Part shown: positions 1 to 64,000 of the stretch, piece by piece
How positions within the stretch are numbered: the first letter of the stretch is position 1
Layout: each line of letters starts with the position of its first letter
Notes under the pieces: generated by a model
The model's database searches: none
Told to the model about the DNA's origin: nothing
The model's input: the letters and a program-made list of their open reading frames with translations, nothing else
Translations under genes and position numbers: made by a program
Source of the DNA: a virus
Direction: 5' to 3' (one strand)
Virus record (IMG/VR): IMGVR_UViG_3300042453_004886
Span: 96,001 to 160,000 of that record
DNA: 64,000 nt

Positions 1-28
1 GGATCCAAAAGCGCCAGGTTCTACAGGT

Positions 29-3000
29 ATGCGTGGAGCGCTTACCGTGCAAGAATTTAGCGCGGCAGCTGTTGTGGCTGCAGGTATTGATTCTGCATAC
101 AGTCAGCTAAACTCTGAGGCAGCAAAACTTACTGGATCCTACAGCGAACATATTTTAGATAAAACTGTGTTTGCAAGAATGATAAAAAAATCTATGAAGG
201 AAGGCTTCAGAGAAACCTTTAAAAACTTTGAAGGTCTTCCCCTTGGCCAGTCTTCTCACGCAAGATCTTTCAAAAGACTTATCTTTGGCTTGACTGTTAG
301 AGAACTATCAAAAGGTACGAGCTTATCTGAGACCGAGAAAAAGGTTTTACTTGAGCAAGCAAGGCTGATGGGCCTTAACAAGACTGAGTCTGGTTTAGTT
401 TCAAGAATACTTAGAAAGGTAGCCGCGTTATTTGGGTTTAAAACACCGGATACTAAAGTTGCTTCTCTCTTGGATCTTTCTGATTACCCTGAAGTAGACC
501 CACACACTCTCGATAGAAGCTTTTACTTGGATGAATTTGATTACGATACAGATTTGATGGGTAATAAAATACAGCACAAAGCAAATGCTCCCAGCGAAGT
601 TATACGTGTACTCGAAAACGGAACCCGAGTAGAAAAATCAAAATTAAGGTTCACCGTACTTGCTCAGAGTCTAAGTCACGAAGCTCCTGCAAACATCTTT
701 ATAACAGAAGGTTTTAACGAGCTTTACGCGTTTAACTACGATTCAACTGCAGAAACTCTCTACGGTTTTCTAAACGCCGCTAAACCAGATGCTCTACCAC
801 AGCGTCAGCAGAACATGTTGGGTTCTGACACTGGTTTACTTACAGTTACGGGTAGTGCGGCAGAATATATTAAAAAAGTAAAACTAAAAATAAAAGGACC
901 TGAAAAGGACTCAGCAGGAAACGTTTTAGAATCTCGTGCAAGGTTTGGAAACAGATTTAACATCCTACTTATGAATGGTATGGGTGAATCTACCTTCATG
1001 AACTCAAAAGTCATGAATGGTGCCTATGTTACCCGAGAAATCAAAAAAACAAAAAGTTACTTTACAGGTAGCGTAGGTGGTTCGATTACAAATGATGAAA
1101 TATCATTTATTGACCAAAGACTGAAACGGGACAAAGAAGGTAACTGGACTTTATACGATCCAAAAAGTAAAAAATACGAAAGAGTATCCCAAGAGGATGG
1201 AAAACCACTTCTTACAATAGATATAGATCAAAGAAACATAAAGCTTTTGGAATTCTTTAACTCCGAGGGGGTTAAAACCGATTCCACAATGCCAAACCCT
1301 ATCTATGACATGTCCGGGCACAAACTGGAAATCATGGACATACAGACCAGTATGGGTGCCAGTGGAAAGCTCGAAATAGAGTTCAACTACAGGGTTCTTT
1401 CACCTGCAGGCGGATCTATGAGAATCTTGTCCAGCGGTCTAAAAATGGTCACTGTAGGTGTAAAGGGTGGCTTTTTTGATGTCATTGCAGGCGGAATAAA
1501 CAAATCTATTGAGTCTTTAAAATCCGAGGACTTGACCTATAGAACAAAAGAAGGCGGATCCTTAAGTCTTGGTACCTACGGAGAATTCTATCAAGACGTG
1601 TTTACCATGTGGGGTAAAAAAATAGATCCCTCGATGTCTGAAAAACAAAAAGAATCCATGACAGGTGAAATGATTCACTTGATGGTAGGTGAATCTATTG
1701 TAAAAACAGGCGTTGTATTCCTGCAGACAGCTGCAATTCGTTTAGAAGAAAAAAGATTTTACAGCAGGGTTGTTGACATATTTAGTGATGACGCAAAGTT
1801 TGATGTATTTAAAAGAATGCTTGAAAGCTTTGAAAAACAGTCTGAATCAGCAAAAAAAGGTACCGGTATTAATAGGACTATCTTAAAAGGTATCAATCAT
1901 CTTTTAGGAGGCTCTGGCTTAGACGAGGTAAAACTTACCGAAGAGCTTAAACAAAAAAATAGAAAAAATCTACTTAAGTCAATCAGATCAATAAGAAATA
2001 AACTACTTAGAGGTGACGATTTCGGTACCGTACTCAGTAGCATATCGGACAAGCACGCCCTGACAGCGGCAGCAGCCCTGCACGTCATGCAATCCATGCT
2101 GGCTGGCGTAAAAGCAGATAGCTTCATGGAAGAGACGTCCAGGCGTCTTTCTGGTGCGGCTATCACACCGATGAACGAACCTCAATTTGACTTTAGCACG
2201 CCGGTTCCCTTGGTGCTTGACGACGCTTTCTCAGTAAAAGCTTTTCCAATGTCTAACCGCATGAGCGCTCTTATGCCAGGAAACCAAGCTGGTAGCCATA
2301 CTCAAACTGTTCTTGGAGCTCTGTCTAGAAACCTGGGAGTCGAAAAACGAGATAGACAGCTGTCAGAACTTTTTTCGCTGGCTTACTTGGGAGGAAGTGC
2401 AACTCAGATTGCTCAAAGAGCACTCGGTAAAAAATCAAAGGTATCCATCAAAGATCTTAGTTCATTCCATCAAGATTACATGCCAAGTCTTCTTATTGGT
2501 GGTGTCAACTTTGAACCACTTGCTTATGCATTTGCAGGCATGTCCAGAGAACACGAAGCTGCGTTTGGAACTATAACAGATTCAGTAAGAAGGCTTACAT
2601 ATGAAGATCTAAGTCCAGAAGAAATAAAAATAGAAGAAGCTAAGGCTATAGAAGCAGTAAAAAGTTTAGGTACACCAGGTACAAGAATTGCTCAAAACTT
2701 TTCTTCTGGTGTGCAGTCTGCAAGATCAGACATGAAGATATTTGAGCTCATGAAAAAATACAAGGTAGGCTCACCTAGAATGAGAATACCTGTTTTTGAG
2801 TTTACTGCTGTAGGTAGCGGCAGAAACAGATTCAGTGCTTCAAACCTTGTGGCCTATGAAGAGGTCTCGTTGCTCTCTGCTGAAACGTTGACGGAACTTC
2901 AGGGTGTGTTTAGCGACTTTTCCTCCGAAATATTTGACTTGCACGTAGAAGCAATGCGAGGGCTGCACAAAGTAAGAGCTCTCAGGCTTCAAATGGCTGC

Positions 3001-6000
3001 TACAGGAGGTTTGGTTACAAAAGAAACCAGAGACCAGTACTTGGGATACTTGGACAAGATAAGAAGGCTTCAAAGCGAAATAGAAAACCTTGCTGCAACA
3101 GATGTTCAAAAATCCGGAGCAAACATTATTGGAGGCTTTGCTGTAATTGCTAACTTTATACCTGGCTTTCACAACATGAAGCTAGGTGAAGATCAAAACA
3201 TAAGGACTTTTGAAACTTCAATCATAGTTGGTGACGAAGTCATGATGAGAGTCATGAACAAAGCAGAAAAAGCTATGAAAGCAGCAGACTCTCTTGTAGA
3301 TAGAAAAGAGTTCAAAGAAAAGCTATCAAAAAAAGCGCAGAAAGCTATGGATAACCATCTTAAAAAAGTAACAAAAGCTGCAGATGTAAAGTTTGAAGCT
3401 GCCTTGCTTGAAAGCACGGATGACGCAAAAGGATACACTTCTAAAAAATCAGGTGTAGGTAAGATCCTTGAAGGATTTACCAATCTTGGTGCTGACTACT
3501 ACAAAAAAATGAGTACTATTTCGTCAACTTCCACATTCTTGAATAGTTTAATAAACATAAGTGAAGCATTTGAAACTATTTACGGAGTTCAGATATCTGG
3601 AAAAACTAATATTGATGACGTTGTAAAAACTTTTACAAGATCAGACGATACTAGTTATTTCCGTACACAGGGCTCTCAAGATTTTTCACAAAACATTCAA
3701 CAGCTAAAAGCTTTAAAGCACGCTCAATCTGTACTTGGAACAGGGACAAGTACATACCTAGACAGTGAGCTACAAGTTCACAAAGAAAACATTCTAAAAG
3801 GTGTAGCTAATACAATCAAAGCACTCCAAAACGAAAAGAAATACGGTCAAGAAGTAGCTACACTAGCAAAATCATTTGAAGCTCTAAGAAAAGACCTTTT
3901 CTGGGTTAATCGAGTAAAAGAACTTAAAAAGATTGGCGAGGGCGGAGAGTTTGAAAGCGTTCAGGAAGCAAGAGATATTATCTTTAATAAGTTATCAAAA
4001 GTAACCGATTTTATAAGATACTTTGAAGATACCCCAAGACTAGGACTGGACAGAGATATAATTCTTCAAAGATTAAGGAAAGACAGAGATAAACTATTAA
4101 AAGAAAAATCAATCGTTGACACAATTATTAAAAAAGAACAAAGAATTATAGACAACGAAGATAAAGTAAAAAATATAATACGTTCCATACAAAAAAAGAG
4201 TCAAGGATCTACTCTTGGTGAAGTTTTAAGTGAAAGAACAAAAGTTACAGAAGAAAACGGAGAAAAAAAGAAGTCTGTATCAACAGAAGTTATTGGATCC
4301 TTTGGTCAAGCAAACGTTGACTTGTTACGGGTACAACTAAGCATATTTGAAAACAAAGCCAGAATGGCCGGGCTGTCTAAGGGTGTAGCAGACGTTCTTC
4401 ACGACACAATAAGAATGAAGAAGTTTGAAATTGCACTCTACGAAAATAGATTAAACCCTGCTGACTTAAGAAAAGGTATAGATACTTTAAAAAATCTAAT
4501 TAACTCAACAAATAATATGAGCGATAAAAAGTATTACGGAAAAATGCTTGATGTTGCTCAGTACAGGTTAGAAGTATCTACAGGCACTAAACGTAGTAAA
4601 AACAACCTTATAAAGAGAAGCGCAGAAGACGTATCTCATGCTCTCTATGCAGCCGGATTTAGCGTTCTTCAAGCTGTGGAAGATGAGTCTTCTCAAAACT
4701 CATTTGGCAGTGAAGACGAAACTGTAAAATATGTAAGAAAAGTTCAAAACCTTCTTGGTGTTTCTAATGTAAAAAATGCACTTCAACTAAGAAGTTACTT
4801 AAGAGGCATAGGGCTAGAATCTGCTTACAGCAGAGCGGGTGCTCCACTTGGATCTGAAGGTGGTGTCAAGTCTGCTCCTATATTCTCAATAAGAGAAGGA
4901 AATAGAATATTCAGACAGCTTGGTACAAGTTTTGAACTTGATGAAAAAGCCAATAGACGTTCTATATTCTTACACATGAGCGGAATGGCTCTTAATCTGG
5001 GTGACTTTGACGGTGACGTTGCAATTCTCACAACTATTGAAAGATACACATTCCTTGAACACTTAAAGCACAAACTCGGTGGAGAAGATAACCTTATTGA
5101 CGTAGAAAGATCTGCAAAAGAACTCATCAAGCAGCTTGAGCAAGCGGGTGCAGATAAAGGCACCATAGATGAATATAGGCTTCTTATAAGCAAACAACGA
5201 GATCCACTTACTAATAACTTGCTAAACCTGAAAGAAGAATATTTAAATCTAAAAACTTCTGTTACGGACTCAGCAAGAAGACTTGTAAGCACTCACATTG
5301 CCGAATACTGGGGTCTTGGAGAGAATGGTCTTTCAAAGCTTGCAGCAAACTATTATGGTAACGCTTACACGGATCCTGATGCTGACAAAGAACTTCTTGA
5401 ACAAAGACTTGCTGTCAAGCTCAATAAGTTCTCGAGTGATATGTACAGCAGCCTTCGCGAAAAAGCATCCAAACTCATAGATAAAAAGATAGCTCAATCA
5501 GACAATTTTGATAAGACTGCAAAAGCTTATGAAGCTCTTCAAGATAACGAAGAATACAGAAAGCATGTAAGAGAGTGGGTTAATAAAGATTCAGGAGCTC
5601 TTGTTGAAGAAAGTTTGGGTGATTTAAAAAACATTTTCAGCACAATAGCCGGTGTTGAGATGTCAGCAGATGAGATTTTAAGATTTGGTATCAAGACTGC
5701 TTTTGCATCTACAAAACTGATTGGTAACTTCTCTAATTTGCAAAATACCCAGCACGCACTATCCACCATGAGCAAGTTTGCAAGTCAAAAATTTTACACT
5801 GACGTTATAAACACATATGCAAATGTAAGTGGTGGGGACATCAGAGCAGTTGCTCCAGAAATTGAGTCCCACTACCAGCAGCTTCAAAAAGAAAAGCAAG
5901 AAACGTTAAATATTATTGTTAGCAGTAATCAGGGTTTCATGCAAAGACTGCAGCAGGCAACTCGTGATGCAATCAAGCCAAAAACTTCAGGTGCTACAAG

Positions 6001-7759
6001 CGAATCCAATAAAGGTGTCCTGCAAGAGCTTTATGAAGATAGCGTACTCATTCGAGCTATTGATGCTTCTGTAGCTCTTGTAACGGGTAAATCTTTATTT
6101 GGAAATTCTGTTAACTACAGTTTTAACAGCGCAAACGAACAAAAAATTCTTCGTAGCCTGAATGTTAACGAACTTATCAAGATTGAAACTACACCAGATG
6201 GTTCAACTCGAGCAACCTTAAAAACCGACTACGATTCAAGCTTAAAGTTTATTGTAGACGAATTGCTTGATCCTCTCGTGCGTGCTTCCAAAGACGAGCA
6301 CAGAGCAAGGGCTCTTTTACAAGAACGCTGGAAAGGAAAAGAACTAGACGCAGCTCAAAAAGACGCTTTGACCAACATAGATATCCAAGCAGAAACTCAA
6401 GCACTCATGTATGGAAAACTTCTTATAAACCAGTTCCAAGACATCAAGAGAATTTTGAAATACAGAAAAGCAGCTGAGTCCGCCGGGGAGGACGGATTTG
6501 AAAGAGCTCGATTCGGATTATCCAGACAGCTTAAACTTGTGTTCTTGCAAGAACACATGCGAGGTGGTCGCCTCAATACACCAGAAGCATTCCAGCGCGT
6601 TGTAGGAGACGTTTATCAAGATTACGCAAAAGCTGAGATGCTTGATTCTCTTGAATCCGATGCAAGAGCACTCGACCCCACAGGAAGGCTTTACGACAGC
6701 TTGCTTCCGGCTTTCAGTAAATATGCTCAGGGTGAAAATGAACTTGAAATTTATAAAGCCCTCGTTCGTAAAAACCCGGAACAATACACGGCTCTAGGAA
6801 ATATTCACATGGCGCTGGTAGAAGCCGCCACTGGTCAGAATCCTTTGGAAACCGTACAGCAAGTCATGCAGCTCAGAGAAGAAAAAGTAAAAGAAGTTTA
6901 TGCTGGACAAATCGAGAAAAAGATAGAAGCAGTCGGTAAAGCTAAAACGGTTGTATCGATGGCTATAGGAGGTTTCCTTGTAATGGGCGGTTTGGCCGCA
7001 ACAGAAGCTCACGCCGCAACAACTGATAAAGATAAAGAATCACCCTTCAGGGATAAAAAAGATTCTCTTACAAAAGTTATTACTGAAACCATCTTTAACT
7101 GGGAACCCCATTTAACCGCTGCTTCTATATACTCCCAGCAAGGGTTTGATACCAATTCTAAACTTGTTGCAATCGCTGGCTTAACCGCAACCATGGCTGC
7201 AGCTCATGTAGCAACTGGTTTTTCTGAAAGACTCGTCAAGAAAGCAGGATTCAGATCTGCAGACGGAATGACCTTTAATAAAAACTTGGAACACGCGGGC
7301 GGTTTGCTTGGAGTAGTTTCTGCTGTATTTGCAGGAAGTGCTATTTCAGGAATTCAAGAAGAATTCATGAAGCGCGAAATGAGAACCCCTGTCAGCAATC
7401 TTGCTACTCAAATAACTGAAGAACTTGCTACCCGAGACGCAATTATCATGGCTTCTTCTGAAGATATTACTGATCTAACAGACCAAGAAGATGCAGTAGT
7501 TGAACTAGCTTACGATGAAAATGGAGATGCTATTCCTGTTCCAGAAGGACTTACTAGAGATGAGGCGCTTAACATGAGTGACGAAAATCACTCAAGCGTT
7601 CCTATGATGCTTACAGAGCGCGACAACATGGGTATTCCAGAAGTCTACAAGAATCCCGTGCTTGATGAAAATGGAAAAGTTACACGTCCTTCAAGAACAC
7701 CGCAAGAAAACTACAAAGATGCCCTTAGAGAGCACAGAATTAGAACTGGTGGTTTGTAG
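29..7759 (+). CDS. Giant virion-associated protein with two-barrel RNA-polymerase-like catalytic domain (putative virion RNAP / ejection protein); probably extends 5' of the window
   Basis: RSIFLHMSGMALNLGDFDGDVAIL (DFDGD at nt 5003-5017) aligns with beta-prime [24 protein letters not shown]. An upstream SRAGAP resembles NRAP, and GLKMVTVGVKGG resembles the beta K..KG motif. Three hydrophobic segments lie near the C-terminus. The frame is open from nt 2, so the start may lie outside the window. Confidence 0.65.
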   Translation: MRGALTVQEFSAAAVVAAGIDSAYSQLNSEAAKLTGSYSEHILDKTVFARMIKKSMKEGFRETFKNFEGLPLGQSSHARSFKRLIFGLTVRELSKGTSLSETEKKVLLEQARLMGLNKTESGLVSRILRKVAALFGFKTPDTKVASLLDLSDYPEVDPHTLDRSFYLDEFDYDTDLMGNKIQHKANAPSEVIRVLENGTRVEKSKLRFTVLAQSLSHEAPANIFITEGFNELYAFNYDSTAETLYGFLNAAKPDALPQRQQNMLGSDTGLLTVTGSAAEYIKKVKLKIKGPEKDSAGNVLESRARFGNRFNILLMNGMGESTFMNSKVMNGAYVTREIKKTKSYFTGSVGGSITNDEISFIDQRLKRDKEGNWTLYDPKSKKYERVSQEDGKPLLTIDIDQRNIKLLEFFNSEGVKTDSTMPNPIYDMSGHKLEIMDIQTSMGASGKLEIEFNYRVLSPAGGSMRILSSGLKMVTVGVKGGFFDVIAGGINKSIESLKSEDLTYRTKEGGSLSLGTYGEFYQDVFTMWGKKIDPSMSEKQKESMTGEMIHLMVGESIVKTGVVFLQTAAIRLEEKRFYSRVVDIFSDDAKFDVFKRMLESFEKQSESAKKGTGINRTILKGINHLLGGSGLDEVKLTEELKQKNRKNLLKSIRSIRNKLLRGDDFGTVLSSISDKHALTAAAALHVMQSMLAGVKADSFMEETSRRLSGAAITPMNEPQFDFSTPVPLVLDDAFSVKAFPMSNRMSALMPGNQAGSHTQTVLGALSRNLGVEKRDRQLSELFSLAYLGGSATQIAQRALGKKSKVSIKDLSSFHQDYMPSLLIGGVNFEPLAYAFAGMSREHEAAFGTITDSVRRLTYEDLSPEEIKIEEAKAIEAVKSLGTPGTRIAQNFSSGVQSARSDMKIFELMKKYKVGSPRMRIPVFEFTAVGSGRNRFSASNLVAYEEVSLLSAETLTELQGVFSDFSSEIFDLHVEAMRGLHKVRALRLQMAATGGLVTKETRDQYLGYLDKIRRLQSEIENLAATDVQKSGANIIGGFAVIANFIPGFHNMKLGEDQNIRTFETSIIVGDEVMMRVMNKAEKAMKAADSLVDRKEFKEKLSKKAQKAMDNHLKKVTKAADVKFEAALLESTDDAKGYTSKKSGVGKILEGFTNLGADYYKKMSTISSTSTFLNSLINISEAFETIYGVQISGKTNIDDVVKTFTRSDDTSYFRTQGSQDFSQNIQQLKALKHAQSVLGTGTSTYLDSELQVHKENILKGVANTIKALQNEKKYGQEVATLAKSFEALRKDLFWVNRVKELKKIGEGGEFESVQEARDIIFNKLSKVTDFIRYFEDTPRLGLDRDIILQRLRKDRDKLLKEKSIVDTIIKKEQRIIDNEDKVKNIIRSIQKKSQGSTLGEVLSERTKVTEENGEKKKSVSTEVIGSFGQANVDLLRVQLSIFENKARMAGLSKGVADVLHDTIRMKKFEIALYENRLNPADLRKGIDTLKNLINSTNNMSDKKYYGKMLDVAQYRLEVSTGTKRSKNNLIKRSAEDVSHALYAAGFSVLQAVEDESSQNSFGSEDETVKYVRKVQNLLGVSNVKNALQLRSYLRGIGLESAYSRAGAPLGSEGGVKSAPIFSIREGNRIFRQLGTSFELDEKANRRSIFLHMSGMALNLGDFDGDVAILTTIERYTFLEHLKHKLGGEDNLIDVERSAKELIKQLEQAGADKGTIDEYRLLISKQRDPLTNNLLNLKEEYLNLKTSVTDSARRLVSTHIAEYWGLGENGLSKLAANYYGNAYTDPDADKELLEQRLAVKLNKFSSDMYSSLREKASKLIDKKIAQSDNFDKTAKAYEALQDNEEYRKHVREWVNKDSGALVEESLGDLKNIFSTIAGVEMSADEILRFGIKTAFASTKLIGNFSNLQNTQHALSTMSKFASQKFYTDVINTYANVSGGDIRAVAPEIESHYQQLQKEKQETLNIIVSSNQGFMQRLQQATRDAIKPKTSGATSESNKGVLQELYEDSVLIRAIDASVALVTGKSLFGNSVNYSFNSANEQKILRSLNVNELIKIETTPDGSTRATLKTDYDSSLKFIVDELLDPLVRASKDEHRARALLQERWKGKELDAAQKDALTNIDIQAETQALMYGKLLINQFQDIKRILKYRKAAESAGEDGFERARFGLSRQLKLVFLQEHMRGGRLNTPEAFQRVVGDVYQDYAKAEMLDSLESDARALDPTGRLYDSLLPAFSKYAQGENELEIYKALVRKNPEQYTALGNIHMALVEAATGQNPLETVQQVMQLREEKVKEVYAGQIEKKIEAVGKAKTVVSMAIGGFLVMGGLAATEAHAATTDKDKESPFRDKKDSLTKVITETIFNWEPHLTAASIYSQQGFDTNSKLVAIAGLTATMAAAHVATGFSERLVKKAGFRSADGMTFNKNLEHAGGLLGVVSAVFAGSAISGIQEEFMKREMRTPVSNLATQITEELATRDAIIMASSEDITDLTDQEDAVVELAYDENGDAIPVPEGLTRDEALNMSDENHSSVPMMLTERDNMGIPEVYKNPVLDENGKVTRPSRTPQENYKDALREHRIRTGGL

Positions 7760-7760
7760 T

Positions 7761-8045
7761 TTAAGTAAAAAGCAAGAATGCGATAGCTTCCTGCATCTCT
7801 CTGAGGAAAACTTTGTCTTGATCGGTAAGCTCTGATTTCTTCAACCGTTTTAAACGCTCTAGAAGGTGCCTTGGAGTACCCTTGTATACCGAAACCATAC
7901 GCTCAACTGTATCTCCGATTTTACGGCCTTCCAGGACGGAATAATCGCGAATTGCCTCTGCGAACGATGCTGCAATGCTTGCATTGAACTGAACTTTGTC
8001 TTTTGGACCTTTTGCGTACTTACTTCTGTTATTTTCTGAGCTCAT
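7761..8045 (-). CDS. Ribbon-helix-helix (CopG/Arc-like) DNA-binding protein
   Basis: KVQFNASI strand pattern followed by two helices (FAEAIRDYSVLEGRKIGDTVERMV); 94 aa; convergent with the giant ORF. Confidence 0.55.
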   Translation of the reverse strand: MSSENNRSKYAKGPKDKVQFNASIAASFAEAIRDYSVLEGRKIGDTVERMVSVYKGTPRHLLERLKRLKKSELTDQDKVFLREMQEAIAFLLFT

Positions 8046-8411
8046 GACGTCATCTTGCCCCCAAATTTATTTTGAACCCTGGTTTTTATATACTGCCCTT
8101 AAATATTCTAGGATATTCTAGATATTCTTGTCTATAAAATTTATTGAAATAAAATCTAGATTTTCTGTATGCTGAAAATTTTTTAGCTATAAATTTCAGA
8201 TTACTTTATTTGAAAAATTCATTAGAAAACTTGCGGGATATCAATATAGGAAAATCTATATTCTAAACAGCGAAAGTAGAGCTGGATGGATGGGGTTCTA
8301 TATGGTCCCCCGGACACCCCCCTACACCCTACAAGGGTTTAGGGTATCGGTGTTCGTTCTGGACCATAGAGCCACACCTGTGCGTGTGGCCATGCTGCAT
8401 AGGAGGAAACC

Positions 8412-8915
8412 ATGCAGTTCAAGAAGAGCAAGCCCGTCAAGGGCAAGAAGCCCGTCGTCGCCGTGCCCGCCGCCAAGCCCCGCAAGGGGCTTCTGGCCCG
8501 GGTCGCGGAGGCCCTTGGCTTCGGCGCTCAGGCCCCGGTCCGCGACAGCGAGCTGGCCCAGTCCAGAATCTCCCGGGTTCTCCTCGACAACGCCCTCCGG
8601 GGCGAGCGCGAGTTCTCCACGGAGCTGATCAATCGGAGTCGCAAGACTCTGGAAGATCAGATCCGGGCGGTCCGGGCGGCGGGGGACTTCCGGGCCCCCA
8701 AGGCCGAGGCCCAGAACGTCGCTCCCGCTCCCGTCGTCGCCGCCGCTCCTGTCGCCGCCCGGATCTGGGGTGTTTTCAACACCCTTGACCGGGCCCGGCT
8801 GCGGGCGTGGTCCAAAGCTTGGGTCCAGGCCCAGGCCGAGGCCCAGGCCCAGGCCCAGGCCCAGCCCGTCGCCACCCGGGCGCGGGATTCCCGGGGGCGG
8901 TTCGTGAAGGCGTAA
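8412..8915 (+). CDS. Ala-rich basic early protein, paralog A (C-terminal RDxRGRF motif)
   Basis: AGGAGG Shine-Dalgarno; Lys-rich N-terminus; ends RARDSRGRFVKA; highly similar to 9143-9640. Confidence 0.8.
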   Translation: MQFKKSKPVKGKKPVVAVPAAKPRKGLLARVAEALGFGAQAPVRDSELAQSRISRVLLDNALRGEREFSTELINRSRKTLEDQIRAVRAAGDFRAPKAEAQNVAPAPVVAAAPVAARIWGVFNTLDRARLRAWSKAWVQAQAEAQAQAQAQPVATRARDSRGRFVKA

Positions 8916-9015
8916 GCCTCACGACCGGCCCAAACTCCCCATGGGCCTTGGTAACCCATGGGGACGCGACAGGTTTAGTAGTCTCATCCTATTAGAAAAA
9001 CTACTTTTCTTTTTC

Positions 9016-9072
9016 CTTTTCAGAGGGGGTCAGCTTTGCTGACCCCCTTTAAAAAGAGCGACTGGTGCGTAC
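9016..9072 (+). promoter_or_regulatory. Hairpin-repeat element copy 1 (putative phage RNAP promoter)
   Basis: AGGGGGTCAGC-TTT-GCTGACCCCCT hairpin + TTAAAAAGAGCGACTGGTGCGTAC, then an ACCCTTTT box; upstream of 9143. Confidence 0.7.
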
Positions 9073-9142
9073 TTAACGTAATAGTCAAACCCTTTTACAG
9101 AGCCACACCTGTGCGTGTGGCCACACTGCAGAGGAGAAAACC

Positions 9143-9640
9143 ATGCAGAAAAAGAAGAAGACCGTCGTCGTCGCTGTGCCCGTCGCCCCCGCCGCCGAGC
9201 CCCGCAAGGGGCTGTTCGCCCGGGTCCTCGAGGCCCTCGGTTTCCGCTCGGCGCCGCTCGTGCGCGACAGCGAGCTCGACCAGCCCAGGCTGTGCCGGAT
9301 GCTCCTTGACAACGCCCTCCGGGGCGAGCGGATGGTGTCGGAGGAGATGCTCAACCGGGGTCGTAAGACCCTGGAGCAGCAGATCCAGGCGGTCAGGGCG
9401 GCTGGGGACTTCCGGGCCCCCGTCGCCACGCCCGTCGCCGTCGCTCCCGTCGCCGTCGCTCCCGCCGCCGCTCCCGCCCGGGTCTGGGGTGTCTTGAACA
9501 CCCTGGATAAGGCACGGCTTCGGGCCTGGTCCCGGGCTTGGTCCGAGGCCCAGGCCGAGGCCCAGCCCGTGGCCGAGCCCGTGGCCGAGCCCGTCGCCAC
9601 CCGGGCCCGGGATGCCCGGGGCCGGTTCGTGAAGGCGTAA
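9143..9640 (+). CDS. Ala-rich basic early protein, paralog B
   Basis: GAGGAG SD; ends RARDARGRFVKA; tandem duplicate of 8412-8915, with shared leader and trailer. Confidence 0.8.
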   Translation: MQKKKKTVVVAVPVAPAAEPRKGLFARVLEALGFRSAPLVRDSELDQPRLCRMLLDNALRGERMVSEEMLNRGRKTLEQQIQAVRAAGDFRAPVATPVAVAPVAVAPAAAPARVWGVLNTLDKARLRAWSRAWSEAQAEAQPVAEPVAEPVATRARDARGRFVKA

Positions 9641-9740
9641 GCCTCACGACCGGCAACAGATCCCCATGGGCCTTGGTAACCCATGGGGACGCGTAGAGGT
9701 TTAGTAGTCTCATCCTATTAGAAAAACTACTTTTCTTTTC

Positions 9741-9797
9741 CTTTTTAGAGGGGGTCAGCTTTGCTGACCCCCTTTAAAAAGAGCGACTGGTGCTTAC
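9741..9797 (+). promoter_or_regulatory. Hairpin-repeat element copy 2
   Basis: Same hairpin as copy 1 + TTTAAAAAGAGCGACTGGTGCTTAC. Confidence 0.7.
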
Positions 9798-9855
9798 TGG
9801 AAGTAACAGTCTAACCCTTTTGCGGCCATTTTAATCACGAAAGGAGGTGATAAGT

Positions 9856-10011
9856 ATGCGGATGAGCATGGAAGAGAAGTACGTTCGTAGGCGCCAGAAC
9901 CTGGCGCTGTTCGTTCTTCTCGTCCTGTTCCTCGTCGCTGGCGCGATGGAGAACCCCATGGATCGGTTTTCCTTGGGGTCCTCCACGCCCAGCAGCGTGG
10001 AGCAGGACTAA
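9856..10011 (+). CDS. 51-aa small membrane protein (not in ORF track)
   Basis: AAGGAGGTGA SD; MRMSMEEKYVRRRQNLALFVLLVLFLVAGAMENP..., with one hydrophobic helix. Confidence 0.65.
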   Translation: MRMSMEEKYVRRRQNLALFVLLVLFLVAGAMENPMDRFSLGSSTPSSVEQD

Positions 10012-10020
10012 TTGACTTCC

Positions 10021-10052
10021 TACTCGGCGCTAGCGCCGCAATGCGCTGAGTA
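10021..10052 (+). repeat. Branched hairpin element copy A
   Basis: TACTCGGCGCTAGCGCCGCAATGCGCTGAGTA; near-identical at 12820-12851 and 17333-17364. Confidence 0.8.
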
Positions 10053-10056
10053 GGCT

Positions 10057-10117
10057 CTTTTTGAGAGGGTAGTAGCTTCGGCTGCTGCCCTCTTTAAAAA
10101 GAGGGATCGGTGCTTAC
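10057..10117 (+). promoter_or_regulatory. Hairpin-repeat element copy 3
   Basis: GAGAGGGTAGTAGC-TTCG-GCTGCTGCCCTCT + TTAAAAAGAGGGATCGGTGCTTAC. Confidence 0.7.
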
Positions 10118-10215
10118 CCCTTTCTAAGGTCTTACCAGGCCTTGCTGTCGCACATTCGTCAGAAATCCCTTTCCCCCCTTTCAGGGGGGATTTTGCCATG
10201 AAAGGAGAAACTACC

Positions 10216-11649
10216 ATGGCAAGCTCAATTCGCGACGCGTTCCTCCCCCTCATTCCGGAGCTGAAGCTCCGGCAGGAGGCGCGGAGGGAAGCCCTCCGCG
10301 CGGACCGCCGGCAGGCCCGGGCAGAGGCCCGAGAGGCCGGCAAGGCCAAGGAGGCGCTCCGGGCGGCTAAGCGGTCCGAGCGCCGCGCCGCCCGCCAGGT
10401 GGCCGCCCATGAGCGCCGCGAGGCCCTCAAGGCGGCCTTTGCAAAGGCCGCCGAGGGCCGCCCCAAGTGGGTCCAGGTCGCCTCCCGGGTGCTACTCATT
10501 CACCCGGACGAGGTCGCTAGACGGCCTCGAAAGGCCGTCCTGGGAGCGCTTCCCACCTGGGCGCTCGTGGACCTGTACTGCCCAGACCCCTTCTGGGAAG
10601 GGGTTATCTGGGAAAACCTCTTCCACGAGGGGGAGGAGCTTATTTCCCGAGAGTTCCTGGAGAAGATCCTCCGGGGCACTTCTTGGAAAAAGCTCCAAGA
10701 GGCTTTTTCCAGATGGTGCCAGCTCGAAAACAGGCCCCCGGAGTGGGAGCCCTACGCGGCGTGGAAGTTCTTTATCTCCGGTGTTTACACGGGGGGCAAG
10801 AAGTTCTTCCCGCTAGCGGGAAGGGTCAGCCACATCCAGGGCATCCTGGAGCACGGCCCAGCGCCGGAAACCCTGTCGGAGGAGGACCTGGATGCCTACG
10901 TCCGGCATCCTGGGGAGTTCAGGCTGAGTGAGCTCCTGGAGAGCGCCGAGGATCGGAAGAACCTCGCGGTTCTCCAAGAGTACCTGGAGCGCCAGCGGGA
11001 GACGTATCTCCCGGAGGAGTTCCGGGAGATCACTGCCAATCAGATCCTCAGCAGGTGGAAGACGCACAAAGACGTGCGCTTCCGCCTGGAAGGGCAGGAG
11101 TGGAGCTCTCCCGACGGGAAGATGGCGGCCCGGTTCTTGCCCAGGACCGACATCAGGGGGCTGCTGGCCGGTGACATCACCGACTGCTGCCAGCACCCTA
11201 TCGGGGCAGGGTCCGAGGCTGCCTGGGACGCGGTCAGGCAGCCCAGCACGGGCAACCTGGCCTTCTTCCGGAAGGGCCGGATTGTGGCATTTACCTGGGT
11301 GTGGGAAGCCCAGGACGGGAGCATGGTGCTTGACTCGATCGAGTACCTGAGCTCCCGCTACATGCCAGAGGTGGCTCAGGCACTTGCTGCTTTTGCAAAG
11401 CAGCTGAGGTGTGAAGGAGTCTCCACCTTTTGGGTTGGGGGCTACTCTGAAGCAGAGCTGGCCTCCCAAGTCCGGGTCCTGGCGGGATTGCTAGGCAGTC
11501 CTCGGTGGGTAAAGGCTTCCCAAGAGGGGGCCTCCCTGAATGGGGAAACTCTCCAGGGCCCCAACCTGGTCCCTTCCGGGGAATTGCCAAAGCCCGTCTT
11601 TTGGATGGGCTACTCGGACCTGCACTACAACATAGTCAGGTTCGATTGA
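10216..11649 (+). CDS. PcfJ-like domain protein (GNAT-like fold)
   Basis: C-terminal GDITDCCQHPIG...AFTWVW...MVLDSIE pattern resembles phage PcfJ-like proteins. The N-terminus is an Ala/Arg/Glu coiled region. Start chosen at the ATG after the AAGGAG SD (ORF track start 10198). Confidence 0.5.
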   Translation: MASSIRDAFLPLIPELKLRQEARREALRADRRQARAEAREAGKAKEALRAAKRSERRAARQVAAHERREALKAAFAKAAEGRPKWVQVASRVLLIHPDEVARRPRKAVLGALPTWALVDLYCPDPFWEGVIWENLFHEGEELISREFLEKILRGTSWKKLQEAFSRWCQLENRPPEWEPYAAWKFFISGVYTGGKKFFPLAGRVSHIQGILEHGPAPETLSEEDLDAYVRHPGEFRLSELLESAEDRKNLAVLQEYLERQRETYLPEEFREITANQILSRWKTHKDVRFRLEGQEWSSPDGKMAARFLPRTDIRGLLAGDITDCCQHPIGAGSEAAWDAVRQPSTGNLAFFRKGRIVAFTWVWEAQDGSMVLDSIEYLSSRYMPEVAQALAAFAKQLRCEGVSTFWVGGYSEAELASQVRVLAGLLGSPRWVKASQEGASLNGETLQGPNLVPSGELPKPVFWMGYSDLHYNIVRFD

Positions 11650-11692
11650 TGGGCTGGAGTTTGGTAGTACCTCCATCAATAAAAACTACCAC

Positions 11693-11758
11693 CTTTTTTA
11701 GAGGGGCACACAGCTTAGGCTGTGTTGCCCCTCTTTAAAAAGAGGAACTGGTGCGTAC
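11693..11758 (+). promoter_or_regulatory. Hairpin-repeat element copy 4
   Basis: AGAGGGGCACACAGC-TTAG-GCTGTGTTGCCCCTCT + TTAAAAAGAGGAACTGGTGCGTAC. Confidence 0.7.
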
Positions 11759-11801
11759 TGGACGTATTGGTTTACCCCTTAGCTCTTGAAAGGAGCTAAA
11801 G

Positions 11802-12227
11802 GTGATCACCGTTTGCAACAAGGAAAACTACCTTATTATTGAGGACGAGGTGCTCGACCTCGTCCGAGGCCAGTACCCCGCAGGAGGGCTGGCCCAAGTC
11901 GTCGGTGCGGAGAGCTCGCACCGGGTCGTCACTCTCCGGGACTGCGGAGACCTAGTGGGCATTTGCCTGCTTGACGTCGAGGAGGCCACGGTCGACGACC
12001 TCGTCGTCAAACCCAGGTACAGAAAGTACCTGGGCGAGATGCTCGCCTCGGTCCGAGAGATCGCCGGAGAAGGGGCTTGGACGGCGTACTGCCGGGCTAA
12101 GACGTCTGCTGTCACCGTTCGGGCTATGGCCCGCAGGGGGCAGCTGAGGCTTCTCCATCTCGGAGAGCCGGAGTACGACGACTACTTTGCCGAAGAGATG
12201 GTGGAGGTAGAGTTTCAGCTACTCTAG
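11802..12227 (+). CDS. GNAT-fold acetyltransferase-like protein
   Basis: LVGICLLDVEEATVDDLVVKPRYRKY resembles GNAT motif A; AAGGAG SD, GTG start. Confidence 0.45.
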   Translation: MITVCNKENYLIIEDEVLDLVRGQYPAGGLAQVVGAESSHRVVTLRDCGDLVGICLLDVEEATVDDLVVKPRYRKYLGEMLASVREIAGEGAWTAYCRAKTSAVTVRAMARRGQLRLLHLGEPEYDDYFAEEMVEVEFQLL

Positions 12228-12254
12228 CCTCCTTCCTGAGTGACTTCCTGAAAC

Positions 12255-12320
12255 CTTTTTTAGAGGGGCACACGGCTTAGGCTGTGTTGCCCCTCTTTAA
12301 AAAGAGGGAATGGTGCGTGC
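12255..12320 (+). promoter_or_regulatory. Hairpin-repeat element copy 5
   Basis: Hairpin as in copy 4 + TTAAAAAGAGGGAATGGTGCGTGC. Confidence 0.7.
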
Positions 12321-12364
12321 ATTGGGCAGCACTTAACCCCCTTTCATGTTCAGGAAGGATCCAC

Positions 12365-12550
12365 ATGAACATGAATGCCACCCGGAGCGATGTGTTCCGG
12401 GCTGTCGTGCAGGAGAACAAAATCCTGCGCGAGCGTCTTGAGGAATGTCAGAGGTTGATCAATCTCTTTTCGGACCTCGAGACGCGCCTTGCTGAAGAAA
12501 GGGCAAGGCAAATTGAGTTTGAACGGGAGCTCTTCTGGAGCTGCCGTTAA
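12365..12550 (+). CDS. Small coiled-coil hypothetical protein
   Basis: GGAAGG SD before ATG 12365, in frame with ORF 12284-12550. Confidence 0.6.
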   Translation: MNMNATRSDVFRAVVQENKILRERLEECQRLINLFSDLETRLAEERARQIEFERELFWSCR

Positions 12551-12557
12551 AACTCAC

Positions 12558-12612
12558 CTTTTTGAGAGGGGGCAGGGATGCCCCCTCTTTAAAAAGAGGG
12601 ACCGGTGCGTAC
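12558..12612 (+). promoter_or_regulatory. Hairpin-repeat element copy 6
   Basis: GAGGGGGCA-GGGA-TGCCCCCTC + TTTAAAAAGAGGGACCGGTGCGTAC. Confidence 0.7.
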
Positions 12613-12672
12613 TGGATGCATTGGTTTACCCCTTTGTTACGCGGCCATCTCTAAAAGAAAGGAGGTGATTAC

Positions 12673-12801
12673 ATGATGGAGTCGGATTTCCTCCGGGCCG
12701 AAGCGGCCCTCGAGGAGGCGATCCTCCGGGCTGAAGAAGCTGCCGAAACGGCGGCAGCCCGGGAGGAGTGGGCCGCTGCTTTCGCGGCGGTCTGGGGTTA
12801 G
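12673..12801 (+). CDS. 42-aa acidic helical peptide, copy 1 (not in ORF track)
   Basis: AAGGAGGTGA SD; MMESDFLRAEAALEEAILRAEEAAETAAAREEWAAAFAAVWG; paralog at 17191. Confidence 0.75.
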   Translation: MMESDFLRAEAALEEAILRAEEAAETAAAREEWAAAFAAVWG

Positions 12802-12819
12802 TTTTTTCGTTTCTTTTCC

Positions 12820-12851
12820 TACTCGGCGCTAGCGCCGCAATGCGATGAGTA
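12820..12851 (+). repeat. Branched hairpin element copy B
   Basis: TACTCGGCGCTAGCGCCGCAATGCGATGAGTA. Confidence 0.8.
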
Positions 12852-12855
12852 GGCT

Positions 12856-12916
12856 CTTTTTGAGAGGGTAGTAGCTTTAGCTGCTGCCCTCTTTAAAAAG
12901 AGGGACCGGTGCGTAC
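12856..12916 (+). promoter_or_regulatory. Hairpin-repeat element copy 7
   Basis: Same type as copy 3 + GAGGGACCGGTGCGTAC. Confidence 0.7.
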
Positions 12917-13011
12917 TAGCACTAAAGGTTTCCTCCCAGAAACAAAGGAAGATGAGCTCACTCGGTGAGATCTTCCTTGCTGTCAGAGACAGCAATGTTG
13001 CGTACATAAAA

Positions 13012-13053
13012 GCGGGGTCTAACCCCTCTTTAAAAAGAGGAATTGGTGCGTAC
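13012..13053 (+). promoter_or_regulatory. Hairpin-repeat element copy 8 (short hairpin)
   Basis: GGGG-TCTAA-CCCCTCTTTAAAAAGAGGAATTGGTGCGTAC, directly upstream of RNAP-like gene 1. Confidence 0.65.
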
Positions 13054-13171
13054 ACGCATTAAATGTCTTCCTTTTTTCCCCGGATTTTTTATCGCGTAAT
13101 CCGGTGATCGCCATATACTTGGCGCCCTTTGCTCGGGGAGAGAGCGTTTTCAGCGCATGAGGAGGAAACCA

Positions 13172-16100
13172 ATGCGTATGAACAAATTGGTGAATCAAAA
13201 GCACCAAGCGCTGGCGAAGCTGGCGGTGGAGAGATTCAAGAAAGCACAGGAAGCTCCTGAGGAGAAACCTGAGCCGACTATGGATCTCATCGCTCGGGCG
13301 AACGAGAAGGCTGTTGAATACAGCCGGCTTCGTAAGCTTGCCCTTGAAGTTCTCTCTCATGAGAGCTCTGAAGAGGGCTGTGTCGAATTCGGGATCAAAC
13401 CTGAAGACGACATGGGCGTAATTCGCCGCAAAGTGGTGAACCGTTTCAAAGCGGGTAACCACTCGGTGGTCCGGGGCGAGCTCAAGACGCTGTTCCCTCG
13501 TCACGAGGAGGACATCTACGAGCCCGCCGAGGTCACCAAGCAGGATGTTGCCGACATGGCACTCCTGTTCGGCGCGGAGTGGCCCACCGACGAAGCCTTC
13601 GGCTTGTTCGGTGTTACCTTTGACTGGGACAATGCCGGAAGGCTTGTTGTCAACGGTAAGAAGGCTCTGAGGAACGTCATCGCCGTTTTCGGTGGTGGTA
13701 TGCCTCACGAGCTCTTTCAATATCAGACTGCAGCTCTGGTATTGTTGGCCGCCCAAGGTGCTGCAGCCCAGGAGCGTGAGAGGTTTGCATCAAACGCAAG
13801 CCCTTACCAGGTCCAGAAAGCGCTGACGAAAGCCTTCCAGAAGGTGATCAACAGCGGGCCTGTGAACAAGGGTAGCGAACAACCGGCCTACGGGTTTGTT
13901 GATGCAACCTGTGCGCTCCGACTCAAGGAGATCGTTCGACCGATCGAAGTCCTGCTGGTAGAAGATAGCATCGTCTACCTGGAGCAGATTGATCCCATTC
14001 TTGGCAACAAGATGGTGAAAGAACTGCACCCGGACTACGGTGTGGATATCGAATCGGGTAACTACCGGCCTGCCGGTAAGATGCTCGACGAGAACCACAT
14101 CGCGGTAAGGTCGAGCGATGGGGCCAAAAGTGCCAAGCGCACCCGTATGGCCTCAGGTGAGCAACAGGAACCGGTGAATCCTGTGCTCTCTCGTGTTTCC
14201 TACAGAGGAACTCGAGCAACCGGCTCCCTGATCACCGCGTTCCTTGCGCCGTGTGCAGACCCGTTCTTGGCGGGTGGTCCTGGCGGTAGCCTTGATTTGT
14301 CGGGTGAAACCGGCGTCAAGACCAGCTACTGGGACGACGCGCTGCACAGCGGCACGAGCTTCGATATCCGTTCCGCCGAGGATAGAGAAGCCTTCCTGAA
14401 CACCCTCCCCAGCGATGGGGATGTTCTCGGCGAGACCCTTAGCGTGTTTGGCGCCCCACCTGTCAAGGTGCCTTCAGACGCTAGGGGCGTGGTCACTAAG
14501 GTGACCGCGGCCCCCGATGGAGCCTACCGCAATATGCGGTGGCAGGTGCATAGTCGTTTCAAGGAAACTTCTGTGTTCACCAAGCTCCGCGGATCAATCA
14601 AGACGATGGTCTCTGCAGGCCTAGTTGCGAAGATCCGACTCGGGGAAGGGTCCATCACCCACTTCGACATCCGCAATAGCGGACTTGCCCTGTCGGGGTG
14701 GGAAGGAGAGGATTTGTTCCTCTCAGGAGACGCATTCAAGGGAACCGGGAAAGGCAACAGCCAATTCCGGGTGGAAGTCGCCGTTGAAACGATATGGCAT
14801 TTCCTTCCTTTGGAAGCGGACAGTCTCCTATCCTCTCTGCTCCCGGAGGCGCTCTACAAGGGCGGAATCGTGGAGTATGACGAGGCGTTCGATCTCGACG
14901 GGGCTTACGAGCCTCTGATGAGGGAATTCGAGCGTCGTTTTGCCAAAGTCGCTGACCTTGGTAAGACAGTCGAACTGCCTGAAGTCTGGGACAAGTGGTT
15001 GCTTGAGCATGCCACGAAGGTCGGGCTGAAGGTGGAAGACCTCGTCTGGAGCCCCTTCCAAAAGGAGGGAGTCACTGGCAAGCAGGTGGCTTTCAACATT
15101 GGTAAGGGTATCACGGGGCTCCCAGAGTACCGCGTATTTGTACTTTACGACGATGGCTGCAAGGCTGTTGTGAGGACCACGACTGCGTTTAAAACCGCGA
15201 TGTTGGTCCGTGTAGAGTACGGAAGCGTCAGGAAGGCAGCCAGCAAGGCCCAACTTATGCTCGAAGTCGCTTACGGCGCTAAGGCAATGGGTCTTGACGA
15301 GCTCGCTGAGTTCCTCGAGTACGAGGGGCGTTCCAAAGCGCGTGCGGTGCTCAAGCTCATCCGTTCGGTTGGTCCCAAGGCAGCAATTGCTGAGGGAAGT
15401 CGAGTAATCGATGCCGCCGAAGCAACGGATGAGGACCTGCTTGAGATCGAAACCCTGCTCGAGAGTGATCTCGAAGCATGGCCGGAAGATCTTGTTATCG
15501 AATGCAAGTTCGAGGACAAGAACGGAAAGCTGTGGAGAGTTGTCTTGGCTCACCACTTGGTTTCGGTCATCTCAAAGGAGAACCCCCAGAGAAAGGCAAT
15601 CTCTGGCATTCTCGATGCGATCCTTAACAAAGATCGTACAAGGTTCGAGAATAACATCCGGGTCCTTGAAGGTGGGCTGTCTAACATGGTTTCTTTGGCC
15701 AATAAGAAACTGTGGAAGAAGGTTCACGCAGGTCCAAATGCTGCACACGGTAAGCGGGTCATCGTACTCGCCTCTCACGTGGGCTGCCATGAGGAACTGC
15801 TCGTCAATCCGTTCGGCAAAAATGCTAGACATCTAGCCAAGCAGAACGGTTGCGAGATCAAGGAACTGGATGGGCGGTGGGTAGTCGTCCAGCGAGCTCC
15901 ACAAAGCCTGCCGATTTTGCTGAGAATCGTGTTAACCACGGCTATCGGTAAGAACGTGTTCGGCATGACGGACCTTGCTGCCTCGATCGACAACGGCGAT
16001 CACGATGGAGACACTATCCTCGTGACGGTCATCCCTGACCAAATCGCCGAAGTGACCCTGCAGAAGTACAACGCTCGCAGAAAGTCGCTGTCGATTCACG

Positions 16101-16975
16101 AGGGTACGCACAAGGCGGATCCGTATCACTGGATCGAGCAAAACACGTTTGTGGATGGAAAACACAACGTCTGGGCTCGTCCTTCCGTGGTTACGGTTGA
16201 AAACTTGCGCAAGTACGACGAGGCGGGCATCCGGGCATATACACTTGAAATGCCTTCGGATGCCAACAGGGCACACCTCGCCCTTGCCATCGCTTCGATG
16301 CAGCTTCCCACAGGCTGGGGGGAGTTCAGCATCGAGGAGGCCAACGGCCTGATGTTCAGCGTCTACGAGCCGGAGCTTGGTGGTTTTAACCCCAAGTTCG
16401 CTGCTGCTCATGCCGCAATTGCCAATCTTGGCAATGAACGTCTCAAGGAGTTCCTCCAAGCTACGGATAAGCTCGACCTTCGGGAAGACTTCGCCAAGGC
16501 TTGGCTTCGGTCCGCAGATGCCAAAAGCTGGTGTCAGAAGACCGTGAGTTACGCAAAGTTTAACAGCAATGGAAAGCTTTCCGTATGGAACCTCACCCAG
16601 GCCACGGTCCCTCAGGAGCAGAGGCTCGCAGCCGTACCCAGGTTAGTTGCTTTTGCAATGAAACTCCTGTCAGTTGGGAACGTCAACAACCAGTTGATGC
16701 TCAATCTGGACAAGGTCGTTGTCGAGAGCATGGTCAAGGAGACCAAGGGCGAAAACCGGCGTTACTACCCGGTTCTAGTCAAGGGTAAGCCAGAAGTGGT
16801 CGAGCTGAAAAGCGTGATCAAGAAACTGGCAGCAAAGGGAGTCCCGGGCGCTCAGCGCTTGGAGATCTGGATGGACCACATCCTCCCTGAGTTCTCCAAG
16901 TACCACCCCAAGGAGTACCATGCCGCAATGGCCTTCAACGGGGACTACGATTGTTCCGATTCGGAGGAAGAATAG
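13172..16975 (+). CDS. Single-chain two-barrel RNA-polymerase-like protein, paralog 1
   Basis: VVVQRAP...[14 protein letters not shown] (nt 15998-16012) matches beta-prime NRAP...[29 protein letters not shown] resembles [28 protein letters not shown] supplies a DPBB-B-type lysine pair. GAGGAGG SD before ATG 13172. Confidence 0.72.
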   Translation: [1267 protein letters not shown]

Positions 16976-17070
16976 CAAACTGATCGGGAACTTGGCGGCT
17001 TTGTCTTAAGAACGCACAGAAAGTGCAAAAGCAAAGCTGCTAAGTTACCTGATCAAGACAACTAAATAAC

Positions 17071-17132
17071 CTTTTTAACAGAGGGGGCTGGTTCATTCCA
17101 GTACCCCTCTTTAAAAAGAGGGACCGGTGCGT
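17071..17132 (+). promoter_or_regulatory. Hairpin-repeat element copy 9
   Basis: GAGGGG(G)CTGG-TTCATT-CCAG(TA)CCCCTC + TTTAAAAAGAGGGACCGGTGCGT. Confidence 0.7.
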
Positions 17133-17190
17133 CGGTGCGTCCAAGGTGCAACCCTTTTGCGGCCACTTAATCACGAAAGGAGGTGATTAC

Positions 17191-17310
17191 ATGATGGAAG
17201 ACTTCCTCGCGGAGGCCATCCTCCGGGCTGAAGAAGCTGCCGAAACGGCAGCAGCCCGGGAGGAGTGGGCAGCTGCTTTTGAAGCCCTGGACCAGTGGGT
17301 CTGGGGCTAG
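17191..17310 (+). CDS. 39-aa acidic helical peptide, copy 2 (not in ORF track)
   Basis: AAGGAGGTGA SD; MMEDFLAEAILRAEEAAETAAAREEWAAAFEALDQWVWG. Confidence 0.75.
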   Translation: MMEDFLAEAILRAEEAAETAAAREEWAAAFEALDQWVWG

Positions 17311-17332
17311 TTTCTTGTTTGTTTTCCTTTCC

Positions 17333-17364
17333 TGCTCGGCGCTAGCGCCGCAATGCGTTGAGTA
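17333..17364 (+). repeat. Branched hairpin element copy C
   Basis: TGCTCGGCGCTAGCGCCGCAATGCGTTGAGTA. Confidence 0.8.
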
Positions 17365-17368
17365 GGCT

Positions 17369-17427
17369 CTTTTTGAGAGGGTAGTAGCTTCGGCTGCTGC
17401 CCTCTTTAAAAAGAGGGACCGGTGCGT
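17369..17427 (+). promoter_or_regulatory. Hairpin-repeat element copy 10
   Basis: Same type as copies 3 and 7, directly upstream of RNAP-like gene 2. Confidence 0.7.
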
Positions 17428-17548
17428 CGGTGCGTCCAAGGTGCAACCCTTTTTGCAGGTTTTTCTCGTGGAACCTGATGATCGCCATACAGCTGGCGCC
17501 TTTTGGTCGGGGAGTGACCGCATGCTAGTCGAAAGAAAAGGTAGGACT

Positions 17549-20500
17549 ATGATGTCCGAATACCTGAAGCTTCGCGAATCGGTAGCAAGTGCTCTGTTGG
17601 GTGACACCAACGAGCACGGGCTGCCGCCCGTCGAGGCCGGCTTCGAAGCCTTCAGCAGACAAACTGCTAAGGCGCTGAAATCCTTGGGAATGGCATTCCA
17701 GGGTGCAACCCTTGTGGAAGAAGAGTTTAACAGACTCTTCGGAAACTTGGGCGATCACGGGTGGGAGCTCACCCCCGTGGACCAGATGGACCTTGTTGTC
17801 CTCTCGGTTATGCTGGGAGCGCAATTCCAGGGATGGGAGACAATTTCCTTTGATAAGGAGATTCTCTCGTTCGATCAGGCTGGCAACCTGGTCGTCGGTG
17901 GCCGCAAGGCTATCGGCCCCGTGCTGCTCGTGCAGAGCGTCAGGGATCTTGGGAATCCCGTCGTCGTAAATACGGCGGTGCTTTCCAAGTACCAGGCCGC
18001 GGCCTACGTCATGCTTCTCGGAGCACGTCGTGGCCTGAGTTCCGCCTTGAAGGCGTGCGACCGGTTCCTCATCGATCCCGAACAGGGGTTCATCGATGCG
18101 GATCGGAAAAGACTCCTTGACGGGAGTCTCCGCGTCGTCGAGGTAGAGCTCCTTGGCAATCTGCTGGAGCCCGTCGAAAAGACCGACCGTCTGCTCGTGA
18201 ACTCGGTGGTTCGGGAACTGCTTCCCAACTACCGCGTTCGCGCCTCAAAGGACAGCTACGCCCCATTCGGAAAGCTGGCCCCGGTACCTGGTTTCCTCGA
18301 CGTTCCAACCGTCGACGAGGCCAAAGGCGTGAAGCGGGCGGATGCCGCAGATGTCACTCAGTGCAGACCGGTTAACCCCGAGCTCTGCGCTCTGTCGTAT
18401 CAAGGCACGCGGGGCACAGGCGTTCTCTTGGACGTCTTGCTCGCCCCGTGCGGTCTCGCGACACTCACCGGGTTCGGAGACGGAACCGCTGCAGTGCTCT
18501 CCCGAGAATTCGGGGACAAGGCAGCCTTCCATGATCCGTTCGTGGTGAGGGCCACCAGTTTCGCGGTCAAGAGCCAGGAGGACTGCGAAAAGTTCATGGC
18601 GACTATTCCCAAGGTAGGGGAAGAACTCGTCGGCAGCAAGTTGAGCGTGCACGGTGCGCCAACGAAACTGTTGCCCCTTGGCAAGAAGCTCGTCACCGGG
18701 GTCTCCCAAGCCACGGAAGACCCCACGTATGGCAACATACGCTGGGAAGTGAGGGGCGAGGCAATCGACCGTAGCGGAGATGGTAAGCTCCGCGGGCTTC
18801 TCAAAGCCATGACGGTGTTCCCAGCCGTCAAGATCCACCACGGGCATGGCTTCCCGTGGAAGGAACTTACCAGGAACGAACTCGTCATCGCCCTTCCGGG
18901 CAATGTTAGGACGAAGTTTGACCTCCTAGCCGGGATGGCGTGCTGGAAAGGCAGCGGAAAAGGCTCGGGTAAAAACCGGGTCGAGACCGCCGTCCAGACC
19001 TTCAAGCGGCACCTTACCCATGATGAGTTCGAAACTCACATGGGGGAGGTACTCCCCGCTGAGGGCTTCGACGCCGATGGCACCCCACGCTACGACGAGA
19101 CCGTAGACGTGGGTGGAGGATACTCACAGCTGGTCCAGTCTTTCGAGGAGCACTATGCTGTTCCTCTTAGGATTGGCCGTCTCATCGCCAAGGACCTGTG
19201 GTCCAGGCTTCTGGATGCTTACCTCAGACAACTGGGTAAGCGGAAAGCAGACCTGGAGTGGGAGCCCACCCCGATTGGTGGCCAGGCAGCCAGCTTGGAA
19301 ATCATGAAGGGAATCACGGGCAAACCGGAGGTGCTTACGTTCGTCGTCCTTGACGATGGGCGGACAGCGCTTGTGCAGCAGACAACTGCATTCACCACAG
19401 CCATGGTGCTGAAGGTGGAGCACACGTCTGTTGCCCGGAGCGTGTCGATCGCGCACATGATGCTGGACGCTGCCATAGCGTTCAAGGCACTTGGGCACGA
19501 GAAGACCGCTCGTTACCTTGAAGAACAGTCCAGGACCCCTGCAAAGGGTGTCGAGCGGCTGTTTGACTTGGTAAACGGGCACATCCCGGTCAGCCACAGG
19601 ACCGTCGGTCTCCACCCCGGCAAAAGCCGGCTGCTCCCCGAGGGAACCGCCATGCTCAAGGCCATTATCGAGAGCGATCTCGAGACCTGGCCTGCTGATC
19701 TCTGCCTCAGTGCAGGGCTCAACGAGCAGGAGTTCTGCGTCGACAGGACCGTTCTGGCAACCATGCACGCGGAATCGCCGCAGCGGGGTGCCGTGAAGGG
19801 GCTGATCGAAGCAGCTCTTGGCGGGGATCTCACCCGGTTCCAGAACAATTTCCGGACGCTTCGCGCCGCTTTGCACAAGATGCTCAGCGCCGCGAACAAG
19901 GGTTTCTTCAAGAAGCTCATGTCTGGACCGCGAGGCTCCCATGCCAAGCGTGTCCCGATCACCTCGTCCGGTGCTGCTCATGATGAACTTCAGATCCACC
20001 CAAAAGGGCAGGTCTGGAGGAATTTGGAAACCATCTTGGGAGAGAAGATGGTGGACGGGCAGTATGTCCTGCTTCTCCGGGCGCCGATGAAGACCCCGAG
20101 CTTGCTCAGGGTCAAGTCGTCGTTCTCCGTAGGGGTGAACAAGTTCGCCGTCTCCGAGAAAACCGCGTCGTCGTCACGAGGTGATTTCGATGGAGAAGGC
20201 GTCGTAGTCGTCCCGCTGTCCCAAGAGGCCGTCGAGGAGCTTCTGAGCGCTAACTACAGCGCTTGGGAGCTCAGCTTGAAAGCTCACTCGATCAAGACGG
20301 GAGGCGAATTCCACTGGGAAGACGCCAACCTGCTGATCGATGGAAAGCACAACGTTTGGGGTAAAGCCAAGCGTGTGTCGATCCAGAGCTCGATCGCGCT
20401 CGATGAGGGAACCATCCGGGCCTACCGCATGGAAATGCCCGGCGACGCCAACAAGGCCACCATGGCCCTCATGTTGGCTGCAATGGGCAAGTACCAGCTG

Positions 20501-21127
20501 AACAACGTCCTTGGGCTTCTCTTCGAAGTCTGGGAGGCGGAGCTTGGCGGGTACGATCCGAAGTTTGCTGATGCCCACAAGGCAATGCAGATCGAGGATC
20601 CCATCGAGCGCGAGGAGGAGTTCCTCAAGGCATGCGCCAAATTGAACTTCACGGAGGAGTTCGGGCGTGCTTGGCTTTCCATCTCCGCGGCGAAAACCTC
20701 AACGATGAAAGCCCTTCAGAAAGGCTATCTCATTGGGGAGCACATGACGTTCCGGCACGTCATCAGCCAGAGCACTCCTGCCGACGAACGATCGATGTCC
20801 GCATGGATGGCGATCGCGTTCGCGATGAAGCTGCTTTCGAGCGGTGAAATCAACAACGAACTCATGCTCAACCTCGATATTGCCCGAGTTGAGAATTGGG
20901 TGGTTGTCGGTAAGGACCGGAAAGGCAAAGACATCCAGCGCCCCACCGGAGAAAGCTACGACCTTGCACAAGGTATCAGCTTCCTCTGGAAGCAGGGGCA
21001 CCCTGCGGCTACTCGGCTGCAGCACTGGATGATGGCGGTTCTTCCGAGGCTGCGCGAGTTGAGCAAGGAGAAATCCTACAGGGCTTTCAGCCCGGACATG
21101 CTCAACAGCTCATCTGAGGAAGACTAG
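17549..21127 (+). CDS. Single-chain two-barrel RNA-polymerase-like protein, paralog 2 (DFDGE variant)
   Basis: YVLLLRAP...SSRGDFDGEGVVVVP (nt 20183-20197); GKLRGLLK; colinear similarity to 13172-16975 along its length. Start chosen at the ATG after AAAGGTAGG (ORF track start 17441). Confidence 0.7.
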   Translation: MMSEYLKLRESVASALLGDTNEHGLPPVEAGFEAFSRQTAKALKSLGMAFQGATLVEEEFNRLFGNLGDHGWELTPVDQMDLVVLSVMLGAQFQGWETISFDKEILSFDQAGNLVVGGRKAIGPVLLVQSVRDLGNPVVVNTAVLSKYQAAAYVMLLGARRGLSSALKACDRFLIDPEQGFIDADRKRLLDGSLRVVEVELLGNLLEPVEKTDRLLVNSVVRELLPNYRVRASKDSYAPFGKLAPVPGFLDVPTVDEAKGVKRADAADVTQCRPVNPELCALSYQGTRGTGVLLDVLLAPCGLATLTGFGDGTAAVLSREFGDKAAFHDPFVVRATSFAVKSQEDCEKFMATIPKVGEELVGSKLSVHGAPTKLLPLGKKLVTGVSQATEDPTYGNIRWEVRGEAIDRSGDGKLRGLLKAMTVFPAVKIHHGHGFPWKELTRNELVIALPGNVRTKFDLLAGMACWKGSGKGSGKNRVETAVQTFKRHLTHDEFETHMGEVLPAEGFDADGTPRYDETVDVGGGYSQLVQSFEEHYAVPLRIGRLIAKDLWSRLLDAYLRQLGKRKADLEWEPTPIGGQAASLEIMKGITGKPEVLTFVVLDDGRTALVQQTTAFTTAMVLKVEHTSVARSVSIAHMMLDAAIAFKALGHEKTARYLEEQSRTPAKGVERLFDLVNGHIPVSHRTVGLHPGKSRLLPEGTAMLKAIIESDLETWPADLCLSAGLNEQEFCVDRTVLATMHAESPQRGAVKGLIEAALGGDLTRFQNNFRTLRAALHKMLSAANKGFFKKLMSGPRGSHAKRVPITSSGAAHDELQIHPKGQVWRNLETILGEKMVDGQYVLLLRAPMKTPSLLRVKSSFSVGVNKFAVSEKTASSSRGDFDGEGVVVVPLSQEAVEELLSANYSAWELSLKAHSIKTGGEFHWEDANLLIDGKHNVWGKAKRVSIQSSIALDEGTIRAYRMEMPGDANKATMALMLAAMGKYQLNNVLGLLFEVWEAELGGYDPKFADAHKAMQIEDPIEREEEFLKACAKLNFTEEFGRAWLSISAAKTSTMKALQKGYLIGEHMTFRHVISQSTPADERSMSAWMAIAFAMKLLSSGEINNELMLNLDIARVENWVVVGKDRKGKDIQRPTGESYDLAQGISFLWKQGHPAATRLQHWMMAVLPRLRELSKEKSYRAFSPDMLNSSSEED

Positions 21128-21217
21128 CTGTGTCACAAATAAACTCGAGCTATCCCACGAACGCACACGAAGTGCAAGGGATGCTCGAGTTTTGCTGTGA
21201 TTCGATCAACTAAATAA

Positions 21218-21281
21218 CTTTTTAACAGGGGGGCTTGGTTCATTCCAATGCCCCTCTTTAAAAAGGGTAACTGGTGCGTAC
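21218..21281 (+). promoter_or_regulatory. Hairpin-repeat element copy 11
   Basis: Hairpin like copy 9 + TTTAAAAAGGGTAACTGGTGCGTAC, then an ACCCCT box. Confidence 0.65.
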
Positions 21282-21484
21282 AAAAACTCACAATCTACCC
21301 CTGAGGCGGCGTCCCTATGAACAACGTGCTCTATGAGCACGGATTTGGTTTGGCTGGGGCCTTCGGCCCCAGGCAAACCGTTCGGACACGCCTGCGGCGT
21401 GGGGGATCACGCCTGCGGCGTGAGGGACTGCGTCCCTAGGACTATCCAGGCCTTGCGGCCTGGATAAGTTGGGGCGAGGTAAGT

Positions 21485-21554
21485 CGTGCTCAAACCGGAG
21501 GGGAGGGCTGGCGCCCTCCCCTCCGGTTTGGCACAGCGGCGCTTCGCGCCGCGG
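21485..21554. repeat. Long GC stem-loop repeat, copy 1
   Basis: GTGCTCAAACCGGAGGGGAGGGC-TG-GCGCCCTCCCCTCCGGTTTGGCAC + GCGGCGC-TTC-GCGCCGC; repeated at 22182. Confidence 0.8.
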
Positions 21555-21636
21555 TCTCCGTTGTTGGGGTTTGTGGGTTTCAGTGGGGTTAATTGACGGG
21601 GAATACCCCCAGTCACACTCAACGCAAGGAGGAACC

Positions 21637-22107
21637 ATGCGACACTTGATCGATCCCACTAGTCTCCGGGAAGTCACCAGCTCGGCCGGCAACACGGCCC
21701 TGCTGGGGAAGTTGATCACGGGCGAGGACTTCGCTATCCAGTCGAGTCAGAAGTTCGATGGCGCAGCTCAGATCCACGAGCTGCACACCCGGCTGACGGA
21801 GAGCGGGAACCCTGTCTGGCTCTGGGGACTTGCCCCCTCGGAGCGGACCGGCAGGCTGGAGTGCTGGGTCAACCGGGCCCTGCTGCTCGGATCTCTGTCG
21901 GACGAGCAGACTCTCCGGAAGCTCCAAGCGGTCTACCCGCAGGCGAGCTTCTTCTCCGGATGGGGCATCGAGTCCGAGGAGGACGCGCTGACGCGCCTCC
22001 TCCTCGGAGCTCAGGCTACCCAGGCTCCCGCTCCCCAGGCCGCTGCTCCCGTCACAAAGGCCCGCCGCAAGGCTGAGGCCAAGGCCGCGGAGGAGCTGCC
22101 CTTCTAG
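21637..22107 (+). CDS. Hypothetical protein with SSB-like acidic C-tail (EELPF)
   Basis: AAGGAGG SD; Ala/Pro linker then EELPF. Confidence 0.6.
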   Translation: MRHLIDPTSLREVTSSAGNTALLGKLITGEDFAIQSSQKFDGAAQIHELHTRLTESGNPVWLWGLAPSERTGRLECWVNRALLLGSLSDEQTLRKLQAVYPQASFFSGWGIESEEDALTRLLLGAQATQAPAPQAAAPVTKARRKAEAKAAEELPF

Positions 22108-22181
22108 CGAAGGGCAGCTCGGGGACCCCAGAACGCTTCGCGTTCTGGGGTCCCAACCCCAGCGGTTCACTTTGTCTGTTT

Positions 22182-22251
22182 CGTGCTCAAGTCGGAGGGG
22201 AGGGCTGGCGCCCTCCCCTCCGACTTGGCACAGCGGCGCTTCGCGCCGCGG
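22182..22251. repeat. Long GC stem-loop repeat, copy 2
   Basis: Same as 21485 copy, with compensatory changes (AAACCGG/CCGGTTT to AAGTCGG/CCGACTT). Confidence 0.8.
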
Positions 22252-22778
22252 CTTCCACGGCGTCAATTCCCCTCTCCCGGGGAATTGGTGGAGGGGTAGC
22301 TTCGCTACCCCCGCCTGGCGGCGGCCAAGCGTGGGCTTGGGTCGGTTCAGTCCGGCCTTCCCGCGTCTCGGCTGCCACTGAAGCCGGACGCCCCGGCCCG
22401 GCCCCCCTTCGGGGGGCCGGGCCGGGGGCGTTTTGTTGCGTACACTATACAAGGGTGTGCAACAAAGCGGAAAATTTGAGGGGAAAGACCTCTGGTAACA
22501 CTCACGTCACGAAAGCCAACACCATGGCAAGACGTAAGTTACCATTTGGCAACCCCTCAAACCACCTCTACCGGGTGGGGACATCCGGTAGAAACCCGTG
22601 AAAACGGGAGTTGTCCGTACCAGACAAGTTCTTGCAGGAGCTTGTCTGGGTAGCGGGTGTGGCTGCAACCACACACGGTACTACGGACCTTTGAAGCCGA
22701 GGCTCTGAGACTGATCAGCTCAGGGCCTTGGGCTTCATTGCTTTACACAAAATCAATTTTACACATAAGGAGAAACCT

Positions 22779-23105
22779 GTGTTCATTAACCTCACGCCTC
22801 ACACCATCACGGTGCTTGACCAGGACTCCGTCCTGGTCAAGGCGATCCCGCCCTCCGGGGCGGTGGCTCGCCTGGAGAAGCGGGACGGGGATGCCATCCT
22901 CGTGGATGGGATCCCCGTCAAACGTCCCCATTTCGGGGAGGTCATGAACCTCCCCGAGCCCCAGGATGGGATCTTTTTCATTGTGTCCGCCATGGTGCGG
23001 ACCAGTCCGGGGCTGCTCTCCCGAGGAGACTTGGTCTCCCCTGCGGACTTCGTCCGGGACAGCCAGGGAAACATTGTTGGCTGTCGGGCGTTCGACGCCA
23101 ACTAG
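22779..23105 (+). CDS. Conserved viral hypothetical protein (NLTPH family)
   Basis: FINLTPHTI...LPEPQDGIFFIVS...GDLVSP...RD..G.IVGC pattern recognised from many phage proteins; AAGGAG SD before GTG. Confidence 0.6.
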   Translation: MFINLTPHTITVLDQDSVLVKAIPPSGAVARLEKRDGDAILVDGIPVKRPHFGEVMNLPEPQDGIFFIVSAMVRTSPGLLSRGDLVSPADFVRDSQGNIVGCRAFDAN

Positions 23106-23159
23106 GTCAGTAAGTCAGGGCCGGGCTATAAGCCCGGCCCTCGCTCGAGAGGAGAACCC

Positions 23160-23294
23160 ATGAAAGAAGAAGAATACGCGGCCCTCCGGGACGCGGAGTT
23201 CATCTGCGCCTCGTGTGGAACAAACCACACGGGGCGTGGGGGCTTGCTCATGAAAGACGGTTGGGGGTGTGAGGACCCCTACTGTCAGTACTGA
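23160..23294 (+). CDS. 44-aa Cys-rich (Zn-ribbon-like) peptide (not in ORF track)
   Basis: GAGGAG SD; MKEEEYAALRDAEFICASCGT...GCEDPYCQY. Confidence 0.55.
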   Translation: MKEEEYAALRDAEFICASCGTNHTGRGGLLMKDGWGCEDPYCQY

Positions 23295-23575
23295 GCGAAC
23301 CAGGGCCGGGCTATAAGCCCGGCCCTCGCAACACTGCACGTGCTCGAACGGACCTTCGGTGCGTACATAACGTAGCGATCGCCACCAGCGGAGCTATATT
23401 GCGTACACCAGCTAAAGGTGTCCCTAGGACTAACCGGAGCAACGTGCAAAAAAATTGATGGGGGTAACCCCACCAAGGCCTGATTTCGCAAGAAATTAGG
23501 TGGGAACTGTCTTGGGGCTTTTCCCTCTGACATTCCCAAATGTCGTAGCCGATTCTATTCGTAAAGGAGGCCAGC

Positions 23576-24031
23576 ATGCTGGTCAAGATCCACGCTAACA
23601 TCCGAGTTTACGTCCCGGGGGAAAACGAGCTGACCATCAACGGTCAGGTCAAGAAGCCGTTTCTGGGGCTCCGGGGCCCTGGTGACATCAACGTCACGAT
23701 CTACGGCGGTACCGCCGGGGTCGAGGGTCTCGAGAAGCTCGTGAAAGAGCTGAAGAGCCACGCGCCGAAGACCGGGTACGGTTACGTGCAGGTCACGGGA
23801 GTGCGCAGGTCGGACTCGGGATTCATCGGTTTTGCGGGTGACGTCACCTGCACCGGGAGTCCTACCAACAAGATGCTGGAGTGGGCGGAAGGCCTCGATC
23901 TCGTTGCCCTGCAGAGGGACGTCGAGGAAGAGCTGAACGGGCGTTCTTCCCGTGCTCGCACCTGGGCACAGAAGAACACCAACGCCCAGCCCCGGAAGGA
24001 CGATGACAACGGAACGGCAATGCCCTTCTAG
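23576..24031 (+). CDS. Putative ssDNA-binding protein (beta-rich, C-tail DDDNGTAMPF)
   Basis: AAGGAGG SD; alternating beta-strand pattern; acidic tail ending MPF, like SSB-Ct. Confidence 0.5.
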   Translation: MLVKIHANIRVYVPGENELTINGQVKKPFLGLRGPGDINVTIYGGTAGVEGLEKLVKELKSHAPKTGYGYVQVTGVRRSDSGFIGFAGDVTCTGSPTNKMLEWAEGLDLVALQRDVEEELNGRSSRARTWAQKNTNAQPRKDDDNGTAMPF

Positions 24032-24089
24032 TCATCGTTAAATTTCAGGGGAGGACTTCGTCCTCCCCTGAAACCCCCCGGAGGTCACC

Positions 24090-24515
24090 TTGGATTTTCC
24101 CGTCTACGAGTTGGACGTTAGCCGTCCAAAATACAGAAGACGAAAGAAAACCTTAAAAAGTGTCCTCACCGCTCTGGTTGGAATATCCGTGATGTACGCC
24201 ATGGCAAGATATTTGCCTGGCGCACGTTACGGATGGGTCGAGGCGGATTACCACCAGTTCCAGGGAAACTACATGGGAACCATGTTCAAAGGAAACCGGG
24301 AATACGTGGTGATCTACAAGAACTCGGAAGTTCGCTCGTTTGAAATCAACCCAGGCATCAGCCTGAGCTTACCTCATCTGGGAGCAATGGTTGAAGTTCA
24401 CTATAACAACGAGCAATTTCCGAAAATCATGCAGGGAAGAGACCTGAAGGCAATTCATATTCCGGACCCTGCACCGGAAAACGAAGGATTGCCTACGCGT
24501 TACGGCGTATTCTAG
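24090..24515 (+). CDS. Hypothetical single-pass membrane protein
   Basis: Basic stretch followed by hydrophobic VLTALVGISVMYAM; GGAGG SD. Confidence 0.6.
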   Translation: MDFPVYELDVSRPKYRRRKKTLKSVLTALVGISVMYAMARYLPGARYGWVEADYHQFQGNYMGTMFKGNREYVVIYKNSEVRSFEINPGISLSLPHLGAMVEVHYNNEQFPKIMQGRDLKAIHIPDPAPENEGLPTRYGVF

Positions 24516-24524
24516 GAGGTTCAG

Positions 24525-25769
24525 GTGCCGATAGATATCATACCGGCACTTGGAGCCGGATCTCTTCTGGGAATGCTTGCGCTTTTCCCGGGGTTTCACT
24601 TTGCCATGGTCCTGCTTGTTGCGGGACCATGGATCCTCAACCACTTCACGCTAGCCAGTGGAATTTTGTGCATGGCAAGCGCGGTATGCGTGAGTAAATG
24701 CATGCATACCTTGGCGGTGGTGTATCACCCGGTATCGGGTAACAACATCGCCTCGGCAGATCCTGCTCAGCGCTTGGCTGCAGCGGGACAAGGCCGTTAT
24801 GCCACAGCGCTCATGGGAGACGCTGTCTGGGGCTCTGCCACAACCTTGGCGATTTTGCTAGGGGCTGTGGTGCTGTTCCAGACCTGGCTCCAGACAGACC
24901 TGATCAAGCAGGCGATCAAGCTAATTTCCAGCTTGAGCGGATTGGCAATCTTGGTCTGGATAATAGCTCTATTAGCCAGCTCCAAGAATCTGCTGGCAAC
25001 GATTTTCGTGTTCGGGAGTAGTGCAGCCCTGGGCGTCATTGCCCTGATGCACCCCGCAGTAGAGGGATCTACTCACACGATGACTCCGTTGCTGACAGGA
25101 ATGTTCGCGTTTCCAGTTCTTCTGAACACTCTCTTCGAGAAGCACTCCTCGTACCAGAGGATCGAAGTAGAGAAGCAAGACGAACTGGAGACAGATCCAG
25201 GCTTGAAACTCATCGGATTTATCACGGGTATTCTATCCGTGGGACTTCCGGGTTTGGGAACCTCAAGCTTGGTGTCCGTAAGTCAAGGCCTGACAGAATC
25301 AGATGCAGAATATCTCACCATGGCTTCCTTTGCGGAAACTACAGGTGAAATGATGGCGCTGATTCTGGGCATCCTGAGCATTGCCTCCCGTAGCTCAGAT
25401 GCAGCAATTATTCAGCAGGCCTTGCTGAAGCATACGGGAGAGTTCGCCATTCACCCGACTTTCATGTACCTGCTGCTGGGAACGATGCTCGTGTCCTGCT
25501 GGGTGGGTCTGAAACTGGTTAACGTGGTGAGCTTTCCGTACAGAGTCATGCTTAACCTCATCCCGGTGAAGCTTCAGGCTCTGATTGTGGCTTCGGCCAT
25601 GATCGGGCTGGTGTGGCATCACACGTCGATGTGGGGCATGGGGATCGTCTTGGCAGGCACCCTGATTCACCTCGGAGCTAAACAGCTCTATGTGTCGAAT
25701 CAAGTCCTGTTTGCCTGCATGGTGATCCCGATGCTGATGAACATGGCTCAATTCAACCCGTTCCGGTAA
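24525..25769 (+). CDS. Polytopic membrane protein, TctA (tripartite tricarboxylate transporter permease)-like
   Basis: About 10 hydrophobic segments; LFPGFHF and GLPGLG resemble the repeated PG-motifs of TctA-family permeases. Confidence 0.5.
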   Translation: MPIDIIPALGAGSLLGMLALFPGFHFAMVLLVAGPWILNHFTLASGILCMASAVCVSKCMHTLAVVYHPVSGNNIASADPAQRLAAAGQGRYATALMGDAVWGSATTLAILLGAVVLFQTWLQTDLIKQAIKLISSLSGLAILVWIIALLASSKNLLATIFVFGSSAALGVIALMHPAVEGSTHTMTPLLTGMFAFPVLLNTLFEKHSSYQRIEVEKQDELETDPGLKLIGFITGILSVGLPGLGTSSLVSVSQGLTESDAEYLTMASFAETTGEMMALILGILSIASRSSDAAIIQQALLKHTGEFAIHPTFMYLLLGTMLVSCWVGLKLVNVVSFPYRVMLNLIPVKLQALIVASAMIGLVWHHTSMWGMGIVLAGTLIHLGAKQLYVSNQVLFACMVIPMLMNMAQFNPFR

Positions 25770-25771
25770 AT

Positions 25772-26218
25772 TTGAGGGAAAGAGCGCATGACGTTCTTCT
25801 ATGCGAGGCGGTTATTGACTGGTCAGACCAGCAAGACACCCCACCCGACATAGGAGAGATAAGCGTGTCGACGCACTCTGACCTTCAATTCCCCAACTTC
25901 TCGAAGCTCTTAGTGGAAGCAATCGACCGCCTGAAGAAAGAAGGAGCGACTCCGCTTTCCACAATGGAGCAAGTTGTTGTGGGATTCATCACAGCAGAGG
26001 AAGACAAAGATACCAGCATCGGTGAGCGAATCGTATACGAGCTTGATTTTCTCAAGCTGCCCAAGTGGGTTGCGCTCATCACCTGGTTATCCCCGTTCGG
26101 AATCTGTTCTCATCATCCCCGAATGATTCTCCGCATAGCAAACTACCTGCTCGGTTATACCCGAAGCGAGGAAGAGCACAAGTTGCCCCGGCTCATGCGG
26201 AAAGAGTTCGGAATATAA
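25772..26218 (+). CDS. Hypothetical protein
   Basis: ORF abuts the previous gene; start uncertain. Confidence 0.5.
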   Translation: MRERAHDVLLCEAVIDWSDQQDTPPDIGEISVSTHSDLQFPNFSKLLVEAIDRLKKEGATPLSTMEQVVVGFITAEEDKDTSIGERIVYELDFLKLPKWVALITWLSPFGICSHHPRMILRIANYLLGYTRSEEEHKLPRLMRKEFGI

Positions 26219-26313
26219 CTGAATATCCCCTGGCTCCTTTGAATTAAAGGAGTCGGGGGACTTCCCCTGATCATACCCAATACCTTCCCAATACCTTTAG
26301 GAGATTAAGACCC

Positions 26314-26736
26314 ATGCGCTATACTGCTCGAATTGCCAAAGTGTCGGACTTCCCCAACACGAATTCGTTGAGCGTGATTGCCGTTCTGAAGACAGAGAAC
26401 GGACAGCTCATCGAGGACGTCTGGGTGAGCTTCTATCTCCCGTACAGCCTCGACATCTCCAACGATGTCCGGTCCCGTGTCTGCACGGAGATCGGATTCG
26501 AAGCCCAGGGTTACTCCTCTCAGCCCATCCCGGGACGTGAAGGGAACCCCACCAAGGGTCTGCAGCCGCTCCACGCCTTGGTTGGCCTGGACCGTAAAAG
26601 CATCGTCAGCATGCTCTCCCGTGAGGTTCGCCGCGGCACGGTCGTCAAGGATAAGGCCTTGGCGAGCCGCAACAAGAACCTCGTGTCGCGTGCTGCTGAA
26701 TGGCTGCAGTCGGCTGTGAAGCAGGCTGCCGAGTAA
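26314..26736 (+). CDS. Hypothetical protein
   Basis: AGGAG SD; GC3-rich codons. Confidence 0.65.
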   Translation: MRYTARIAKVSDFPNTNSLSVIAVLKTENGQLIEDVWVSFYLPYSLDISNDVRSRVCTEIGFEAQGYSSQPIPGREGNPTKGLQPLHALVGLDRKSIVSMLSREVRRGTVVKDKALASRNKNLVSRAAEWLQSAVKQAAE

Positions 26737-26793
26737 CCTAGTAAAACCCAGGGGAGGGCTTCGGCTCTCCCCAAACCTACCTAAGGAGAAACC

Positions 26794-26988
26794 ATGGGCA
26801 AGATCAATTTCCTGATCGTCAGCTGCACGCTGACGCTCATCATCAACTTCGTCAACATCCTCGCGATCACGCGGGGAGAATACGAATATGGCATTGGAAG
26901 CTGGGTTGGACTTTGCATGTCCACCATGGCCATCTGGATGGCCGGGACCTGCATCTACCAGTACAACAAAATCAAACAATCTCTGTAA
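26794..26988 (+). CDS. Small two-helix membrane protein
   Basis: AAGGAG SD; two hydrophobic segments. Confidence 0.6.
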   Translation: MGKINFLIVSCTLTLIINFVNILAITRGEYEYGIGSWVGLCMSTMAIWMAGTCIYQYNKIKQSL

Positions 26989-27014
26989 GAACAATCTCTG
27001 TAAGGAGGAAACCC

Positions 27015-27365
27015 ATGGGAACCAATGATTTGCTCCGTTCCTACATGAACGAGCAAGAAACTTACAACGCCAACCGGAAGACCCACATGCAGGTGATCGT
27101 CCAGCACCTGCGTGACAACAAAGTCCCTGAGTACAGCAGAGAGTCCTTCAAAGTGGCCCCCTGGTTCACCGGGTGGGTCTACTTCCTGAGCGAAGAGGGA
27201 GCCGTCACGGCATCCCTTTTCGAGAACGCAGAAGAAGTCCACTGGGGCAGCCTTACCACGGGAGAATGGTGCAACCGCATCGTTCTCGTCGAGGGACAGC
27301 TCTACACCTTTGGACAGTGGAGCAACCCGATGGGGCTCCCTGACGCCTTTGTCTGGAACGGATAA
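27015..27365 (+). CDS. Hypothetical protein
   Basis: AAGGAGG SD before ATG 27015. Confidence 0.65.
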   Translation: MGTNDLLRSYMNEQETYNANRKTHMQVIVQHLRDNKVPEYSRESFKVAPWFTGWVYFLSEEGAVTASLFENAEEVHWGSLTTGEWCNRIVLVEGQLYTFGQWSNPMGLPDAFVWNG

Positions 27366-27535
27366 GGTTTTCCCGAGGAGAGGTAGCCTCCTCGGGTTTA
27401 CGTGCCCCCTGAGCCTTGCAGGGCTCAGAATTGGGGAAGAGACGGGTGCAGTTGCAGCTGCACCCGACGCCACGGGCTGTTGCAGGGGGTAGGCGAAAGC
27501 CTACCCCCGCATCAGTTATCCCTTAAAGGAGACTT

Positions 27536-27757
27536 ATGAGACTCAGCGTGAACGCCCTGGAAGCTGTATGGTTCCGTTCGAACTTGCTCAAGAGCAAGAT
27601 CGATCGGCTGTACAAAACGACAGCGGACTACCCGGAGCTGGACGGATTGGTTGCGGATCTCCAGGACATGGTCCGTCGCCTGGAAATCGATACCTACACC
27701 CTCTGGCGGAACGAAGCCGCAGAGGAAGAAGAAAAGACTGGAGTGCTCAAACCATGA
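27536..27757 (+). CDS. Small helical hypothetical protein
   Basis: AAGGAG SD. Confidence 0.6.
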   Translation: MRLSVNALEAVWFRSNLLKSKIDRLYKTTADYPELDGLVADLQDMVRRLEIDTYTLWRNEAAEEEEKTGVLKP

Positions 27758-27969
27758 GTCACGAAGAAACTATGAAGGTTGCGTCCTCCCTGAGGCTGTT
27801 GACACAGCTGATCAACGAGCTGCAGGAAACTGCAGCTCAAATCCCTGATGGAAAGCTGTCCCGAGAAATCCGGGGCAGCCGTGAATTGGCGAGAGATATC
27901 CGGGGCATGCTCGGAACTCTCCGCAGAACCCCTGAAACGAGTGTCATACGCTCGATTCAGAAACTATAG
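27754..27969 (+). CDS. Small helical hypothetical protein
   Basis: ATGA overlap with the previous stop codon. Confidence 0.55.
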   Translation: MSHEETMKVASSLRLLTQLINELQETAAQIPDGKLSREIRGSRELARDIRGMLGTLRRTPETSVIRSIQKL

Positions 27970-27980
27970 AGGAGGAACCC

Positions 27981-28277
27981 ATGGAAGTCTACAAATTTCT
28001 GGAAGCAATCAAGAAAATCCAGAATGTCGAGTTCTTCCCAAAGCCCAATGGATACCAGTGGGTGGTCGGGGAGGAGCTTTCGGTGATCAGCACCGAAGGA
28101 TCTTACGGAGGACGAGAAGGCCTGCTCGAGATGACGATCTTGTCGGATTGGAGTTTCGAGCCAGCAGGCTTTCTGACGGCTGAAGAGGCAATGGAAGGCG
28201 TTTACGCTTTCCTGGATGGCAAGAACTGGAAGGCGGAGATCTTCCGGTTCCGGGACGCCAAACAAAAGCAAAGCTAA
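27981..28277 (+). CDS. Hypothetical protein
   Basis: GAGGAGG SD; SVISTEGSYGG..GLLEM motif seen in phage proteins. Confidence 0.65.
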   Translation: MEVYKFLEAIKKIQNVEFFPKPNGYQWVVGEELSVISTEGSYGGREGLLEMTILSDWSFEPAGFLTAEEAMEGVYAFLDGKNWKAEIFRFRDAKQKQS

Positions 28278-28281
28278 CACA

Positions 28282-28304
28282 GGGGCCAGGCTTAGCCTGG
28301 CCCC
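28282..28304 (+). terminator. Hairpin ending the GC-rich region
   Basis: GGGGCCAGGC-TTA-GCCTGGCCCC followed shortly by a T-run. Confidence 0.5.
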
Positions 28305-28350
28305 CGAACTTTTCCAGTCTACCTGGCTATCTTTACTTTAAATCTTGCTT

Positions 28351-28670
28351 TTTCAGTATCTCCACCCCGCAAGGGTCTAACCCACACTTCAGTATCTCCA
28401 CTAAATAAAGGTTTACCCCATTTTCAGTATCTACACTAAATAAAGGTTTACTACACTACAGATAGTGTATCAAATTCTGGTATCTCCACTAAATAAAGGT
28501 ATTCCCCACACTAGGGCTAGTGTTATTTTTTAAGACAGGGCTTTAAAATCTGGTATCTCCACTAGATAAAGGTTTACTACACTAGCGCTAGTGGTGTTAT
28601 ATTTTTAAAACACTACACTAGATCTAGTGTATTAAAATTCTGGTATCTCCACTAAATATGGGTCTACCCC
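28351..28670. repeat. Iteron-like direct repeats (6 copies) interleaved with inverted repeats
   Basis: GTATCT(C/A)CACTA(A/G)ATA(A/T)(A/G)GG core at 28392, 28427, 28480, 28553, 28643, and a degenerate copy at 28356. Confidence 0.8.
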
Positions 28671-28834
28671 CTCGAAAAGAATTAAAGAGGGTAGAGTATG
28701 AATAAGTTATCAAAGTAACCAAGTAACTACCAAGATAGCAGGGATAGAGGAACCGAAGGTGGGGTAGATGACCCCAGAGTTGCTTTAAAGGGGTCTATAA
28801 GGCGCTAGAAGGCGCGTTGGCTACTTCACGATAG

Positions 28835-29167
28835 TTGACACCTGAGGTTATAATAAAAAAGCTTATAGCCTCTCGGCATCAGATATATCAAACAGGATGG
28901 AGAATAAATATGCTCGGAATGACTTTTCCTAACCTTGAATCTTACGAAATTGCAAAAGAATTAGCTGAAGAACTCGGTATTCAATATAAGATCAAGATCG
29001 GCCCATCAGACGAATCGCTGGAAGGTCTGAGGTTGGTCAGCTTTCACGGACTCCCCGATCGACTGATCATGATGTCCGATCTATTTGCTATTAGACTCAT
29101 GATGGCTCAAAAAGAAAGAGCTCAGCACATCCGAGATCTCAAAAAGATGTGGAGCATGACCACATGA
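28835..29167 (+). CDS. Hypothetical protein
   Basis: ORF of 110 aa; start uncertain. Confidence 0.45.
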   Translation: MTPEVIIKKLIASRHQIYQTGWRINMLGMTFPNLESYEIAKELAEELGIQYKIKIGPSDESLEGLRLVSFHGLPDRLIMMSDLFAIRLMMAQKERAQHIRDLKKMWSMTT

Positions 29168-29766
29168 AAGATTTCGGCGTCATACAAAAACTGAAAGACC
29201 ACATCCTTACAGATGTTCCTAACTTTAAATCCTGGGAGTGGGGCTTAGACAGCAAAGGAAACACCTGCGCCTGTTGTGGAAGATACACCAATTACAGAGC
29301 ATCTATAGAATATTCGATTAAATTAAATATTCCTATATGTGACAATTACTATTGCCTTGCTTTTAGCCCTGAACTATTTGATTTCTACCTGAGCAAATTC
29401 AAGGCTACCATGACTAGAAAAGAAAATTATAAAATTTATTCATTAATTTCAAAAAACCTATTGACAAACGAAATTGGGTTATTTGATAATAAAAATGTTG
29501 TTCCGGTTAAACTAAAAGAATTGAAAGGTTCCGAGGTTTATCCTGCAGCAAGAAAAATATTTAAAAAATATTCTTCGAGGGCTATTTACATTTTCGATGG
29601 TTCTGCGTTAATATCAAAATATCGAGAGTGTAGTTCTTGCAAAAGACAAGTTAAAACACAAAATCTCACGCTCTTTTCCGCAGCTTCGCCAGTTCAAGTA
29701 ATGAGATCAGACCACTATTTCTGCAAACAAACCCTCGAATGTAATTTTTGTTCCTCCCTGCTTTAA
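29149..29766 (+). CDS. Cys-rich Zn-binding protein, family 1
   Basis: CxxC pairs; C-terminal block shared with 32967-33494 and 35186-35803. Confidence 0.65.
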   Translation: MEHDHMKDFGVIQKLKDHILTDVPNFKSWEWGLDSKGNTCACCGRYTNYRASIEYSIKLNIPICDNYYCLAFSPELFDFYLSKFKATMTRKENYKIYSLISKNLLTNEIGLFDNKNVVPVKLKELKGSEVYPAARKIFKKYSSRAIYIFDGSALISKYRECSSCKRQVKTQNLTLFSAASPVQVMRSDHYFCKQTLECNFCSSLL

Positions 29767-29876
29767 CCTCAACCCTATTCACACGATGCTCCCGCGCACG
29801 TGAATAGGGTTGAATGCTATTCATACCAAGTTCCATTGCAGACATCTGCAATTCCACAATCTCTCTTCCAAATAAG

Positions 29877-29971
29877 TTATACACAAGTTATCCACATATT
29901 CATTACCAAAATTAAGCCACCTAGATAAATCAGGGGGTACACTAGATCTAGTGTACCCCCACTTTTCCACA
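29877..29971 (+). promoter_or_regulatory. Three DnaA-box matches around a 28-bp palindrome
   Basis: TTATACACA (29877), TTATCCACA (29888) and TTTTCCACA (29963) fit TT(A/T)TNCACA; palindrome GGGGGTACACTAGATCTAGTGTACCCCC at 29933-29960. Confidence 0.55.
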
Positions 29972-30546
29972 AACCCGATTTTCAGCCACAGTTTTACAGG
30001 CTCCCGCCAAAAGTTCCTGCAAGTTACGTTCCCCGAAGTTCATTCCCAAGCTCCAAAGCTAAAACTCTCTACAATCGTCTCTAAGGCCCCTTAAATCTTT
30101 AAAACGTAAGAAGAGTGCTGCCCCCACTCTTTCTCGTCTTCTAGAAGCTCTGAGACACGTTTAAAGCAACGCTGTTCCTCACCGCTACCCCCACCCTTCT
30201 CTGCGAATCCATCTCCGAGCCCTGAGCCGGGGCTAGCAGGTCTCGAAATATCGCCTCCAAATCGGGGGCGGGGGGACTATAGGGGGGTATTATCTCTGCT
30301 ATATATTATATATTATATATTATTATTTATTATTATATTATATTATTAAAGTATTTCAAAGAGTATTTCTAGAATACTTTTAAGTATTCTCTGATAAGTT
30401 ACTCCTAAATAACCCCTGATGGGGTCATTTAGTCGTAACTTAGTTACCAAACATACGTTAGTATGTTTAGGACTATTTAATTCCTAGAAATACTCTTATA
30501 TTACTATTATTATATTATTTATTATTATAGTATGTAATTAATACTA

Positions 30547-30610
30547 CACCCTATATAGTATCAAATCAAAATACTCTTAAGAGTATTTTGATTTGATACT
30601 ATATAGGGTG
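30547..30610. repeat. Perfect 64-bp palindrome
   Basis: CACCCTATATAGTATCAAATCAAAATACTCTT|AAGAGTATTTTGATTTGATACTATATAGGGTG, checked base by base. Confidence 0.95.
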
Positions 30611-30869
30611 GTTCAACTTAAGATATAGAGCCGTCCTTTAACATATCACTATTACTTTAAATACATAACTAGTTATATATAATATATAGTATGTACGCGC
30701 ATGCACACGCGTAGGAAAACCCAGAGGGAGTGGTACCCCTTCGTACCACTCCCTCTGGAGTTAAATCTTCAACTTCTCCCCGCTAAGAAGGCCGTCCTTA
30801 CTTCCACTCATTTCGGGGCTCAATTTCCACCCTACTCTTGCCTAAAATGCTTGTCAACTCTTTCTCCCC

Positions 30870-31163
30870 TTGGGTATAAAAACAGGGAAGCGGGCGGCTC
30901 CCGACTGCCTGCCCGCTTCCCCTCCGTCGAAGACAACCTACAAGAGCTACAAACCCGCACCAGGTGAACTCGAGGTCGTCTCCGAGACTTTTCCCAATTA
31001 TATTTCCCCAGATCCGAAAGGTCAACAAATTTTTATGGTTACCCAAGAAGAATGGCTTACTGAGCTCTCCAACATCAATTCCATTTTGCATCTCATCCAC
31101 AATTCAGAAGTGCTTGAGATTGCCCAAAATTATATCCACTACATCCAGGGTAAAATTTGCTAG
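30870..31163 (+). CDS. Hypothetical protein
   Basis: ORF only; start uncertain. Confidence 0.35.
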   Translation: MGIKTGKRAAPDCLPASPPSKTTYKSYKPAPGELEVVSETFPNYISPDPKGQQIFMVTQEEWLTELSNINSILHLIHNSEVLEIAQNYIHYIQGKIC

Positions 31164-31204
31164 GGTACACTACATCTAGTGTACCCCTCCTCAGGAGACC
31201 CGCC

Positions 31205-31489
31205 ATGTCCAGCAAGCAAAAATACAATATCGGCAACTTCCTCTCCGGTAAAAAACTATTCCTTGACGACAAATTCCTCGAGTACAAAAACATTTATGGC
31301 GGTAACTTCCGCATTCCCACCCGTGACATCCAAAGTGTGGTGGTATCACCACATAGCATTGGTTACGGCAAGGTCAAACTCCTCGGTAAAGGCACAGAGC
31401 TTGCCTATCTTGTCCTGCCCCTTCCTTGGGCGCACAGCACCCAGGACTGGCTCATGAGCAATCTATTTTCCGAGCTCAGGCACGGATAA
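31205..31489 (+). CDS. Small beta-rich protein (bacterial PH-domain-like)
   Basis: AGGAG SD; LFLDDKFLEY...RIP..DIQSVVV pattern. Confidence 0.5.
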   Translation: MSSKQKYNIGNFLSGKKLFLDDKFLEYKNIYGGNFRIPTRDIQSVVVSPHSIGYGKVKLLGKGTELAYLVLPLPWAHSTQDWLMSNLFSELRHG

Positions 31490-31560
31490 AAATTGAAGGG
31501 AAATAATAAACCCTACACTACTGCTAGTGTAGGGTTTAAAAATTACGGAGACACGCTGTA

Positions 31561-32148
31561 ATGTACATATACTTTAATAAGTATTACATAGCTTTACTCA
31601 TAAGTTTATTTGTATCTGGGTGTCTTGTTAAACCAAAAATAGATCCTGAAAACGGATTTGATATTTTTGGTATTTTTAATCCGAGTAGTCTTGAAGAAAA
31701 AATATTTAAAATATACGCTTATGATGCTAGTCTTACTAAACCAAAAGTTTTACTAAACGGTATTTTATCTTCACCCTCTATAAAAGTAATTGATAAAGAA
31801 ATAACATTTGAAAATGTATTAAAGCCAACAGATATAGTAAAATGCGTCTGGAGTGTAAAAATAACTAACCAACCTGAAGAAACTGGACTTTGGAGCAATC
31901 TCTCAAACTTTAAAAATACAACAAAAACCATTTTTTGGACAAAAGAACTAAATTTAATAGAATCAACTAAATCTGAACCAATTCAACTTTATACGCCATC
32001 CCCTACTCCTTCAGTTAAACCTGTTTATGTAGATACAAGCACTGGAACTGCTTATGTTCAATCTGAATCTAGTAAAGTGTACGTTCACGGTTACTATAGA
32101 AAAGATGGAACATACGTTAGACCACACACTCGCAAAAGAACAAAATAA
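31561..32148 (+). CDS. Lipoprotein with C-terminal GYxRKDGTYVxPHxR motif
   Basis: Lipobox-like FVSGC; C-terminal VYVHGYYRKDGTYVRPHTR. Confidence 0.6.
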   Translation: MYIYFNKYYIALLISLFVSGCLVKPKIDPENGFDIFGIFNPSSLEEKIFKIYAYDASLTKPKVLLNGILSSPSIKVIDKEITFENVLKPTDIVKCVWSVKITNQPEETGLWSNLSNFKNTTKTIFWTKELNLIESTKSEPIQLYTPSPTPSVKPVYVDTSTGTAYVQSESSKVYVHGYYRKDGTYVRPHTRKRTK

Positions 32149-32233
32149 CTACACTACTGCTAGTGCATGTTGACAAAGTCGTTTTACAGGCTACTCTTGA
32201 AAGTAATACAATCTTTCAGGAGTAGCCCCAACC

Positions 32234-32812
32234 ATGAAAAAATCTGGACTGTTCTACTTCTCCATGATTAATGGCTACGACAATATTCAATCTGCTGAAT
32301 CAAACTTCCTGATCAAGAGACAAAAAGTACCTGACTTCTTTAACCAGCTCATCGAATTCCTACACGAAAGAATAGGCTTCGATAGATCCAAAATGGATCA
32401 GTTCAAGCAGTTCAAAGAAAAAGGTGTCAACCTAAATCTAGTCAATCAAATAGGCACCATGTTTGGTGTAAACTTCTACGAAAAACACGAAGATATCGTT
32501 TACTTCTACACCACAGATGTTGAGCATTCCTTCTACAAATCCACGCCCGTTTATTACAAAGACTTCTTCCTGAAAACAGTTGAAAAGTATGCAGAACCGG
32601 GCAGTCAAGTGATCTTGCTTCCGGAATCTCTTAACTTCATGCAAACGATAAAACTCACGCTCAACGACAAAAATCAGTTCACTTACGAGCTCAATCTTCC
32701 GATTTGCTACAACATCGAAGAAGTCGTGAACTTACTTAAAGAGAAATACCCAAGCACCGCCACGCTTGATACAATCATCAAAGGCGAAGCCTTCAAAAAA
32801 TCCCTGCAATAA
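32234..32812 (+). CDS. Hypothetical protein, family 2
   Basis: C-terminus EEVVNLLKEKYPSTATLDTII resembles 34554-35051 and 35814-36311. Confidence 0.65.
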   Translation: MKKSGLFYFSMINGYDNIQSAESNFLIKRQKVPDFFNQLIEFLHERIGFDRSKMDQFKQFKEKGVNLNLVNQIGTMFGVNFYEKHEDIVYFYTTDVEHSFYKSTPVYYKDFFLKTVEKYAEPGSQVILLPESLNFMQTIKLTLNDKNQFTYELNLPICYNIEEVVNLLKEKYPSTATLDTIIKGEAFKKSLQ

Positions 32813-32857
32813 ATTCTTTCAAGCGCCCGTAGCTCAGTCGGTAGAGCATTCGCATAA

Positions 32858-32928
32858 GCCCCGTTGTCATATTGGTTGTGGAGCAGACTTTTAATCTGTG
32901 GAAACAGGTTCGATTCCTGTACGGGGCA
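32858..32928 (+). tRNA. trnK: tRNA-Lys(UUU), weak D-arm
   Basis: Acceptor GCCCCGT/ACGGGGC; anticodon arm CAGA-CTTTTAA-TCTG; T-arm ACAGG-TTCGATT-CCTGT. Confidence 0.75.
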
Positions 32929-32966
32929 CTACTTTCTCAATTTTATACCGCCTATTTGGAGCCTCT

Positions 32967-33494
32967 ATGAAAAAAATTGAAGAGTTGATTTCAAGCCTTA
33001 TAGATATACTTCCTCATAACTCAACTGTAATTTACACACCTGCAATTGATCCATGTATTTTTCACAATCACCAACAAAAACAACATAATAACTATAAAAT
33101 CGATATCAGCTACTTTAATAGCAATTGGTCCTGTATTGTTTGCGAGTGTATGCACCGAGACACTGCATTCAATATAGCTTTCTCTCCAATAGAAACGTTT
33201 ACTAACTATATAAGTCATATCTATATCTCAAATAGACAGCTACCTGCTCCTAACAAAGATATTAATCCTAACTTTTTTAAGAAGTTTCCTGTGACAAGAC
33301 GCTCCAGAAAAAACTATCTCATCGATGGTGCTGAGCTAATTAACGATCAGGTTACATGCGCTCTGTGCAGCTCAAGAATAAATCGAAACGAGTCAAACTA
33401 CATTATTTCTTGCTCCCCTAAAAAAGCAAAAAGACAGCGTTATAGCATATGCAAAAACACCACACAGTGTGATTTTGTATGTGCGCTTACATAG
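32967..33494 (+). CDS. Cys-rich Zn-binding protein, family 1
   Basis: VTCALC...YSICK...CDF block; GGAG SD before ATG 32967. Confidence 0.6.
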   Translation: MKKIEELISSLIDILPHNSTVIYTPAIDPCIFHNHQQKQHNNYKIDISYFNSNWSCIVCECMHRDTAFNIAFSPIETFTNYISHIYISNRQLPAPNKDINPNFFKKFPVTRRSRKNYLIDGAELINDQVTCALCSSRINRNESNYIISCSPKKAKRQRYSICKNTTQCDFVCALT

Positions 33495-33505
33495 GAGTTA
33501 TTAGA

Positions 33506-33967
33506 ATGAGCATCAGTGTTGAAATTCCCACCCTTCTGGTTGAAGCAGTCAATCCTATACTGGATCTCATGCCAGCTTCTCTGAAAGTTGTCACCAACTT
33601 TGCAGGAGCTCCCCCGTCGTTTCATGCAGAGTTCTTTTGCAGTGAAACGGGATTTGCAAGCACTGCAAACAGCTCCCGCGTTACGTTGGATGTATCCGTA
33701 GCAGTCAGAGGCCACGACCTGATGTACAATGTGCATGCTGTAGACGGCTCTGAGCGGCTCTCTGTGATCTTTTACGAAGCAGAAAAGCTGCCCCTGACCA
33801 CGCTCAACCTGGGTGAAGAATCCGACCCCCGTCGAGTAAAAGCAATTGCAAAGTTCTTTGAGGCGTTTATCCAATCGTTTTCAAAGTCGCTTTACATCAA
33901 TCAAAAAGAACACGAGCACGTCACCAATTTCCTCAACAACATCAACACGGAGACTGCACATGCCTAG
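33506..33967 (+). CDS. Hypothetical protein
   Basis: AGGAG SD. Confidence 0.6.
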   Translation: MSISVEIPTLLVEAVNPILDLMPASLKVVTNFAGAPPSFHAEFFCSETGFASTANSSRVTLDVSVAVRGHDLMYNVHAVDGSERLSVIFYEAEKLPLTTLNLGEESDPRRVKAIAKFFEAFIQSFSKSLYINQKEHEHVTNFLNNINTETAHA

Positions 33968-34091
33968 CCCTACACTGCTCCTGCCCACCAAGAACGGTAA
34001 GCTCATCACGCTTGCCGAGTTCAATCGCAATCAAGAACAGCCCCGCAGTTTCTGGAGTAAATTGAAGGAGTTTATAAGGGGGTACGTGTGA
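33960..34091 (+). CDS. Small hypothetical protein
   Basis: GGAG SD; overlaps both neighbours as coupled genes. Confidence 0.45.
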   Translation: MPSPTLLLPTKNGKLITLAEFNRNQEQPRSFWSKLKEFIRGYV

Positions 34092-34576
34092 TTGAGATAA
34101 TCTCTATTCACCCAGAAACTGCAAAAGCTATCAGTGCTTTTGAACGGTATACGGATAAAATAGAAGCTACCAAAATCATAAGCACCATCTACTGGAATGC
34201 TATTCTGACCCCACCCGATATCGGGTGGGGTTCCCAGTCTTACATGGAGCCACTCAAAGAAGTTAGCGCTGGTGTGTTCGTATCAAAGGTTGGCAACTCG
34301 ATAGACATTGAATTGACTCTTCCTGGTATCGACATCCACACCTCTACAGATGCCTCCAAGTTTGAGGTCAAGCTTGACTACGAGTACTGCTGGGGAGACC
34401 CTGCTTGGGTAGCTAAAAACCAATCAAGGGTTTTGTTTGCAGCTCGATTCTGGTTTGATGCAGTCATTCATCAAATCTGGGGGTTGTTTCATGTTCCTGA
34501 CGAAATTGCTCATGAACTTGCTTTGATGTTTAACCAAGACTTGGAGAAGATACATGATTTCCAAGGAAAACTTTAA
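34088..34576 (+). CDS. Hypothetical protein
   Basis: GTGA overlap with the previous stop codon. Confidence 0.6.
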   Translation: MIEIISIHPETAKAISAFERYTDKIEATKIISTIYWNAILTPPDIGWGSQSYMEPLKEVSAGVFVSKVGNSIDIELTLPGIDIHTSTDASKFEVKLDYEYCWGDPAWVAKNQSRVLFAARFWFDAVIHQIWGLFHVPDEIAHELALMFNQDLEKIHDFQGKL

Positions 34577-35051
34577 GTACCACTACATAGAGTATTTAAA
34601 ATCTGGTGACCTTTTTATTCCAGAGATCGATATCTTCATCAGAGAAATTTATTCTAGTAAAGTAATAAATCCTGATAACTATAGCTACGATGAACTTGAT
34701 AGTGTTTTGGATATTCTCCACAACATAAACGTTGACGGCTTTATAGATAAAAAGTCATCTTCCGTATTTCTGGAAACCAAAGATAGTATTAACTACAACG
34801 ACATCTTGGAGCTAATGGAAATCATTTCAAGATGCTGCACACCTGGTAGTACTCTTTTGTTCTTTGAAAGTATTTACTCGGAAGGATACTTCCGCTGTAG
34901 GATGACAGGCCCCGGAGCTTGGTATTTTGAGCCAAACGTCGACGCGTTTAACGACTTTGAGATGGCTATGCAGCTTATGAAAACCTACGGCGAGAACATG
35001 ACTTTGAGAGAAGTTATCAAAGCTTACAACCTTAAAAGAGCCTTGGTGTAA
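34554..35051 (+). CDS. Hypothetical protein, family 2
   Basis: C-terminus MKTYGENMTLREVIKAYNLKRAL. Confidence 0.6.
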   Translation: MISKENFKYHYIEYLKSGDLFIPEIDIFIREIYSSKVINPDNYSYDELDSVLDILHNINVDGFIDKKSSSVFLETKDSINYNDILELMEIISRCCTPGSTLLFFESIYSEGYFRCRMTGPGAWYFEPNVDAFNDFEMAMQLMKTYGENMTLREVIKAYNLKRALV

Positions 35052-35057
35052 AAACCA

Positions 35058-35089
35058 CAACACCCCTGGTAGAAATACCAGGGGTGTTG
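35058..35089 (+). terminator. Stem-loop after family-2 gene
   Basis: CAACACCCCTGGTA-GAAA-TACCAGGGGTGTTG. Confidence 0.5.
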
Positions 35090-35185
35090 CAGGTGACGTT
35101 GGACTCTTCGTTTTGTTTTGTATGACTGCCCAGAACCTCTGGACACTCTCAATCTACCTCTTTCAGAAGACGGAGTCAACCCCCT

Positions 35186-35803
35186 TTGTTTGAAAATCTT
35201 GATAAGCTACCACAGTTCCAGATTGGAGACCCCGTGGAAATAGAAGTTGACTTCTCAGAGTTCCCAGAAGAATACATTCAATTTGTTCGGGATCTTGTTC
35301 CGAATGACAATCTACTCAGAATCACTAAGATCGCCTCTGTGAGGTATGCAAACCACTTCAAGACCAGTCACGAAAGCAACTTCATAGCCTGGTACGAATC
35401 TCCCTTTTTCAATTCAGGTTCATACAGAGTTGGAATTTCTGGAAACATTGAAAAAGATTCAGAAATTTACAAGTCTTACATGAATGACAATTACTACTTA
35501 AAATACTTAATCAGTTTCATGTGCCAGGATGCAGAAACCTTGAAGCTCACAAAAATTCCTAAAGAAAACACCATTCTCAAATCTTTGGTTCGTGACATCA
35601 AAAAAAGATATCCTTCTAGAAAAGTTTGCATGGTGGATCCTAAGAACCTTATACTCGGAAAAGTGCATTGTGCAACTTGTAATTCTCCTGTAAAAAATCA
35701 TGACACAAACATGATTTGTGCAGCTACCTCCAAGAACAAGTTTAATTATTGGTACATTTGCAAAGACTTTAAGTCTTGCGAGTTTAAATCTGCACTTCTT
35801 TAG
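35186..35803 (+). CDS. Cys-rich Zn-binding protein, family 1
   Basis: VHCATC...WYICK...CEFKSALL block. Confidence 0.6.
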   Translation: MFENLDKLPQFQIGDPVEIEVDFSEFPEEYIQFVRDLVPNDNLLRITKIASVRYANHFKTSHESNFIAWYESPFFNSGSYRVGISGNIEKDSEIYKSYMNDNYYLKYLISFMCQDAETLKLTKIPKENTILKSLVRDIKKRYPSRKVCMVDPKNLILGKVHCATCNSPVKNHDTNMICAATSKNKFNYWYICKDFKSCEFKSALL

Positions 35804-35813
35804 GAGTTAAATT

Positions 35814-36311
35814 ATGAATGTAAGCATAGCTTCCTATATAAAAGAAAAACCGTACTTTATCCACAAAGATCATTTCCAAAGTCTAATCAATGATCTTTTA
35901 AGAGATATTGTAGATCTTGATGACGAAGTTCTAAGTAAGTATTCAGAGATTCAAAAACTTAATTACATTCTTTTCGAGATAAACTGGAAATGTAAGTTTG
36001 ACCCTGACTCAGGCCACATGACAGATTTAGATTTTTCTCCTGAAGAATACAACTGGTACAATAGCAAAATGCTCAACACATTTTTCAATTGTATAGCTCC
36101 GTATGTGAATGAAAACTGTTACATGATTGTTGAGTATGAAGAAGAGCTTGACGATAAAGTTATTTTTAGAAATAACAAATTTTATACTTACGAGCAGCAA
36201 GTGTTCTACCATCCAGAAGAAATCGTAGATGCTCTCATCAAGAAATATGGTGAAAGTTTTACTCTTGCTCAGATCATGGAAGCAATGAAACTCAAAGAAG
36301 CGATAGGGTAA
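35814..36311 (+). CDS. Hypothetical protein, family 2
   Basis: AGGAG SD; IKKYGESFTLAQIMEAMKLKEAI. Confidence 0.65.
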   Translation: MNVSIASYIKEKPYFIHKDHFQSLINDLLRDIVDLDDEVLSKYSEIQKLNYILFEINWKCKFDPDSGHMTDLDFSPEEYNWYNSKMLNTFFNCIAPYVNENCYMIVEYEEELDDKVIFRNNKFYTYEQQVFYHPEEIVDALIKKYGESFTLAQIMEAMKLKEAIG

Positions 36312-36315
36312 TCAA

Positions 36316-36825
36316 ATGCACAAAGTTTTTACAGCCATTGCGGCATCTCTTATGTTTCAAGGAGCAGCCTTTGCCGGGTCTATTGATGATCTGGATAACA
36401 AGTACGGCTTTCAAAGTTACAAGTTCGGCACAGCGCCGTCTAAGCACCTTCTGAGCAAAACCACAGAGCAGCTCCACGAACCCGGCGTAGACTGCTTCAT
36501 CTTGCACAACGTGCATGTGGCAGGAGTACCTCTAAAAGTCACGTTGTTCTATTACAAGAACAAGCTCATCATCGTTAACTTGGATACCGATAAAGATGCC
36601 AACGAGACTGTTCTACGCGTGTTCAGGCAAGCTTACGGAGAGCCCAGCTCCTCAGACGATCTCAATCACAACTACTCTTGGCTAGGCAACAGGGTTGCCT
36701 TGATCTATAAGTTCAACATCTTCAATAAAGAAACCCATATTACAATGGGTGAAATAAGTCTTGTAAGAGAAAAGTCAGCAGACGACGAGGTTGAACTTGA
36801 GAAGTCCTCAAAGGAAGATCTCTAA
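36316..36825 (+). CDS. Exported hypothetical protein
   Basis: Signal peptide ending AAFA-G. Confidence 0.6.
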   Translation: MHKVFTAIAASLMFQGAAFAGSIDDLDNKYGFQSYKFGTAPSKHLLSKTTEQLHEPGVDCFILHNVHVAGVPLKVTLFYYKNKLIIVNLDTDKDANETVLRVFRQAYGEPSSSDDLNHNYSWLGNRVALIYKFNIFNKETHITMGEISLVREKSADDEVELEKSSKEDL

Positions 36826-36967
36826 TAAAAACCAACTACCCCTTGAGACCTAGGTCTCAAGGGGTAGTCAGTAGCCTGACGTATCCTATAATGTTGTTTT
36901 TTATGCAGAACCTCTCTGCACGTCCTCAATGTAGCAAGTTGCCCCTCATGATGTCAAGGAGATTTGT

Positions 36968-37201
36968 ATGATTTCCAGTCAAACTTTGAATCACATCCAA
37001 AACCACATCTTGATTCTTGAGGAGCTTGGTATGCAAAACCTGACTCTTGAAGAAGCTCACAGGTTTGTTCCAGAAGAAGATAGAGTATTCCATCAGTTGC
37101 TTGTAGAATTGTTGGGAAAAGATACTCAGCTAAAAAGCGTAGTTTTTAAAGTTCAGCAAATCAACTACATTGTTGAAACAACTGCAGAGCTGTACAGCTA
37201 A
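36968..37201 (+). CDS. Hypothetical protein
   Basis: AAGGAG SD. Confidence 0.55.
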   Translation: MISSQTLNHIQNHILILEELGMQNLTLEEAHRFVPEEDRVFHQLLVELLGKDTQLKSVVFKVQQINYIVETTAELYS

Positions 37202-37237
37202 GTTTACTAAGTCTAAAAACTAATATAAAATAAACCC

Positions 37238-37495
37238 ATGCATGAATACCTTGAGTACGAATTCATATTGAAGTGCTTTGATTCAAAGTTTGAAAAGATT
37301 GAAAAGTTTTATGCATGGTACTTGTCAAGATTAGACTACGAGACAGACAAGCAAGATCTGATTAACTTTTACCTCAAGCACTTCCAAAAAAACCCAGAAA
37401 AAGCAGAGCAAATCTTTGAGTGCATGCGTAGTTCTTATGAAATCTTTAAATTCAAGAATGCAATCTTAAACGACATCAGTCTTGACAACGATTAG
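37238..37495 (+). CDS. Hypothetical protein
   Basis: ORF of 85 aa. Confidence 0.5.
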   Translation: MHEYLEYEFILKCFDSKFEKIEKFYAWYLSRLDYETDKQDLINFYLKHFQKNPEKAEQIFECMRSSYEIFKFKNAILNDISLDND

Positions 37496-37522
37496 CTAAA
37501 TAGCCAGAATTAGTTAAGTTAT

Positions 37523-37606
37523 TGGCAAGTACCCGAGTGGTAGCAGGGGGCGGACTGTTAATCCGTTTGCGAAAGCACGTCGTCGGTTCGAATCCGACCT
37601 TGCCAG
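37523..37606 (+). tRNA. trnN: tRNA-Asn(GUU) with long variable arm
   Basis: TGGCAAG/CTTGCCA acceptor with G73; CGGA-CTGTTAA-TCCG; extra arm TGC-GAAA-GCA; GTCGG-TTCGAAT-CCGAC. Confidence 0.85.
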
Positions 37607-37781
37607 CTTTAATCCCACAAATACAAATCAACAGCTCTTTGGGTAGTTTCAAGGTCCTGCCCAAAGATGCGGAAGGACTAGGCGAAAGCTGAATGGCTAC
37701 CCGCATGGATTCTGCAGGCGCAGAGGTATAAAAATGTAGCCAGACTGGAAGGAGCAGTCCTTCCAGTCGTCCAGCAAACTT

Positions 37782-38018
37782 TTGGAGGGATGCATGGAAA
37801 ATAAAACCTGGATTAACTATGACCCGCTTCGAAATGAATGGATTGACTCAGACGGAGTTGGTCACTACGATACCAGCAACAAGTTTACCGAGCACGGGTG
37901 CAACGGAGCTTGTACGCAAGAAGACTTCCCAGGGCGTAACAAGACACGTCAAGAGGCTATTCTGAAAGCCAAAAGCTTGGGTTTTACAAGGGGCACAAAT
38001 GAATATCTACGATTTTGA
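37782..38018 (+). CDS. Hypothetical protein
   Basis: GGAGG SD before ATG 37794. Confidence 0.5.
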   Translation: MEGCMENKTWINYDPLRNEWIDSDGVGHYDTSNKFTEHGCNGACTQEDFPGRNKTRQEAILKAKSLGFTRGTNEYLRF

Positions 38019-38126
38019 TAACTTGGAACAAATAGATTTTTACTACGATAAAACCAGAGACAATCATTTGACAGGTGACTGCACAGCGTCTAACTGCTTT
38101 TGGTGCAAGATTGAGAACACTAAAGA

Positions 38127-38318
38127 ATGACTATGCCAAAGATCTACAACTTTCTCGAAGACCTTATAGCGTCCTATGAAAGCTATGGTGAGGAGTACCC
38201 CTTTACCAATATCTGGTTTGAAGCTTTGGAAGTAGCTAGAAAACATGAGTACGTATCCGGACAGGTAAAAGAAGATCTCAAAGCCTTTCTGGAAGAGTAC
38301 AGAACTCTTAAAAAATAA
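38127..38318 (+). CDS. Hypothetical protein
   Basis: ORF of 63 aa. Confidence 0.45.
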   Translation: MTMPKIYNFLEDLIASYESYGEEYPFTNIWFEALEVARKHEYVSGQVKEDLKAFLEEYRTLKK

Positions 38319-38371
38319 GAGCATTTAAAATCTTGCACGGTAGAGTAGTAAGTGCTATCGTTCAAGAACTT

Positions 38372-38675
38372 GGAGGTATAGCTCAACGGTCAGAGCAGTG
38401 GACTCATCAATTGGTGCGCTATCAGGGAAACTTGATAGAGGAACAGGGTGAATTCAGGGGAACCTAAAGCGCAAGCAACGGCAATCCTGAGCCAAGCTTT
38501 CGGTACACCGAAAGAAGGTGCAACGACTAGTGGGTTTGAGTAAAGTCTCAAGTAATACCACCTCGAGCGCCCTGCACCCTAACGTAAAGTCGAGGGTGAA
38601 GAGATAGTCTAGCCCACAAGGAAACTTGTGATACGGCGAATCCATTGGTTTAGGGTTCGAATCCCTATGCCTCCA
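38372..38675 (+). tRNA. tRNA with CAU anticodon (Ile2 or Met), split by a group I intron
   Basis: Exon 1 38372-38407 (GGAGGTA...GTGGACTCAT) and exon 2 38639-38675 (AATCCAT...GGTTCGAATCC...TGCCTCCA) join into a canonical cloverleaf. Confidence 0.85.
38408..38638 (+). ncRNA. Group I self-splicing intron (231 nt, IC3-like) after the CAU anticodon
   Basis: P1 CAUC/GGUG with U.G at the splice site; P AATTCAGGGGAAC, Q AATCCTGAGC, R GCAACGACTAG, S AAGAGATAGTCT; terminal G. Confidence 0.88.
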
Positions 38676-38681
38676 CTTTCC

Positions 38682-38756
38682 GCCCTAGTAATGGCCACGC
38701 CTTCTAAGCGATAGGTGCATAGTTGGATAACGTAGGTTCGAGTCCTACCTGGGGCA
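38682..38756 (+). tRNA. tRNA-Arg(UCU)-like RNA with collapsed D-arm and extended variable region
   Basis: GCCCTAG/CTGGGGC acceptor; CGC-CTTCTAA-GCG; intact T-arm GTAGG-TTCGAGT-CCTAC; only about 10 nt in the D region. Confidence 0.5.
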
Positions 38757-38874
38757 CTTGTGTTATAATAAAAAAGATAAAACCCGCCAAGGCTATGCTC
38801 GAAAGAGTATCCTCAAACCGGCGGGTTACTTTTTATTTTGGGCCTGTTTCGTGTAAAATTGAAGGAGGTGTACC

Positions 38875-39099
38875 ATGAACTTTTATATTGACGAAGAAGA
38901 GGAATATATGGCAGATGCTAAATGCTGCTGTAGCGGTGGAGTTCTCCAGTTTCTAGTACCGGGCGATGGCCCTGGAGGGCTAGAGTACCACTGGGAATAC
39001 TGCGATTGCCCTGAAGGTAAAGCTGCTGCTCTAAGCGAGCTCAGAGCCCGTATTGAAACCAAAGACGAACAAGACTATAATTCTGACTTCCCATTCTAA
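38875..39099 (+). CDS. Small Cys-containing hypothetical protein
   Basis: AAGGAGGTG SD; CCC..YCDC; ends DFPF. Confidence 0.6.
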   Translation: MNFYIDEEEEYMADAKCCCSGGVLQFLVPGDGPGGLEYHWEYCDCPEGKAAALSELRARIETKDEQDYNSDFPF

Positions 39100-39171
39100 G
39101 CACTCGTAAGTTGTAGCTCCCTCTCTCACCCCGGACTTCTACAATATTGATTTTGAATTTTAGGAGTTAAC

Positions 39172-39414
39172 ATGCAACATCTTTCTGACATTCTTCATCC
39201 AAATGCTTTGATTCTCCATGTTGACGACAACTACCTCATTACCTGGAATCGTTCTGCTACAGTCAATGTCTGGTCTTTCAATCCTAAAAACTGGATCTGG
39301 ACCAACATCGACGCCTTCAGCGTAGAGCCTGAAGATGAAGAAGCAGCACGACGCAATGCTTTTCTTTGGATTGAAAAAACTACAGGATTTGTAGTTCCTC
39401 TTGGATTAGGCTAG
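39172..39414 (+). CDS. Hypothetical protein
   Basis: AGGAG SD. Confidence 0.6.
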   Translation: MQHLSDILHPNALILHVDDNYLITWNRSATVNVWSFNPKNWIWTNIDAFSVEPEDEEAARRNAFLWIEKTTGFVVPLGLG

Positions 39415-39486
39415 ACATTCTACACCAACTACACTAGTGTAGTTGGTGTATTCCGCCCTCATGGTGAAATGGCAAAGGCTTACTAG

Positions 39487-39954
39487 ATGGAAGATAACGT
39501 AAAAGTTTACGGTCCTTACACTAGAAGTGACGGCAGACAGCATGTTATCTTAGTGTCTGGTAGCCTTCGCCGAACCGTTTCCTACCCAAAATACCTAATG
39601 GAAAAACATTTAGGTAGGGAGCTAGACCCAAATTTAGAGACAATTGATCACATTGACAGAGATTTTACTAACAACTCTTTAGAAAATTTAAGAGTTATAC
39701 CCAGGTCTAAACATTCATGTGAAGACCAGAAAAGAGTAAAACTTCTAACAGGAAACTGTTTAATGTGCAGTAAAGTAGTAGAAAACATTAAACCGTCTAA
39801 AGCTAGAAGAGACAAAAAAGCAGGAAAAGCTGGACCATTTTGTTCAAAACAATGCATAGGTAAATACGGATCATATCTTCAAAATAAGAAAGTTGAAAAA
39901 TTTAATAATGACTTAGACACAACGTCAGAGTATTTTTATTTAGACAAAATTTGA
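39487..39954 (+). CDS. Free-standing HNH homing endonuclease
   Basis: TIDHIDRDFTNNSLENL..IPRSKHS HNH motif; C-terminal CxxC...FCSKQC Zn finger. Confidence 0.85.
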   Translation: MEDNVKVYGPYTRSDGRQHVILVSGSLRRTVSYPKYLMEKHLGRELDPNLETIDHIDRDFTNNSLENLRVIPRSKHSCEDQKRVKLLTGNCLMCSKVVENIKPSKARRDKKAGKAGPFCSKQCIGKYGSYLQNKKVEKFNNDLDTTSEYFYLDKI

Positions 39955-39959
39955 TTTTA

Positions 39960-40243
39960 GCCCTCATGGTGAAATGGCAGACACTAGCGACTTTTAAATG
40001 AGCACTTATACAGAAATGTATATTTGAATGAACTCAAATTCGGTGAAAGCTTAACTGCCAACGCCGAGCCAAGCTGGATTTATCCAGAAGGTGTAGAGGC
40101 CAGACGGGTTCCATCTGACTGGAGTTTAACTCTAAAAGATGAAGGCATGGTCCAGACCACAAACGTTTTTACGGTAGCGAAAGCTATAGTGGTAAGAAAA
40201 TCGCTTGCTTTTTAGCGTCCCGGTTCGAATCCGGGTGGGGGCA
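39960..40243 (+). tRNA. trnL: tRNA-Leu(UAA) split by a group I intron
   Basis: Exon 1 39960-39993 and exon 2 40197-40243 give AGCGA-CT^TAA-AA-TCGCT (split after U34), a variable arm and a T-arm. Confidence 0.88.
39994..40196 (+). ncRNA. Group I self-splicing intron (203 nt) in the U^AA position
   Basis: P1 CUU/GAG; P AAATTCGGTGAAAGC, Q AACGCCGAGCC, R GTGTAGAGGCCAGAC, S AAGGCATGGTCC; terminal G. Confidence 0.85.
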
Positions 40244-40247
40244 CTGT

Positions 40248-40336
40248 GGAAGCGTGATGTACGGTGCATCGGACGTCTTATAAGCGTCAGCGCCCCAGAT
40301 AAGGGCCGTGACTGGGTTCAACTCCCAGCGCTTCCA
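40248..40336 (+). tRNA. trnI: tRNA-Ile(UAU) with long variable arm
   Basis: GGAAGCG/CGCTTCC; GACGT-CTTATAA-GCGTC; extra arm GCCC-CAGATAA-GGGC; CTGGG-TTCAACT-CCCAG. Confidence 0.75.
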
Positions 40337-40351
40337 CCTCTTTGAGGTTTT

Positions 40352-40540
40352 ATGAAAATCATTATCGACAAAGAATTACTAAGCTATACAGGGGATCCAA
40401 GATACGAAATCCTGATTAAAAATGACGAAGTCCTTGTATACGACTTGGCTTACAGCGATAATTCAGATAAATTTATAGTACACAGGCTGTACTTAGGCGG
40501 CAATGAATGCGACAGCAAAGATGGATCCTATCCGGCCTGA
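40352..40540 (+). CDS. Hypothetical protein
   Basis: GAGG SD. Confidence 0.5.
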   Translation: MKIIIDKELLSYTGDPRYEILIKNDEVLVYDLAYSDNSDKFIVHRLYLGGNECDSKDGSYPA

Positions 40541-40941
40541 AAAGAGCTTTTGTCTCTCAACATCCGCATTACAAGATGTCAGCAATTATTACCAAGGGCG
40601 GGAGGGTTATCTCTATTGGGTTTAACCGAGCGCCTTCTGGTTATTTAAAATCAAAACTATTTTGTGATTTTCATGGTGTTCACGCTGAAGTGGATGCCAT
40701 ATTAAACTGCTCAGATAAAGAAGATCTCAAGGGTGCAGAGATGTACGTGGTGGGTAGAAGACCTCGTACGGGTGCTTTGATTCTCAGCAGACCTTGTGAA
40801 CTTTGTCAGAAATACGTAGAGAATTTTGGACTAAAAGCTATTTACTACCATGACTCCGATGGCAAAATAAAAGACCTCTACTCAAACGATGAAAACATAA
40901 CGCATATTTGCAAAAGTCATTTAGATAAAAAATCCAGCTAA
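40507..40941 (+). CDS. Zinc-dependent cytidine/dCMP deaminase family protein
   Basis: HAE...PCELC deaminase motif; SIGFN. Confidence 0.8.
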   Translation: MRQQRWILSGLKRAFVSQHPHYKMSAIITKGGRVISIGFNRAPSGYLKSKLFCDFHGVHAEVDAILNCSDKEDLKGAEMYVVGRRPRTGALILSRPCELCQKYVENFGLKAIYYHDSDGKIKDLYSNDENITHICKSHLDKKSS

Positions 40942-40969
40942 GTTTTACTTTTAAAGTTAGGGGTACAGG

Positions 40970-41353
40970 ATGACTGCTCGAAAACAAGGGATCAGTCAGA
41001 TTGAGATTGAGTCTCTTCGGTCTCGATTTGAGGAGGTATACTATTACCTCAGGCAGCGAACAATTGATGTCTTCAAAGCAAACAACGCGCTTATAGAGGC
41101 TGAAAAAGCCTTGGAAGAAGCTACTGATGCCATTCTGGTAAAGTACGCAGACGACCCCAAAGCACTTGGCTCAAGCGAGGTATACCGAAAAGCCAAGATT
41201 GCTGAAATGACGGTCAATGAAAGAGAAGAAGCAAGACAAGCTGAACGAGCTGTCCAGCTAGCCAAACACAATGTAGAAATTGCCCGCCTCGACGTTGAGG
41301 CAGCAAGAGCCAATCTTCGCTGCGTAGAAGCTATTATTTCACTCAACACATAG
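40970..41353 (+). CDS. Coiled-coil hypothetical protein
   Basis: Heptad-rich, Ala/Glu-rich. Confidence 0.6.
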   Translation: MTARKQGISQIEIESLRSRFEEVYYYLRQRTIDVFKANNALIEAEKALEEATDAILVKYADDPKALGSSEVYRKAKIAEMTVNEREEARQAERAVQLAKHNVEIARLDVEAARANLRCVEAIISLNT

Positions 41354-41364
41354 GGAGAACTAAA

Positions 41365-41562
41365 ATGACCCAAGCAACTCTTGTAAATACTGCTGTATGC
41401 GGAGAATGCGAAGCCAAAATTGAGCACAGCGTGTGCTTCAACAAGGCTGGTTATTACATCGGTACTTTTTGTGATTGCGGGCCTTACTCCCAGTACTCTG
41501 GTTATTACAAAGACTACGATTCAGCTTTGTTTGCCCTTGTAACGAAAAACTATAAAGCATGA
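41365..41562 (+). CDS. Small Cys-rich protein
   Basis: CGEC...CDCGPYS; GGAG SD. Confidence 0.6.
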   Translation: MTQATLVNTAVCGECEAKIEHSVCFNKAGYYIGTFCDCGPYSQYSGYYKDYDSALFALVTKNYKA

Positions 41563-41756
41563 ATGGTGATGCTGCAGAAGCTTATTATCTTCTTGCTGTT
41601 TGGGCTGTTAATCCAAATAAGCCAATTCTTACTCTGACTGAAGAAGATACTGAAAACATGAAAGCACTTCTTAAAGACTACAAAGAGTGCAAGAAAAAAC
41701 TGAAAGAGATACAAAATCTTTTGCTTCAAGATAGTTTTAAAAAAGCACTCATTTGA
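41559..41756 (+). CDS. Hypothetical protein
   Basis: ATGA overlap. Confidence 0.5.
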   Translation: MNGDAAEAYYLLAVWAVNPNKPILTLTEEDTENMKALLKDYKECKKKLKEIQNLLLQDSFKKALI

Positions 41757-41847
41757 CCAAGGCCATTTCTAATTAGATTAGATACTGAACTGTCCAATAT
41801 TATTGGACAGTTCAGTATTCGTTACTTAAAAACATGGAGTCATACTA

Positions 41848-42051
41848 ATGGAAAACCAAGCTTACAAATGGCTGAACGCGTGGGTTGAGAGCGGATCTGA
41901 TTGGGACGACGGCTCTGACGCCGGGATTTGGGATCTTTACCGAAGCAGTTTTTGTTCAGACTCTGTTGACTACGTCGGTTTTAGAAAAGACATAAAACAG
42001 CTTTTGGACGACGCTGAAGCAGGCCGCAAGCTAAGGGAGGAACAGGGATGA
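41848..42051 (+). CDS. NQAYKWL-family small protein, copy 1
   Basis: Paralogous to 42767, 42993 and 43193. Confidence 0.7.
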   Translation: MENQAYKWLNAWVESGSDWDDGSDAGIWDLYRSSFCSDSVDYVGFRKDIKQLLDDAEAGRKLREEQG

Positions 42052-42251
42052 CCAGGCAGGAATCTGCGCAGCAGGAAATCTGGGAGCTGATCGAGGACAT
42101 CATCTCCGACTGGGCAGCCCGGGACCGGCAGGTAGGCGCTTACATTAGCAAGACTCTGATGACAAAGCTTGAGCGGCTCCTGGACGAGGCGAGCGACTGG
42201 ACTGATGGGGGCATGAGCATTGTTGAGGTGAGTAGTGAAAAAGGTGCATGA
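42048..42251 (+). CDS. Hypothetical protein (GC-rich codons)
   Basis: GGAGG SD; ATGA overlap. Confidence 0.55.
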   Translation: MTRQESAQQEIWELIEDIISDWAARDRQVGAYISKTLMTKLERLLDEASDWTDGGMSIVEVSSEKGA

Positions 42252-42410
42252 AATAAACACCGCAAAAGGAATTACCTACTGTGGTCTTAAAATAACAGAA
42301 AAAGTAACTGTTGCAAGCAGTGACGAGGAATGGATAAAAGCAGAAGACGAGGATCAGTGTTGTAAAAAATGCGAATTGCTCACTGAGCCGAGTTACAGGG
42401 AATAATAGCA

Positions 42411-42620
42411 ATGAGATACACTGTTTGCTACGGAATAACTGGATCTGGATCAGTTGAAATAGAAGCAAACTCACCTAAAGAAGCCATTAGTAAAGCTATG
42501 AGAAGCGCTGGACCTTCTTTATGTCACGAGTGCAGTCGTGAAATTTCCGATCCTGAGATTGATCCAGATAACATTTCTGTATTTGACGAAACAGGTGAGC
42601 AAATATACGTCGATGACTGA
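42411..42620 (+). CDS. Hypothetical protein
   Basis: SVEIEANSPKEA pattern; CHEC. Confidence 0.55.
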   Translation: MRYTVCYGITGSGSVEIEANSPKEAISKAMRSAGPSLCHECSREISDPEIDPDNISVFDETGEQIYVDD

Positions 42621-42766
42621 AAAAGTCTGTGCAACCTGTATGTATGGTGACGGCGTGATATGGCAAGGAATGAGCCGGTACGCTTATGCTTGCTATTTAG
42701 AGCCACGAATTCCGTTTTCAGAAAATAAAAAGCCTACTCATACTTGTGAAAAATGGGAGAAAAATC

Positions 42767-43000
42767 GTGAATAACCAAGCTTACAATTGGCTTATGGATT
42801 GGGTAGACGAAGACTGCGGATATTTTCTTGCGGACCATTATGCAGGCGTAGTGTATCTTGGTTTAGCGACAGACTCTTTGAAGTCAGAAGACTACACCAA
42901 ATTTAGAAAGTCCATGTGTCAACTTCTTGAAGATGCTGCTCACGGTCGCCGTGAAAGAGAGAAAATGTGGCGCGACCTTGGGGAGAGTAACAATGAATAA
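42767..43000 (+). CDS. NQAYKWL-family small protein, copy 2
   Basis: GTG start; NNQAYNWLMDW. Confidence 0.7.
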   Translation: MNNQAYNWLMDWVDEDCGYFLADHYAGVVYLGLATDSLKSEDYTKFRKSMCQLLEDAAHGRREREKMWRDLGESNNE

Positions 43001-43196
43001 CCAAGCTTACAAGTGGCTGAACGAATGGGTCGAAAGCGGCGGCGGCTGGGCCCTCGACTCGAACGCCGGGGTCTGGAGCCTCTACCTGAACGCCGCGCGC
43101 TCGTACTCCATCGGCTGCGTCGGGTTCCGCGACGACATGCGCCAGTTGCTGGCGGACGCCGAGGCCGGGCGGAAGCTGAGGGAAAGTCAATTATGA
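42993..43196 (+). CDS. NQAYKWL-family small protein, copy 3
   Basis: MNNQAYKWLNEW; GC-rich codons. Confidence 0.7.
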   Translation: MNNQAYKWLNEWVESGGGWALDSNAGVWSLYLNAARSYSIGCVGFRDDMRQLLADAEAGRKLRESQL

Positions 43197-43384
43197 ATAA
43201 CCAAGCTTACAAGTGGCTTCAAGAGTGGCTAGACTACGGAGGATTCTGGGATAACGACACGTTTGGTGGTGCATGGGATTTGAGTTTGTACGGCTGGAAA
43301 GCAGATACATACGACATCCTTACCTTCCGTGAAGACATGGAAAAGCTACTAGATATAGTCAAAAAAGGAATAGAAACTCATTAA
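43193..43384 (+). CDS. NQAYKWL-family small protein, copy 4
   Basis: MNNQAYKWLQEW. Confidence 0.7.
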   Translation: MNNQAYKWLQEWLDYGGFWDNDTFGGAWDLSLYGWKADTYDILTFREDMEKLLDIVKKGIETH

Positions 43385-43399
43385 TAAAAGAGGTCTGCA

Positions 43400-43687
43400 A
43401 TGGAAAACTTTCTTGAATCTTTGAAATACATGGCTGAACACGGTGGACGTTGGTTTGGCTACAAGGAAGACAACAAGGAATGGGAGCTTGCTCTAGAAAA
43501 CGATAACCTTCATCACTTCATGGGATTTACTCAGTCCGATGTTAAAGAGTTTCTTGAACATTACAAATCCACGATAACAAACCAAAAGTTATCATGCAAA
43601 GAAAACGATATTGTATCCTTCTTTGGGACTTGGCCTGGCAATGAAACAGACGAAGAGCTTCTTAAAATGCTCAAAGATCTTGATTAA
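43400..43687 (+). CDS. Hypothetical protein
   Basis: GAGG SD. Confidence 0.55.
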   Translation: MENFLESLKYMAEHGGRWFGYKEDNKEWELALENDNLHHFMGFTQSDVKEFLEHYKSTITNQKLSCKENDIVSFFGTWPGNETDEELLKMLKDLD

Positions 43688-43756
43688 TATTAGTTTTAGT
43701 TCTTAGTTGCCACTTTAGCTTTTTACTGGAATAGAATATTCCCTTTTGGAGACTTT

Positions 43757-44665
43757 ATGTCAAGTTATACCGAATTTGTAAAACTTAAAAAGTCTCTTGC
43801 TTCAGTAAAAGAAAGAAAAACCTGCATTGTAAGAGAAAATGGCAGATCATCTGATTTTGTAGCTCCGAGCTTGGCAACAGGCTGTGGCCTGAGCTGCTCG
43901 TATTGCTTTGTCGCTCGTCATAGAACTTTTTCTAACCCCATTGAAAGGTACACCAACCTTGATGATATTTGGAAATCTGTTTACGTTCATTGGCTCAAAC
44001 TGCCACCAAAAACCCCTAACCAATGCGATCCTGTTTATTGGACTTATGACATAGGCGAATCTACAGATTGCCTGCTTCCAGCAAACCTTGAAGCAACCAA
44101 CTGGATGATTCAAAAGTACATTCACAGCAGCAAAGCCAAGCCTACCTTTGCCACCAAGATAGGCACTCACAAAGGCCTCCAGGAGGTCCTGCAAGGCCGA
44201 GCCAGAATCCGACTATCTCTGATGCCTCAAGTCCTTTCAGACACGCTAGAGCCCGGTACAAGCAGGATTACGCAGCGTATCAAAGCCATCAACGAGCTCG
44301 TTGAAAAAGGTTACGAAGTCCATGTCAACTTCAGTCCCGTAGTCGTGGTTGAAGGCGTCGAGAAACATTACATCGAATTGTTTCAAGAACTTGACGCAAC
44401 CCTTAATTCTGTGGCAAAGTCTCAAATCAAGTGCGAAGTGATCTTCCTGACCCATCACAAGGAGTTACACGAAAAGAACTTGCGCTGGGCGCCTGAAGCA
44501 GAACAGCTTCTATGGCGGCCCAAGCTTCAGGAAATCAAAACATCCCACAGAGGCGATACCCAAGTTCTTCGTTACGAGCACAGACTTAAAAGTAAATTTG
44601 TGCTATGGTTCAAAAACTTAATTCAAAGACATTTACCATACTGTGAAATACGGTACATTTTTTAG
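43757..44665 (+). CDS. Spore-photoproduct-lyase-family radical SAM protein
   Basis: GCGLSCSYCF (CxxxCxxC); YDIGESTD; FATK; RIRLSLMPQ...LEPGTS; GYEVHVNFSPV. Confidence 0.8.
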   Translation: MSSYTEFVKLKKSLASVKERKTCIVRENGRSSDFVAPSLATGCGLSCSYCFVARHRTFSNPIERYTNLDDIWKSVYVHWLKLPPKTPNQCDPVYWTYDIGESTDCLLPANLEATNWMIQKYIHSSKAKPTFATKIGTHKGLQEVLQGRARIRLSLMPQVLSDTLEPGTSRITQRIKAINELVEKGYEVHVNFSPVVVVEGVEKHYIELFQELDATLNSVAKSQIKCEVIFLTHHKELHEKNLRWAPEAEQLLWRPKLQEIKTSHRGDTQVLRYEHRLKSKFVLWFKNLIQRHLPYCEIRYIF

Positions 44666-44674
44666 GAGTTTTAT

Positions 44675-44911
44675 ATGTCCCAGACTATCAGCACGGATCG
44701 CATCAAGTCTGAATTGAACCAAGCTCACAGCTCGCTTACCGAAGAAGTTAATAAGATTGTTTCTTACACGGATAAGCTCATCGAGCTTAACCTCAACACC
44801 AAGGCTCATGGTATTATTGCAAGGATCGAAACTGTAGCTCAAATGCTTGCAGGTATTCGGCAGGATATCCAGGAAATGAAGATTTCTTATTCGGAGATAC
44901 TGGGTAAATAA
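44675..44911 (+). CDS. Helical hypothetical protein
   Basis: AGGAG SD. Confidence 0.55.
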   Translation: MSQTISTDRIKSELNQAHSSLTEEVNKIVSYTDKLIELNLNTKAHGIIARIETVAQMLAGIRQDIQEMKISYSEILGK

Positions 44912-44912
44912 T

Positions 44913-45230
44913 ATGGGTAAAAAGGTGAAAGACGTTATTTCTCAAGGCAGGAATTTTAACTTTCTTGATACCTTCACAAAGAAAGATAAAATCAAGGCCA
45001 TCATCAAACAAAACGAGTGGCTGATGATGGAAAATAAATATCTTCAAGAGCGTATAGAAACCTACGATGACAGGTTTATCAGCATGTTTTCTCAGCTTGC
45101 TGATCTGAAGCATCAAGTTGAAAATCTTGAAGAGCAAAACAGGTATTTAAGAAATTCTCTTGAAGAAGCAAATAGCTTGAATAAAAAGCTAGAGCGTACA
45201 AGAGTCCGAAACATTTTCATGGTAGATTAG
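44913..45230 (+). CDS. Coiled-coil hypothetical protein
   Basis: Heptad repeats. Confidence 0.55.
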   Translation: MGKKVKDVISQGRNFNFLDTFTKKDKIKAIIKQNEWLMMENKYLQERIETYDDRFISMFSQLADLKHQVENLEEQNRYLRNSLEEANSLNKKLERTRVRNIFMVD

Positions 45231-45400
45231 GTCGAGTCGGGTCAAAGACGACCCGACTCTTTTTCCAGGAAACAACGAAGATTCCTGATCTAAAATATTA
45301 TTTATTTTGGAGGAATCTTGTTTAGATTTTTGTTTTCATCTAACTTTGAAAAAATCACTTTATTCTTGAGTTTTAAAGACTTCTACTATTAGGAGCTGTC

Positions 45401-46213
45401 ATGGAAATTAAATGCTTGGACCACGGGTACGTGAGGGTTGTAGACCTCATGGGAGATGACCTGTCCCCGCTTGAAGCGGCACGTATGAGCACAGGAAATG
45501 AAACCGGTGCAGACCCCGCCAAAGACGACGGGTTACGTGACTATCTCTGGCGTCACAAGCACGCTACTCCCTTTGAAATGAACGCGCTGCAACTGGAAGT
45601 CCAGTGCCCCATCTTTGTTGCAAGGGAATGGATGAGGCACCGAGTTCCATTCAGCTACAACGAGTATTCACAACGTTATTCCGAAGCTCTGGACCTTTAC
45701 TACGTCCCGACAACGGATCGAGTTCAAAACGGCGCTCAGTCAAACATCAACAAGCAAAGTTCTGATGGACTTATTCCTAAGGAGACTTCAGAACGAATTA
45801 CGAATCACATGCAAGATGAGCACATTGCTCAACGAGAAATGTATGAATCTTATTTAGATTATGGCCTGTCTCGTGAACTGGCAAGATTAAATATCCCAGT
45901 CAGCAACTATACCAAGTTCAGAGTGCAGGCCAATCTCAGGGGCTGGTTGCAGTTTGTTGACCTTCGTATTCGTCCAAACGCTCAGCACGAAATTCGTGTA
46001 TACGCAGAAGCCATTGCAGACATCATCAAGCATTTTTATCCAAAGACATATGAAGTGTTTGAAGAGTACACCCTGCTTGGCGCATCGTTTGGACACTCAG
46101 AGATGAATATCATCAGAGATATCATGTCAGAGCTAGAGCTAGATAAACCCAGAATTGTAGAAAAACTGGGCAAGTCAAAAGCCAGGGAGTTCTTTACCAA
46201 GCTCGGTATTTAG
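45401..46213 (+). CDS. thyX: Flavin-dependent thymidylate synthase
   Basis: HATPFE; PIFVAREWMRHR..SYNEYSQRY; ELARLNIP; NLRGWLQFVDLR...AQHEIR. Confidence 0.95.
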   Translation: MEIKCLDHGYVRVVDLMGDDLSPLEAARMSTGNETGADPAKDDGLRDYLWRHKHATPFEMNALQLEVQCPIFVAREWMRHRVPFSYNEYSQRYSEALDLYYVPTTDRVQNGAQSNINKQSSDGLIPKETSERITNHMQDEHIAQREMYESYLDYGLSRELARLNIPVSNYTKFRVQANLRGWLQFVDLRIRPNAQHEIRVYAEAIADIIKHFYPKTYEVFEEYTLLGASFGHSEMNIIRDIMSELELDKPRIVEKLGKSKAREFFTKLGI

Positions 46214-46222
46214 GAGGACTTC

Positions 46223-46477
46223 ATGTCCACGGAAGATATTCAAAAACAGTTTAAAGAAGCTGTGGTGACCAAGCAAAAGTTCAAAGTACAAATCAATGCA
46301 GCTGCTTACGCGTATACATACGTAGAAGTAGAAGCTGAGAACGAGCTAGATGCTCTACAGATCGGTTACGACCTCTTGACCGATCCAGCTATAGCTCAAA
46401 ACTTGGCCAAGGGTGAATGGAACTACATCTTGGATGACTGCTCACCTTTTGAGGTAGACGAAGCTTTTCAAATTTAG
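46223..46477 (+). CDS. Hypothetical protein
   Basis: AGGAGG SD. Confidence 0.6.
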   Translation: MSTEDIQKQFKEAVVTKQKFKVQINAAAYAYTYVEVEAENELDALQIGYDLLTDPAIAQNLAKGEWNYILDDCSPFEVDEAFQI

Positions 46478-46541
46478 CTAGAACAAAGCTAGGTTTTGGT
46501 ATAAGATAGCTCCAGGTAGCAATATCTGGAGCTTACTTAAT

Positions 46542-46730
46542 ATGAGACTACTTAAATATGTTTATCAATACCTTTGTTTGAGTAAGGATTTTAAACCTTT
46601 ATTCAGTCAAGATCTTGATGTTGAAAACATGTCTCGATGGGTACTTCTTAGGCTTATAAAAGAGCTTGGATCTGAATCAACTTTAGAAGAAGCTCTTTAT
46701 CACGTAGCAGGTAAAACCAATGTACACTAA
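46542..46730 (+). CDS. Hypothetical protein
   Basis: ORF of 62 aa. Confidence 0.4.
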   Translation: MRLLKYVYQYLCLSKDFKPLFSQDLDVENMSRWVLLRLIKELGSESTLEEALYHVAGKTNVH

Positions 46731-47148
46731 TGATGATACTTCGATGCGTGGCCCCAGAATAAGCATTGATATAGAAGTAGAAAACCCAAACAAAGAACCT
46801 AAAAAGATTAACAAATTAAAGCTTCCTAAACCTACCCGTCCTGAAACTCCTGAAGAGCAGAAAAAAAGACTGCTACCAAAAAACTTTAATCAACCCGATC
46901 TTTCCCTTCCACCGGATCTGGTTTTTGTAGACGGGCATCTTGTAGATGATTATGTCGTGTTCTTGTTCGATCAGAGAATCCAGTTCACAGAAGATCTGGA
47001 ACCCAGTACCGTGGTTAGAATCAGATGGAACAAAGATAACTTCATCTACGATAAACGAATCATTCTTACAGAAAGAACTAGAATAGTTTACTGGGCAAAC
47101 CCTGCAGATAACAATATTGATACAGGTTTTAGTGATGGTTCTGATTAA
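46720..47148 (+). CDS. Hypothetical protein
   Basis: ORF of 142 aa. Confidence 0.55.
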   Translation: MYTNDDTSMRGPRISIDIEVENPNKEPKKINKLKLPKPTRPETPEEQKKRLLPKNFNQPDLSLPPDLVFVDGHLVDDYVVFLFDQRIQFTEDLEPSTVVRIRWNKDNFIYDKRIILTERTRIVYWANPADNNIDTGFSDGSD

Positions 47149-47222
47149 GTATTTAGTTATTCCTGCACTTGAGTGGGTGTCTGCTGAGCTAGCAGCGGTG
47201 AACAAGATTCTCAGGCGTATCA

Positions 47223-47453
47223 ATGCCAAAAAGAAAAATATCTAGAAAAAAAGCTTGGGAAGCCAAACTAAAAGAAGACCAAAGACGTATAAACTGCGGC
47301 AAGCGTTACGATGAAGAAACCATTCAGGAAGCTTGCCGCATGAAGCGAGAAGGCTTCACAACTCGAGATATCCAGGATCATTTCAATACAATGATTCAAA
47401 GAACAACCCTGATTCGCTGGTTCAAAGCAAACGGAATCTACGATGAGGAATAA
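47223..47453 (+). CDS. Small helix-turn-helix protein
   Basis: EACRMKREGFTTRDIQDHFNTMIQRTTLIRWFK. Confidence 0.55.
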   Translation: MPKRKISRKKAWEAKLKEDQRRINCGKRYDEETIQEACRMKREGFTTRDIQDHFNTMIQRTTLIRWFKANGIYDEE

Positions 47454-47531
47454 AAATGAATGAACAGCCTCATGTACAACCTTGGCAAGACGCTGGAGAT
47501 GTGTTAAACCAGGGTGGTACAGTTCATGTAA

Positions 47532-47765
47532 GTGAATCTACTAAATTCGAGCAATTTAAGGAGAGCGCTGATGCCAGACCCAAAAAAAGTCAGCCCAGAC
47601 GCCGCTCTTAAAGCTGCTCTAGATATCCTTAAAAGGAACGAATTTGACTACTCATCTGTGAATCCAAGACTTAGAGCACTTGCAGAAAACTACATCGCCG
47701 AAAGTCTTGGAGGACGACCTTTCAGAATCATAAAAGAGATAGACTTCAAAGAGGCGGTGCAATGA
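47532..47765 (+). CDS. Hypothetical protein
   Basis: AAGGAG SD before the internal ATG. Confidence 0.5.
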   Translation: MNLLNSSNLRRALMPDPKKVSPDAALKAALDILKRNEFDYSSVNPRLRALAENYIAESLGGRPFRIIKEIDFKEAVQ

Positions 47766-47989
47766 TGCTCTGGGTTCTTGTGAAACAAGATAACCGAATT
47801 GTCTACGACAAAATATTCAATAAAGGTGTACCTTTTGCAGATCTCTCTGTAACCTGTCAGAGAATGGTTGAGTATTCTATCGCAGAACAATTTGCTAAAG
47901 CTGAAAAACCTATAACCGTTCAAATTAACTTTATTCTCAATAACAAAATAGTTAATCAAAAAACTTTTGAAAACATTACATCTAGTTAA
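47762..47989 (+). CDS. Hypothetical protein
   Basis: ATGA overlap. Confidence 0.5.
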   Translation: MMLWVLVKQDNRIVYDKIFNKGVPFADLSVTCQRMVEYSIAEQFAKAEKPITVQINFILNNKIVNQKTFENITSS

Positions 47990-48006
47990 TTTTATTTGGA
48001 GTTTAC

Positions 48007-48516
48007 ATGAGCCTTGAACACGAATTTAAAAAGGCTGTTTCTGACCTGTACACTCATGTTTGTATTTCAGTGGATTCAGAAACAGGTGTAAATAGAAAAT
48101 CGCCCAATATTTGTATTATTCCGCTTACAAAAACTTTTATCAGTACCTTGGTAGAACACGTTAACATTGCAACCAAGCTCAAGGCTAATCTTAATAACTT
48201 TAAAGAAGCTGTATTCTATCTCAGCGAAGATGAAGAAATATCTTTTTATCAAATCTTGGAATCTGATGAACCTGCGCTTGAAGATGACTTGTATGAGCTC
48301 ATGTACGGTAGCAGCAGGGTCAGATTGACTGATAGCAAGCACAAGTACATCCAGACTTTTGAGTACCCTTTCAGAAGAAGCGTATGCTCGATACGTATCT
48401 TTGCAAACGCGCAAGGTGTATACTTTGATGGAGCAGACGAGGACTACGGAGACAAGTTCTCTTCAGACTTTATATCTCGACTTGAACTGCTAACTTGGTT
48501 ACAGGACGCTCTTTAA
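48007..48516 (+). CDS. Hypothetical protein
   Basis: GGAG SD. Confidence 0.6.
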   Translation: MSLEHEFKKAVSDLYTHVCISVDSETGVNRKSPNICIIPLTKTFISTLVEHVNIATKLKANLNNFKEAVFYLSEDEEISFYQILESDEPALEDDLYELMYGSSRVRLTDSKHKYIQTFEYPFRRSVCSIRIFANAQGVYFDGADEDYGDKFSSDFISRLELLTWLQDAL

Positions 48517-48529
48517 ACGAGGCATAGAC

Positions 48530-49195
48530 ATGGCTAAAGTGTGGACTACCGATGAAGAAATCTGGCTTGAGCTAAACTACAAACATCTAGAAACTGCGGA
48601 AGAAAGAGACAAATTCTGCAAGGACTTTGAAAAGAAGTTCAATGTAAAAAGAAGCTTCCACGCAATGAGATTGAAGGCTTGGAAAATGGGAGTCAAGTTC
48701 ACTGATGTGACAGGACTTCCAACTTTACCCGAAGTTGAAAGAACGCTTGGATTGCGTCCCAAAAGGCTTGCAAGGGTCATTCTAGCAAACCCTGACAAGT
48801 ACCCTTGTATTCGTCAAAGCAATCGAATTTTGGTCCCTGAAGAGACTTTCAAGCGATTGGAAGAAGACTACAGAGTTTTCAATCAAGAAGACCTGAAGCT
48901 GACCATGGATGTTGAGGAAGTAGCGGACAAGCTTTGCATATCTCGCAAGTCTGTCATGACGCTTAAAACTTATGGTGTCTTGAAATACATCAGACACGGT
49001 ATCAAATACAGATTCTACAAAGACAGCGTAGACAAAGCGCTTTATTTCAAAGACAACTCTGATCGGCACTGGATACACGAATTCGAGAAGTTTCACCAGC
49101 TTACGCCTACTTATTACAAGCATCTCGAAAAGACAAGAGAAAACATCAAAAAAAGGCGCCAAGAATCCAAAAAGTCAACTTTGGCTACAGCGTAA
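48530..49195 (+). CDS. DNA-binding protein with C-terminal excisionase/MerR-like HTH
   Basis: MDVEEVADKLCISRKSVMTLKTYGVLKYIRHGIKYRF. Confidence 0.6.
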   Translation: MAKVWTTDEEIWLELNYKHLETAEERDKFCKDFEKKFNVKRSFHAMRLKAWKMGVKFTDVTGLPTLPEVERTLGLRPKRLARVILANPDKYPCIRQSNRILVPEETFKRLEEDYRVFNQEDLKLTMDVEEVADKLCISRKSVMTLKTYGVLKYIRHGIKYRFYKDSVDKALYFKDNSDRHWIHEFEKFHQLTPTYYKHLEKTRENIKKRRQESKKSTLATA

Positions 49196-49304
49196 AATAA
49201 ATACCCCCGGGAAACTGGGGGTATATAATTTAAACCTAGATTTTTAAAATTAATGGTTTGAATAAAGTAAAATAATTTAGTAGCAATAAACGGAGGTAAC
49301 GAAA

Positions 49305-49760
49305 GTGATCGAACAGTGGTTACGTTCCGTAGTAAAAAATATAAAAAAGCCTGAACCTCCTAAAAAATCAAAATTTAAGTTACCTAACATGGTTTCAATT
49401 ACACCGTACTTCAGTACAAGTGTAGAGCATGACTACGTCGATGAGCACATCATTCCTGTCGATGAAAATGGAATGGAGTACACGGTTGTAGGTGTTCCAG
49501 GTATTGATAACTTTTCAAACTACTTGATTTATGATGAGTTTAGCTACCATAGCGGTAGGTATGCCATCGGATTTTGTATGGACTACTTTAAAGACAAGTA
49601 CAACGTCATTAATCCCGAGGCAGACGACGTTGTTTATGGAATTTTTCAAATTATACCTGGAGTCCAAGAACTTGACTTTTTTTACTACTACATAGAAAAT
49701 AACTTAGTAAGTCAAGAAATCTATCAAGCTTTCTTAAAAGCAGTTAAAAATAATGAGTAG
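49305..49760 (+). CDS. Hypothetical protein
   Basis: GGAGGT SD, GTG start. Confidence 0.55.
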   Translation: MIEQWLRSVVKNIKKPEPPKKSKFKLPNMVSITPYFSTSVEHDYVDEHIIPVDENGMEYTVVGVPGIDNFSNYLIYDEFSYHSGRYAIGFCMDYFKDKYNVINPEADDVVYGIFQIIPGVQELDFFYYYIENNLVSQEIYQAFLKAVKNNE

Positions 49761-49770
49761 GTTTTAAAAA

Positions 49771-50502
49771 ATGGCAACCAATAACATTATTTTTCTAGAG
49801 TTAGACGACACGTTTGACTTGTCACCCAACCTAGAAAACCTTGTAGCCGGTGAAACGCTAACTTACATTTCCGGAAGCGAAGAACTTTTAACTGTTTCAT
49901 CTGAAGGCGTTGCCACAGTGCAACCTGGAGCCCTTGAAGGCGACTTGATTCTCGTTGAAGTTCACAGCTCCGAGAACGGATACGTCACCACGTTTTTCTT
50001 TATTATCGGAGCACCCGACGGGGTCCCCGAAGTTGTAACAGCTGAGGGGATTACTATTAACGTCAAGCCAGACGTGATTGTCAGCGTGGTGAGAGCAGAT
50101 CCGGAAACTCGAGTACAAATTTTTGACCACGCAGACACTGTTGTTGCAGAAGAAAACGTAACTAGCTTTGGATTTGCCAGAATTGCGGTACCTAGACAAA
50201 GTGTCATTGCTCCTGGAACAAACGATAAAGGTATTGAACTCACCGTTGCGCGTGTCATTGAAAACAGCGCAGTGGGTACGCTGATTACTACTCAAAAAGC
50301 AAGTGTTGTTACCCCGTCAGCACCAACTACAACACTTAGTCAGCAAATCAAAAATGTTCTTTTGACTCCTGTAACTACTACAACAACTACAACTACAACT
50401 ACGACAACCACCACAACCACAACCACAACCACAACTACAAATCCAGGAACAAGTTTAGGTTACGGTGAAGGTCAGTACGGAGATGGTGGATACGGACAGT
50501 AG
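49771..50502 (+). CDS. Putative virion structural protein with poly-Thr tract
   Basis: Beta-rich; about 20 consecutive Thr; ends GYGEGQYGDGGYGQ. Confidence 0.6.
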   Translation: MATNNIIFLELDDTFDLSPNLENLVAGETLTYISGSEELLTVSSEGVATVQPGALEGDLILVEVHSSENGYVTTFFFIIGAPDGVPEVVTAEGITINVKPDVIVSVVRADPETRVQIFDHADTVVAEENVTSFGFARIAVPRQSVIAPGTNDKGIELTVARVIENSAVGTLITTQKASVVTPSAPTTTLSQQIKNVLLTPVTTTTTTTTTTTTTTTTTTTTTTNPGTSLGYGEGQYGDGGYGQ

Positions 50503-50546
50503 TGTAGTAGTATTAAAAAAGTACTACATCCAGGAGTTTATCCAAA

Positions 50547-52706
50547 ATGGCACAAACAGCTAATTTTCAATTAAGTAAGCCCAATCAAGGAGCGTCTGAT
50601 TGGCATATCGACTTAAATGAAAACTTTGATGTAATTGACTCTCAAATAAAAGTAGCTCAAACGCTTACCTCTTCCAAGATTAACTCTGCCCTTGGGTTTA
50701 CTCCGCTCAACCCCGCAAACAAAGGGGCTGCAGACGGCTACGCTTCACTAAATGCTGCTGGTAAAGTTCCTCTGACCCAGCTAGCTATCAACAGCAGCCT
50801 GATTACAAACGCTCTAGGATTTACACCGGAAAGCACAAGCAACAAAGGAGTTGCTGATGGATATGCTTCGTTGGACAGCAACGGCAAGGTGCCTTTATCT
50901 GAGCTAAATATCACCAGCGGAATCGTGACCACTGCTCTTGGCTACACTCCCGAAAATGTAGCCAACAAAGGTCAAGCCAACGGTTACGCTGAGCTAGATT
51001 CAAACGCCAAGATTCCTACAAGTCAGCTGAATATCACATCTTTACAGATCAACTCTGCTATTGGCTTCACACCTACAAACTCTACAACCAAAGGCGCAGC
51101 CGATGGGTATGCTTCCCTTGACGCAAATGGATTTATTCCTGATGAACAGCTTTCCATTACTTCAAGCCATGTAACCGATGCACTTGGATACACTCCTGAA
51201 GATAGTGACAACAAGGGAGCTCCAAGCGGTTACGCATCCCTGGATAGCAACGGACAAATTCCTGCGGAAGAGCTACCAGCAGTTGCTTTTAGCTCGCTCT
51301 CAGATATAGAGCTTTCTTCGCTTTCTTCAAATCAAATTCTTCAGTATGACGGTACAAATTGGGTCAACGCTGACCCAACTGGCTCAGGTGTCACTGTTCT
51401 TTCCGGTATGTCGGATGTACAGATTAGCTCGCCAACTTCAGGCCAAGTTCTTCAATACAACGGAACAGCTTGGGTTAATGCTGCAGCGCCTTCTTCAGCA
51501 GTGCCCGTGCCTGTTCGTCAAACCGTGCTGACAGGCTCTGTAGCCGCTGCAACGGGTGCCGCTAACTTCTTGAGTGCAGGATCCGGTTTAAGCGTAAATT
51601 TGGCTGCTACAGCAGTTCCTGTGAACATTGCGTTTGCTGACGGATTTGGATCTGGTGGGGCTGTAGACTACGTTGGCACCGTAAGCTCAGACGTAACTTC
51701 TGCGTTTAGCGCACTACCTGCAAGCTCAACTTCTTACCTTTACGTAGATAGAAATTCAAGCACTGGTGCTTTGACGTACGGCGCTGTAACAAGTGTTCCA
51801 GTTTACAGCAGCGTAGAGCCTCTAGTAGAAGTAACTTCAGGAACAGCAACTTCTAGTGTTACGGCAACTAGTGGAAACGAAGCATCCAAGCTTTTTGACA
51901 AAAATCCTGCTACTGGTTTTGTAGCAAGCGCATCTACAACAGGCATTATCACATTTGTACCTACTTCAGCATTTTGCTTGGTTCGGTACAGCCTGACAGC
52001 TTGGGATACCACCTCTCCTGGTAGAATGCCACGAGATTGGACCATTCAAGGTTCTAACGATGGTAATTCTTGGACAACAATTGATACCCGCTCAAGTCAA
52101 ACGGGTTGGGTTTCTGGCGAAACTCGGCGTTTTACTGTAAGCAATTCAACTAGCTATGCTCAGTACAGAATCAACGTGAGCGCCAATAACGGAACCAACT
52201 TCCTTGAGATCCGAGGTTTATCGCTTTGGGGTATCCCGGTTGCTAACCAGCACTGGTTCGATCTGAACGCTATGCAGATGAAGGTGTGGAACGGTTCAAG
52301 CTGGGAAACCAAACAAAGAGTATTTCTTGGTGAAGCCGTAACAGGTGCGTCTTCTGTGACGTCTGCAATTACCTACGCACTTCAGGGTAGATACGAATCT
52401 GAAGTGTTTGCAATAGCTAAAAATACAAGTTACACAAGATCTCATAACATTGGTACAGATCAGCTTGTTGCAAAAGGTTACTACAGGTACGATCAAAACT
52501 ATATTTGGTCTGATATAGCTACTTACAGGGGAAGCGCATTTTTTGGTGCAAGACTTTTTCCAGACAGGAACACAGTTAAAGTCGGTACTGCACCAGATTA
52601 CTTAGCTTACGGGGATGCAAGTATTGTTATCTTTGGAACAGAAAACTTCCCCGCAGGAAACTCTACTTCAGGTGAAGCAAAGTTAATTGTAAGGCGCAGC
52701 TGGTAA
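50547..52706 (+). CDS. Tail fibre / receptor-binding protein 1
   Basis: Five LGFTPxxxxNKGxAxGYASLDxxGK repeats; discoidin (F5/8C)-like domain (WTIQGSNDGNSWTTID..YRINVSAN). Confidence 0.8.
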   Translation: MAQTANFQLSKPNQGASDWHIDLNENFDVIDSQIKVAQTLTSSKINSALGFTPLNPANKGAADGYASLNAAGKVPLTQLAINSSLITNALGFTPESTSNKGVADGYASLDSNGKVPLSELNITSGIVTTALGYTPENVANKGQANGYAELDSNAKIPTSQLNITSLQINSAIGFTPTNSTTKGAADGYASLDANGFIPDEQLSITSSHVTDALGYTPEDSDNKGAPSGYASLDSNGQIPAEELPAVAFSSLSDIELSSLSSNQILQYDGTNWVNADPTGSGVTVLSGMSDVQISSPTSGQVLQYNGTAWVNAAAPSSAVPVPVRQTVLTGSVAAATGAANFLSAGSGLSVNLAATAVPVNIAFADGFGSGGAVDYVGTVSSDVTSAFSALPASSTSYLYVDRNSSTGALTYGAVTSVPVYSSVEPLVEVTSGTATSSVTATSGNEASKLFDKNPATGFVASASTTGIITFVPTSAFCLVRYSLTAWDTTSPGRMPRDWTIQGSNDGNSWTTIDTRSSQTGWVSGETRRFTVSNSTSYAQYRINVSANNGTNFLEIRGLSLWGIPVANQHWFDLNAMQMKVWNGSSWETKQRVFLGEAVTGASSVTSAITYALQGRYESEVFAIAKNTSYTRSHNIGTDQLVAKGYYRYDQNYIWSDIATYRGSAFFGARLFPDRNTVKVGTAPDYLAYGDASIVIFGTENFPAGNSTSGEAKLIVRRSW

Positions 52707-52722
52707 TAGGGGTAATTAAAAA

Positions 52723-55467
52723 ATGTCAGAAACAACAAACTTCAATCTGAGTAAACCAGCACAGGGTGCTCTTGATTGGGACACTGACCTTAACGCTAAC
52801 TTTGACATCATTGATTCTGAGATCAAAGAAGCTCAAACTCTAACCAGTAGCAAAATTACAACTGCTCTTGGTTTTACGCCTCAGAACGTGACTCAAAAAG
52901 GCGTAGCCGATGGCTACGCATCTCTGAATGCAACAGGTAAAGTTCCTCTTACTCAGATTGCTCTGAACAGCTCAGCAATCAACACCGCACTTGGTTTTAC
53001 TACACAAAACCCAGCGTCTAAAGATGCAGCTAACGGCTATGCAGGACTTGACGGAAACGGGAAGATTCTTTCCTCAAAGATTTCTTTAACATCAGGTACA
53101 ATCACCACTGCTTTGAACTTTACTCCAGAAAGTATGTCCAACAAAGGTCAAGCGGGTGGATATGCATCTCTTGATTCAAACGGTAAAGTACCTTCAAACC
53201 AAGTTGCCCTGACTGAACAACAAGTCTTGGACGCAGTAGGCTACACCCCAGAAAGCGTAGATAATAAAAATGCTGCCAACGGCTACCCCTCACTGGATAG
53301 CAACAGCAAAGTAGCGTCAAACCAGATTTCCCTGACAAGCTCCAAGATTACAACAGCACTCGGATTTACACCGGAAAACATCAACAACAAAGGTGCAAAC
53401 AGCGGGTATGCAAGTCTCGACGGGACAGGCAAGATTCCTCTGAGTCAGCATCCTTCTCTTTCTCTTAGCTCACTATCTGGCGTTAGCTTATCTTCACCGT
53501 CCTCAAATCAAATCCTTCAGTACAATGGAACAAACTGGGTTAACGCTTCAGTTTCTTCTGGAGTGACTTCTCTCGCGGCAATGGGAGATGTTCAGCTTGG
53601 TAGCTTATCAAACGGTGAAGTGCTTCAGTACAACGGTACAAAGTGGGTAGATGCAGCTCTTTCAGAGCGTTGCACAGTTCCTGTCAGACAGACTGTGCTT
53701 ACAGGGTCTGTAGCAGCTTCTACTGGTACAGCTAACTTCCTGAGTGCTGGAAATAAAACACCTACTCAATATATTGTTGAAGTCTACAACAACCTTGCAT
53801 CAGATGGAGCCACAATTACCGAGCTAAGGGCTTACAATCAAAACGACACAGAAATTACTTATACAGTTACAAGTAGTGATGCTTACGACAGCAAAAGAAA
53901 CGGTGTTCCAGAATACTGGAATCAATCTATATGGAGCAAATCTAATTTAAACGATAATGATATGACTTATACAAGCAACAGCACCGGAAGTCCAAGCTCG
54001 GCTCTATTTATATACAATCAAGGTTCTATAACGGCAAATACTGGTGGTTGGGCAAGATTTTTAATTACACTTTCATCGTCTAACTACGACACCATTACGT
54101 TTAAAATTTGGGCGGGTTCTTCTGAAAATAGAATCCCAGAAAAGATTACTATTTACGCAGTTACTGGAACCTACAGCCTTGCAACCCACGTTCAAACAAG
54201 AAGCGTAGTTGGATTGACTGAAGCAGGTAGTAGAACTTTAACACTTAGCAATACAACTGTAACTCAAACTTCCCATAGCTATACACCAAATCCTTCTGTT
54301 AATTTAGCTGCTTCTTCAACAAACGTGTCTGTTGCTTTTGCAAATGGTTTTGATGCTTACGGTGCGGTCGACTACGTAAGCGTAATTAATGCAGACGTTT
54401 CTCCTGCAGTTGCTGGTCTAAAAGGAGGACTTACAAATTACATTTATGTAGATAGAAACCCATCGACTGGAGCATTAACTTATGGATCTACTACCGTAAA
54501 ACCTATTTATGAGCAAATTGATCCTTCAGCCGGTACATATGGCTCTATCCAATATATGCTGCTTTCTAATATGACCGCAGATAATTTTCCATCTCCTTAC
54601 GTAGCTAGCTCAAGTAGCGTTTGGTCTTCTTCTTATGCAGCTTATAAAGCATTTGATGGAAACTTAGGTACTAACTTTGTGTTTGCAAGCGGACAAAAGA
54701 CTGGGTGGTTGAAAATTGATCTTGGTTCTGGAAATCAGTTTGTAGCAAAATCTTACGCCTACACGGGATCAAATACAGCTAGCAACAGTGGAAAAACATG
54801 GACTTTCCAAGCATCTAACGATGGAGACAACTGGACAACAATTGACACCAAAACAAATCAAAGCTGGACAAGCGGTGAAAGAAAATACATCACAGTTTCT
54901 AATTCGACTGCTTACAGATACTATCGTTTAGATATTACTGCTAACAATGGCGGCACTGAGTGTCAAGTTAACGAATTCCAGATTTATGGAATTCCAAATA
55001 ACCAGCACTGGTTTGACTTGAATACCATGACGATGAAAGTCTGGAACGGCACCAGCTGGGAAACTAAACAGAGAGTATTTATTGGAGAAGCAGACACCTC
55101 TGGAAACGTGACAACTTATGCACTTCAAGGTAAGTATGAGTCAGAGGTAATTAGCATAGCAGCTGCCTCAACCTATACAAGATCTCACAACATTGGAACA
55201 GAACTAGTCAGCACCGAAACCCTGATCAGGTATAATGCTAATTACAAGTGGACGGATGCTCAGATTCTCTATACAAGCCAATACTACGGGGTTAGAACAT
55301 TCCTAACTGACAGAAACAGAGTAAAGCTTGCAACGCCTTCCTCAAATATTTATTATGGCGGTGGAACAGTCAGCTCTTCTGAGTGGGGTTCTTGGTTAAC
55401 AGAGTCTTTCCCAGCTGGCTTACAGTCCACAGGACAAGCCAAAGTTCTTGTGAAGCGCAACTGGTAA
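52723..55467 (+). CDS. Tail fibre / receptor-binding protein 2
   Basis: Same N-terminal repeats, an extra inserted domain and a discoidin-like domain. Confidence 0.8.
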   Translation: MSETTNFNLSKPAQGALDWDTDLNANFDIIDSEIKEAQTLTSSKITTALGFTPQNVTQKGVADGYASLNATGKVPLTQIALNSSAINTALGFTTQNPASKDAANGYAGLDGNGKILSSKISLTSGTITTALNFTPESMSNKGQAGGYASLDSNGKVPSNQVALTEQQVLDAVGYTPESVDNKNAANGYPSLDSNSKVASNQISLTSSKITTALGFTPENINNKGANSGYASLDGTGKIPLSQHPSLSLSSLSGVSLSSPSSNQILQYNGTNWVNASVSSGVTSLAAMGDVQLGSLSNGEVLQYNGTKWVDAALSERCTVPVRQTVLTGSVAASTGTANFLSAGNKTPTQYIVEVYNNLASDGATITELRAYNQNDTEITYTVTSSDAYDSKRNGVPEYWNQSIWSKSNLNDNDMTYTSNSTGSPSSALFIYNQGSITANTGGWARFLITLSSSNYDTITFKIWAGSSENRIPEKITIYAVTGTYSLATHVQTRSVVGLTEAGSRTLTLSNTTVTQTSHSYTPNPSVNLAASSTNVSVAFANGFDAYGAVDYVSVINADVSPAVAGLKGGLTNYIYVDRNPSTGALTYGSTTVKPIYEQIDPSAGTYGSIQYMLLSNMTADNFPSPYVASSSSVWSSSYAAYKAFDGNLGTNFVFASGQKTGWLKIDLGSGNQFVAKSYAYTGSNTASNSGKTWTFQASNDGDNWTTIDTKTNQSWTSGERKYITVSNSTAYRYYRLDITANNGGTECQVNEFQIYGIPNNQHWFDLNTMTMKVWNGTSWETKQRVFIGEADTSGNVTTYALQGKYESEVISIAAASTYTRSHNIGTELVSTETLIRYNANYKWTDAQILYTSQYYGVRTFLTDRNRVKLATPSSNIYYGGGTVSSSEWGSWLTESFPAGLQSTGQAKVLVKRNW

Positions 55468-55480
55468 TTGGAGTAAATAA

Positions 55481-58192
55481 ATGTCAGACACAACTAACTT
55501 CAACCTGAGCAAGCCAGCAGAAGGTGCTTTAGACTGGGATGTTGATCTCAATAACAACTTTGACATTATTGATGAAGAAATAAAGAACGCTCAGACCCTG
55601 ACAAATGCCAAAATTACCACAGCGCTAGGTTTTACCCCCGAAGATTCCTCCAAGGGTGGTGTAGCGGACGGATTTGCAACTCTGAATGCTGCTGGCAAGG
55701 TTCCTGTTACTCAAATTGCTATCAATAGCGCAACTGTTACAGATGCTCTTGGGTATACTCCTGAAGACGCTGCAAACAAAGACGCAGCAGGTGGCTACTC
55801 AAGCCTTAATTCTTCGGGTAAAGTTCCTTCGGCAAATCTTGCTATTACCGACCAGATTATTGCAGAATCTTTAGGGTTTGTTCCAGAAAATCCTACAAAC
55901 AAAGGCGTTGGTCTAGAATCAAGCCAGACTCAAGCTGCTGTTCCTGAAATGACTTCAGCAACTTCTGGAGATATTACGATTTCGGGTTCTGGTTGGGTAA
56001 ACTCAGTTTGGGCAAGTGGCGGATCAGCTTATCCGTGGTCATTTTTTAACGCATCCGTAGGAAACCCGCATACCCCTGGTTCAGGCGGTGGAAGCGGTTC
56101 TTCTGCTTCTGTTACAGTAGACTTTGGATCTGGAAACTTAGAAAGAATTGTTAGTTACAGGGTTGGATTTAATAGCGTTTACTGTAGCTCAGCAAATATT
56201 TCAGGCTCTAACGATCAAAGTTCTTGGACTTTACTAAATAGTTCATCTGGTTCTTCCCCAACTACTATTAGCTTTATTAATTTAAATAGCTACCGTTACT
56301 ACAAAATTACTTTATATTCAGGTGGTTATAGTCCTCTACTTCCTGGAGATTTACAGCTTTACCGGCACGTAGACAGCGGTTATGTAAGTCTTGATGCAAA
56401 CGGTAAGGTAAGCAGCACTCAGATCTCTTTAAATAGCTCTCATATTTCTGATGCGCTTGGATTTGATTCTGAAAATGCAAACAACAGAGGCGCGGTAAAT
56501 GGCTACGCTTCTTTGGATAGCAATGGAAAGATTCCTACAGCTCAAATCAGTCTTTCTGAAAGTAATGTAACAAACGGACTGACTTTTATACCTCAGAATC
56601 CCAGTGCTAAAGACGCTGCAAACGGATACGTAGGGTTAGACGTAACCGGAAAAGTCTCTAGTTCCAAACTCGTATACAATTTCTCAAAGATCTCAAATCT
56701 TTCTATCTCAGCACCTTTGACTGGACAGACACTTCAGTATAACGGAACAAGTTGGGTAAACGGAGCAGTTCCTTCCGGCTCATCTACACTTGCTGGTGGC
56801 CTTTCAGACGTTTCAATTACTTCACCTTCAAGTGGACAAATTCTTAAGCACAACGGAACTGCTTTTACAAATCAAACCGGGGGCTCAAGCCGAGTTACAG
56901 TTCCAGTAAGACAGACGGTTCTTAGCGGAGCTACTGAACGTTATTCAGGTGTAGCTAACTTTTTAGCAGCCGGTTCAGGGCTAAACGTAAACCTTTCCGC
57001 AACTTCAGTTCCCGTAAACATTGCTTTTGCTGCCGGAACAGATTCATCCGGAGCTGTAGACTACATCGGAACAATTAGCTCTGACGTGACAAATGCATGG
57101 ACTTTGCCTTCAAGCTCAACGTCTTACCTGTACGTTGAAAGGAACTCCTCAACGGGAGCTTTAACATACGGATCTACAACTGTTCGGCCTCAGTACCAGC
57201 AGTGGTTATACCTTGGTCCAGACTTGACAACAGGCGGAACAGCAACAGCTAGCTCTACCTACAGTGGATCTTGGCCCGCATCCGCAGCTTTTAGTGACAA
57301 TGGATATGGTGGCAGCTCCGGTACATCTTGGTTAGCAACAGATGGCACAGGATCCGGTTGGCTTCAATATCAGTTTGCGTCAGCACAAACTATTATCAAC
57401 TACACAATTTATGCAGATTCTACTAGAACTGATAACGCCCCTAAAAACTGGACTTTTGAAGCTTCAACTACAGGAGCAGCCGGTAGCTGGGTTGTATTAG
57501 ACACCCAAACAAATCAAACCGACTGGGCTACAACAAACGGAAGAAGCTACACTTTTTCAAATAGCACAGCTTATACATACTACAGAATTAACATTAGTGC
57601 TGTAAATAACACTGTTGCTGGCGGAGCGCCAAGTAATCGCATGGGCATTGGTGAAATGGAGATGCGCGGTTTTGCTGCAAATGTCCAGCACTGGTTTGAT
57701 CTGAGCACCATGACCATGAAGCTCTGGAATGGGTCTTCTTGGGATACCAAACAGCGGGTGTTTGTCGGTGAAGCTGTAACAAATGCTTCAGCAGTCACTT
57801 CTGTTACTGCTTATGCACTAAAAGGTTACTTTGAATCGGAAGCTTTCCATGTAAGTAAAAATACGTCTGGATCAAGCGTTTATAATATTGCACACAACAT
57901 TGGGGTTGATCCCACTTTTTACTCAACCCTGCTTCGATACAACAGTGACTACAAGTGGACTGAAGTAACTCAATTCTCCGATGGGTCAGGATACGCTAAT
58001 CCAAGAAGTTTCTTAGATTACAAAACCATTAAAGTAGTGCCTCCATACCACTACATTTACATTGCTTCAACTCTTACCGGTGCCCAGTCTCGTCCAAACC
58101 TTGGAATTGATTCTTTCCCAAGCACAACAGATGCGGCTCCAACCTATCACACCGCAGGTGAATGCAAAGTTGTAGTCAGTAGAGGCTGGTAA
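55481..58192 (+). CDS. Tail fibre / receptor-binding protein 3
   Basis: Same repeats, with two discoidin-like insertions. Confidence 0.8.
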   Translation: MSDTTNFNLSKPAEGALDWDVDLNNNFDIIDEEIKNAQTLTNAKITTALGFTPEDSSKGGVADGFATLNAAGKVPVTQIAINSATVTDALGYTPEDAANKDAAGGYSSLNSSGKVPSANLAITDQIIAESLGFVPENPTNKGVGLESSQTQAAVPEMTSATSGDITISGSGWVNSVWASGGSAYPWSFFNASVGNPHTPGSGGGSGSSASVTVDFGSGNLERIVSYRVGFNSVYCSSANISGSNDQSSWTLLNSSSGSSPTTISFINLNSYRYYKITLYSGGYSPLLPGDLQLYRHVDSGYVSLDANGKVSSTQISLNSSHISDALGFDSENANNRGAVNGYASLDSNGKIPTAQISLSESNVTNGLTFIPQNPSAKDAANGYVGLDVTGKVSSSKLVYNFSKISNLSISAPLTGQTLQYNGTSWVNGAVPSGSSTLAGGLSDVSITSPSSGQILKHNGTAFTNQTGGSSRVTVPVRQTVLSGATERYSGVANFLAAGSGLNVNLSATSVPVNIAFAAGTDSSGAVDYIGTISSDVTNAWTLPSSSTSYLYVERNSSTGALTYGSTTVRPQYQQWLYLGPDLTTGGTATASSTYSGSWPASAAFSDNGYGGSSGTSWLATDGTGSGWLQYQFASAQTIINYTIYADSTRTDNAPKNWTFEASTTGAAGSWVVLDTQTNQTDWATTNGRSYTFSNSTAYTYYRINISAVNNTVAGGAPSNRMGIGEMEMRGFAANVQHWFDLSTMTMKLWNGSSWDTKQRVFVGEAVTNASAVTSVTAYALKGYFESEAFHVSKNTSGSSVYNIAHNIGVDPTFYSTLLRYNSDYKWTEVTQFSDGSGYANPRSFLDYKTIKVVPPYHYIYIASTLTGAQSRPNLGIDSFPSTTDAAPTYHTAGECKVVVSRGW

Positions 58193-58206
58193 CTTAAAAA
58201 GCTTAC

Positions 58207-58240
58207 AGCAGCGCTGCCGAATCGGCAGCGCTGCTTTTGC
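58207..58240 (+). terminator. Intrinsic terminator
   Basis: GCAGCGCTGCCGA-A-TCGGCAGCGCTGC followed by TTTT. Confidence 0.65.
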
Positions 58241-58319
58241 ATGCTTAATTAGTTGATTTTATTCCTAGATAGGTATAAGATAAGACCACTTGCCTGTATT
58301 TTACAAAGTAGGTGACTAG

Positions 58320-59144
58320 ATGGATATCGACCTATCTCCTCCTGAAGGTGTTCGCTCTGCTTTAAGGCGTGGCCTTGAACTTCATGAAGAAGGTCACAGC
58401 GGTGACGGGCTTCAGTCAGAAACAGTGGCTTGGGCAAGAAAAATGGCCAGCGGAACTGCTGCTTCTGTTGATAAAATCAAGAAGATGAATGCTTGGCATG
58501 CAAGACATGCCGTTGACAAAAAGCCGGGCTGGGAAAGTCCACCTACTCCAGGCTACGTGGCTTTTTTGCTTTGGGGTGGTGCCGCAGGCCGATCCTGGGC
58601 AAAGTCTAAAGTCGAAGAGATTGAGCGTAAAGAAAAGCTTTCGAGTAACTATATGCCACTGAGTTATTTTGGTGACGTAGATGTAGATTCAGTTGAGGGT
58701 CAAATTGATATCCTGAATCGTCTACACGCAGATGAGATTCGTGCAGCCATGCAGTATGCCAACCATGAAGTAGCTTTCAAAGGACCTAATTGCCTCTCTG
58801 TTCAAGCCATGTTTGCTGAGCATTACGAAGAAGAGTTGAAGCACGCTGAAAAGCTCAGAAAGCTCATTGACTGGCTTGGCGGTAACATTGAGAACGGCCT
58901 TGAGATGATGGCTACAATCGGTCCTGGAGCCCCTAGAGGGCTTGGTGATGTGCTTGTATCGAACAACAACACCACCATGCTTCAACAAGACCTTGTAGGC
59001 GAGCAGGGAGCAATTGAAGCTTACACAGAAGCTATCAGCATTTTCCAGAATCGAAACTACATGGTGGCGCTCACGCTTACAGAAATTCTAAGAGATGAGT
59101 GGGAACACCAGCGAGAGCTCCGAGATCTTCTAAACATCAACTAA
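58320..59144 (+). CDS. Phage head-associated domain fused to a ferritin/bacterioferritin-like domain
   Basis: N-terminus PPEGVRSALRRGL...AWHARH...AFLLWGG.AG.SWA; C-terminus E.RAAMQY...EEELKHAE...E..AI.AY...DE..H ferroxidase pattern. Confidence 0.7.
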   Translation: MDIDLSPPEGVRSALRRGLELHEEGHSGDGLQSETVAWARKMASGTAASVDKIKKMNAWHARHAVDKKPGWESPPTPGYVAFLLWGGAAGRSWAKSKVEEIERKEKLSSNYMPLSYFGDVDVDSVEGQIDILNRLHADEIRAAMQYANHEVAFKGPNCLSVQAMFAEHYEEELKHAEKLRKLIDWLGGNIENGLEMMATIGPGAPRGLGDVLVSNNNTTMLQQDLVGEQGAIEAYTEAISIFQNRNYMVALTLTEILRDEWEHQRELRDLLNIN

Positions 59145-59614
59145 TGCTTAGTTGTAAAAACTGCTTCAACCTGATGGATAGAAGTTCGTGCTTTAACTGC
59201 TATCCTCTATCTAGAAAAACTAATTTTTGCATCATGATGTCAGATGACAGCAAAAATTTAATTAACCTAGCTTTCAGCAGTGATTTATTTTATATCATTG
59301 ACAACATAGCGGAGTATCAAAAAAACAGTAAACTAATATGGAAAGTATTAGGTTACATACTGGAAGTTCCCGAGCATCTTACTTTTGATGATATAAAGCA
59401 CAGGATAAAAATTGACCCTGTAGTAAAAAACTTATTTGCAAACAAGGAAAGACAAAAACCTTACTATATTAACTGGAAGTCACCCGGTTATTTTTTACAG
59501 AATCCTGCTTTGATAGAATTTTCTTTTGAGTTACACGAAAGTCCTGAGCTTAAAAATTTACTGGATAAAGCTAAATTGATATCAAAATTCCAGTCTTCGT
59601 TGAGTCCGAGGTGA
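59144..59614 (+). CDS. Hypothetical protein
   Basis: TAATG coupling; N-terminal CxxC...CxxC. Confidence 0.5.
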   Translation: MLSCKNCFNLMDRSSCFNCYPLSRKTNFCIMMSDDSKNLINLAFSSDLFYIIDNIAEYQKNSKLIWKVLGYILEVPEHLTFDDIKHRIKIDPVVKNLFANKERQKPYYINWKSPGYFLQNPALIEFSFELHESPELKNLLDKAKLISKFQSSLSPR

Positions 59615-59617
59615 ACC

Positions 59618-60247
59618 GTGGCAAAATACAGAATATGTATCAGTTCAGGGTGCCCAAGAAACCTCAGGCCTTACAACACGGCTATCACCAAGACTTATCA
59701 GTATTGTCCTTTTTGTCAGTCAACCAATGTTCACATTTATCATAAACCGATTCCTGACTACACGGTCTACACCGATGGCTCGTGTCTGAACAACGTAACA
59801 GGTGGTGCAGGTGGCTGGGCAGCTGTTATCATCAAGGGGTTTGAGTACGACAAGCCTCTGGAAATTGATGAGGAAAGGCTGATCAAGGTTGTTCAAGGTG
59901 GAGCTGACTTTACTACAAACAACCGTATGGAAATTCAGGGAATATTAGAAGTTCTTGAAAAAGAATTTCCTGAATACTCCAAGATTGAATTTGTTTCAGA
60001 TAGTCAGTACACCATCAATGGCTTCAGCACCTGGATTCATAGTTGGAATGAAAAGCAGTGGTCCAGACCCGACGGTAAAGAAGTAAAAAATCAGGACATG
60101 TGGAAAAAGGCTTTTGAGTTGATTAAAAATCACAAACATGATACCTATTTCAGATGGGTCAAGGGGCACTCAAATAATCCTTACAATTGTTTAGCTGACC
60201 GTATTGCGGGTCAAACTGCAAAAACGTTTTTGAAAGAAAAGGCCTAA
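59618..60247 (+). CDS. rnhA: Ribonuclease HI with N-terminal Zn-finger
   Basis: YTDGSC; TNNRMEI; SDSQY; VKNQDMW; WVKGHS..PYN..AD. Confidence 0.92.
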   Translation: MAKYRICISSGCPRNLRPYNTAITKTYQYCPFCQSTNVHIYHKPIPDYTVYTDGSCLNNVTGGAGGWAAVIIKGFEYDKPLEIDEERLIKVVQGGADFTTNNRMEIQGILEVLEKEFPEYSKIEFVSDSQYTINGFSTWIHSWNEKQWSRPDGKEVKNQDMWKKAFELIKNHKHDTYFRWVKGHSNNPYNCLADRIAGQTAKTFLKEKA

Positions 60248-60248
60248 C

Positions 60249-60458
60249 ATGGAATCTTTTATTATTCCTCTTATCCAAATGTTTGTAGCAATGCTTGTGT
60301 TTGGACTTTCTATTTTTCTTTATAATAGCTTTGGCATGATTGGGTTTTTTGCAGCAGTATTTGCTTATTACGTTGCAACAAATCTTGAATTTGAAACATC
60401 CTACGAGGAAGATCTTGATTTAAATCAAGCCCTTTCTCAGTCTTTCAAGGAAGAATAA
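60249..60458 (+). CDS. Small membrane protein
   Basis: Two hydrophobic segments. Confidence 0.55.
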   Translation: MESFIIPLIQMFVAMLVFGLSIFLYNSFGMIGFFAAVFAYYVATNLEFETSYEEDLDLNQALSQSFKEE

Positions 60459-60651
60459 TTAAATAGGGGCGGCCCAATTGCCGCCCCTCTGCAATCCTTG
60501 GTAATCTCTTTCAGTGGGCCAGTGCGCACTGTCGTCCACCAAGAGCACCAAGTTGGTTCCAAGATAGCAAGAAACGAGTTCAAGCGTCAACAGGTTACTT
60601 TGTTTCGTTTGTCTAATATAATTGTGAATTAAGAACTAGAGGAGAACACAC

Positions 60652-61128
60652 ATGGCAGACGTATTTCAAGGCCCTTACGCGCACGCAGAGAATGCGCCGA
60701 TGTTTGTTCAAAAGTGCATCTGTCCCCTGTCTTGTCCGGAACACCCAGACGTTCCTTTGATTGATCCCGCTGAAGAATTGGCAAGGCAAGTAAATCAAAG
60801 TACAGAGCTTATTTCAAGCTACGTTACACCGCCTTCTATCATTCCCGTAGTCATCGAGAATGCAAAACAAATTCTTGAAGACAATCAAATTTCTATTCAA
60901 GAAATGGGCGAGTCAATCGCTGTAAGAACTGCAACGGGTTTGATTACTTTCTCCTACGAAGTTGCAAATGCGCTTTGTCAAGAAATTCTTTCATCTCGTA
61001 AAAGAATTGAATTGACACTTCCAGAAACTTTAGATACAACTATACAAACACTCAAACAAAGAGCTGGTCACGACATGGAACCGCTGATTGATATGATCGA
61101 AAAGCTTTTAAAGAACAAAAATGGTTAG
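60652..61128 (+). CDS. Hypothetical protein
   Basis: GAGGAG SD. Confidence 0.6.
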   Translation: MADVFQGPYAHAENAPMFVQKCICPLSCPEHPDVPLIDPAEELARQVNQSTELISSYVTPPSIIPVVIENAKQILEDNQISIQEMGESIAVRTATGLITFSYEVANALCQEILSSRKRIELTLPETLDTTIQTLKQRAGHDMEPLIDMIEKLLKNKNG

Positions 61129-62587
61129 GTATATAAGTGTTATTACTGACTATGAGTACTTGCTATGGCAGCAAGAACTACAGGTATTTAATTTCAAACT
61201 GCTCGAGATCTTAGATCAACTGACCGTTGTTGTTCTCAGAGATTCTGGAGTTCCACTCAGCGAGCACGCTAAGAAGCTTGCCGATCTGGTCGACGTTCAC
61301 TATTTCGTGAATGATCAGCCAGATCGTTCTTATATTCCCAGTAACAAACCTTGGGGATTGATGAAGCTTCTTGAAAAGCATCCCGAGTATGGCGAAGAAG
61401 TTTTCCTGCTTGACTCAGATGTCATTTTTAAAGAACGCCTGAATTTTAACAACATCAACCGTAGAAAAAACGACAAGACTTGGTATGTGTCCAACTGCGT
61501 AGGTTACCTTGGATACAGCTACTTGGTTGATCAGCTTGGAGAAGAGCTGGTCGATCAAATGGCTCAAGTTGTAGGACTAACTGGAGAGCGCCTGAAGAAA
61601 GAGCAACTAAACTCAGGCGGTGCTCAGTATTACATGAAAAACGTGACTGCTGACTTCTGTAAGCAAGTTGCTCTGGATTCAATCAATATTTATAACTGGT
61701 CTATTCAACACAAGAAACCCGACGGGTCTTACAAGATTCAAGTCTGGACCGCGGAGATGTGGTCATGGCTCTGGAATGCTTTTAAAGTTGCTGACGTTAA
61801 AGTTAGTTACGAAATGCGATTCTCTTGGGCACCTCACGACATAGAAGAGTGGTACTCGTGCAAGATGCTACACCTTGCAGGTGTTGTCGGAGAAGAGAAA
61901 AACAATTTCTACAAGGGAAAATACGCAAACAAAGCGCCTTGGGAAGTTGAAACTAACTTTCATCATGTAGATCGATCCAAGTGCTGGGGTCCCTATGTAG
62001 AGCTCATAGAAGCCTACAAAAGCCTTCCTACAAAGCGAGGAGTTGTCTGCTACCTTGACGATACGCCAGAGGCCGTAGAAAGCGCTACAAGGCTGTTTGA
62101 GAGCATCCTAAACTCTGGGCATCAGGATACAGACCTGATCCTGTTTGGCTCAATAAAAACTCTTTCAAATATGAGTAACCATCCAAGGTTAGCTAAGATT
62201 GTTACAAACCCAGAACCAGGGTCTGAAGTAGCACCCGAACTGAACTCATACGCATGCTTTAAAAACGACCACGGTGTTTTGTACAAATACAGCCACCTTT
62301 TAAAAACAAATGTGTCTACTGTAATCAAACAAAACTGGAAGGATTTCCTACCAGATAGGCTTGTAACTGGTCCAAAATCGTTTCCAGATTACACTTTTTA
62401 CGGACCTACATCTCAAGTTCTAGAAGTATGCCAAGCAGGTCTGAGGCACGCAAAAAGAGTTTTACACGACATGGAACACCGCGCTCCTTTTTATTCAGTT
62501 TATACAGAAATAGTAAATAGAATTCACTGGTTTGAAGAACGGTTAGAGGAAAAAGATTTACCTTGGGCTACTGCTAATCTTGTATAA
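61121..62587 (+). CDS. GT-A glycosyltransferase-like protein (two domains)
   Basis: NKPWGL, LLDSDVIF (DxD), GGAQYY, WTAEMWSWLW resemble Hyp/Ser O-glycosyltransferase families. Confidence 0.6.
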   Translation: MVRYISVITDYEYLLWQQELQVFNFKLLEILDQLTVVVLRDSGVPLSEHAKKLADLVDVHYFVNDQPDRSYIPSNKPWGLMKLLEKHPEYGEEVFLLDSDVIFKERLNFNNINRRKNDKTWYVSNCVGYLGYSYLVDQLGEELVDQMAQVVGLTGERLKKEQLNSGGAQYYMKNVTADFCKQVALDSINIYNWSIQHKKPDGSYKIQVWTAEMWSWLWNAFKVADVKVSYEMRFSWAPHDIEEWYSCKMLHLAGVVGEEKNNFYKGKYANKAPWEVETNFHHVDRSKCWGPYVELIEAYKSLPTKRGVVCYLDDTPEAVESATRLFESILNSGHQDTDLILFGSIKTLSNMSNHPRLAKIVTNPEPGSEVAPELNSYACFKNDHGVLYKYSHLLKTNVSTVIKQNWKDFLPDRLVTGPKSFPDYTFYGPTSQVLEVCQAGLRHAKRVLHDMEHRAPFYSVYTEIVNRIHWFEERLEEKDLPWATANLV

Positions 62588-62643
62588 TTCAGTTCATCAT
62601 GGTATTGTCTATAATTATATACGTATACCTTAGAGGATAAACC

Positions 62644-63759
62644 ATGGCTTACAAATTTACGTTTGCTGATGGCAGCTCAACAGTAAATTTAGTACCTGAA
62701 ACAGCTACAAAAGCTATCTGGTACTTAAAAGAAGCTCTTAAATCAGCTGGCTGGGTTGTCAAACATACGTTTAAAGCAGCAAGCCAAACCTTGGAGTCTC
62801 CCGACTCAACTGGAACAACTTCTGATATTTCTCCAGATTCAGATGGCTTAGCATCAAATGGCTCTTGGTTTGTCATTCAGCAACCTTCAGCTAATGCAGA
62901 CTCAAGCCCTGTTCAAGCACCTTTTGGCGGAACCAGACAGTATATATTTGTTCGAGGAAATGACGATAAGCAATGGTATATTGGCTACAGTTACACAGGT
63001 ACATTTGGAAACGCAACTGTAACTGATATTGCTTATGCTCCGGATGAAAAACCAGTAATCGGTTCTGTTCCCTTTGTATCAAGAAATACGTCAAATCATG
63101 AAATTTCTGGAATAACATTTACTTACAACATGTTTCCAGATGTAGTAAGCACGGGTGGATCCGTTCTTCAGTTAGGTGTTTCGGATAAAGCTCCGTTTAC
63201 TTTTTACTTTGTAAACTACATTAGTGGAACAAATCAAAACGCTGACACTGGCGCAACTACAGGTTTCATGACGGAAGCAATGGCTCCGGGTACGTTTACT
63301 TTTGATTCAGACAATCCGTATAACCCGGCGTTTACGGACATTGATCCAATTGTTCACTATATTCACCCTTACATTGGCTATTACTCCTATTACGGAATGG
63401 TTCAGCCAACTGCTGCTTTTTCAGTAGGAATGCTTTCTCAGAGTGCTACAAATGGAAAAATGTGGTTTAAACCTACTTCAGGAAACGCTCAGTGGGGTAA
63501 TGTATCAGCTGGCTTAACGTCATTTACTTCCGGAAGTGTTCCAAACGGTATGGGGAACGACCACATAACAAATAAAGTTATTCTTGTTCCAATACAGTGG
63601 GGATCAGGCTCACTTGGTTTGAGAGGGATTGGTTCAACATTTAGGTGGCCTTCCAGTAATCTTTTACACGGTCAGCTTGTTTCTGGGGCTACTGATAAAG
63701 TTTGCTTTGATGATCTTGTATTTCCTTGGCCAAGTGATGAAATCATTCCTTTCAGGTAA
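62644..63759 (+). CDS. Putative virion structural protein
   Basis: GAGGA SD; Gly/Ser/Thr-rich beta protein; L..AGW motif typical of tail-associated proteins. Confidence 0.55.
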   Translation: MAYKFTFADGSSTVNLVPETATKAIWYLKEALKSAGWVVKHTFKAASQTLESPDSTGTTSDISPDSDGLASNGSWFVIQQPSANADSSPVQAPFGGTRQYIFVRGNDDKQWYIGYSYTGTFGNATVTDIAYAPDEKPVIGSVPFVSRNTSNHEISGITFTYNMFPDVVSTGGSVLQLGVSDKAPFTFYFVNYISGTNQNADTGATTGFMTEAMAPGTFTFDSDNPYNPAFTDIDPIVHYIHPYIGYYSYYGMVQPTAAFSVGMLSQSATNGKMWFKPTSGNAQWGNVSAGLTSFTSGSVPNGMGNDHITNKVILVPIQWGSGSLGLRGIGSTFRWPSSNLLHGQLVSGATDKVCFDDLVFPWPSDEIIPFR

Positions 63760-63764
63760 TTTAA

Positions 63765-64000
63765 ATGGATGTTTTGGAAAGCTTTGAGTGGTCAACCTAT
63801 AGCTTTGAATCTGGCTTAAACATATTTTTAGCTGTAGAAGTAAACTACACCTTAGAGCCTTTTAAAATAAAAAGTTACTACAACTTATCAAACTACACTT
63901 TAGAAACTTCTAACATTAAAGTTTACTCAAGTGACTATCCCACCTCCGCAGTGGCTTTTAGAGAAATTACGCTTACTCCCCCAACTACAACTACAACTAC
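63765..64000 (+). CDS. Partial ORF with poly-Thr tract, truncated by the window end
   Basis: MDVLESFEW...TLTPPTTTTT; open to the end of the window. Confidence 0.55.
   Translation, partial: MDVLESFEWSTYSFESGLNIFLAVEVNYTLEPFKIKSYYNLSNYTLETSNIKVYSSDYPTSAVAFREITLTPPTTTTT

What the first reader, a model, noticed from the sequence alone, without database searches (positions are those of the whole stretch)
29..21281. Candidate three-polymerase transcription system: giant virion RNAP, own hairpin promoters, two tandem single-chain RNAPs with peptide partners
Seen: three separate ORFs carry a beta-prime-like R(A)P...DxDG(D/E) catalytic loop. One is in the AT-rich giant gene and two lie in a GC-rich block where nearly every gene is preceded by the same hairpin element. 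Established: coliphage N4 uses an injected virion RNAP on hairpin promoters to express a second phage RNAP. crAss-like phages inject a large single-chain two-barrel RNAP, and SPbeta YonO is a single-chain two-barrel RNAP. Inference: the giant protein is injected and reads the hairpin promoters, and the two paralogs then transcribe middle and late genes. I do not know of a described phage with this exact combination.
Basis: partly seen in the sequence, partly recalled or inferred. Interest (0 to 1): 0.92.

Follow-up and report, generated by a model that had tools for sequence, protein, structure and literature searches.

The report
Cyanophage with its own two-barrel RNA polymerases
A 195-kb freshwater phage related to Microcystis phage Ma-LMM01 carries two tandem single-chain RNA polymerases of an unannotated family, a conserved transcription signal between its early genes, and a giant protein that may be a third, injected polymerase; Ma-LMM01-type phages were reported to use host RNA polymerase only.

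Summary
Three ORFs, and no others in the 194,626-bp genome, carry a DxDG(D/E) loop in a plausible context.

- **ORFs A and B.** A is 13157-16975 and B is 17441-21127. They are 33% identical paralogs. With a 39-sequence alignment, AlphaFold2 models A at pLDDT 91.6. In an unbiased search of 48,161 PDB chains, the top 14 hits are all two-barrel RNA polymerases (QDE-1 Z 10.7, RDR2 Z 10.1, P74-26 gp62 Z 8.8, P23-45 gp96 Z 7.2). A and B are therefore single-chain two-barrel RNAPs. The family has no Pfam or PHROG model and includes the "hypothetical" MaMV-DC ORF65L and Ma-LMM01 gp064.
- **The element.** Eleven copies lie on the coding strand only, at 9043-21281. The element recurs next to RNAP homologs (26-45% identical to A) in three independent metagenome contigs. 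Its hairpins favour the sense strand, so it is not an N4-type template-strand hairpin. It most likely combines a terminator or processing hairpin with an invariant 30-nt phage promoter.
- **The giant.** It is really 3297 aa, with an N-terminal PLD domain. It is the positional ortholog of Ma-LMM01 gp080. NLGDFDGD is the only long invariant run among three cyanophage giants. Its polymerase fold, its presence in virions and its reading of the element were not shown.

The closest precedent is Thermus phage P23-45 (virion plus non-virion two-barrel RNAPs). This is a new variant of a known kind.

The parts
1..7759 (+). C-terminal 2585 codons of a 3297-aa giant ORF (it starts 2135 nt before the window). 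It has an N-terminal PLD-like domain outside the window and is a candidate third, virion-delivered polymerase.
   Evidence: ORF and full length. PLDc_2 E 8.8e-13. Collinear weak BLAST to MaMV-DC ORF82L (3560 aa). Synteny with the capsid, sheath and ORF84 genes.
4994..5017 (+). NLGDFDGD loop of the giant (residues 2377-2384).
   Evidence: It is the only invariant run longer than 2 residues in a 1228-column alignment of our giant with those of MaMV-DC and Microcoleus phage My-WqHQDG. hhalign places it on the GDxDGD of the A family, but over only 22-29 columns.
8060..8300 (.). Very AT-rich (20-32% GC) divergent intergenic region at the left border of the GC-rich block, holding the only cluster of sigma70-like hexamer pairs.
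   Evidence: sites at 8105-8173 on both strands.
8300..28300 (+). GC-rich block of early-type genes (GC 0.55-0.63). All genes are on the + strand and almost all are ORFans.
   Evidence: Both junctions are bridged by independent Logan contigs. Relative L006 shows the same GC drop and the same border repeats. Window 22728-23105 matches MaMV-DC ORF62L, which lies in the region corresponding to Ma-LMM01's early genes.
9003..9098 (+). Element copy 1 (core 9043-9072). This and all other copies consist of a long hairpin, the invariant box CCCTCTTTAAAAAGAGGGACYGGTGCGTAC, a second hairpin in about half the copies, and ACCCCTTTT.
9728..9823 (+). Element copy 2 (core 9768-9797).
10048..10143 (+). Element copy 3 (core 10088-10117), upstream of the 483-aa gene.
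10198..11649 (+). 483-aa ORFan of the block. Part of it matches MaMV-DC ORF68L (44% over 77 aa).
11689..11784 (+). Element copy 4 (core 11729-11758).
12251..12346 (+). Element copy 5 (core 12291-12320).
12543..12638 (+). Element copy 6 (core 12583-12612), upstream of peptide ORF 1.
12673..12801 (+). 42-aa acidic, Ala-rich peptide ORF with a strong Shine-Dalgarno sequence; paralog of the ORF at 17191-17310.
   Evidence: (repeat family D11, 95% identical).
12847..12942 (+). Element copy 7 (core 12887-12916).
12984..13079 (+). Element copy 8 (core 13024-13053), directly upstream of RNAP A. It lacks the long upstream hairpin.
13157..16975 (+). RNAP A: a 1272-aa single-chain two-barrel RNA polymerase with an intact GDHDGD loop.
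   Evidence: AF2 pLDDT 91.6 and pTM 0.90. Foldseek top 50 hits are all RNAP beta or beta'. VIA: QDE-1 Z 10.7-11.0 over model residues 7-953. Profile match to the beta' catalytic barrel.
14582..14602 (+). KLRGSIK motif (K476, R478, K482), invariant in the 12 close homologs. It lies in the beta/Rpb2-like half of the model, just after a flap-like (SBHM) domain.
   Evidence: The beta/Rpb2 match covers model residues 4-397, and beta-flap matches cover model 90-169. Lipoyl/biotinyl-type hits at profile positions 424-481.
15893..16012 (+). Catalytic beta'-like double-psi barrel segment of A, from RAP to GDHDGD.
   Evidence: Aligns in register with Thermus beta' residues 694-760 and E. coli beta' 416-511. 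DPBB structures match model residues 561-690.
17065..17160 (+). Element copy 9 (core 17105-17134), upstream of peptide ORF 2.
17191..17310 (+). 39-aa peptide ORF, paralog of the ORF at 12673-12801.
17360..17455 (+). Element copy 10 (core 17400-17429), directly upstream of RNAP B.
17441..21127 (+). RNAP B: paralog of A, 33% identical over the full length. The longest ORF starts inside the element, so the real start is probably ATG 17522 or 17549. Its loop is GDFDGE at 20180-20197, with Glu in place of the third Asp, and it sits on a long branch in the tree.
   Evidence: (the only family member with E at that position).
21212..21307 (+). Element copy 11 (core 21252-21281), after RNAP B. It is the most divergent copy.
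28350..28680 (+). Array of about 33-50-nt repeats at the right border of the GC-rich block (units such as TTCAGTATCTCCACTAAATAAAGGTTTACCCC and ACTACACTAGCGCTAGTG).
   Evidence: The same sequences lie at the same border in relative L006.

Best explanation
The window lies in a complete 195-kb freshwater phage genome that is distantly related to the Microcystis phages Ma-LMM01 and MaMV-DC (genus Fukuivirus).

Shown:
- A and B are tandem paralogs of a single-chain two-barrel (double-psi beta-barrel) RNA polymerase. A beta/Rpb2-like half carries a flap-like insert and invariant K/R/K residues. It is followed in the same chain by a beta'-like barrel carrying RAP...GDxDGD, arranged as in QDE-1 and RDR2.
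- The family is unannotated and rare: about 40 cluster representatives among 1.8 billion. It includes MaMV-DC ORF65L and Ma-LMM01 gp064.
- The genes sit in a 20-kb GC-rich block of early-type genes.
- The first ten or so genes of the block are separated by a conserved composite element of about 90 nt, found on the coding strand only.

Inferred:
- The element is a transcription punctuation unit. Its first part is a long sense-strand RNA hairpin that terminates, processes or stabilises the upstream transcript. Its second part is an invariant 30-nt box, CCCTCTTTAAAAAGAGGGACYGGTGCGTAC, with a downstream GGTYTAACCCCTTT. Together these serve as a phage-specific promoter, so each gene is its own unit read by a phage-encoded polymerase, not by host sigma70 holoenzyme.
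The best candidate is the 3297-aa giant (PLD domain plus invariant NLGDFDGD). It would be a very divergent virion-delivered two-barrel RNAP, as in P23-45.
- A, which has an intact triad, would then be the main non-virion enzyme.
- B has GDFDGE and a long branch. It would be a specialised or weakened copy.
For: A and B are RNAPs:
- They are 33% identical over the full length.
- An exhaustive HMM search found 40 relatives of about 1200 aa, nearly all with GDxDGD.
- The 39-sequence profile hits the bacterial beta' catalytic barrel in register, with about 45 of 49 PDB hits being beta' (best E 0.0055).
- The AF2 model of A residues 301-1272 has pLDDT 91.6 and pTM 0.90.
- The Foldseek top 50 hits are all RNAP beta or beta' at probability 1.0.
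- VIA-align against 48,161 representative chains puts two-barrel RNAPs in all of ranks 1-14. Examples: QDE-1 Z 10.7 with 453 residues aligned over model 7-951, RDR2 Z 10.1, P74-26 gp62 Z 8.8, AR9 and phiKZ nvRNAPs Z 7.6-7.9, P23-45 gp96 Z 7.0-7.2. DPBB and beta-flap domain matches fall at the expected places.
- The best hit in BFVD is a MaMV-DC protein (E 7.7e-19). hhalign of the family against MaMV-DC ORF65L gives probability 98.4% and E 9.5e-15.
- The genome has no Pfam RNAP domain of any other kind.

The element:
- It has 11 copies, on the + strand only, confined to 9043-21281.
- The same 30-nt box flanks RNAP homologs in L002, L003 and L004, whose proteins are 26-45% identical to A.
- No sigma70-like hexamer pair lies at any copy, and there is no Rfam family.
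- The inner stems vary while keeping their pairing. 18 of 207 pairs are G-U, and the + strand is more stable than the - strand by up to 10 kcal/mol.

The giant:
- NLGDFDGD is the only invariant run longer than 2 residues among three giants that are 19-21% identical.
- It is a positional ortholog, lying next to the ORF84, capsid and sheath genes.
- The sequence SI.LH sits at the same distance from DFDGD as in beta' (read).

Context from the cultured relative:
- In Ma-LMM01 the early genes gp054-gp063 lie directly downstream of gp064. They are strongly expressed at 1 h, when gp064 is barely expressed (class B5). gp064 therefore cannot make the early transcripts (PMC5780444).
- P23-45 shows that a virion plus non-virion two-barrel RNAP cascade exists (PMC10770324).
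Against: - No fold evidence for the giant. It has no Pfam, PDB or profile match beyond the motif. Large searches found no homolog.
- A DxDGD match by chance in a 3297-aa protein is not rare (my estimate, roughly 8%).
- Ma-LMM01 gp080 is a middle-class gene, and no virion proteomics is at hand.
- The first gene of the block has no element and sits behind sigma70-like hexamers, so host RNAP could start the cascade.
- The element is far better conserved than the RNAPs beside it, which is unexpected for a promoter that co-evolves with its polymerase.
- Its hairpins look like RNA structures, so part or all of the conservation could be post-transcriptional.
- B's Asp-to-Glu change may mean it is inactive.
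- No RNA data exist for this phage.
Confidence: 0.6

Rival explanations
1. Host RNA polymerase starts the cascade and the giant plays no part in transcription. Host sigma70 holoenzyme fires from the AT-rich region at 8.1 kb, or at weak sites, and makes the first A/B mRNA. The element is the promoter of the A/B polymerases themselves, as with T7 class II/III promoters. The giant is an ejected PLD-type nuclease, lipase or tape-measure-like protein whose DFDGD loop binds metal for some other purpose.
For: - Three of the five sigma70-like hexamer pairs in 13.8 kb cluster at 8105-8173, just upstream of the first block gene, which has no element.
- The element co-occurs with A-family genes on every close relative's contig.
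- No polymerase fold has been shown for the giant.
- The Ma-LMM01 study predicted sigma70-type promoters for all gene classes (PMC5780444).
Against: - Strong hairpins (-20 to -28 kcal/mol) sit between all genes and would hinder read-through from 8.1 kb to A at 13.2 kb.
- The count of sigma70-like sites is not above chance overall (5 found against 3.5 +/- 2.0 expected).
- The 30-nt box is identical beside RNAPs that are only 26% identical. T7-type promoters diverge with their polymerases (my knowledge).
- NLGDFDGD is the single conserved block of the giants.
- The Ma-LMM01 promoters were BPROM predictions only, and no rifampicin test was done.
Confidence: 0.25
2. The element acts only at the RNA level. 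It would be a terminator, an RNase III/E processing site or a stabilising 5'/3' hairpin cassette in one long early transcript, with no promoter function.
For: - Hairpin 1 and hairpin 2 use G-U pairs and are clearly more stable on the sense strand.
- The inner stems change sequence but keep their pairing, and several have UUCG-type loops.
- Relative L006 keeps only the hairpin plus CTCTTTAAAAAGG after its RNAP gene.
Against: - The best-conserved part is the invariant sequence CCCTCTTTAAAAAGAG and the adjoining G-GTGC--T positions of the box, which extends into the segment after hairpin 1. A mere hairpin would not need that.
- Copy 8 (13024) keeps the box without the long hairpin, directly upstream of RNAP A.
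- There is no U-tract after the stems, and the terminator scan picks up none of the copies.
Confidence: 0.1
3. The GC-rich block is not part of this phage. It would be an assembly chimera or a foreign element recently inserted, so the three genes would not belong to one system.
For: - GC jumps from 0.40 to 0.60 within about 200 nt on both sides.
- In run X1 the block's contigs have 35-41x k-mer depth against 14.7x for the flanking 56-kb contig.
Against: - Logan contigs of X1 bridge both junctions. A 56-kb contig covers 7000-8816, and a 13-kb contig runs from 17424 to about 30.5 kb.
- Relatives L006 and L007, from other runs, show the same GC drop and the same border repeats.
- Block genes have homologs at the syntenic place in MaMV-DC: ORF68L, ORF65L and ORF62L.
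- CheckV rates the record 100% complete.
Confidence: 0.03

Closest known systems
Thermus phage P23-45 and P74-26: gp96 virion RNAP (fused to the tape measure protein) plus gp64/gp62 non-virion RNAP (PMC10770324)
   Same: - Two very divergent single-chain two-barrel RNAPs in one phage, recognised at first only by a DFDGD motif in a giant virion protein.
- The virion enzyme reads a conserved motif in a compact pre-early block that contains the second RNAP gene.
- Model A matches gp62 (Z 8.8, 376 aa aligned) and gp96 (Z 7.0-7.2).
   Different: - There is no detectable sequence similarity.
- Here there are two non-virion paralogs in tandem.
- The giant carries a PLD domain and has its motif at residue 2380 of 3297, not near the N-terminus. 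It is not shown to be a tape measure protein or a virion protein.
- The early block is GC-rich in an AT-rich genome.
- The signal is a composite of a hairpin plus a 30-nt box.
QDE-1 and RDR2 (eukaryotic cellular RdRPs, Pfam PF05183)
   Same: They are the best global structural match. Both barrels lie in one chain in the same order, with 421-453 residues aligned across model residues 2-952 at Z 10.1-11.0.
   Different: Identity is only 9-12% and no profile match was found. The context here is a phage early gene, so DNA-dependent transcription is expected. Template preference was not tested.
Coliphage N4: virion RNAP on hairpin promoters, then RNAPII
   Same: The logic of an injected giant polymerase that expresses a second phage polymerase from a repeated, hairpin-containing early signal.
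   Different: - N4 vRNAP is a T7-like single-subunit enzyme. No PF00940 match was found here, though the tool's own control found none in any genome either, so this blank says little.
- N4 hairpins are short (5-7 bp stem, 3-nt loop) and form on the template strand (my knowledge). Here the hairpins are 10-20 bp, tolerate G-U pairs and favour the sense strand.
crAss-like phage phi14:2 gp66 virion RNAP (PDB 6VR4)
   Same: A large virion-packaged single-chain two-barrel RNAP that transcribes early genes.
   Different: The structural match to model A is weak (Z 4.4). gp66 early transcripts have no common upstream motif, and middle and late genes use host RNAP (10.1101/2020.03.07.982082).
SPbeta YonO
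   Same: A single-chain RNAP of about 100 kDa with very distant homology to beta and beta' (PMC5467207).
   Different: It was not compared directly here, because no YonO chain appeared among the hits. YonO is a lone enzyme of a temperate Bacillus phage that transcribes late genes.
Ma-LMM01 gp064 and gp080, MaMV-DC ORF65L and ORF82L (annotated as hypothetical proteins)
   Same: - They are true homologs and positional orthologs. The RNAP family match to ORF65L has probability 98.4%.
- The giants are collinear and share NLGDFDGD.
- Capsid, sheath and ORF84 synteny is shared.
   Different: - These phages have one RNAP copy, not two, and it is longer (1673-1677 aa).
- They have no strongly GC-rich block.
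- The 30-nt box was not looked for in these genomes.
- The literature treats these phages as dependent on host sigma70 only (PMC5780444).

Membership tests
Two-barrel (double-psi beta-barrel) RNA polymerase superfamily: ORFs A and B | A beta'-type double-psi barrel carrying the metal-binding DxDGD loop, preceded by R-x-P. | tested here: met
   The profile aligns in register to beta' residues 694-760 and to E. coli beta' 416-511. DPBB structures match model residues 561-690, which hold GDHDGD. R908 and P910 are invariant, and D943, D945 and G946 nearly invariant, in 39 sequences. B has GDFDGE.
Two-barrel (double-psi beta-barrel) RNA polymerase superfamily: ORFs A and B | A second, beta/Rpb2-type barrel with conserved basic residues, in the same active-site module. 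| tested here: met
   Model residues 4-397 match Rpb2 and beta chains at Z 9.1-9.8 with 255-277 residues aligned. K471, R473 and K477 (P0001 numbering) are invariant in the 12 close homologs. Beta-flap matches fall at model residues 90-169. hhalign against the E. coli beta sequence alone found nothing.
Two-barrel (double-psi beta-barrel) RNA polymerase superfamily: ORFs A and B | Both barrels in one polypeptide, with the global arrangement of single-chain members. | tested here: met
   QDE-1 matches at Z 10.7-11.0 over model residues 7-953, RDR2 at Z 10.1-10.8 and P74-26 gp62 at Z 8.8 over model 1-952.
Two-barrel (double-psi beta-barrel) RNA polymerase superfamily: ORFs A and B | Bridge helix and trigger loop after the catalytic barrel. 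| tested here: inconclusive
   The model has long helices at residues 714-747 and 810-831 after the barrel, and the global matches extend to residue about 950. The individual elements were not mapped.
Two-barrel (double-psi beta-barrel) RNA polymerase superfamily: ORFs A and B | Template-dependent RNA synthesis. | not testable with these tools
   Needs purified protein.
Two-barrel RNA polymerase: the 3297-aa giant | A DxDGD loop that is conserved in homologs. | tested here: met
   NLGDFDGD is invariant in the giants of this phage, MaMV-DC and Microcoleus phage My-WqHQDG, and is the only invariant run longer than 2 residues.
Two-barrel RNA polymerase: the 3297-aa giant | Double-psi barrel fold around the loop, plus a second barrel. 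| not tested
The atlas lead to RdRP PF05183 scores only 0.78.
Virion (injected) RNA polymerase | The protein is present in the virion and acts before any phage protein is made. | not testable with these tools
   The only evidence is indirect: the gene lies beside the structural module, and Ma-LMM01 early genes are expressed before gp064.
N4-type hairpin promoter | A short hairpin (5-7 bp stem, 3-nt loop) extruded on the template strand and read by a T7-like vRNAP. | tested here: not met
   The hairpins are 10-20 bp long, contain G-U pairs and are more stable on the sense strand, for example -24.0 against -13.4 kcal/mol. No PF00940 match was found, but the control found none anywhere, so this is weak. 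The 18-nt palindrome is strand-symmetric, so a cruciform cannot be excluded.
Intrinsic (hairpin plus U-tract) terminator | A GC-rich stem-loop followed directly by a run of U. | tested here: not met
   The stems are present, but they are followed by UUU and then A5. None of the 11 copies is picked up by the terminator scan. Termination by a phage RNAP with other rules remains possible.
P23-45-type tape-measure-fused vRNAP | [quoted passage not shown] | tested here: inconclusive
   The giant has no tape-measure, peptidase or membrane-domain Pfam match, only PLDc_2. It is transcribed divergently from the structural genes.

The most novel reading that the evidence does not exclude
A three-polymerase transcription cascade in a cyanophage lineage that includes cultured Ma-LMM01. 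In this reading a PLD-domain giant is injected and acts as a new, extremely divergent two-barrel virion RNAP. It reads a composite hairpin-plus-box promoter that punctuates a compositionally distinct (GC-rich) pre-early block. That block encodes two diverged non-virion two-barrel RNAPs, which divide later transcription between them. This would overturn the view that these phages rely on host sigma70 holoenzyme alone.
Probability: 0.3. Interest if true: 0.9.

Novelty: new variant of a known kind. Interest (0 to 1): 0.78.

Why it matters
**A new polymerase family.** Single-chain two-barrel RNAPs are few and each has been informative: YonO, crAss gp66, P23-45 gp64 and gp96, and QDE-1. This adds a family with no Pfam or PHROG model. 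In the libraries I could search, no paper links it to Ma-LMM01-type phages.

**It can be tested in culture.** The family has members in cultured, bloom-relevant Microcystis phages. The published Ma-LMM01 transcriptome paper concluded that all gene classes depend on host sigma70. It left open how three temporal classes arise (PMC5780444). A phage RNAP, or two or three of them, would answer that question.

**Other features worth study.** Tandem duplication of the polymerase arose twice independently. A 30-nt signal is conserved more strongly than the enzymes beside it. The early block is 20 points richer in GC than the rest of the genome. All three are unusual and give handles on promoter recognition by minimal two-barrel enzymes.

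Tried and rejected
**Searches on A, B and the giant that found nothing**
- Pfam, PHROGs and PDB sequence searches of A, B and the giant found nothing. The only Pfam hit was PLDc_2 on the giant.
- tblastn and megablast against 50,697 phage records found nothing for A, for the first 20 kb of the window or for the giant's N-terminus.
- hhalign of the family against the E. coli beta sequence found no match.

**Structure prediction**
- The first AF2 run on A, with a 3-sequence alignment, was useless (pLDDT 40). It was rescued by the 39-sequence alignment.

**Looking for relatives**
- Word-indexed homolog searches for the giant, at near and shorter lengths, found none.
- Scans of IMG/VR and JGI metagenomes for A relatives found none.
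- An HMM of the 12 close homologs did not find MaMV-DC or Ma-LMM01. The link came from BFVD and hhalign.
- A scan of IMG/VR for the element found one stretch with no RNAP and no other feature of the element, taken as chance.

**Testing the giant**
- The giants' profile against PDB and against the A family matched nothing beyond the 22-29-column motif.
- The protein atlas gave an RdRP lead at 0.78 and a second call with nothing useful.
- In BFVD, a chunk of the Ma-LMM01 giant appeared only at rank 40 with probability 0.21, which is not usable.

**RNA evidence and known RNA families**
- Sequencing runs: no RNA holder is listed, so no expression data are available.
- Rfam found nothing but a sub-threshold miRNA hit.

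**Structure of the element**
- RNAalifold on the MAFFT alignment recovered only the outer 5 pairs of hairpin 1, because the variable stems are not aligned. Folding each copy separately was used instead.

**Hypotheses rejected**
- An N4-type template-strand hairpin.
- A canonical intrinsic terminator.
- An assembly chimera.
- A wider 'GGTYTAMCCC' promoter spread over the genome: the motif occurs only in the elements, in the 28.4-kb array and once elsewhere.

**Not attempted**
- The 'peptide partner' idea was not tested with complex prediction. I make no binding claim, and A plus the peptide exceeds the size limit.

Full report
**Source and setting**

The window is bases 96001-160000 of a single 194,626-bp contig. 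The contig is an IMG/VR virus record that CheckV rates 100% complete. Public runs that hold this stretch are lake-water and freshwater metagenomes from ten studies.

Downstream of the finding lie tail-fibre paralogs, ThyX and other phage genes. Sixteen ORFs match Microcystis phage MaMV-DC at 21-44% identity, with conserved order. These include the capsid gene, the sheath gene and the gene next to the giant. The phage is therefore a distant relative of the Ma-LMM01/MaMV-DC group (Fukuivirus), and its host is probably a freshwater cyanobacterium. The host assignment is an inference.

**The observation**

All three motif-bearing ORFs exist at the stated places. They are the only ORFs of the genome with such a loop in a plausible context.

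The giant is cut by the window edge. It is 3297 aa long and has an N-terminal PLD-like domain.

The GC-rich block spans about 8300-28300, with GC 0.55-0.63 and GC3 up to 0.88. The rest of the genome is at about 0.40.

The repeated element has 11 copies, all on the + strand, between 9043 and 21281, and none elsewhere in 195 kb.

**Is the block an artefact?**

Logan contigs of run X1 bridge both borders. A 56-kb contig reaches 8816, and a 13-kb contig runs from 17424 past 28300.

A relative's contigs from other runs (L006, L007) show the same drop in GC and the same border repeats. Block genes have homologs at the syntenic position in MaMV-DC. I therefore reject a chimera.

One thing stays unexplained. 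In X1 the block's contigs have 35-41x k-mer depth, against 14.7x for the AT-rich flank. This may be GC bias, or the block may be shared by several co-occurring strains. Runs X2 and X3 do show variant cassettes joined at the elements.

**A and B are RNA polymerases**

- *Paralogy.* A and B are 33% identical over their full length.
- *Failure of standard searches.* Pfam, PHROGs and PDB sequence searches found nothing. A word-indexed search of 5.8 billion proteins gave one homolog.
- *Exhaustive search.* An HMM search of 1.84 billion representatives gave 40 proteins. Most are about 1200 aa and nearly all carry GDxDGD.
- *Profile match.* The 39-sequence profile hits the catalytic barrel of bacterial beta' in register, from RAP through DFDGD. 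The best E-value is 0.0055, and about 45 of 49 hits are beta'. It also hits lipoyl/biotinyl-type hybrid barrels just before the invariant K-x-R-x3-K.
- *Model.* With that alignment, AlphaFold2 models A residues 301-1272 at pLDDT 91.6 and pTM 0.90. With three sequences the model was useless.
- *Foldseek.* The top 50 PDB hits are all RNAP beta/Rpb2 or beta' chains.
- *VIA-align.* Run against 48,161 representative chains without any pre-filter, it puts two-barrel RNAPs in all of ranks 1-14. These include QDE-1 (Z 10.7, 453 residues, model 7-951), RDR2, vaccinia, Pol I and plastid beta, P74-26 gp62 (Z 8.8), the AR9 and phiKZ nvRNAPs, and P23-45 gp96 (Z 7.0-7.2). Beta-flap matches fall at model residues 90-169, and DPBB matches fall at 561-690, around the GDHDGD loop.
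- *Link to cultured phages.* In BFVD the best hit is an uncharacterised MaMV-DC protein (E 7.7e-19). hhalign of the family against MaMV-DC ORF65L gives probability 98.4% and E 9.5e-15. Its Ma-LMM01 counterpart is gp064.
- *No other polymerase.* No other RNAP Pfam domain is present in the genome.

*B differs from the rest of the family.* It is the only member with Glu at the third acidic position, and it has the longest branch in its clade. It may be weakened or specialised.

*Duplication history.* In a relative's contig from assembly GCA_041447075.1, two family members (P0006 and P0005) also lie in tandem, with seven small ORFs between them. They are each other's closest relatives (100/100 support). 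Tandem duplication therefore happened at least twice.

**The element**

Each copy reads as follows: a T-run, then AGAGGGG, a variable GC-rich stem-loop, CCCCTC, TTTAAAAAG, AGGGACYGGTGCGTAC, a variable segment, GGTYTAACCC and CTTTT.

Folded as RNA, the minimum-energy form is a long hairpin that includes U5:A5 pairs. About half the copies then form a second hairpin whose 5' arm is the conserved ACUGGUGCGUAC.

The stems contain G-U pairs (18 of 207 in hairpin 1). They are up to 10 kcal/mol more stable on the + strand than on the - strand. The hairpins therefore look like sense-strand RNA structures, or non-template-strand structures. They do not look like N4-type template-strand DNA hairpins.

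They are not followed by a U-tract and are not called as terminators. No sigma70-like hexamer pair lies at any copy. No Rfam family matches.

The same 30-nt box lies beside RNAP homologs on three independent contigs, L002, L003 and L004. Their proteins are 26-45% identical to A and fall in both major clades of the family. A more distant relative (L006) keeps only a hairpin plus CTCTTTAAAAAGG.

An invariant sequence that extends beyond the long hairpin is what a sequence-specific promoter looks like. It is strictly on the coding strand, about 60-100 nt upstream of strong ribosome-binding sites, and is retained at copy 8 without that hairpin. The hairpin in front of it is best read as a terminator, processing site or stabiliser for the preceding gene. 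This reading is an inference. No RNA data could be found.

**The giant**

Large searches found no homolog. The BFVD list pointed to a PLD-domain protein of Ma-LMM01. Scanning MaMV-DC then revealed a 3560-aa ORF (ORF82L) with NLGDFDGD at residue 2537.

BLASTP between the two giants gives several weak but collinear segments (E 0.001-0.13). These cover the PLD region, the motif region and a conserved F-x-Q-x2-QQ-x2-RD-x-IK-x-K block. A third giant was found in Microcoleus phage My-WqHQDG.

In the three-way alignment, which is 19-21% identical, NLGDFDGD is the only invariant run longer than two residues. The giants also lie at the same place relative to the structural genes. The motif is therefore functional, not a chance match.

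Whether it sits in a double-psi barrel is unknown. Profiles see nothing beyond the motif. The protein atlas gives only a weak lead to the RdRP family (0.78).

**Which enzyme reads what**

The element precedes both RNAP genes and both peptide genes. A polymerase that is present before A and B are made must therefore read it, at least at first. The candidates are an injected enzyme and host RNAP.

In Ma-LMM01, the ten early genes gp054-gp063 lie directly downstream of gp064. They are already high at 1 h, when gp064 is barely detectable (class B5). The giant gp080 is also in class B5 (PMC5780444). gp064 therefore cannot make the early transcripts. Either host RNAP or a virion enzyme does. The paper's sigma70 promoters were BPROM predictions, and no rifampicin experiment was done.

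P23-45 shows the virion-then-non-virion scheme with two two-barrel enzymes and two promoter motifs.

My probabilities for the main claims are:

| Claim | Probability |
|---|---|
| A and B are two-barrel RNAPs | about 0.95 |
| The element is a phage-specific transcription signal | about 0.7 |
| The giant is a polymerase | about 0.55 |

The main rival is a start by host RNAP from the AT-rich region at 8105-8173, with the element as the A/B promoter.

**Novelty**

This is a new variant of a known kind. The kind, single-chain two-barrel phage RNAPs and virion/non-virion cascades, is established (PMC10770324, PMC5467207, 10.1101/2020.03.07.982082).

The new points are:
- this family itself, and its presence in cultured Microcystis phages annotated as hypothetical and described as dependent on host RNAP;
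- the tandem paralogs;
- the composite signal, which is conserved beyond the enzymes beside it;
- the GC-rich early block;
- the PLD-domain giant as a candidate virion enzyme.

Full-text searches found no paper that links Ma-LMM01 or MaMV-DC with a two-barrel RNAP. The library is not complete, so prior description elsewhere cannot be excluded.

Noticed in passing
window 28350-28680; L006 11363-11620; L025 13272-13552 (Ma-LMM01 43271-43551): An array of about 33-50-nt repeats marks the right border of the GC-rich block (units with TATCTCCACTAAATAAAGGTTTACCCC and ACTACACTAGCGCTAGTG). It is conserved at the same border in relative L006. Ma-LMM01 has 6.7 copies of a 42-bp repeat between its RNAP gene gp064 and its early genes. 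These could be an origin, a promoter array or a binding-site array.
   Followed up: partly
window 7000-27000, run X1: Logan contigs of the GC-rich block have 35-41x k-mer depth, against 14.7x for the flanking 56-kb AT-rich contig. This may be GC bias or a block shared by several strains. It is unexplained.
   Followed up: no
window 9009-17427, runs X2 and X3: Related strains in other lakes join the cassettes differently at the elements. Examples are 9009 joined to 11665, 9727 to 11656, 10113 to 17369 and 12675 to 17323. One variant continues into sequence identical to L003. The elements appear to act as recombination points that shuffle early-gene cassettes.
   Followed up: no
window 8368-9096 and 9099-9821: A tandem 725-nt duplication (76-96% identical in pieces) encodes two basic, Ala/Pro-rich proteins of 167 and 165 aa with no known family. 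The first copy has no element upstream and the second has one.
   Followed up: no
window 13086-13146 and 17460-17520: The leaders of about 100 nt between the element and the start codons of A and B are 79% identical. They may be a shared translational or transcriptional control region.
   Followed up: no
assembly GCA_041447075.1 contig of 10,936 bp (no DNA held): A relative carries two family members in tandem: P0006 (1035 aa, followed by a 311-aa ORF, possibly a split gene) and P0005 (1342 aa). Seven ORFs of 42-67 aa lie between them. In the tree the two are sisters, so this is an independent duplication.
   Followed up: partly
BFVD hit A0A8S5SD80_1: A 'minor tail protein' of an uncultured siphovirus (ctnpt50) is the second-best viral structural match to RNAP A (E 6e-7, probability 1.0). 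It may be another tail-protein-fused two-barrel RNAP of the P23-45 type.
   Followed up: no
window 50547-58192: Three consecutive tail-fibre-like paralogs (719, 914 and 903 aa) each carry an F5/8 type C (discoidin) domain.
   Followed up: no
window 43757-44665, 45401-46213, 58320-59144: A spore-photoproduct-lyase-like radical SAM protein, a ThyX thymidylate synthase and a ferritin-like domain protein are encoded in the AT-rich part.
   Followed up: no
genome 18870-26873 (-) and 48917-58543 (-), outside the window: Two further giant ORFs (2667 and 3208 aa) lie in the same genome. Neither has a DxDGD-type loop.
   Followed up: partly

Follow-up and report, generated by a model that had tools for sequence, protein, structure and literature searches.

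Two-barrel RNA polymerases (RNAPs) share eight universal residues, of which barrel B contributes one Asp and two basic residues and barrel A contributes R-x-P and DxDxD (PMC2919709). Among phages, gp96 of the Thermus siphovirus P23-45 is a virion two-barrel RNAP fused to a tape measure protein, and gp64 of the same phage is a non-virion RNAP (PMC10770324). Gp66 from the Cellulophaga crAss-like phage phi14:2 (podovirus-like Crassvirales; PDB 6VR4) is described as a large, virion-packaged, single-chain two-barrel RNAP with a DFDxD motif, which is thought to be ejected and to transcribe early genes. The vRNAP of coliphage N4 (gp50, about 3,500 aa) is described as a capsid-packaged protein of three parts (N-terminal, polymerase and C-terminal) that is ejected with the DNA and uses hairpin promoters, after which a second phage RNAP takes over. 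N4 vRNAP is a T7-like single-subunit polymerase with a fold unrelated to the two-barrel type and, to our knowledge, lacks a DxDGD loop. The phage groups in which giant two-barrel virion RNAPs are known are few: the crAss-like phages, the P23-45-like phages and the jumbo phages, whose enzymes are multisubunit. Cultured phages of the Ma-LMM01 type, which infect Microcystis, have been published as having no RNA polymerase (PMC5780444; PMC9927357); Ma-LMM01 early genes are reported to have sigma70-like promoters (PMC5780444), and the literature assigns host sigma70 to all three temporal classes of Microcystis phage genes, leaving the timing of the classes unexplained.

The gene described here belongs to a 195 kb phage related to these cyanophages and encodes a giant protein of 3,297 aa (genome 93866–103759). 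The window, i.e., the whole stretch of 64,000 nucleotides that was analysed, corresponds to genome 96001–160000 and contains most of the gene (Table 1). The initial annotation had noted that the frame (window 2–7759, + strand) was open to the window start and that the protein was probably longer, and retrieval of the upstream sequence confirmed this by adding 712 residues. The true start, an ATG with GAGG just before it, lies 2,135 nt upstream of the window; because the gene begins at genome 93866, the ATG at window position 29 is internal. The gene has a G+C content of 40%, which is usual for the genome as a whole, the exception being an island of 55–61% at window 8–28 kb. The protein contains no cysteine.

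Table 1. Coordinates, in the window, of the giant gene, its motifs and the neighbouring features.
Feature	Position	Strand	Basis or remark
Window portion of giant gene (residues 713–3297)	1–7759	+	ORF list, whole genome
Motif I, K-x5-Q-R-x-Q-N (residues 973–983)	782–814	+	K973, Q979, R980 invariant
GxG[D/E] motif with acidic residue 1041	977–997	+	D or E in 24/24
Candidate beta-type barrel catalytic loop (residues 1182–1202), holds GLKMVTVGVKGG	1409–1471	+	R1186, K1193 invariant
G-x-S-I-x-K-T-G...L-x-T motif (residues 1273–1290)	1682–1735	+	K1280, T1288 invariant
Candidate beta'-type barrel, first half (residues 1745–1800)	3098–3265	+	Family alignment, P0021 model
Lineage-variable insertion, mostly helical, K/E-rich (residues about 1801–2300)	3266–4765	+	Family alignment
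Candidate beta'-type barrel, second half (residues 2316–2395)	4811–5050	+	RAGAP; IFLH..GMALNLGDFDGD
DFDGD, putative Mg-binding catalytic loop (residues 2380–2384)	5003–5017	+	Invariant in family
FAS(T)xLIG motif, bridge-helix candidate (residues 2613–2626)	5702–5743	+	Within long helix; role inferred
LQQxAR(D/E)AIKPK motif, trigger-loop candidate (residues 2695–2706)	5948–5983	+	Q2697, R2700, K2704 invariant
Three hydrophobic Gly/Ala-rich segments (residues 3026–3046, 3100–3118, 3144–3164)	6941–7360	+	Kyte-Doolittle
Eleven hairpin elements ending CCTCTTTAAAAAGAG, then GGTGCGTAC	9044–21267	+	Repeat copies
Two paralogous single-chain RNAP-like proteins (1,272 and 1,228 aa, 33% identity)	13157–21127	+	QRAP...GDHDGD, GDFDGE

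The family is rare. A profile search of 1.84 billion proteins returned 26 representatives, all of them giants (2.3–3.8 kaa) with a total of one cysteine in about 75,000 residues, and a repeat search with a 24-sequence profile returned six members only, all already known. The giant protein had no tblastn match among GenBank phages, a protein-atlas feature search with fragment P0009 gave no usable match, and Pfam, PHROGs and PDB sequence searches with the window part and with a 7-sequence family profile found nothing beyond a PLD domain. This domain (residues about 200–570, entirely upstream of the window) matches Pfam PLDc_2 (PF13091) with an E-value of 1e-13 and a bit score of 51.8 (cut-off 27). 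It carries two HKD motifs, HYKFLGVD...GSFN (299–322) and HAKTALIY...GSAN (532–553), in which H, K and N are nearly invariant across the family, as expected of the PLD superfamily. At the other end of the chain, the three hydrophobic segments (19-residue window, score >1.5) are probably membrane-inserting.

Conservation was assessed in 24 full-length homologues of 16–44% identity. The invariant positions, all of them polar or charged, were limited to K973, Q979, R980, R1186, K1193, K1280, T1288 and S1463 in the N-terminal half and R2323, P2327, G2379, D2380, D2382, G2383 and D2384 in the C-terminal half, followed by Q2697, R2700 and K2704 nearer the C-terminal side. Judged from the alignment, the DFDGD motif is not a chance occurrence, since D2380, D2382, G2383 and D2384 of this GDFDGD-type loop are kept in all 24 homologues despite their divergence and also in gp080 of Ma-LMM01. 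The family appears to mirror the two-barrel RNAPs in having a counterpart for each of their eight universal residues, in the same order, and eight motifs of the giant protein come in the sequence in which their proposed E. coli counterparts occur, first in RpoB and then in RpoC.

In the putative beta-like module, Motif I may be colinear with RpoB NMQRQ, and the G-x-S-I-x-K-T-G...L-x-T motif, which is modelled as a strand and then a helix, with RpoB GGQRFGEME and its helix. Position 1041, located 145 residues before R1186, is D in 16 of the 24 sequences and E in the other 8 and is a candidate fourth Mg-binding carboxylate, possibly equivalent to that of Rpb2 D837 and RpoB NFEDS; in the literature this invariant carboxylate of the beta-like part is Rpb2 D837 or QDE-1 D709, and the invariant basic pair of barrel B is Rpb2 K979/K987 or QDE-1 R738/K743 (PMC2919709). 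R1186 and K1193, 6–7 positions apart, belong to a G-D/M-R...G-x-K loop that the model places between strands, and motif resemblance together with a model of pLDDT 57–73 makes them candidates for the barrel B pair. The initial annotation had proposed a second-barrel K..KG motif about 1200 aa upstream of DFDGD, in GLKMVTVGVKGG (residues 1191–1202, window 1436–1471; 1,187 residues upstream of DFDGD). An invariant basic pair was indeed found there, but it is R1186/K1193, and K1200 of the proposed motif is not conserved.

In the putative beta' part, the first half of the barrel reads QK..G..GGFAVIA..P, then IVGDE and a helix, and its RpoC counterpart reads GKRVDYSGRSVITVGP ... CGLP and a helix; hhalign placed GFAVI in register with RpoC GRSVI, although not significantly (P 0.034). 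In the second half, SRAGAP (residues 2322–2327) lies upstream of DFDGD, and IFLH..GMALNLGDFDGD resembles RpoC IQLHP..AAYNADFDGD. R2323 and P2327 are spaced R-x3-P, 53 residues before D2380, and hhalign left them unpaired with RpoC RAP; the universal R-x-P sits about 30–45 residues upstream of DxDxD (Rpb1 R446/P448; QDE-1 R962/P964) (PMC2919709). The large helical region that had been noticed between the two motifs proved to be the insertion between the barrel halves, which varies between lineages and is some 500 aa long in this protein against about 100 aa in the compact homologue P0021.

The 1,111-residue core of P0021 was modelled with AlphaFold (pLDDT 63, pTM 0.50). Its beta-like part forms a six-strand module with the R/K loop between the fifth and sixth strands, and its beta' part runs strand-strand-strand-helix, helices, strand-RAGAP-strands-helix-strands-short helix-DFDGD, with LQQxAR(D/E)AIKPK closing a long helix immediately before a disordered loop. 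The model thus puts beta-strands at both expected barrel sites in an order compatible with the two-barrel fold, and with strands at the R/K loop, RAGAP and DFDGD the protein is not the all-helical, tape-measure-like chain that the initial annotation had considered as an alternative. At its weak points, the model has a pLDDT of less than 50 for the DFDGD loop itself and draws the following segment as a helix where a strand was expected. An earlier model of residues 2200–2940 from 8 sequences was poor (pLDDT 52) and was discarded as uninformative.

Foldseek searches with the P0021 model gave RNAP subunits as the rows of highest probability, at E-values of 0.06–0.3: a Myoviridae "RNA polymerase subunit" (probability 0.69), plastid PEP 8w9z_C (0.60), AR9 nvRNAP 7s00_d (0.57) and phiKZ nvRNAP 8que_A (0.18). 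The VIA-align PDB lists were filled by a single helical hairpin (model residues 965–1062) and are silent on the barrels. With a spliced barrel-A profile, hhalign aligned RpoC 339–470 (spanning DFDGD 460–464), P23-45 gp96 695–789 (spanning DFDGD 779–783; P 0.013) and Ma-LMM01 gp064 1261–1364 (covering its GDADGD loop). No alignment of the family with gp96, RpoB, RpoC, gp064 or the RNAP-like neighbours was significant; those with gp96, RpoC and the neighbours were mainly anchored on DFDGD (P 0.002–0.05), and a barrel-B profile found nothing among RNAPs, E. coli RpoB included. Pfam PF00623 (RNA_pol_Rpb1_2) matched neither the giant protein nor, at E <= 10, any of the six frames of the genome; the known single-chain phage RNAPs are likewise reported to have no similarity to the cellular-type beta' profile (PMC10770324). 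With no RNAP match better than weak in either the fold or the profile searches (E of at least 0.06), and with a model of pLDDT 63, the two-barrel fold is unproven. The idea that SRAGAP and DFDGD mirror the beta' barrel is supported in part, by the invariant DFDGD and R...P, by the basic pair at the proposed second barrel and by the compatible strands of the P0021 model.

Our preferred reading, to which we give moderate confidence, is that the giant protein is a virion-packaged, ejected, single-chain two-barrel RNAP that works with two smaller RNAP-like genes nearby; with the catalytic residues of an RNAP in the right order, the phage probably injects its own polymerase. The chain would begin with a PLD-type phosphodiesterase head (residues about 200–570, with the two HKD motifs) and continue with a beta-like module (about 970–1300) supplying the acidic residue 1041 and the basic pair R1186 and K1193. 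The beta'-like barrel (1745–1800 and 2316–2395), split by the variable 500-aa helical insertion, would supply R2323, P2327 and the Mg-binding D2380/D2382/D2384, and would be followed by bridge-helix-like and trigger-loop-like helices (2613–2706) and three C-terminal membrane-type helices (3026–3165). Such a protein would be made late, be loaded through or near the portal, and cross the tail unfolded, and unfolded passage would explain its lack of cysteine. After ejection it would anchor in the membrane and transcribe the first genes entering the cell. Among these, plausibly, is the G+C-rich island, where the eleven hairpin elements and the two smaller RNAP-like genes lie, and the products of these two genes would then take over. 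The sigma70-like promoters reported for the early genes of Ma-LMM01 (PMC5780444) count against this reading, as do the R-x3-P spacing and its distance from DFDGD. The gene, its family, the invariant residues, the synteny, the PLD domain, the avoidance of cysteine and the homology to Ma-LMM01 gp080 are observed, and the barrel folds, the polymerase activity, the packaging and the target genes are inferred.

On the strongest competing reading, the gene encodes a giant virion protein, ejected or internal, with the PLD phosphodiesterase (a nuclease or phospholipase) as its sole enzyme, and with DFDGD and the invariant charged residues binding metal, DNA or the portal and no polymerisation taking place. 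We consider this unlikely, although the PLD domain alone has a significant family match, matches to RNAPs fell short of significance in both profile and fold searches, the chain is mostly helical, the family is cysteine-free and the gene adjoins the portal gene. The invariant set fits the eight-residue two-barrel signature in kind as well as order, and both the resemblance of IFLH..GMALNLGDFDGD to the RpoC flank and the RNAP subunits at the head of the fold search argue for a polymerase. Calcium-binding loops normally read DxDxDG, which also speaks against this competitor.

A second competitor, which we hold to be improbable, accepts a genuine two-barrel core and assigns it another activity, that of a QDE-1-like RNA-dependent RNA polymerase (RdRP), a primase-like enzyme or a PolD-like DNA polymerase, acting on the ejected genome or host nucleic acids so that the early genes would not be transcribed by the giant protein. 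The superfamily does include RdRPs and PolD, and a PLD domain of the nuclease type would be a fitting fusion partner for an enzyme that processes nucleic acids. However, all characterised phage members (phi14:2 gp66, P23-45 gp96 and gp64, and YonO, the last in PMC5467207) are DNA-dependent RNAPs, and a second RNAP-like gene accompanies the giant gene much as P23-45 has both a vRNAP and an nvRNAP. An N4-type (T7-like) polymerase was rejected, there being no such profile match and the chemistry being that of DxDGD.

Packaging of the protein in the virion was first proposed from its size and an AT-rich, late-gene composition. Composition lends no support, since the G+C of the gene is ordinary for its genome. 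The proposal now draws on the portal-side position of the gene, the hydrophobic helices at the C-terminus, the lack of cysteine and the expression of Ma-LMM01 gp080, which is not early: it had zero reads at the first post-infection time point, when early genes were already on, and was placed in the middle class. We found no proteomic evidence of packaging. In all loci that were examined, the giant gene and the Portal_Mu gene are divergent. About 17 kb separate the giant gene from the sheath gene, beyond which come further giant ORFs; PHROGs scans of these ORFs did not reveal which of them encodes the tape measure protein. The fusion in P23-45 might suggest that the giant protein is itself a tape measure protein of the tail, perhaps one with an accessory enzyme domain. 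This is very improbable despite its great length, helical stretches, C-terminal hydrophobic segments and want of cysteine, and was rejected on gene position, since the gene points away from the portal/head genes beside it rather than lying between tail tube/chaperone and baseplate genes, and the sheath gene is distant. Also against it are the other giant ORFs beyond the sheath gene, the lack of any tape-measure match in Pfam or PHROGs, the beta-rich modules of the conserved core and the position of the Ma-LMM01 homologue, which is likewise outside the tail module.

The likeness to P23-45 gp96 consists in a giant protein whose sole sequence clue is an invariant DFDGD (PMC10770324), a single-chain two-barrel core (only predicted here) with membrane segments in the same polypeptide, a paired smaller single-chain RNAP or RNAP-like gene, and distinct repeated DNA motifs in the early region. 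There was no detectable homology between the two in hhalign comparisons with the gp96 core (327–1124; probability 0.9–3%, and 0.9% for the whole C module), and the supplementary files of the P23-45 paper make no mention of Microcystis phages. The present phage is a myovirus, its giant gene adjoins the portal gene whereas gp96 sits in the tape-measure position, and its putative polymerase core is central to C-terminal whereas that of gp96 is N-terminal. The giant protein also differs from gp96 in having a PLD head, no metallopeptidase, and putative barrels that would be about 1,000 residues apart. This separation, for which we know of no precedent, counts against reading the chain as an RNAP. 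Gp66 of phi14:2 resembles the proposed enzyme as a large packaged single-chain RNAP recognised by its DFDxD motif, but it is about 1,100 residues shorter, is without a PLD domain or C-terminal membrane helices, had no sequence match to the giant protein and was not among the fold matches listed. N4 vRNAP is similar in size, and its packaging and ejection, its three-part build, its hairpin promoters and the handover to a second phage RNAP resemble what is proposed here.

Gp080 of Ma-LMM01 (3,562 aa), annotated as "hypothetical protein" or "PLD phosphodiesterase domain-containing protein", is a true member of the family (hhalign over the DFDGD segment: probability 92%, E 6e-7). Retained in it are the first HKD motif, K973, Q979, R980, the acidic residue, R1186, K1280, S1463, R...P, GDFDGD and QQxxRDAIKPK. 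The relationship is nonetheless very remote: tblastn found no match, and the second HKD motif aligns poorly. Its gene is likewise divergent, beside head genes and outside the tail module, and has a companion RNAP-like gene, gp064. The family therefore reaches the cultured Microcystis phages that control toxic blooms. We suggest tentatively, and with less confidence than for the giant protein itself, that large myophages of the Ma-LMM01 type run a self-contained multi-polymerase transcription programme begun by an injected 3-kaa fusion of a PLD phosphodiesterase, a single-chain two-barrel RNAP (with a barrel insertion of 100–500 aa) and a membrane anchor, after which one or two smaller single-chain RNAPs would read hairpin-type promoters. 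A fusion of these three parts may not have been described before. If the RNAP reading is correct, it would constitute a further, sequence-unrelated family of virion RNAPs with a new architecture (PLD head, far-apart barrels and membrane tail) and add deep-branching members for the study of two-barrel polymerase evolution, and an injected polymerase followed by a second phage polymerase would be a direct answer to the timing of the gene classes in Microcystis phages.

A smaller RNAP-like gene accompanies the giant gene here, in two further loci (L020 and L009) and in Ma-LMM01. Relatives of the two neighbours, Ma-LMM01 gp064 among them, are found close to the giant gene in other phages. A tblastn search of GenBank phages with an RNAP-like neighbour gave no match. 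The two neighbours contain 0.7% cysteine, whereas the giant protein contains none. The hairpin elements are confined to the G+C-rich island that carries the RNAP-like genes and are candidate phage-specific promoters or terminators.

The source record is a single virus sequence of 194,626 bp, rated complete by CheckV, and the frame at window 2..7759 (plus strand), which is open to the window edge, is part of an ORF running from 93866 to 103759 of that record, with an ATG start preceded by GAGG and a product of 3,297 residues (P0002). The giant ORF with an RNAP-type DFDGD loop described in the initial annotation is thus confirmed, and the upstream sequence bears out its expectation of a longer protein by adding 712 residues; residue n of P0002 has its first base at window 3n-2137. 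Only the N-terminus, upstream of the window, matched a known family (Pfam PLDc_2; 51.8 bits, with the cut-off at 27); the HKD motif occurs in it twice, as HYKFLGVD...GSFN and HAKTALIY...GSAN. The remaining 2,700 residues had no match in Pfam, PHROGs or PDB sequence searches, tblastn of the giant against 50,697 GenBank phage records found nothing, and a six-frame search of the genome produced no match to PF00623.

A word-indexed search returned six relatives of P0002, and a profile search run exhaustively over 1.84 billion representative proteins returned 26, the full-length ones all being giants of 2.3-3.8 kaa. When 24 full-length members with 16-44% identity to P0002 are aligned, the residues invariant in 24/24 are K973, Q979, R980, R1186, K1193, K1280, T1288, S1463, R2323, P2327, G2379, D2380, D2382, G2383, D2384, Q2697, R2700 and K2704; every member has D or E at position 1041, and in the two HKD motifs H, K and N show almost no variation. 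According to Ruprich-Robert and Thuriaux (PMC2919709), eight residues recur in every two-barrel RNAP: in barrel B, an Asp and a pair of basic residues (Rpb2 D837, K979, K987; QDE-1 D709, R738, K743), and in barrel A, an R-x-P motif together with three Asp (Rpb1 R446, P448, D479, D481, D483). The giant family offers a candidate for each of the eight in the same order: D/E1041, R1186, K1193, R2323, P2327, D2380, D2382 and D2384. When set beside E. coli RpoB and RpoC, the family motifs appear colinear with RpoB followed by RpoC, a correspondence drawn from motif resemblance and not from statistics (see table). The second lysine of the K..KG motif proposed earlier (K1200) is not conserved in the family. 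The long helical region said to separate the motifs is present, at about 1801-2300, but is a variable insertion: the columns from residue 1757 to 2323 span 566 residues in P0002 and about 104 in P0021, a compact homologue. On the motif map the insertion would fall between the two halves of the putative beta'-type barrel.

Features of P0002 and of the neighbouring region
Feature	P0002 residues	Window (genome) position	Strand	Basis or remark
GLKMVTVGVKGG	1191-1202		+	Read from protein sequence
SRAGAP	2322-2327		+	Read from protein sequence
DFDGD	2380-2384	5003-5017	+	Read from protein sequence
Three hydrophobic Gly/Ala-rich segments	3026-3165		+	Protein sequence
RpoB NMQRQ vs family LPQRQQN	977			Motif resemblance
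RpoB NFEDS vs family GMGES	1038			Motif resemblance
RpoB GDK...GNKG vs family GxxR...GLK	1182			Motif resemblance
RpoB GGQRFGEME + helix vs family VGESIVKTG + helix	1274			Motif resemblance
RpoC GKRVDYSGRSVITVGP vs family QKSG..GGFAVIANFIP	1748			Motif resemblance
RpoC CGLP + helix vs family IVGDE + helix	1787			Motif resemblance
RpoC NRAPTLH vs family SRAGAPLG	2322			Motif resemblance
RpoC IQLHP..AAYNADFDGD vs family IFLH..GMALNLGDFDGD	2367			Motif resemblance
Two tandem paralogous RNAP-like genes		13157-16975 and 17441-21127		33% identity
Eleven composite hairpin copies		9044-21267 (105044-117267)	+	Confined to G+C-rich island

A first structure prediction, covering residues 2200-2940 of P0002 with 8 sequences, was poor (pLDDT 52) and was set aside. 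A second, of the compact core of P0021 (L019:7776-11108, 1,111 aa) with 24 sequences, reached pLDDT 63 and pTM 0.50. It contains a module of six strands in which the invariant R and K occupy the loop ahead of the last strand, and after this module a strand and a helix bearing the K...T motif; farther on come strand-strand-strand-helix (GxxAVxS..P and VLG motifs) and three helices, and the last stretch runs strand-RAGAP loop-strands-helix-strands-short helix-DFDGD. As modelled, this order is compatible with that expected of a beta'-type double-psi barrel. At the DFDGD loop, however, pLDDT falls below 50, and the segment that follows is modelled as a helix. Foldseek of this model against the PDB gave no match at E <= 0.001; the rows of highest probability were RNAP subunits, namely AR9 nvRNAP 7s00_d (E 0.13, probability 0.57), tobacco PEP 8w9z_C (0.60) and phiKZ nvRNAP 8que_A (0.18). 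The last (486 residues) is probably gp55, because that beta'-N subunit of phiKZ has DFDGD at 417-421. Against viral models, a myovirus 'DNA-directed RNA polymerase subunit' was matched with probability 0.69. In both VIA-align searches a single helical hairpin took up the match lists, so that no other part of the model was probed.

Profile-profile comparisons were not significant, whether of the family profile with gp96, the P23-45 virion RNAP (hhalign probability 0.9%), or with the RNAP-like neighbours (6% over 19 columns), or of a spliced barrel-A profile with RpoC (339-470, P 0.034, with GFAVI-GRSVI paired and the DFDGD segments aligned), gp96 (695-789, P 0.013) or the RNAP-like family (P 0.0018); a barrel-B profile found nothing. 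Because the P23-45 authors report that single-chain families lack similarity to each other outside the DxDxD region (PMC10770324), negative results are expected either way.

At every locus for which a gene map was read, the giant gene and a Portal_Mu portal gene point away from each other, with a few small ORFs between. Its neighbours in this genome are the portal (phrog_113, E 3e-43) and a head protease-like protein. A tail sheath gene lies farther away, so the phage is a myovirus, and its sheath has its closest matches (31-34% identity) in cyanophages of Microcoleus and Microcystis. Foldseek against viral models also matched a 'PLD phosphodiesterase domain-containing protein' of Microcystis phage LMM01, which in NC_008562 is gp080 (3,562 aa), its gene likewise divergent from the head genes. 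The family profile aligns with gp080 across the DFDGD segment (hhalign probability 92%, E 6e-7), and gp080 retains nearly all family-invariant residues. The published RNA-seq table for Ma-LMM01 classes gp080 as middle and gives no reads for it at the first post-infection time point, when transcripts of the early cluster gp054-gp063 are already present. Cysteine is absent from the 3,297 residues of P0002 and occurs once in all 24 giants together; it makes up 0.7% of the two RNAP-like proteins and 0.15-0.7% of structural proteins of the same phage. The lack of cysteine, the portal-side position and the timing of gp080 are indirect signs consistent with a late-made, packaged protein that passes unfolded through the tail; we found no virion proteomics supporting packaging.

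From the residue signature, the colinear motifs, the genomic context and a model that is compatible but of medium confidence, we regard an RNA polymerase, putative in fold and activity, as the best explanation of P0002 and a reasonably probable one. The main rival, to which we give a rather small chance, is an ejected giant headed by the PLD domain, the one part with a family match, whose acidic loop is not that of a polymerase. A tape-measure protein is unlikely, as the position of the gene argues against it. Among the papers searched, none ties Ma-LMM01-type phages to two-barrel polymerases; all Ma-LMM01 expression classes have been ascribed to host sigma70 (PMC5780444), and the MaMV-DH01 genome is said to be without RNA polymerase (PMC9927357).

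The AT-rich late-gene composition attributed to the giant gene does not set it apart: at 40%, its G+C is usual for this genome, and the odd region is a 20-kb island at window 8000-28000 (55-61% G+C versus about 40%), which houses the RNAP-like genes. The island, which also contains ORFs that match no family, could reflect recent acquisition or a different codon or expression regime. The two paralogues carry a beta'-like signature, QRAP...GD(H/F)DG(D/E) (QRAP...GDHDGD and GDFDGE), and had no match in Pfam, PDB or GenBank phages. In two relatives (L020 and L009), genes akin to these are located a few kb away from the giant gene, and Ma-LMM01 gp064 (1,673 aa), adjoining the early cluster, is a distant homologue (hhalign probability 94.8%, E 5e-8). 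The system is similar to the P23-45 scheme, in which the virion RNAP transcribes pre-early genes including the non-virion RNAP, and also to the N4 scheme. The hairpins, all on the plus strand (about 0.3 expected by chance), consist of a T-run with AGAGGGG, an inner variable stem-loop, CCCCTCTTTAAAAAGAG and then GGTGCGTAC, the element ending in CCTCTTTAAAAAGAG; they may act as phage-specific promoters or terminators. In Ma-LMM01 a 42-bp unit is repeated six and a half times between gp064 and gp063 (L022:43271-43551), gp063 being the first gene of the early cluster gp054-gp063; this is a place in which one would expect an early promoter region. In the relative from GCA_037963515.1, a 2,008-aa ORF with D[FY]DGD (L002:20241-26267) follows the giant gene at a distance of about 4 kb on its downstream side; it aligns with the paralogues, at 26% identity to the first, and may represent them in longer or fused form.

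Beyond the window, the final 50 bases of the record are found again at 147-196 and the final 100 are not: the ends have a short repeat near them and not a clean terminal overlap. The genome has two other giant ORFs there, one of 2,667 aa (genome 18870-26873, minus strand) and one of 3,208 aa (48917-58543, minus strand), neither with an informative family match; because it has only one cysteine, the former may also be an ejected or tape-measure-type protein. Three consecutive large ORFs at window 50547-58192 (719, 914 and 903 aa), each with an F5/8 type C (discoidin) carbohydrate-binding domain, probably encode receptor-binding or fibre proteins.

Follow-up and report, generated by a model that had tools for sequence, protein, structure and literature searches.

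In N4-like phages (Schitoviridae) an injected virion RNA polymerase (vRNAP) reads the early genes from hairpin promoters, and RNAP II is among the products of these genes; both enzymes are of the T7-like type. N4 is not known to have a GC-rich early block. Temporal differences in codon usage and their compensation by tRNAs are known in phages. The Thermus phage P23-45 uses a tape-measure-fused virion RNAP and a non-virion RNAP, gp64, in a polymerase relay (PMC10770324); the term "GC content" is absent from that paper. In the Shigella phage Sf14 codon usage differs between gene groups, and the part of the report considered here describes no compositional block (PMC12482277).

The window analysed here is a stretch of 64,000 nucleotides (positions 96,001 to 160,000 of IMG/VR record IMGVR_UViG_3300042453_004886) from a 194,626-bp phage genome. 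The original prediction of a GC-rich island with G/C-ending codons in an AT-rich phage was borne out by sliding GC: positions 8290-28310 have 57.6% GC and the remainder of the genome 41.4% (+7 SD), and the GC3 of the 23 + strand block genes is 0.57-0.90, compared to a median of 0.41 outside the block. This is the sole block of such composition in the whole phage genome; the other 20-kb windows (n = 135) have a mean GC of 0.411 (sd 0.022) and a maximum of 0.445. Per kb, GC is 0.52-0.63 at 8 to 28 kb and 0.35-0.47 in the remaining window, and both switches are sharp, from 0.26 to 0.62 between 8100 and 8400 on the left and from 0.55 to 0.39 between 28200 and 28400 on the right. The block is 82% coding, with 53% GC between genes. 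Its high GC sits mainly at synonymous sites, and GC3 declines towards its right end (rho -0.56, p 0.02). The features of the block and its flanks are:

29..7759, + strand: putative vRNAP, C-terminal 2576 aa of 3297 aa; AT-rich, GC3 0.32
7760..8045, - strand: small conserved gene, 94 aa, between the vRNAP gene and the block
8046..8290: left boundary gap, 26% GC; both strands have sigma-70-like sites
8290..28310, + strand: GC-rich block, about 23 genes, all on one strand
8412..9640, + strand: tandem paralogues (8412-8915 and 9143-9640) with the highest GC3 of the block, 0.88-0.90
9006..21279, + strand: terminator-promoter cassette, 11 copies (repeat search of the genome)
10198..12227, + strand: pair of genes (483 and 141 aa); orthologues, 36-38% identical, lie in the L005 and L007 GC-rich blocks
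13157..16975, + strand: RNAP-like gene 1, 1272 aa, motif GDHDGD
17441..21127, + strand: RNAP-like gene 2, 1228 aa, motif GDFDGE, 33% identical to gene 1
22728..28277, + strand: right half of the block, small genes, order kept in L023/L024 and L011 (33-91% identity)
28282..28304, + strand: GC hairpin terminator at the right boundary, conserved in L023
28352..28672, + strand: five copies of GTATCTCCACTAAATAAAGG, immediately outside the block
32858..40338, + strand: tRNA cluster (Lys-UUU, Asn-GUU, CAU with intron, Arg-UCU-like, Leu-UAA with intron, Ile-UAU)

From an AT-rich promoter gap shortly behind the vRNAP gene, the block extends to a strong terminator. The 94-aa gene preceding the gap matched no Pfam family and has homologues at the equivalent place in the relatives L002 and L005-L008. 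Each cassette consists of a GC hairpin, the inverted repeat CCCTCTTT AA AAAGAGGG and then ACCGGTGCGT; it is confined to the block, with no copy elsewhere in the genome. Apart from the RNAP-like pair the block genes are mostly orphans. Pfam and PHROGs searches with 19 block proteins returned one PHROG family of unknown function and nothing else, and neither the block (megablast) nor its RNAPs (tblastn) had a match among 50,697 phage records.

The motif LGDxDGD of the vRNAP is invariant in an alignment of four homologues, all of which adjoin a portal gene, and the giant protein carries a PLD-like domain (Pfam match). The only two RNAP-like genes of the genome are both located inside the block. 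A Foldseek search with a structure model of the C-terminal 958 aa of gene 1 pointed to beta-prime of bacterial RNAP (E about 1e-4); nearly all of the 85 matches at E <= 0.001 were beta-prime, which lends weak support given the poor model (mean pLDDT 54) and TM-scores of about 0.1. In a profile search of PDB sequences the best beta-prime match was at chance level (E = 0.91), and no other solved chain was matched at E <= 1. The putative RNAP assignment rests on the DxDGD motif together with the Foldseek matches of this low-confidence model. Gene 1 has 74 homologues among protein representatives, and the six contigs with a homologue that were examined are all 56-64% GC. Scans of IMG/VR and JGI with the RNAP protein or its alignment found nothing; those with the vRNAP alignment recovered relatives.

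The arrangement resembles P23-45 in three respects. P23-45 and our phage each encode a giant protein that carries a DFDGD motif and in our phage is a putative virion protein; a nearby block, expressed first in P23-45 and presumably first here, encodes a second, non-virion RNAP, in our case a putative one; and each block has its own AT-rich promoter motif and special terminators. In contrast to P23-45, our phage has the PLD-like domain, two RNAP paralogues and a compositional island in an AT-rich genome. With N4 it shares an inverted-repeat promoter-like element in front of putative early genes that encode the next polymerase. The N4 polymerases differ in being T7-like, whereas no T7-type RNAP was found in our genome by a search whose positive control also failed.

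In four further lineages, with vRNAPs 25-36% identical to ours, the vRNAP gene is AT-rich and leads into a GC-rich block whose orthologous genes keep their order; the remaining DNA of these lineages is AT-rich. Orthologues in the block are found in L005-L008, L009/L011 and L023. The vRNAP gene of L005-L007 has a GC3 of 0.28 and the adjoining block one of 0.88; the block of L008 has a GC3 of 0.78, and L009/L011 has a 16.5-kb block at 0.50-0.57 GC with flanks at 0.35-0.44. The relatives have their own pairs of GC hairpin and AT-rich motif. Like a genomic island, the block differs in composition from its genome and has sharp edges. It differs from such islands in being conserved, with gene order retained, in distant relatives, in having a promoter gap and a terminator as edges, and in that Pfam and PHROGs revealed no mobility family among the 19 proteins scanned. 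The block is neither foreign DNA nor a misassembly. Its high GC has persisted in at least four distant relatives. This speaks for selection on the composition of the predicted early genes, because without it the synonymous sites of genes whose proteins are 25-45% identical should have reached the AT level of the genome by drift. It is possible that GC-richness is the ancestral state and that the rest of the genome drifted to AT under relaxed constraint, as one relative with the same gene order, L004, is 63% GC throughout.

With all RNAP-like genes of the genome inside it, promoter cassettes of its own and the vRNAP gene next to it, the block looks like an early module, as the original prediction assumed, and it is probably the first-expressed gene set. 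We slightly favour the reading that it represents the pre-early/early transcription module in a family of large phages with a giant vRNAP and that its composition is under selection. The block would then be expressed first: the injected vRNAP would initiate at the cassettes, the two block-encoded RNAPs would subsequently transcribe the other, AT-rich part of the genome with its tRNA cluster, and selection would target the base composition of the first-used module in a host preferring G/C-ending codons. It counts against this reading that the block is still GC-rich in its right third (21.3-28.3 kb), where the cassette is absent. The block also lies in the middle of a contig without end repeats, a position that gives no sign of its entering the cell first.

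Within the early-module reading, the tentative first choice for what is selected is a template or transcript requirement of vRNAP-driven transcription: AT-rich promoter cores would stand out in GC-rich DNA, and stable hybrids would aid a minimal polymerase. A need to be translated with nothing but the host's tRNA pool ranks only a little lower. The most doubtful candidate is an escape of the incoming DNA from defences or other host proteins directed at AT-rich sequence, and some other cause is unlikely, though less so than such an escape. A stricter version, in which GC-richness is a cis-acting requirement of DNA transcribed by the injected vRNAP, seems unlikely to us. If true, the AT-rich promoter cores would function only as meltable spots within GC-rich DNA and the minimal polymerase would need GC-rich hybrids; the pre-early block would be locked at high GC, and the rest would drift to AT with the help of phage tRNAs.

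The tRNAs themselves were largely as predicted. Both ARAGORN and Rfam found Lys-UUU (at 32858) and Asn-GUU (at 37523), of which the latter is class-II-like and missing from the predicted list; Ile-UAU (at 40248) was found by ARAGORN alone. The CAU tRNA (38372-38676) is split by a group I intron (108.7 bits) and Leu-UAA (39960-40243) by a weaker one (35.7 bits; read by eye). The Arg-UCU-like RNA (38682-38756) is borderline with 28.5 bits at a cut-off of 29.

It had been proposed that the early genes are GC-rich just because they are translated by host tRNAs before the phage tRNAs exist, and that later genes rely on the latter. Several observations fit the first part. The tRNA cluster lies outside the block, 4.5-12 kb downstream, and codons read by its tRNAs are depleted in the block and enriched in bulk genes relative to it. 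TTA and ATA are the two most depleted of 61 codons, AGA ranks 8 and AAA 15 (p about 0.001 for the tRNA-matched codons; 0.025 among A-ending codons only). However, this match is partly automatic, since no codons respond more strongly to GC content than TTA, ATA and AGA wherever AT-rich and GC-rich DNA are compared. The second part is not supported for the most highly expressed late genes: the late capsid gene contains no AAA, ATA or AGA codon and a single TTA, and the counts are the same for the capsid gene and the 535-aa structural gene together. As highly expressed genes avoid these four codons, the codons seem to be slow in the host, which again fits the first part.

Third positions beyond these codons do not follow the proposal. 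At four-fold sites the top late genes, a high-expression reference set of two genes only, have C.45, T.46 and G.03, and the block has C.38, T.19 and G.30; in the L005 block T is 10%. T-ending four-fold codons, which need no phage tRNA, thus make up 46% in the top late genes but 19% in the block, and G-ending codons 3% but 30%. Measured against the phage's own top genes, the codon adaptation index of the block (0.34) barely exceeds the genome background (rest 0.28; structural genes 0.5-0.8). Because T-ending codons are depleted and G-ending codons enriched, and because of the codons of the capsid gene, the constraint acts on base composition and not on tRNA supply alone. The link between tRNAs and block is real yet insufficient, one component and not the cause, and we regard tRNA supply as an unlikely sole explanation. 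As in T4-type phages and Sf14, going by the part of the Sf14 report considered here (PMC12482277), the codons served by the phage tRNAs are frequent in the bulk of the genome and rare in its early genes. Our phages differ from what that part describes by a 16-point GC step, with up to 60 points in GC3 (L005), and by top late genes that avoid the tRNA-matched codons.

Selection on an early module has also to be weighed against a local neutral process, namely GC-biased gene conversion via repeats and paralogues or a region-specific mutation bias. The block contains many repeats, tandem paralogues and stretches that are nearly the same (one 54-nt copy pair is 100% identical, a 75-nt pair 95%), and mosaic exchange is evident near both boundaries. 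But the boundaries match the promoter gap and the terminator within about 100 bp, the right 7 kb are repeat-poor yet GC-rich, and the pattern recurs in lineages with different repeats, so that we consider such a process improbable.

Even less probable is a module swap, in which some GC-rich relative, for instance of the L004 lineage, recently donated the early block and there has been too little time for its composition to drift. L004 offers a possible donor with matching gene order, and both boundaries have segments 84-98% identical to otherwise distant relatives; positions 7835-8305 are about 97% DNA-identical to L002, and the identity stops at the start of the GC-rich DNA. The RNAPs of the block, however, share just 24-27% identity with those of L004, and since all four AT-rich lineages have the GC-rich block, a swap would need repeated imports or long maintenance. 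A chimeric assembly of a GC-rich contig with an AT-rich phage, suggested by the abrupt switches and by the contigs of relatives that often break near the left boundary, has next to no probability, as each junction is spanned by independent assemblies with identical gene order (L002 and L005-L008 on the left, L023 on the right) and a single L009/L011 contig contains both switches.

Two further candidates were dropped. The block as a whole has more Ala, Arg and Gly, but this shift was rejected as proof of a DNA-level pressure because the Gly/Ala/Arg/Pro versus Phe/Tyr/Met/Ile/Asn/Lys content of the RNAP orthologues does not track local GC. Restriction-site avoidance was rejected as a cause: 4-mer palindromes in the block have observed/expected ratios of 0.8-1.4, and the only strongly avoided 6-mers, GTGCAC and CGGCCG, are avoided genome-wide.

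There are indirect signs that the host favours codons ending in G or C. The phage has no psbA gene, and GTDB scans with its ribonucleotide reductase and with the vRNAP gave no match; in a protein atlas the ribonucleotide reductase was placed near clusters from Gemmatimonadota, Bacillota and Methylomirabilota.

A full-text literature search found no earlier description of a GC-rich early block of this kind, and a compositional block of 16-20 kb that several lineages have long maintained in their presumed early module seems to be new to the literature. It offers a natural system to study what limits the first minutes of infection, be it host tRNAs, the injected polymerase or host proteins directed against AT-rich DNA. 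The contigs of seven of the eight relatives end at the GC step. Phages of this type fragment there in metagenome assemblies, and the GC-rich pieces are likely misbinned or assigned to the wrong host by composition-based tools.

The window covers bases 96001-160000 of a single phage contig of 194,626 bp, which is complete according to CheckV and has no end repeats. The original prediction of a GC-rich stretch at 8.3-28.3 kb in AT-rich surroundings is borne out by per-kb GC, whole-genome GC and GC3. Per-kb GC is 0.52-0.63 across 8-28 kb and 0.35-0.47 in the remaining window; it switches from 0.26 to 0.62 within 8100-8400 and from 0.55 to 0.39 within 28200-28400. The block has a GC content of 57.6% versus 41.4% for the remaining genome, and all other 20-kb windows genome-wide stay at or below 44.5% (sd 2.2%). 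Reading frames in the block were picked by codon-position GC, which gave 23 genes, every one on the + strand, whose GC3 of 0.57-0.90 (median outside: 0.41) declines from the left edge to the right (rho -0.56, p 0.02). Third codon positions carry most of the GC shift, and the intergenic DNA of the block has 53% GC (outside: 41%).

Upstream of the block lies the gene for a 3297-aa protein with an invariant LGDxDGD loop, a putative virion RNA polymerase (vRNAP). The block, which also contains several orphan genes, and its edges comprise the following features.

7760-8045, - strand: small conserved gene directly past the vRNAP gene
Between this reverse gene and the block start: gap of 26% GC carrying sigma-70-like sites in both orientations
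8412-8915 and 9143-9640, + strand: tandem paralogues inside the block
28282-28304: GC hairpin terminator at the end of the block
28352-28672: five spaced copies of a 20-nt motif, differing from the cassette repeated in the block, directly past the block terminator

Two paralogous block proteins of 1272 and 1228 aa are 33% identical to each other and carry the motifs GDHDGD and GDFDGE. The C-terminal 958 aa were modelled with low confidence (mean pLDDT 54), and Foldseek with this model gave 85 matches at E <= 0.001, nearly all to the RNA polymerase (RNAP) beta-prime subunit. These two are the only RNAP-like genes of this type genome-wide. In the second paralogue (17441-21127, + strand) GDFDGE replaces the metal-binding DxDGD, and this protein may be inactive or altered. 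No match to the T7-type RNAP family was obtained, but that search missed its positive control too, so absence is not implied. Genome-wide, a cassette consisting of a GC hairpin, the inverted repeat CCCTCTTT-AA-AAAGAGGG and ACCGGTGCGT is confined to 9006-21279, where it has 11 copies, each on the + strand. Blocks of relatives have their own cassettes with a GC hairpin and an AT-rich motif. The motif copies at 28352-28672, several of which precede short palindromes, may serve as promoters for the next temporal class or be repeats of the origin type. In Thermus phage P23-45, a vRNAP fused to the tape measure protein uses AT-rich promoters to transcribe the pre-early genes, which include the gene for the next polymerase (PMC10770324). 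Because the layout found here fits this relay, we infer that the block is probably expressed first.

A cluster of tRNA genes lies outside the block, and two highly biased genes lie outside the window.

32.8-40.3 kb: tRNA cluster
G000:C1:81302-82468 (whole phage genome): major capsid gene
G000:C1:87114-88721 (whole phage genome): gene for a 535-aa structural protein

The cluster comprises Lys-UUU, a class-II-like Asn-GUU, a CAU tRNA, Leu-UAA, Ile-UAU and a borderline Arg-UCU-like RNA. The CAU (38372-38676) and Leu-UAA (39960-40243) genes each contain one group I intron at the classic bacterial position, the latter scoring 35.7 bits, under the Rfam threshold. Asn-GUU (37523-37607, 85 nt) and Ile-UAU (40248-40338, 91 nt) have long variable arms, which are unusual with these anticodons.

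According to the original prediction, early genes fit a GC-rich host before the phage tRNAs exist and later genes use these tRNAs. The underlying correlation is real, since TTA, ATA, AGA and AAA rank 1st, 2nd, 8th and 15th of 61 codons for depletion in the block versus the rest (permutation p ~0.001; 0.025 restricted to A-ending codons). However, it does not suffice as an explanation. The capsid and structural genes, both among the top five in GC3 outside the block, together have no AAA (32 AAG), ATA or AGA codon, one TTA, and only 3 CTG among ~110 Leu codons. The top late genes are not reliant on the phage tRNAs, and AAA, ATA, AGA and TTA seem to be poor codons in the host even late in infection. 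Four-fold sites are A.06, C.45, G.03, T.46 in these two genes, A.13, C.38, G.30, T.19 in the block and A.30, C.18, G.11, T.41 in the remaining genome. T-ending and C-ending codons share the same tRNAs and T-ending ones are clearly tolerated in highly expressed genes; the block is nevertheless depleted in them (as low as 10% in a relative, L005). G-ending codons, shunned by the top genes, are tenfold commoner there. Measured against the two top genes, structural genes reach a codon adaptation index of 0.5-0.8, the block 0.34 and the remaining genome 0.28. The block looks like an average gene of L004, a relative with the same gene order and 63% GC over its whole length (four-fold sites of its vRNAP gene: A.05, C.56, G.33, T.05), and is unlike a translationally optimised gene. 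Together, four-fold composition, the T- and G-ending pattern and the codon adaptation index argue that the force acts for G+C as such, with avoidance of tRNA-limited codons at most one component.

Indirect signs of a host preferring G/C-ending codons come from the tRNAs of the phage, from codon choice in the top late genes and from the 63% GC family member. The mechanism we commit to would be selection that acts on base composition in the module used first. The block edges coincide with those of a transcription unit, and the block is kept across lineages with differing repeats. tRNA timing alone is ranked lower, followed by local neutral bias or gene conversion. Restriction-site avoidance was tested as the cause of the GC-richness and rejected. 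The AT-rich part (174 kb) has no GTGCAC site where 9.9 are expected, the block has one against an expected 4.1, and CGGCCG is likewise rare in the whole genome; this rarity may itself reflect restriction-site avoidance. In full-text literature searches, no account of an AT-rich phage with a conserved GC-rich early block turned up, which does not prove absence; its theme, temporal-class codon usage combined with a vRNAP relay, is known.

A recent module swap and, last, a chimeric assembly are ranked lower in view of the relatives. vRNAP homologues (25-43% identical) are found on contigs of other samples. In L005-L007, GC3 is 0.28 in the vRNAP gene and 0.88 in the genes after it, and in L008 it steps up to 0.78; the GC-rich parts of these contigs carry orthologues of the genes at 10198-11649 and 11802-12227 (36-38% identity). 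The IMG/VR contig L009/L011 (vRNAP 25% identical) has both GC steps on a single contig, with a 16.5-kb block of GC 0.50-0.57 between flanks of 0.35-0.44; this block has an RNAP homologue, and its orthologues of 24525-25769 and 25772-26218 keep the order seen here. All six fetched contigs with an RNAP homologue have 56-64% GC. Since synonymous sites are saturated at these protein distances, the composition has to be maintained, rather than being a residue of a transfer. By these comparisons, the block is neither a chimera nor a recent import.

Both junctions are spanned by relatives. On the left, 7835-8305 matches L002:16400-16880 over ~470 bp with ~97% DNA identity, which stops exactly at the onset of GC-rich DNA. 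The match is this close despite adjoining vRNAPs that are only 36% identical, and it takes in the entire AT-rich gap as well as two thirds of the small reverse gene. It looks like a regulatory cassette that was recently exchanged or is extremely constrained. On the right, L023, from a different sequencing run, preserves the order of the final block genes, the terminator and the two AT-rich genes that follow (DNA identity 84% and 97.7%), while its RNAP is 27% identical to the one here. The boundary DNA (27371-29268 versus L023:10464-12186) is 84-98% identical, and its two conserved parts enclose differing repeat arrays, with three copies of ACTACCTACACTACTTTAAGAT in L023 and five of GTATCTCCACTAAATAAAGG here. 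This indicates mosaic exchange at the module edges. Seven of eight contigs of relatives stop at the vRNAP gene or a few kb past its end, and L003 (AT-rich, with the vRNAP) and L021 (GC-rich, with the RNAP) come from one shared run; it seems that assemblies break because of the GC step or the repeats.
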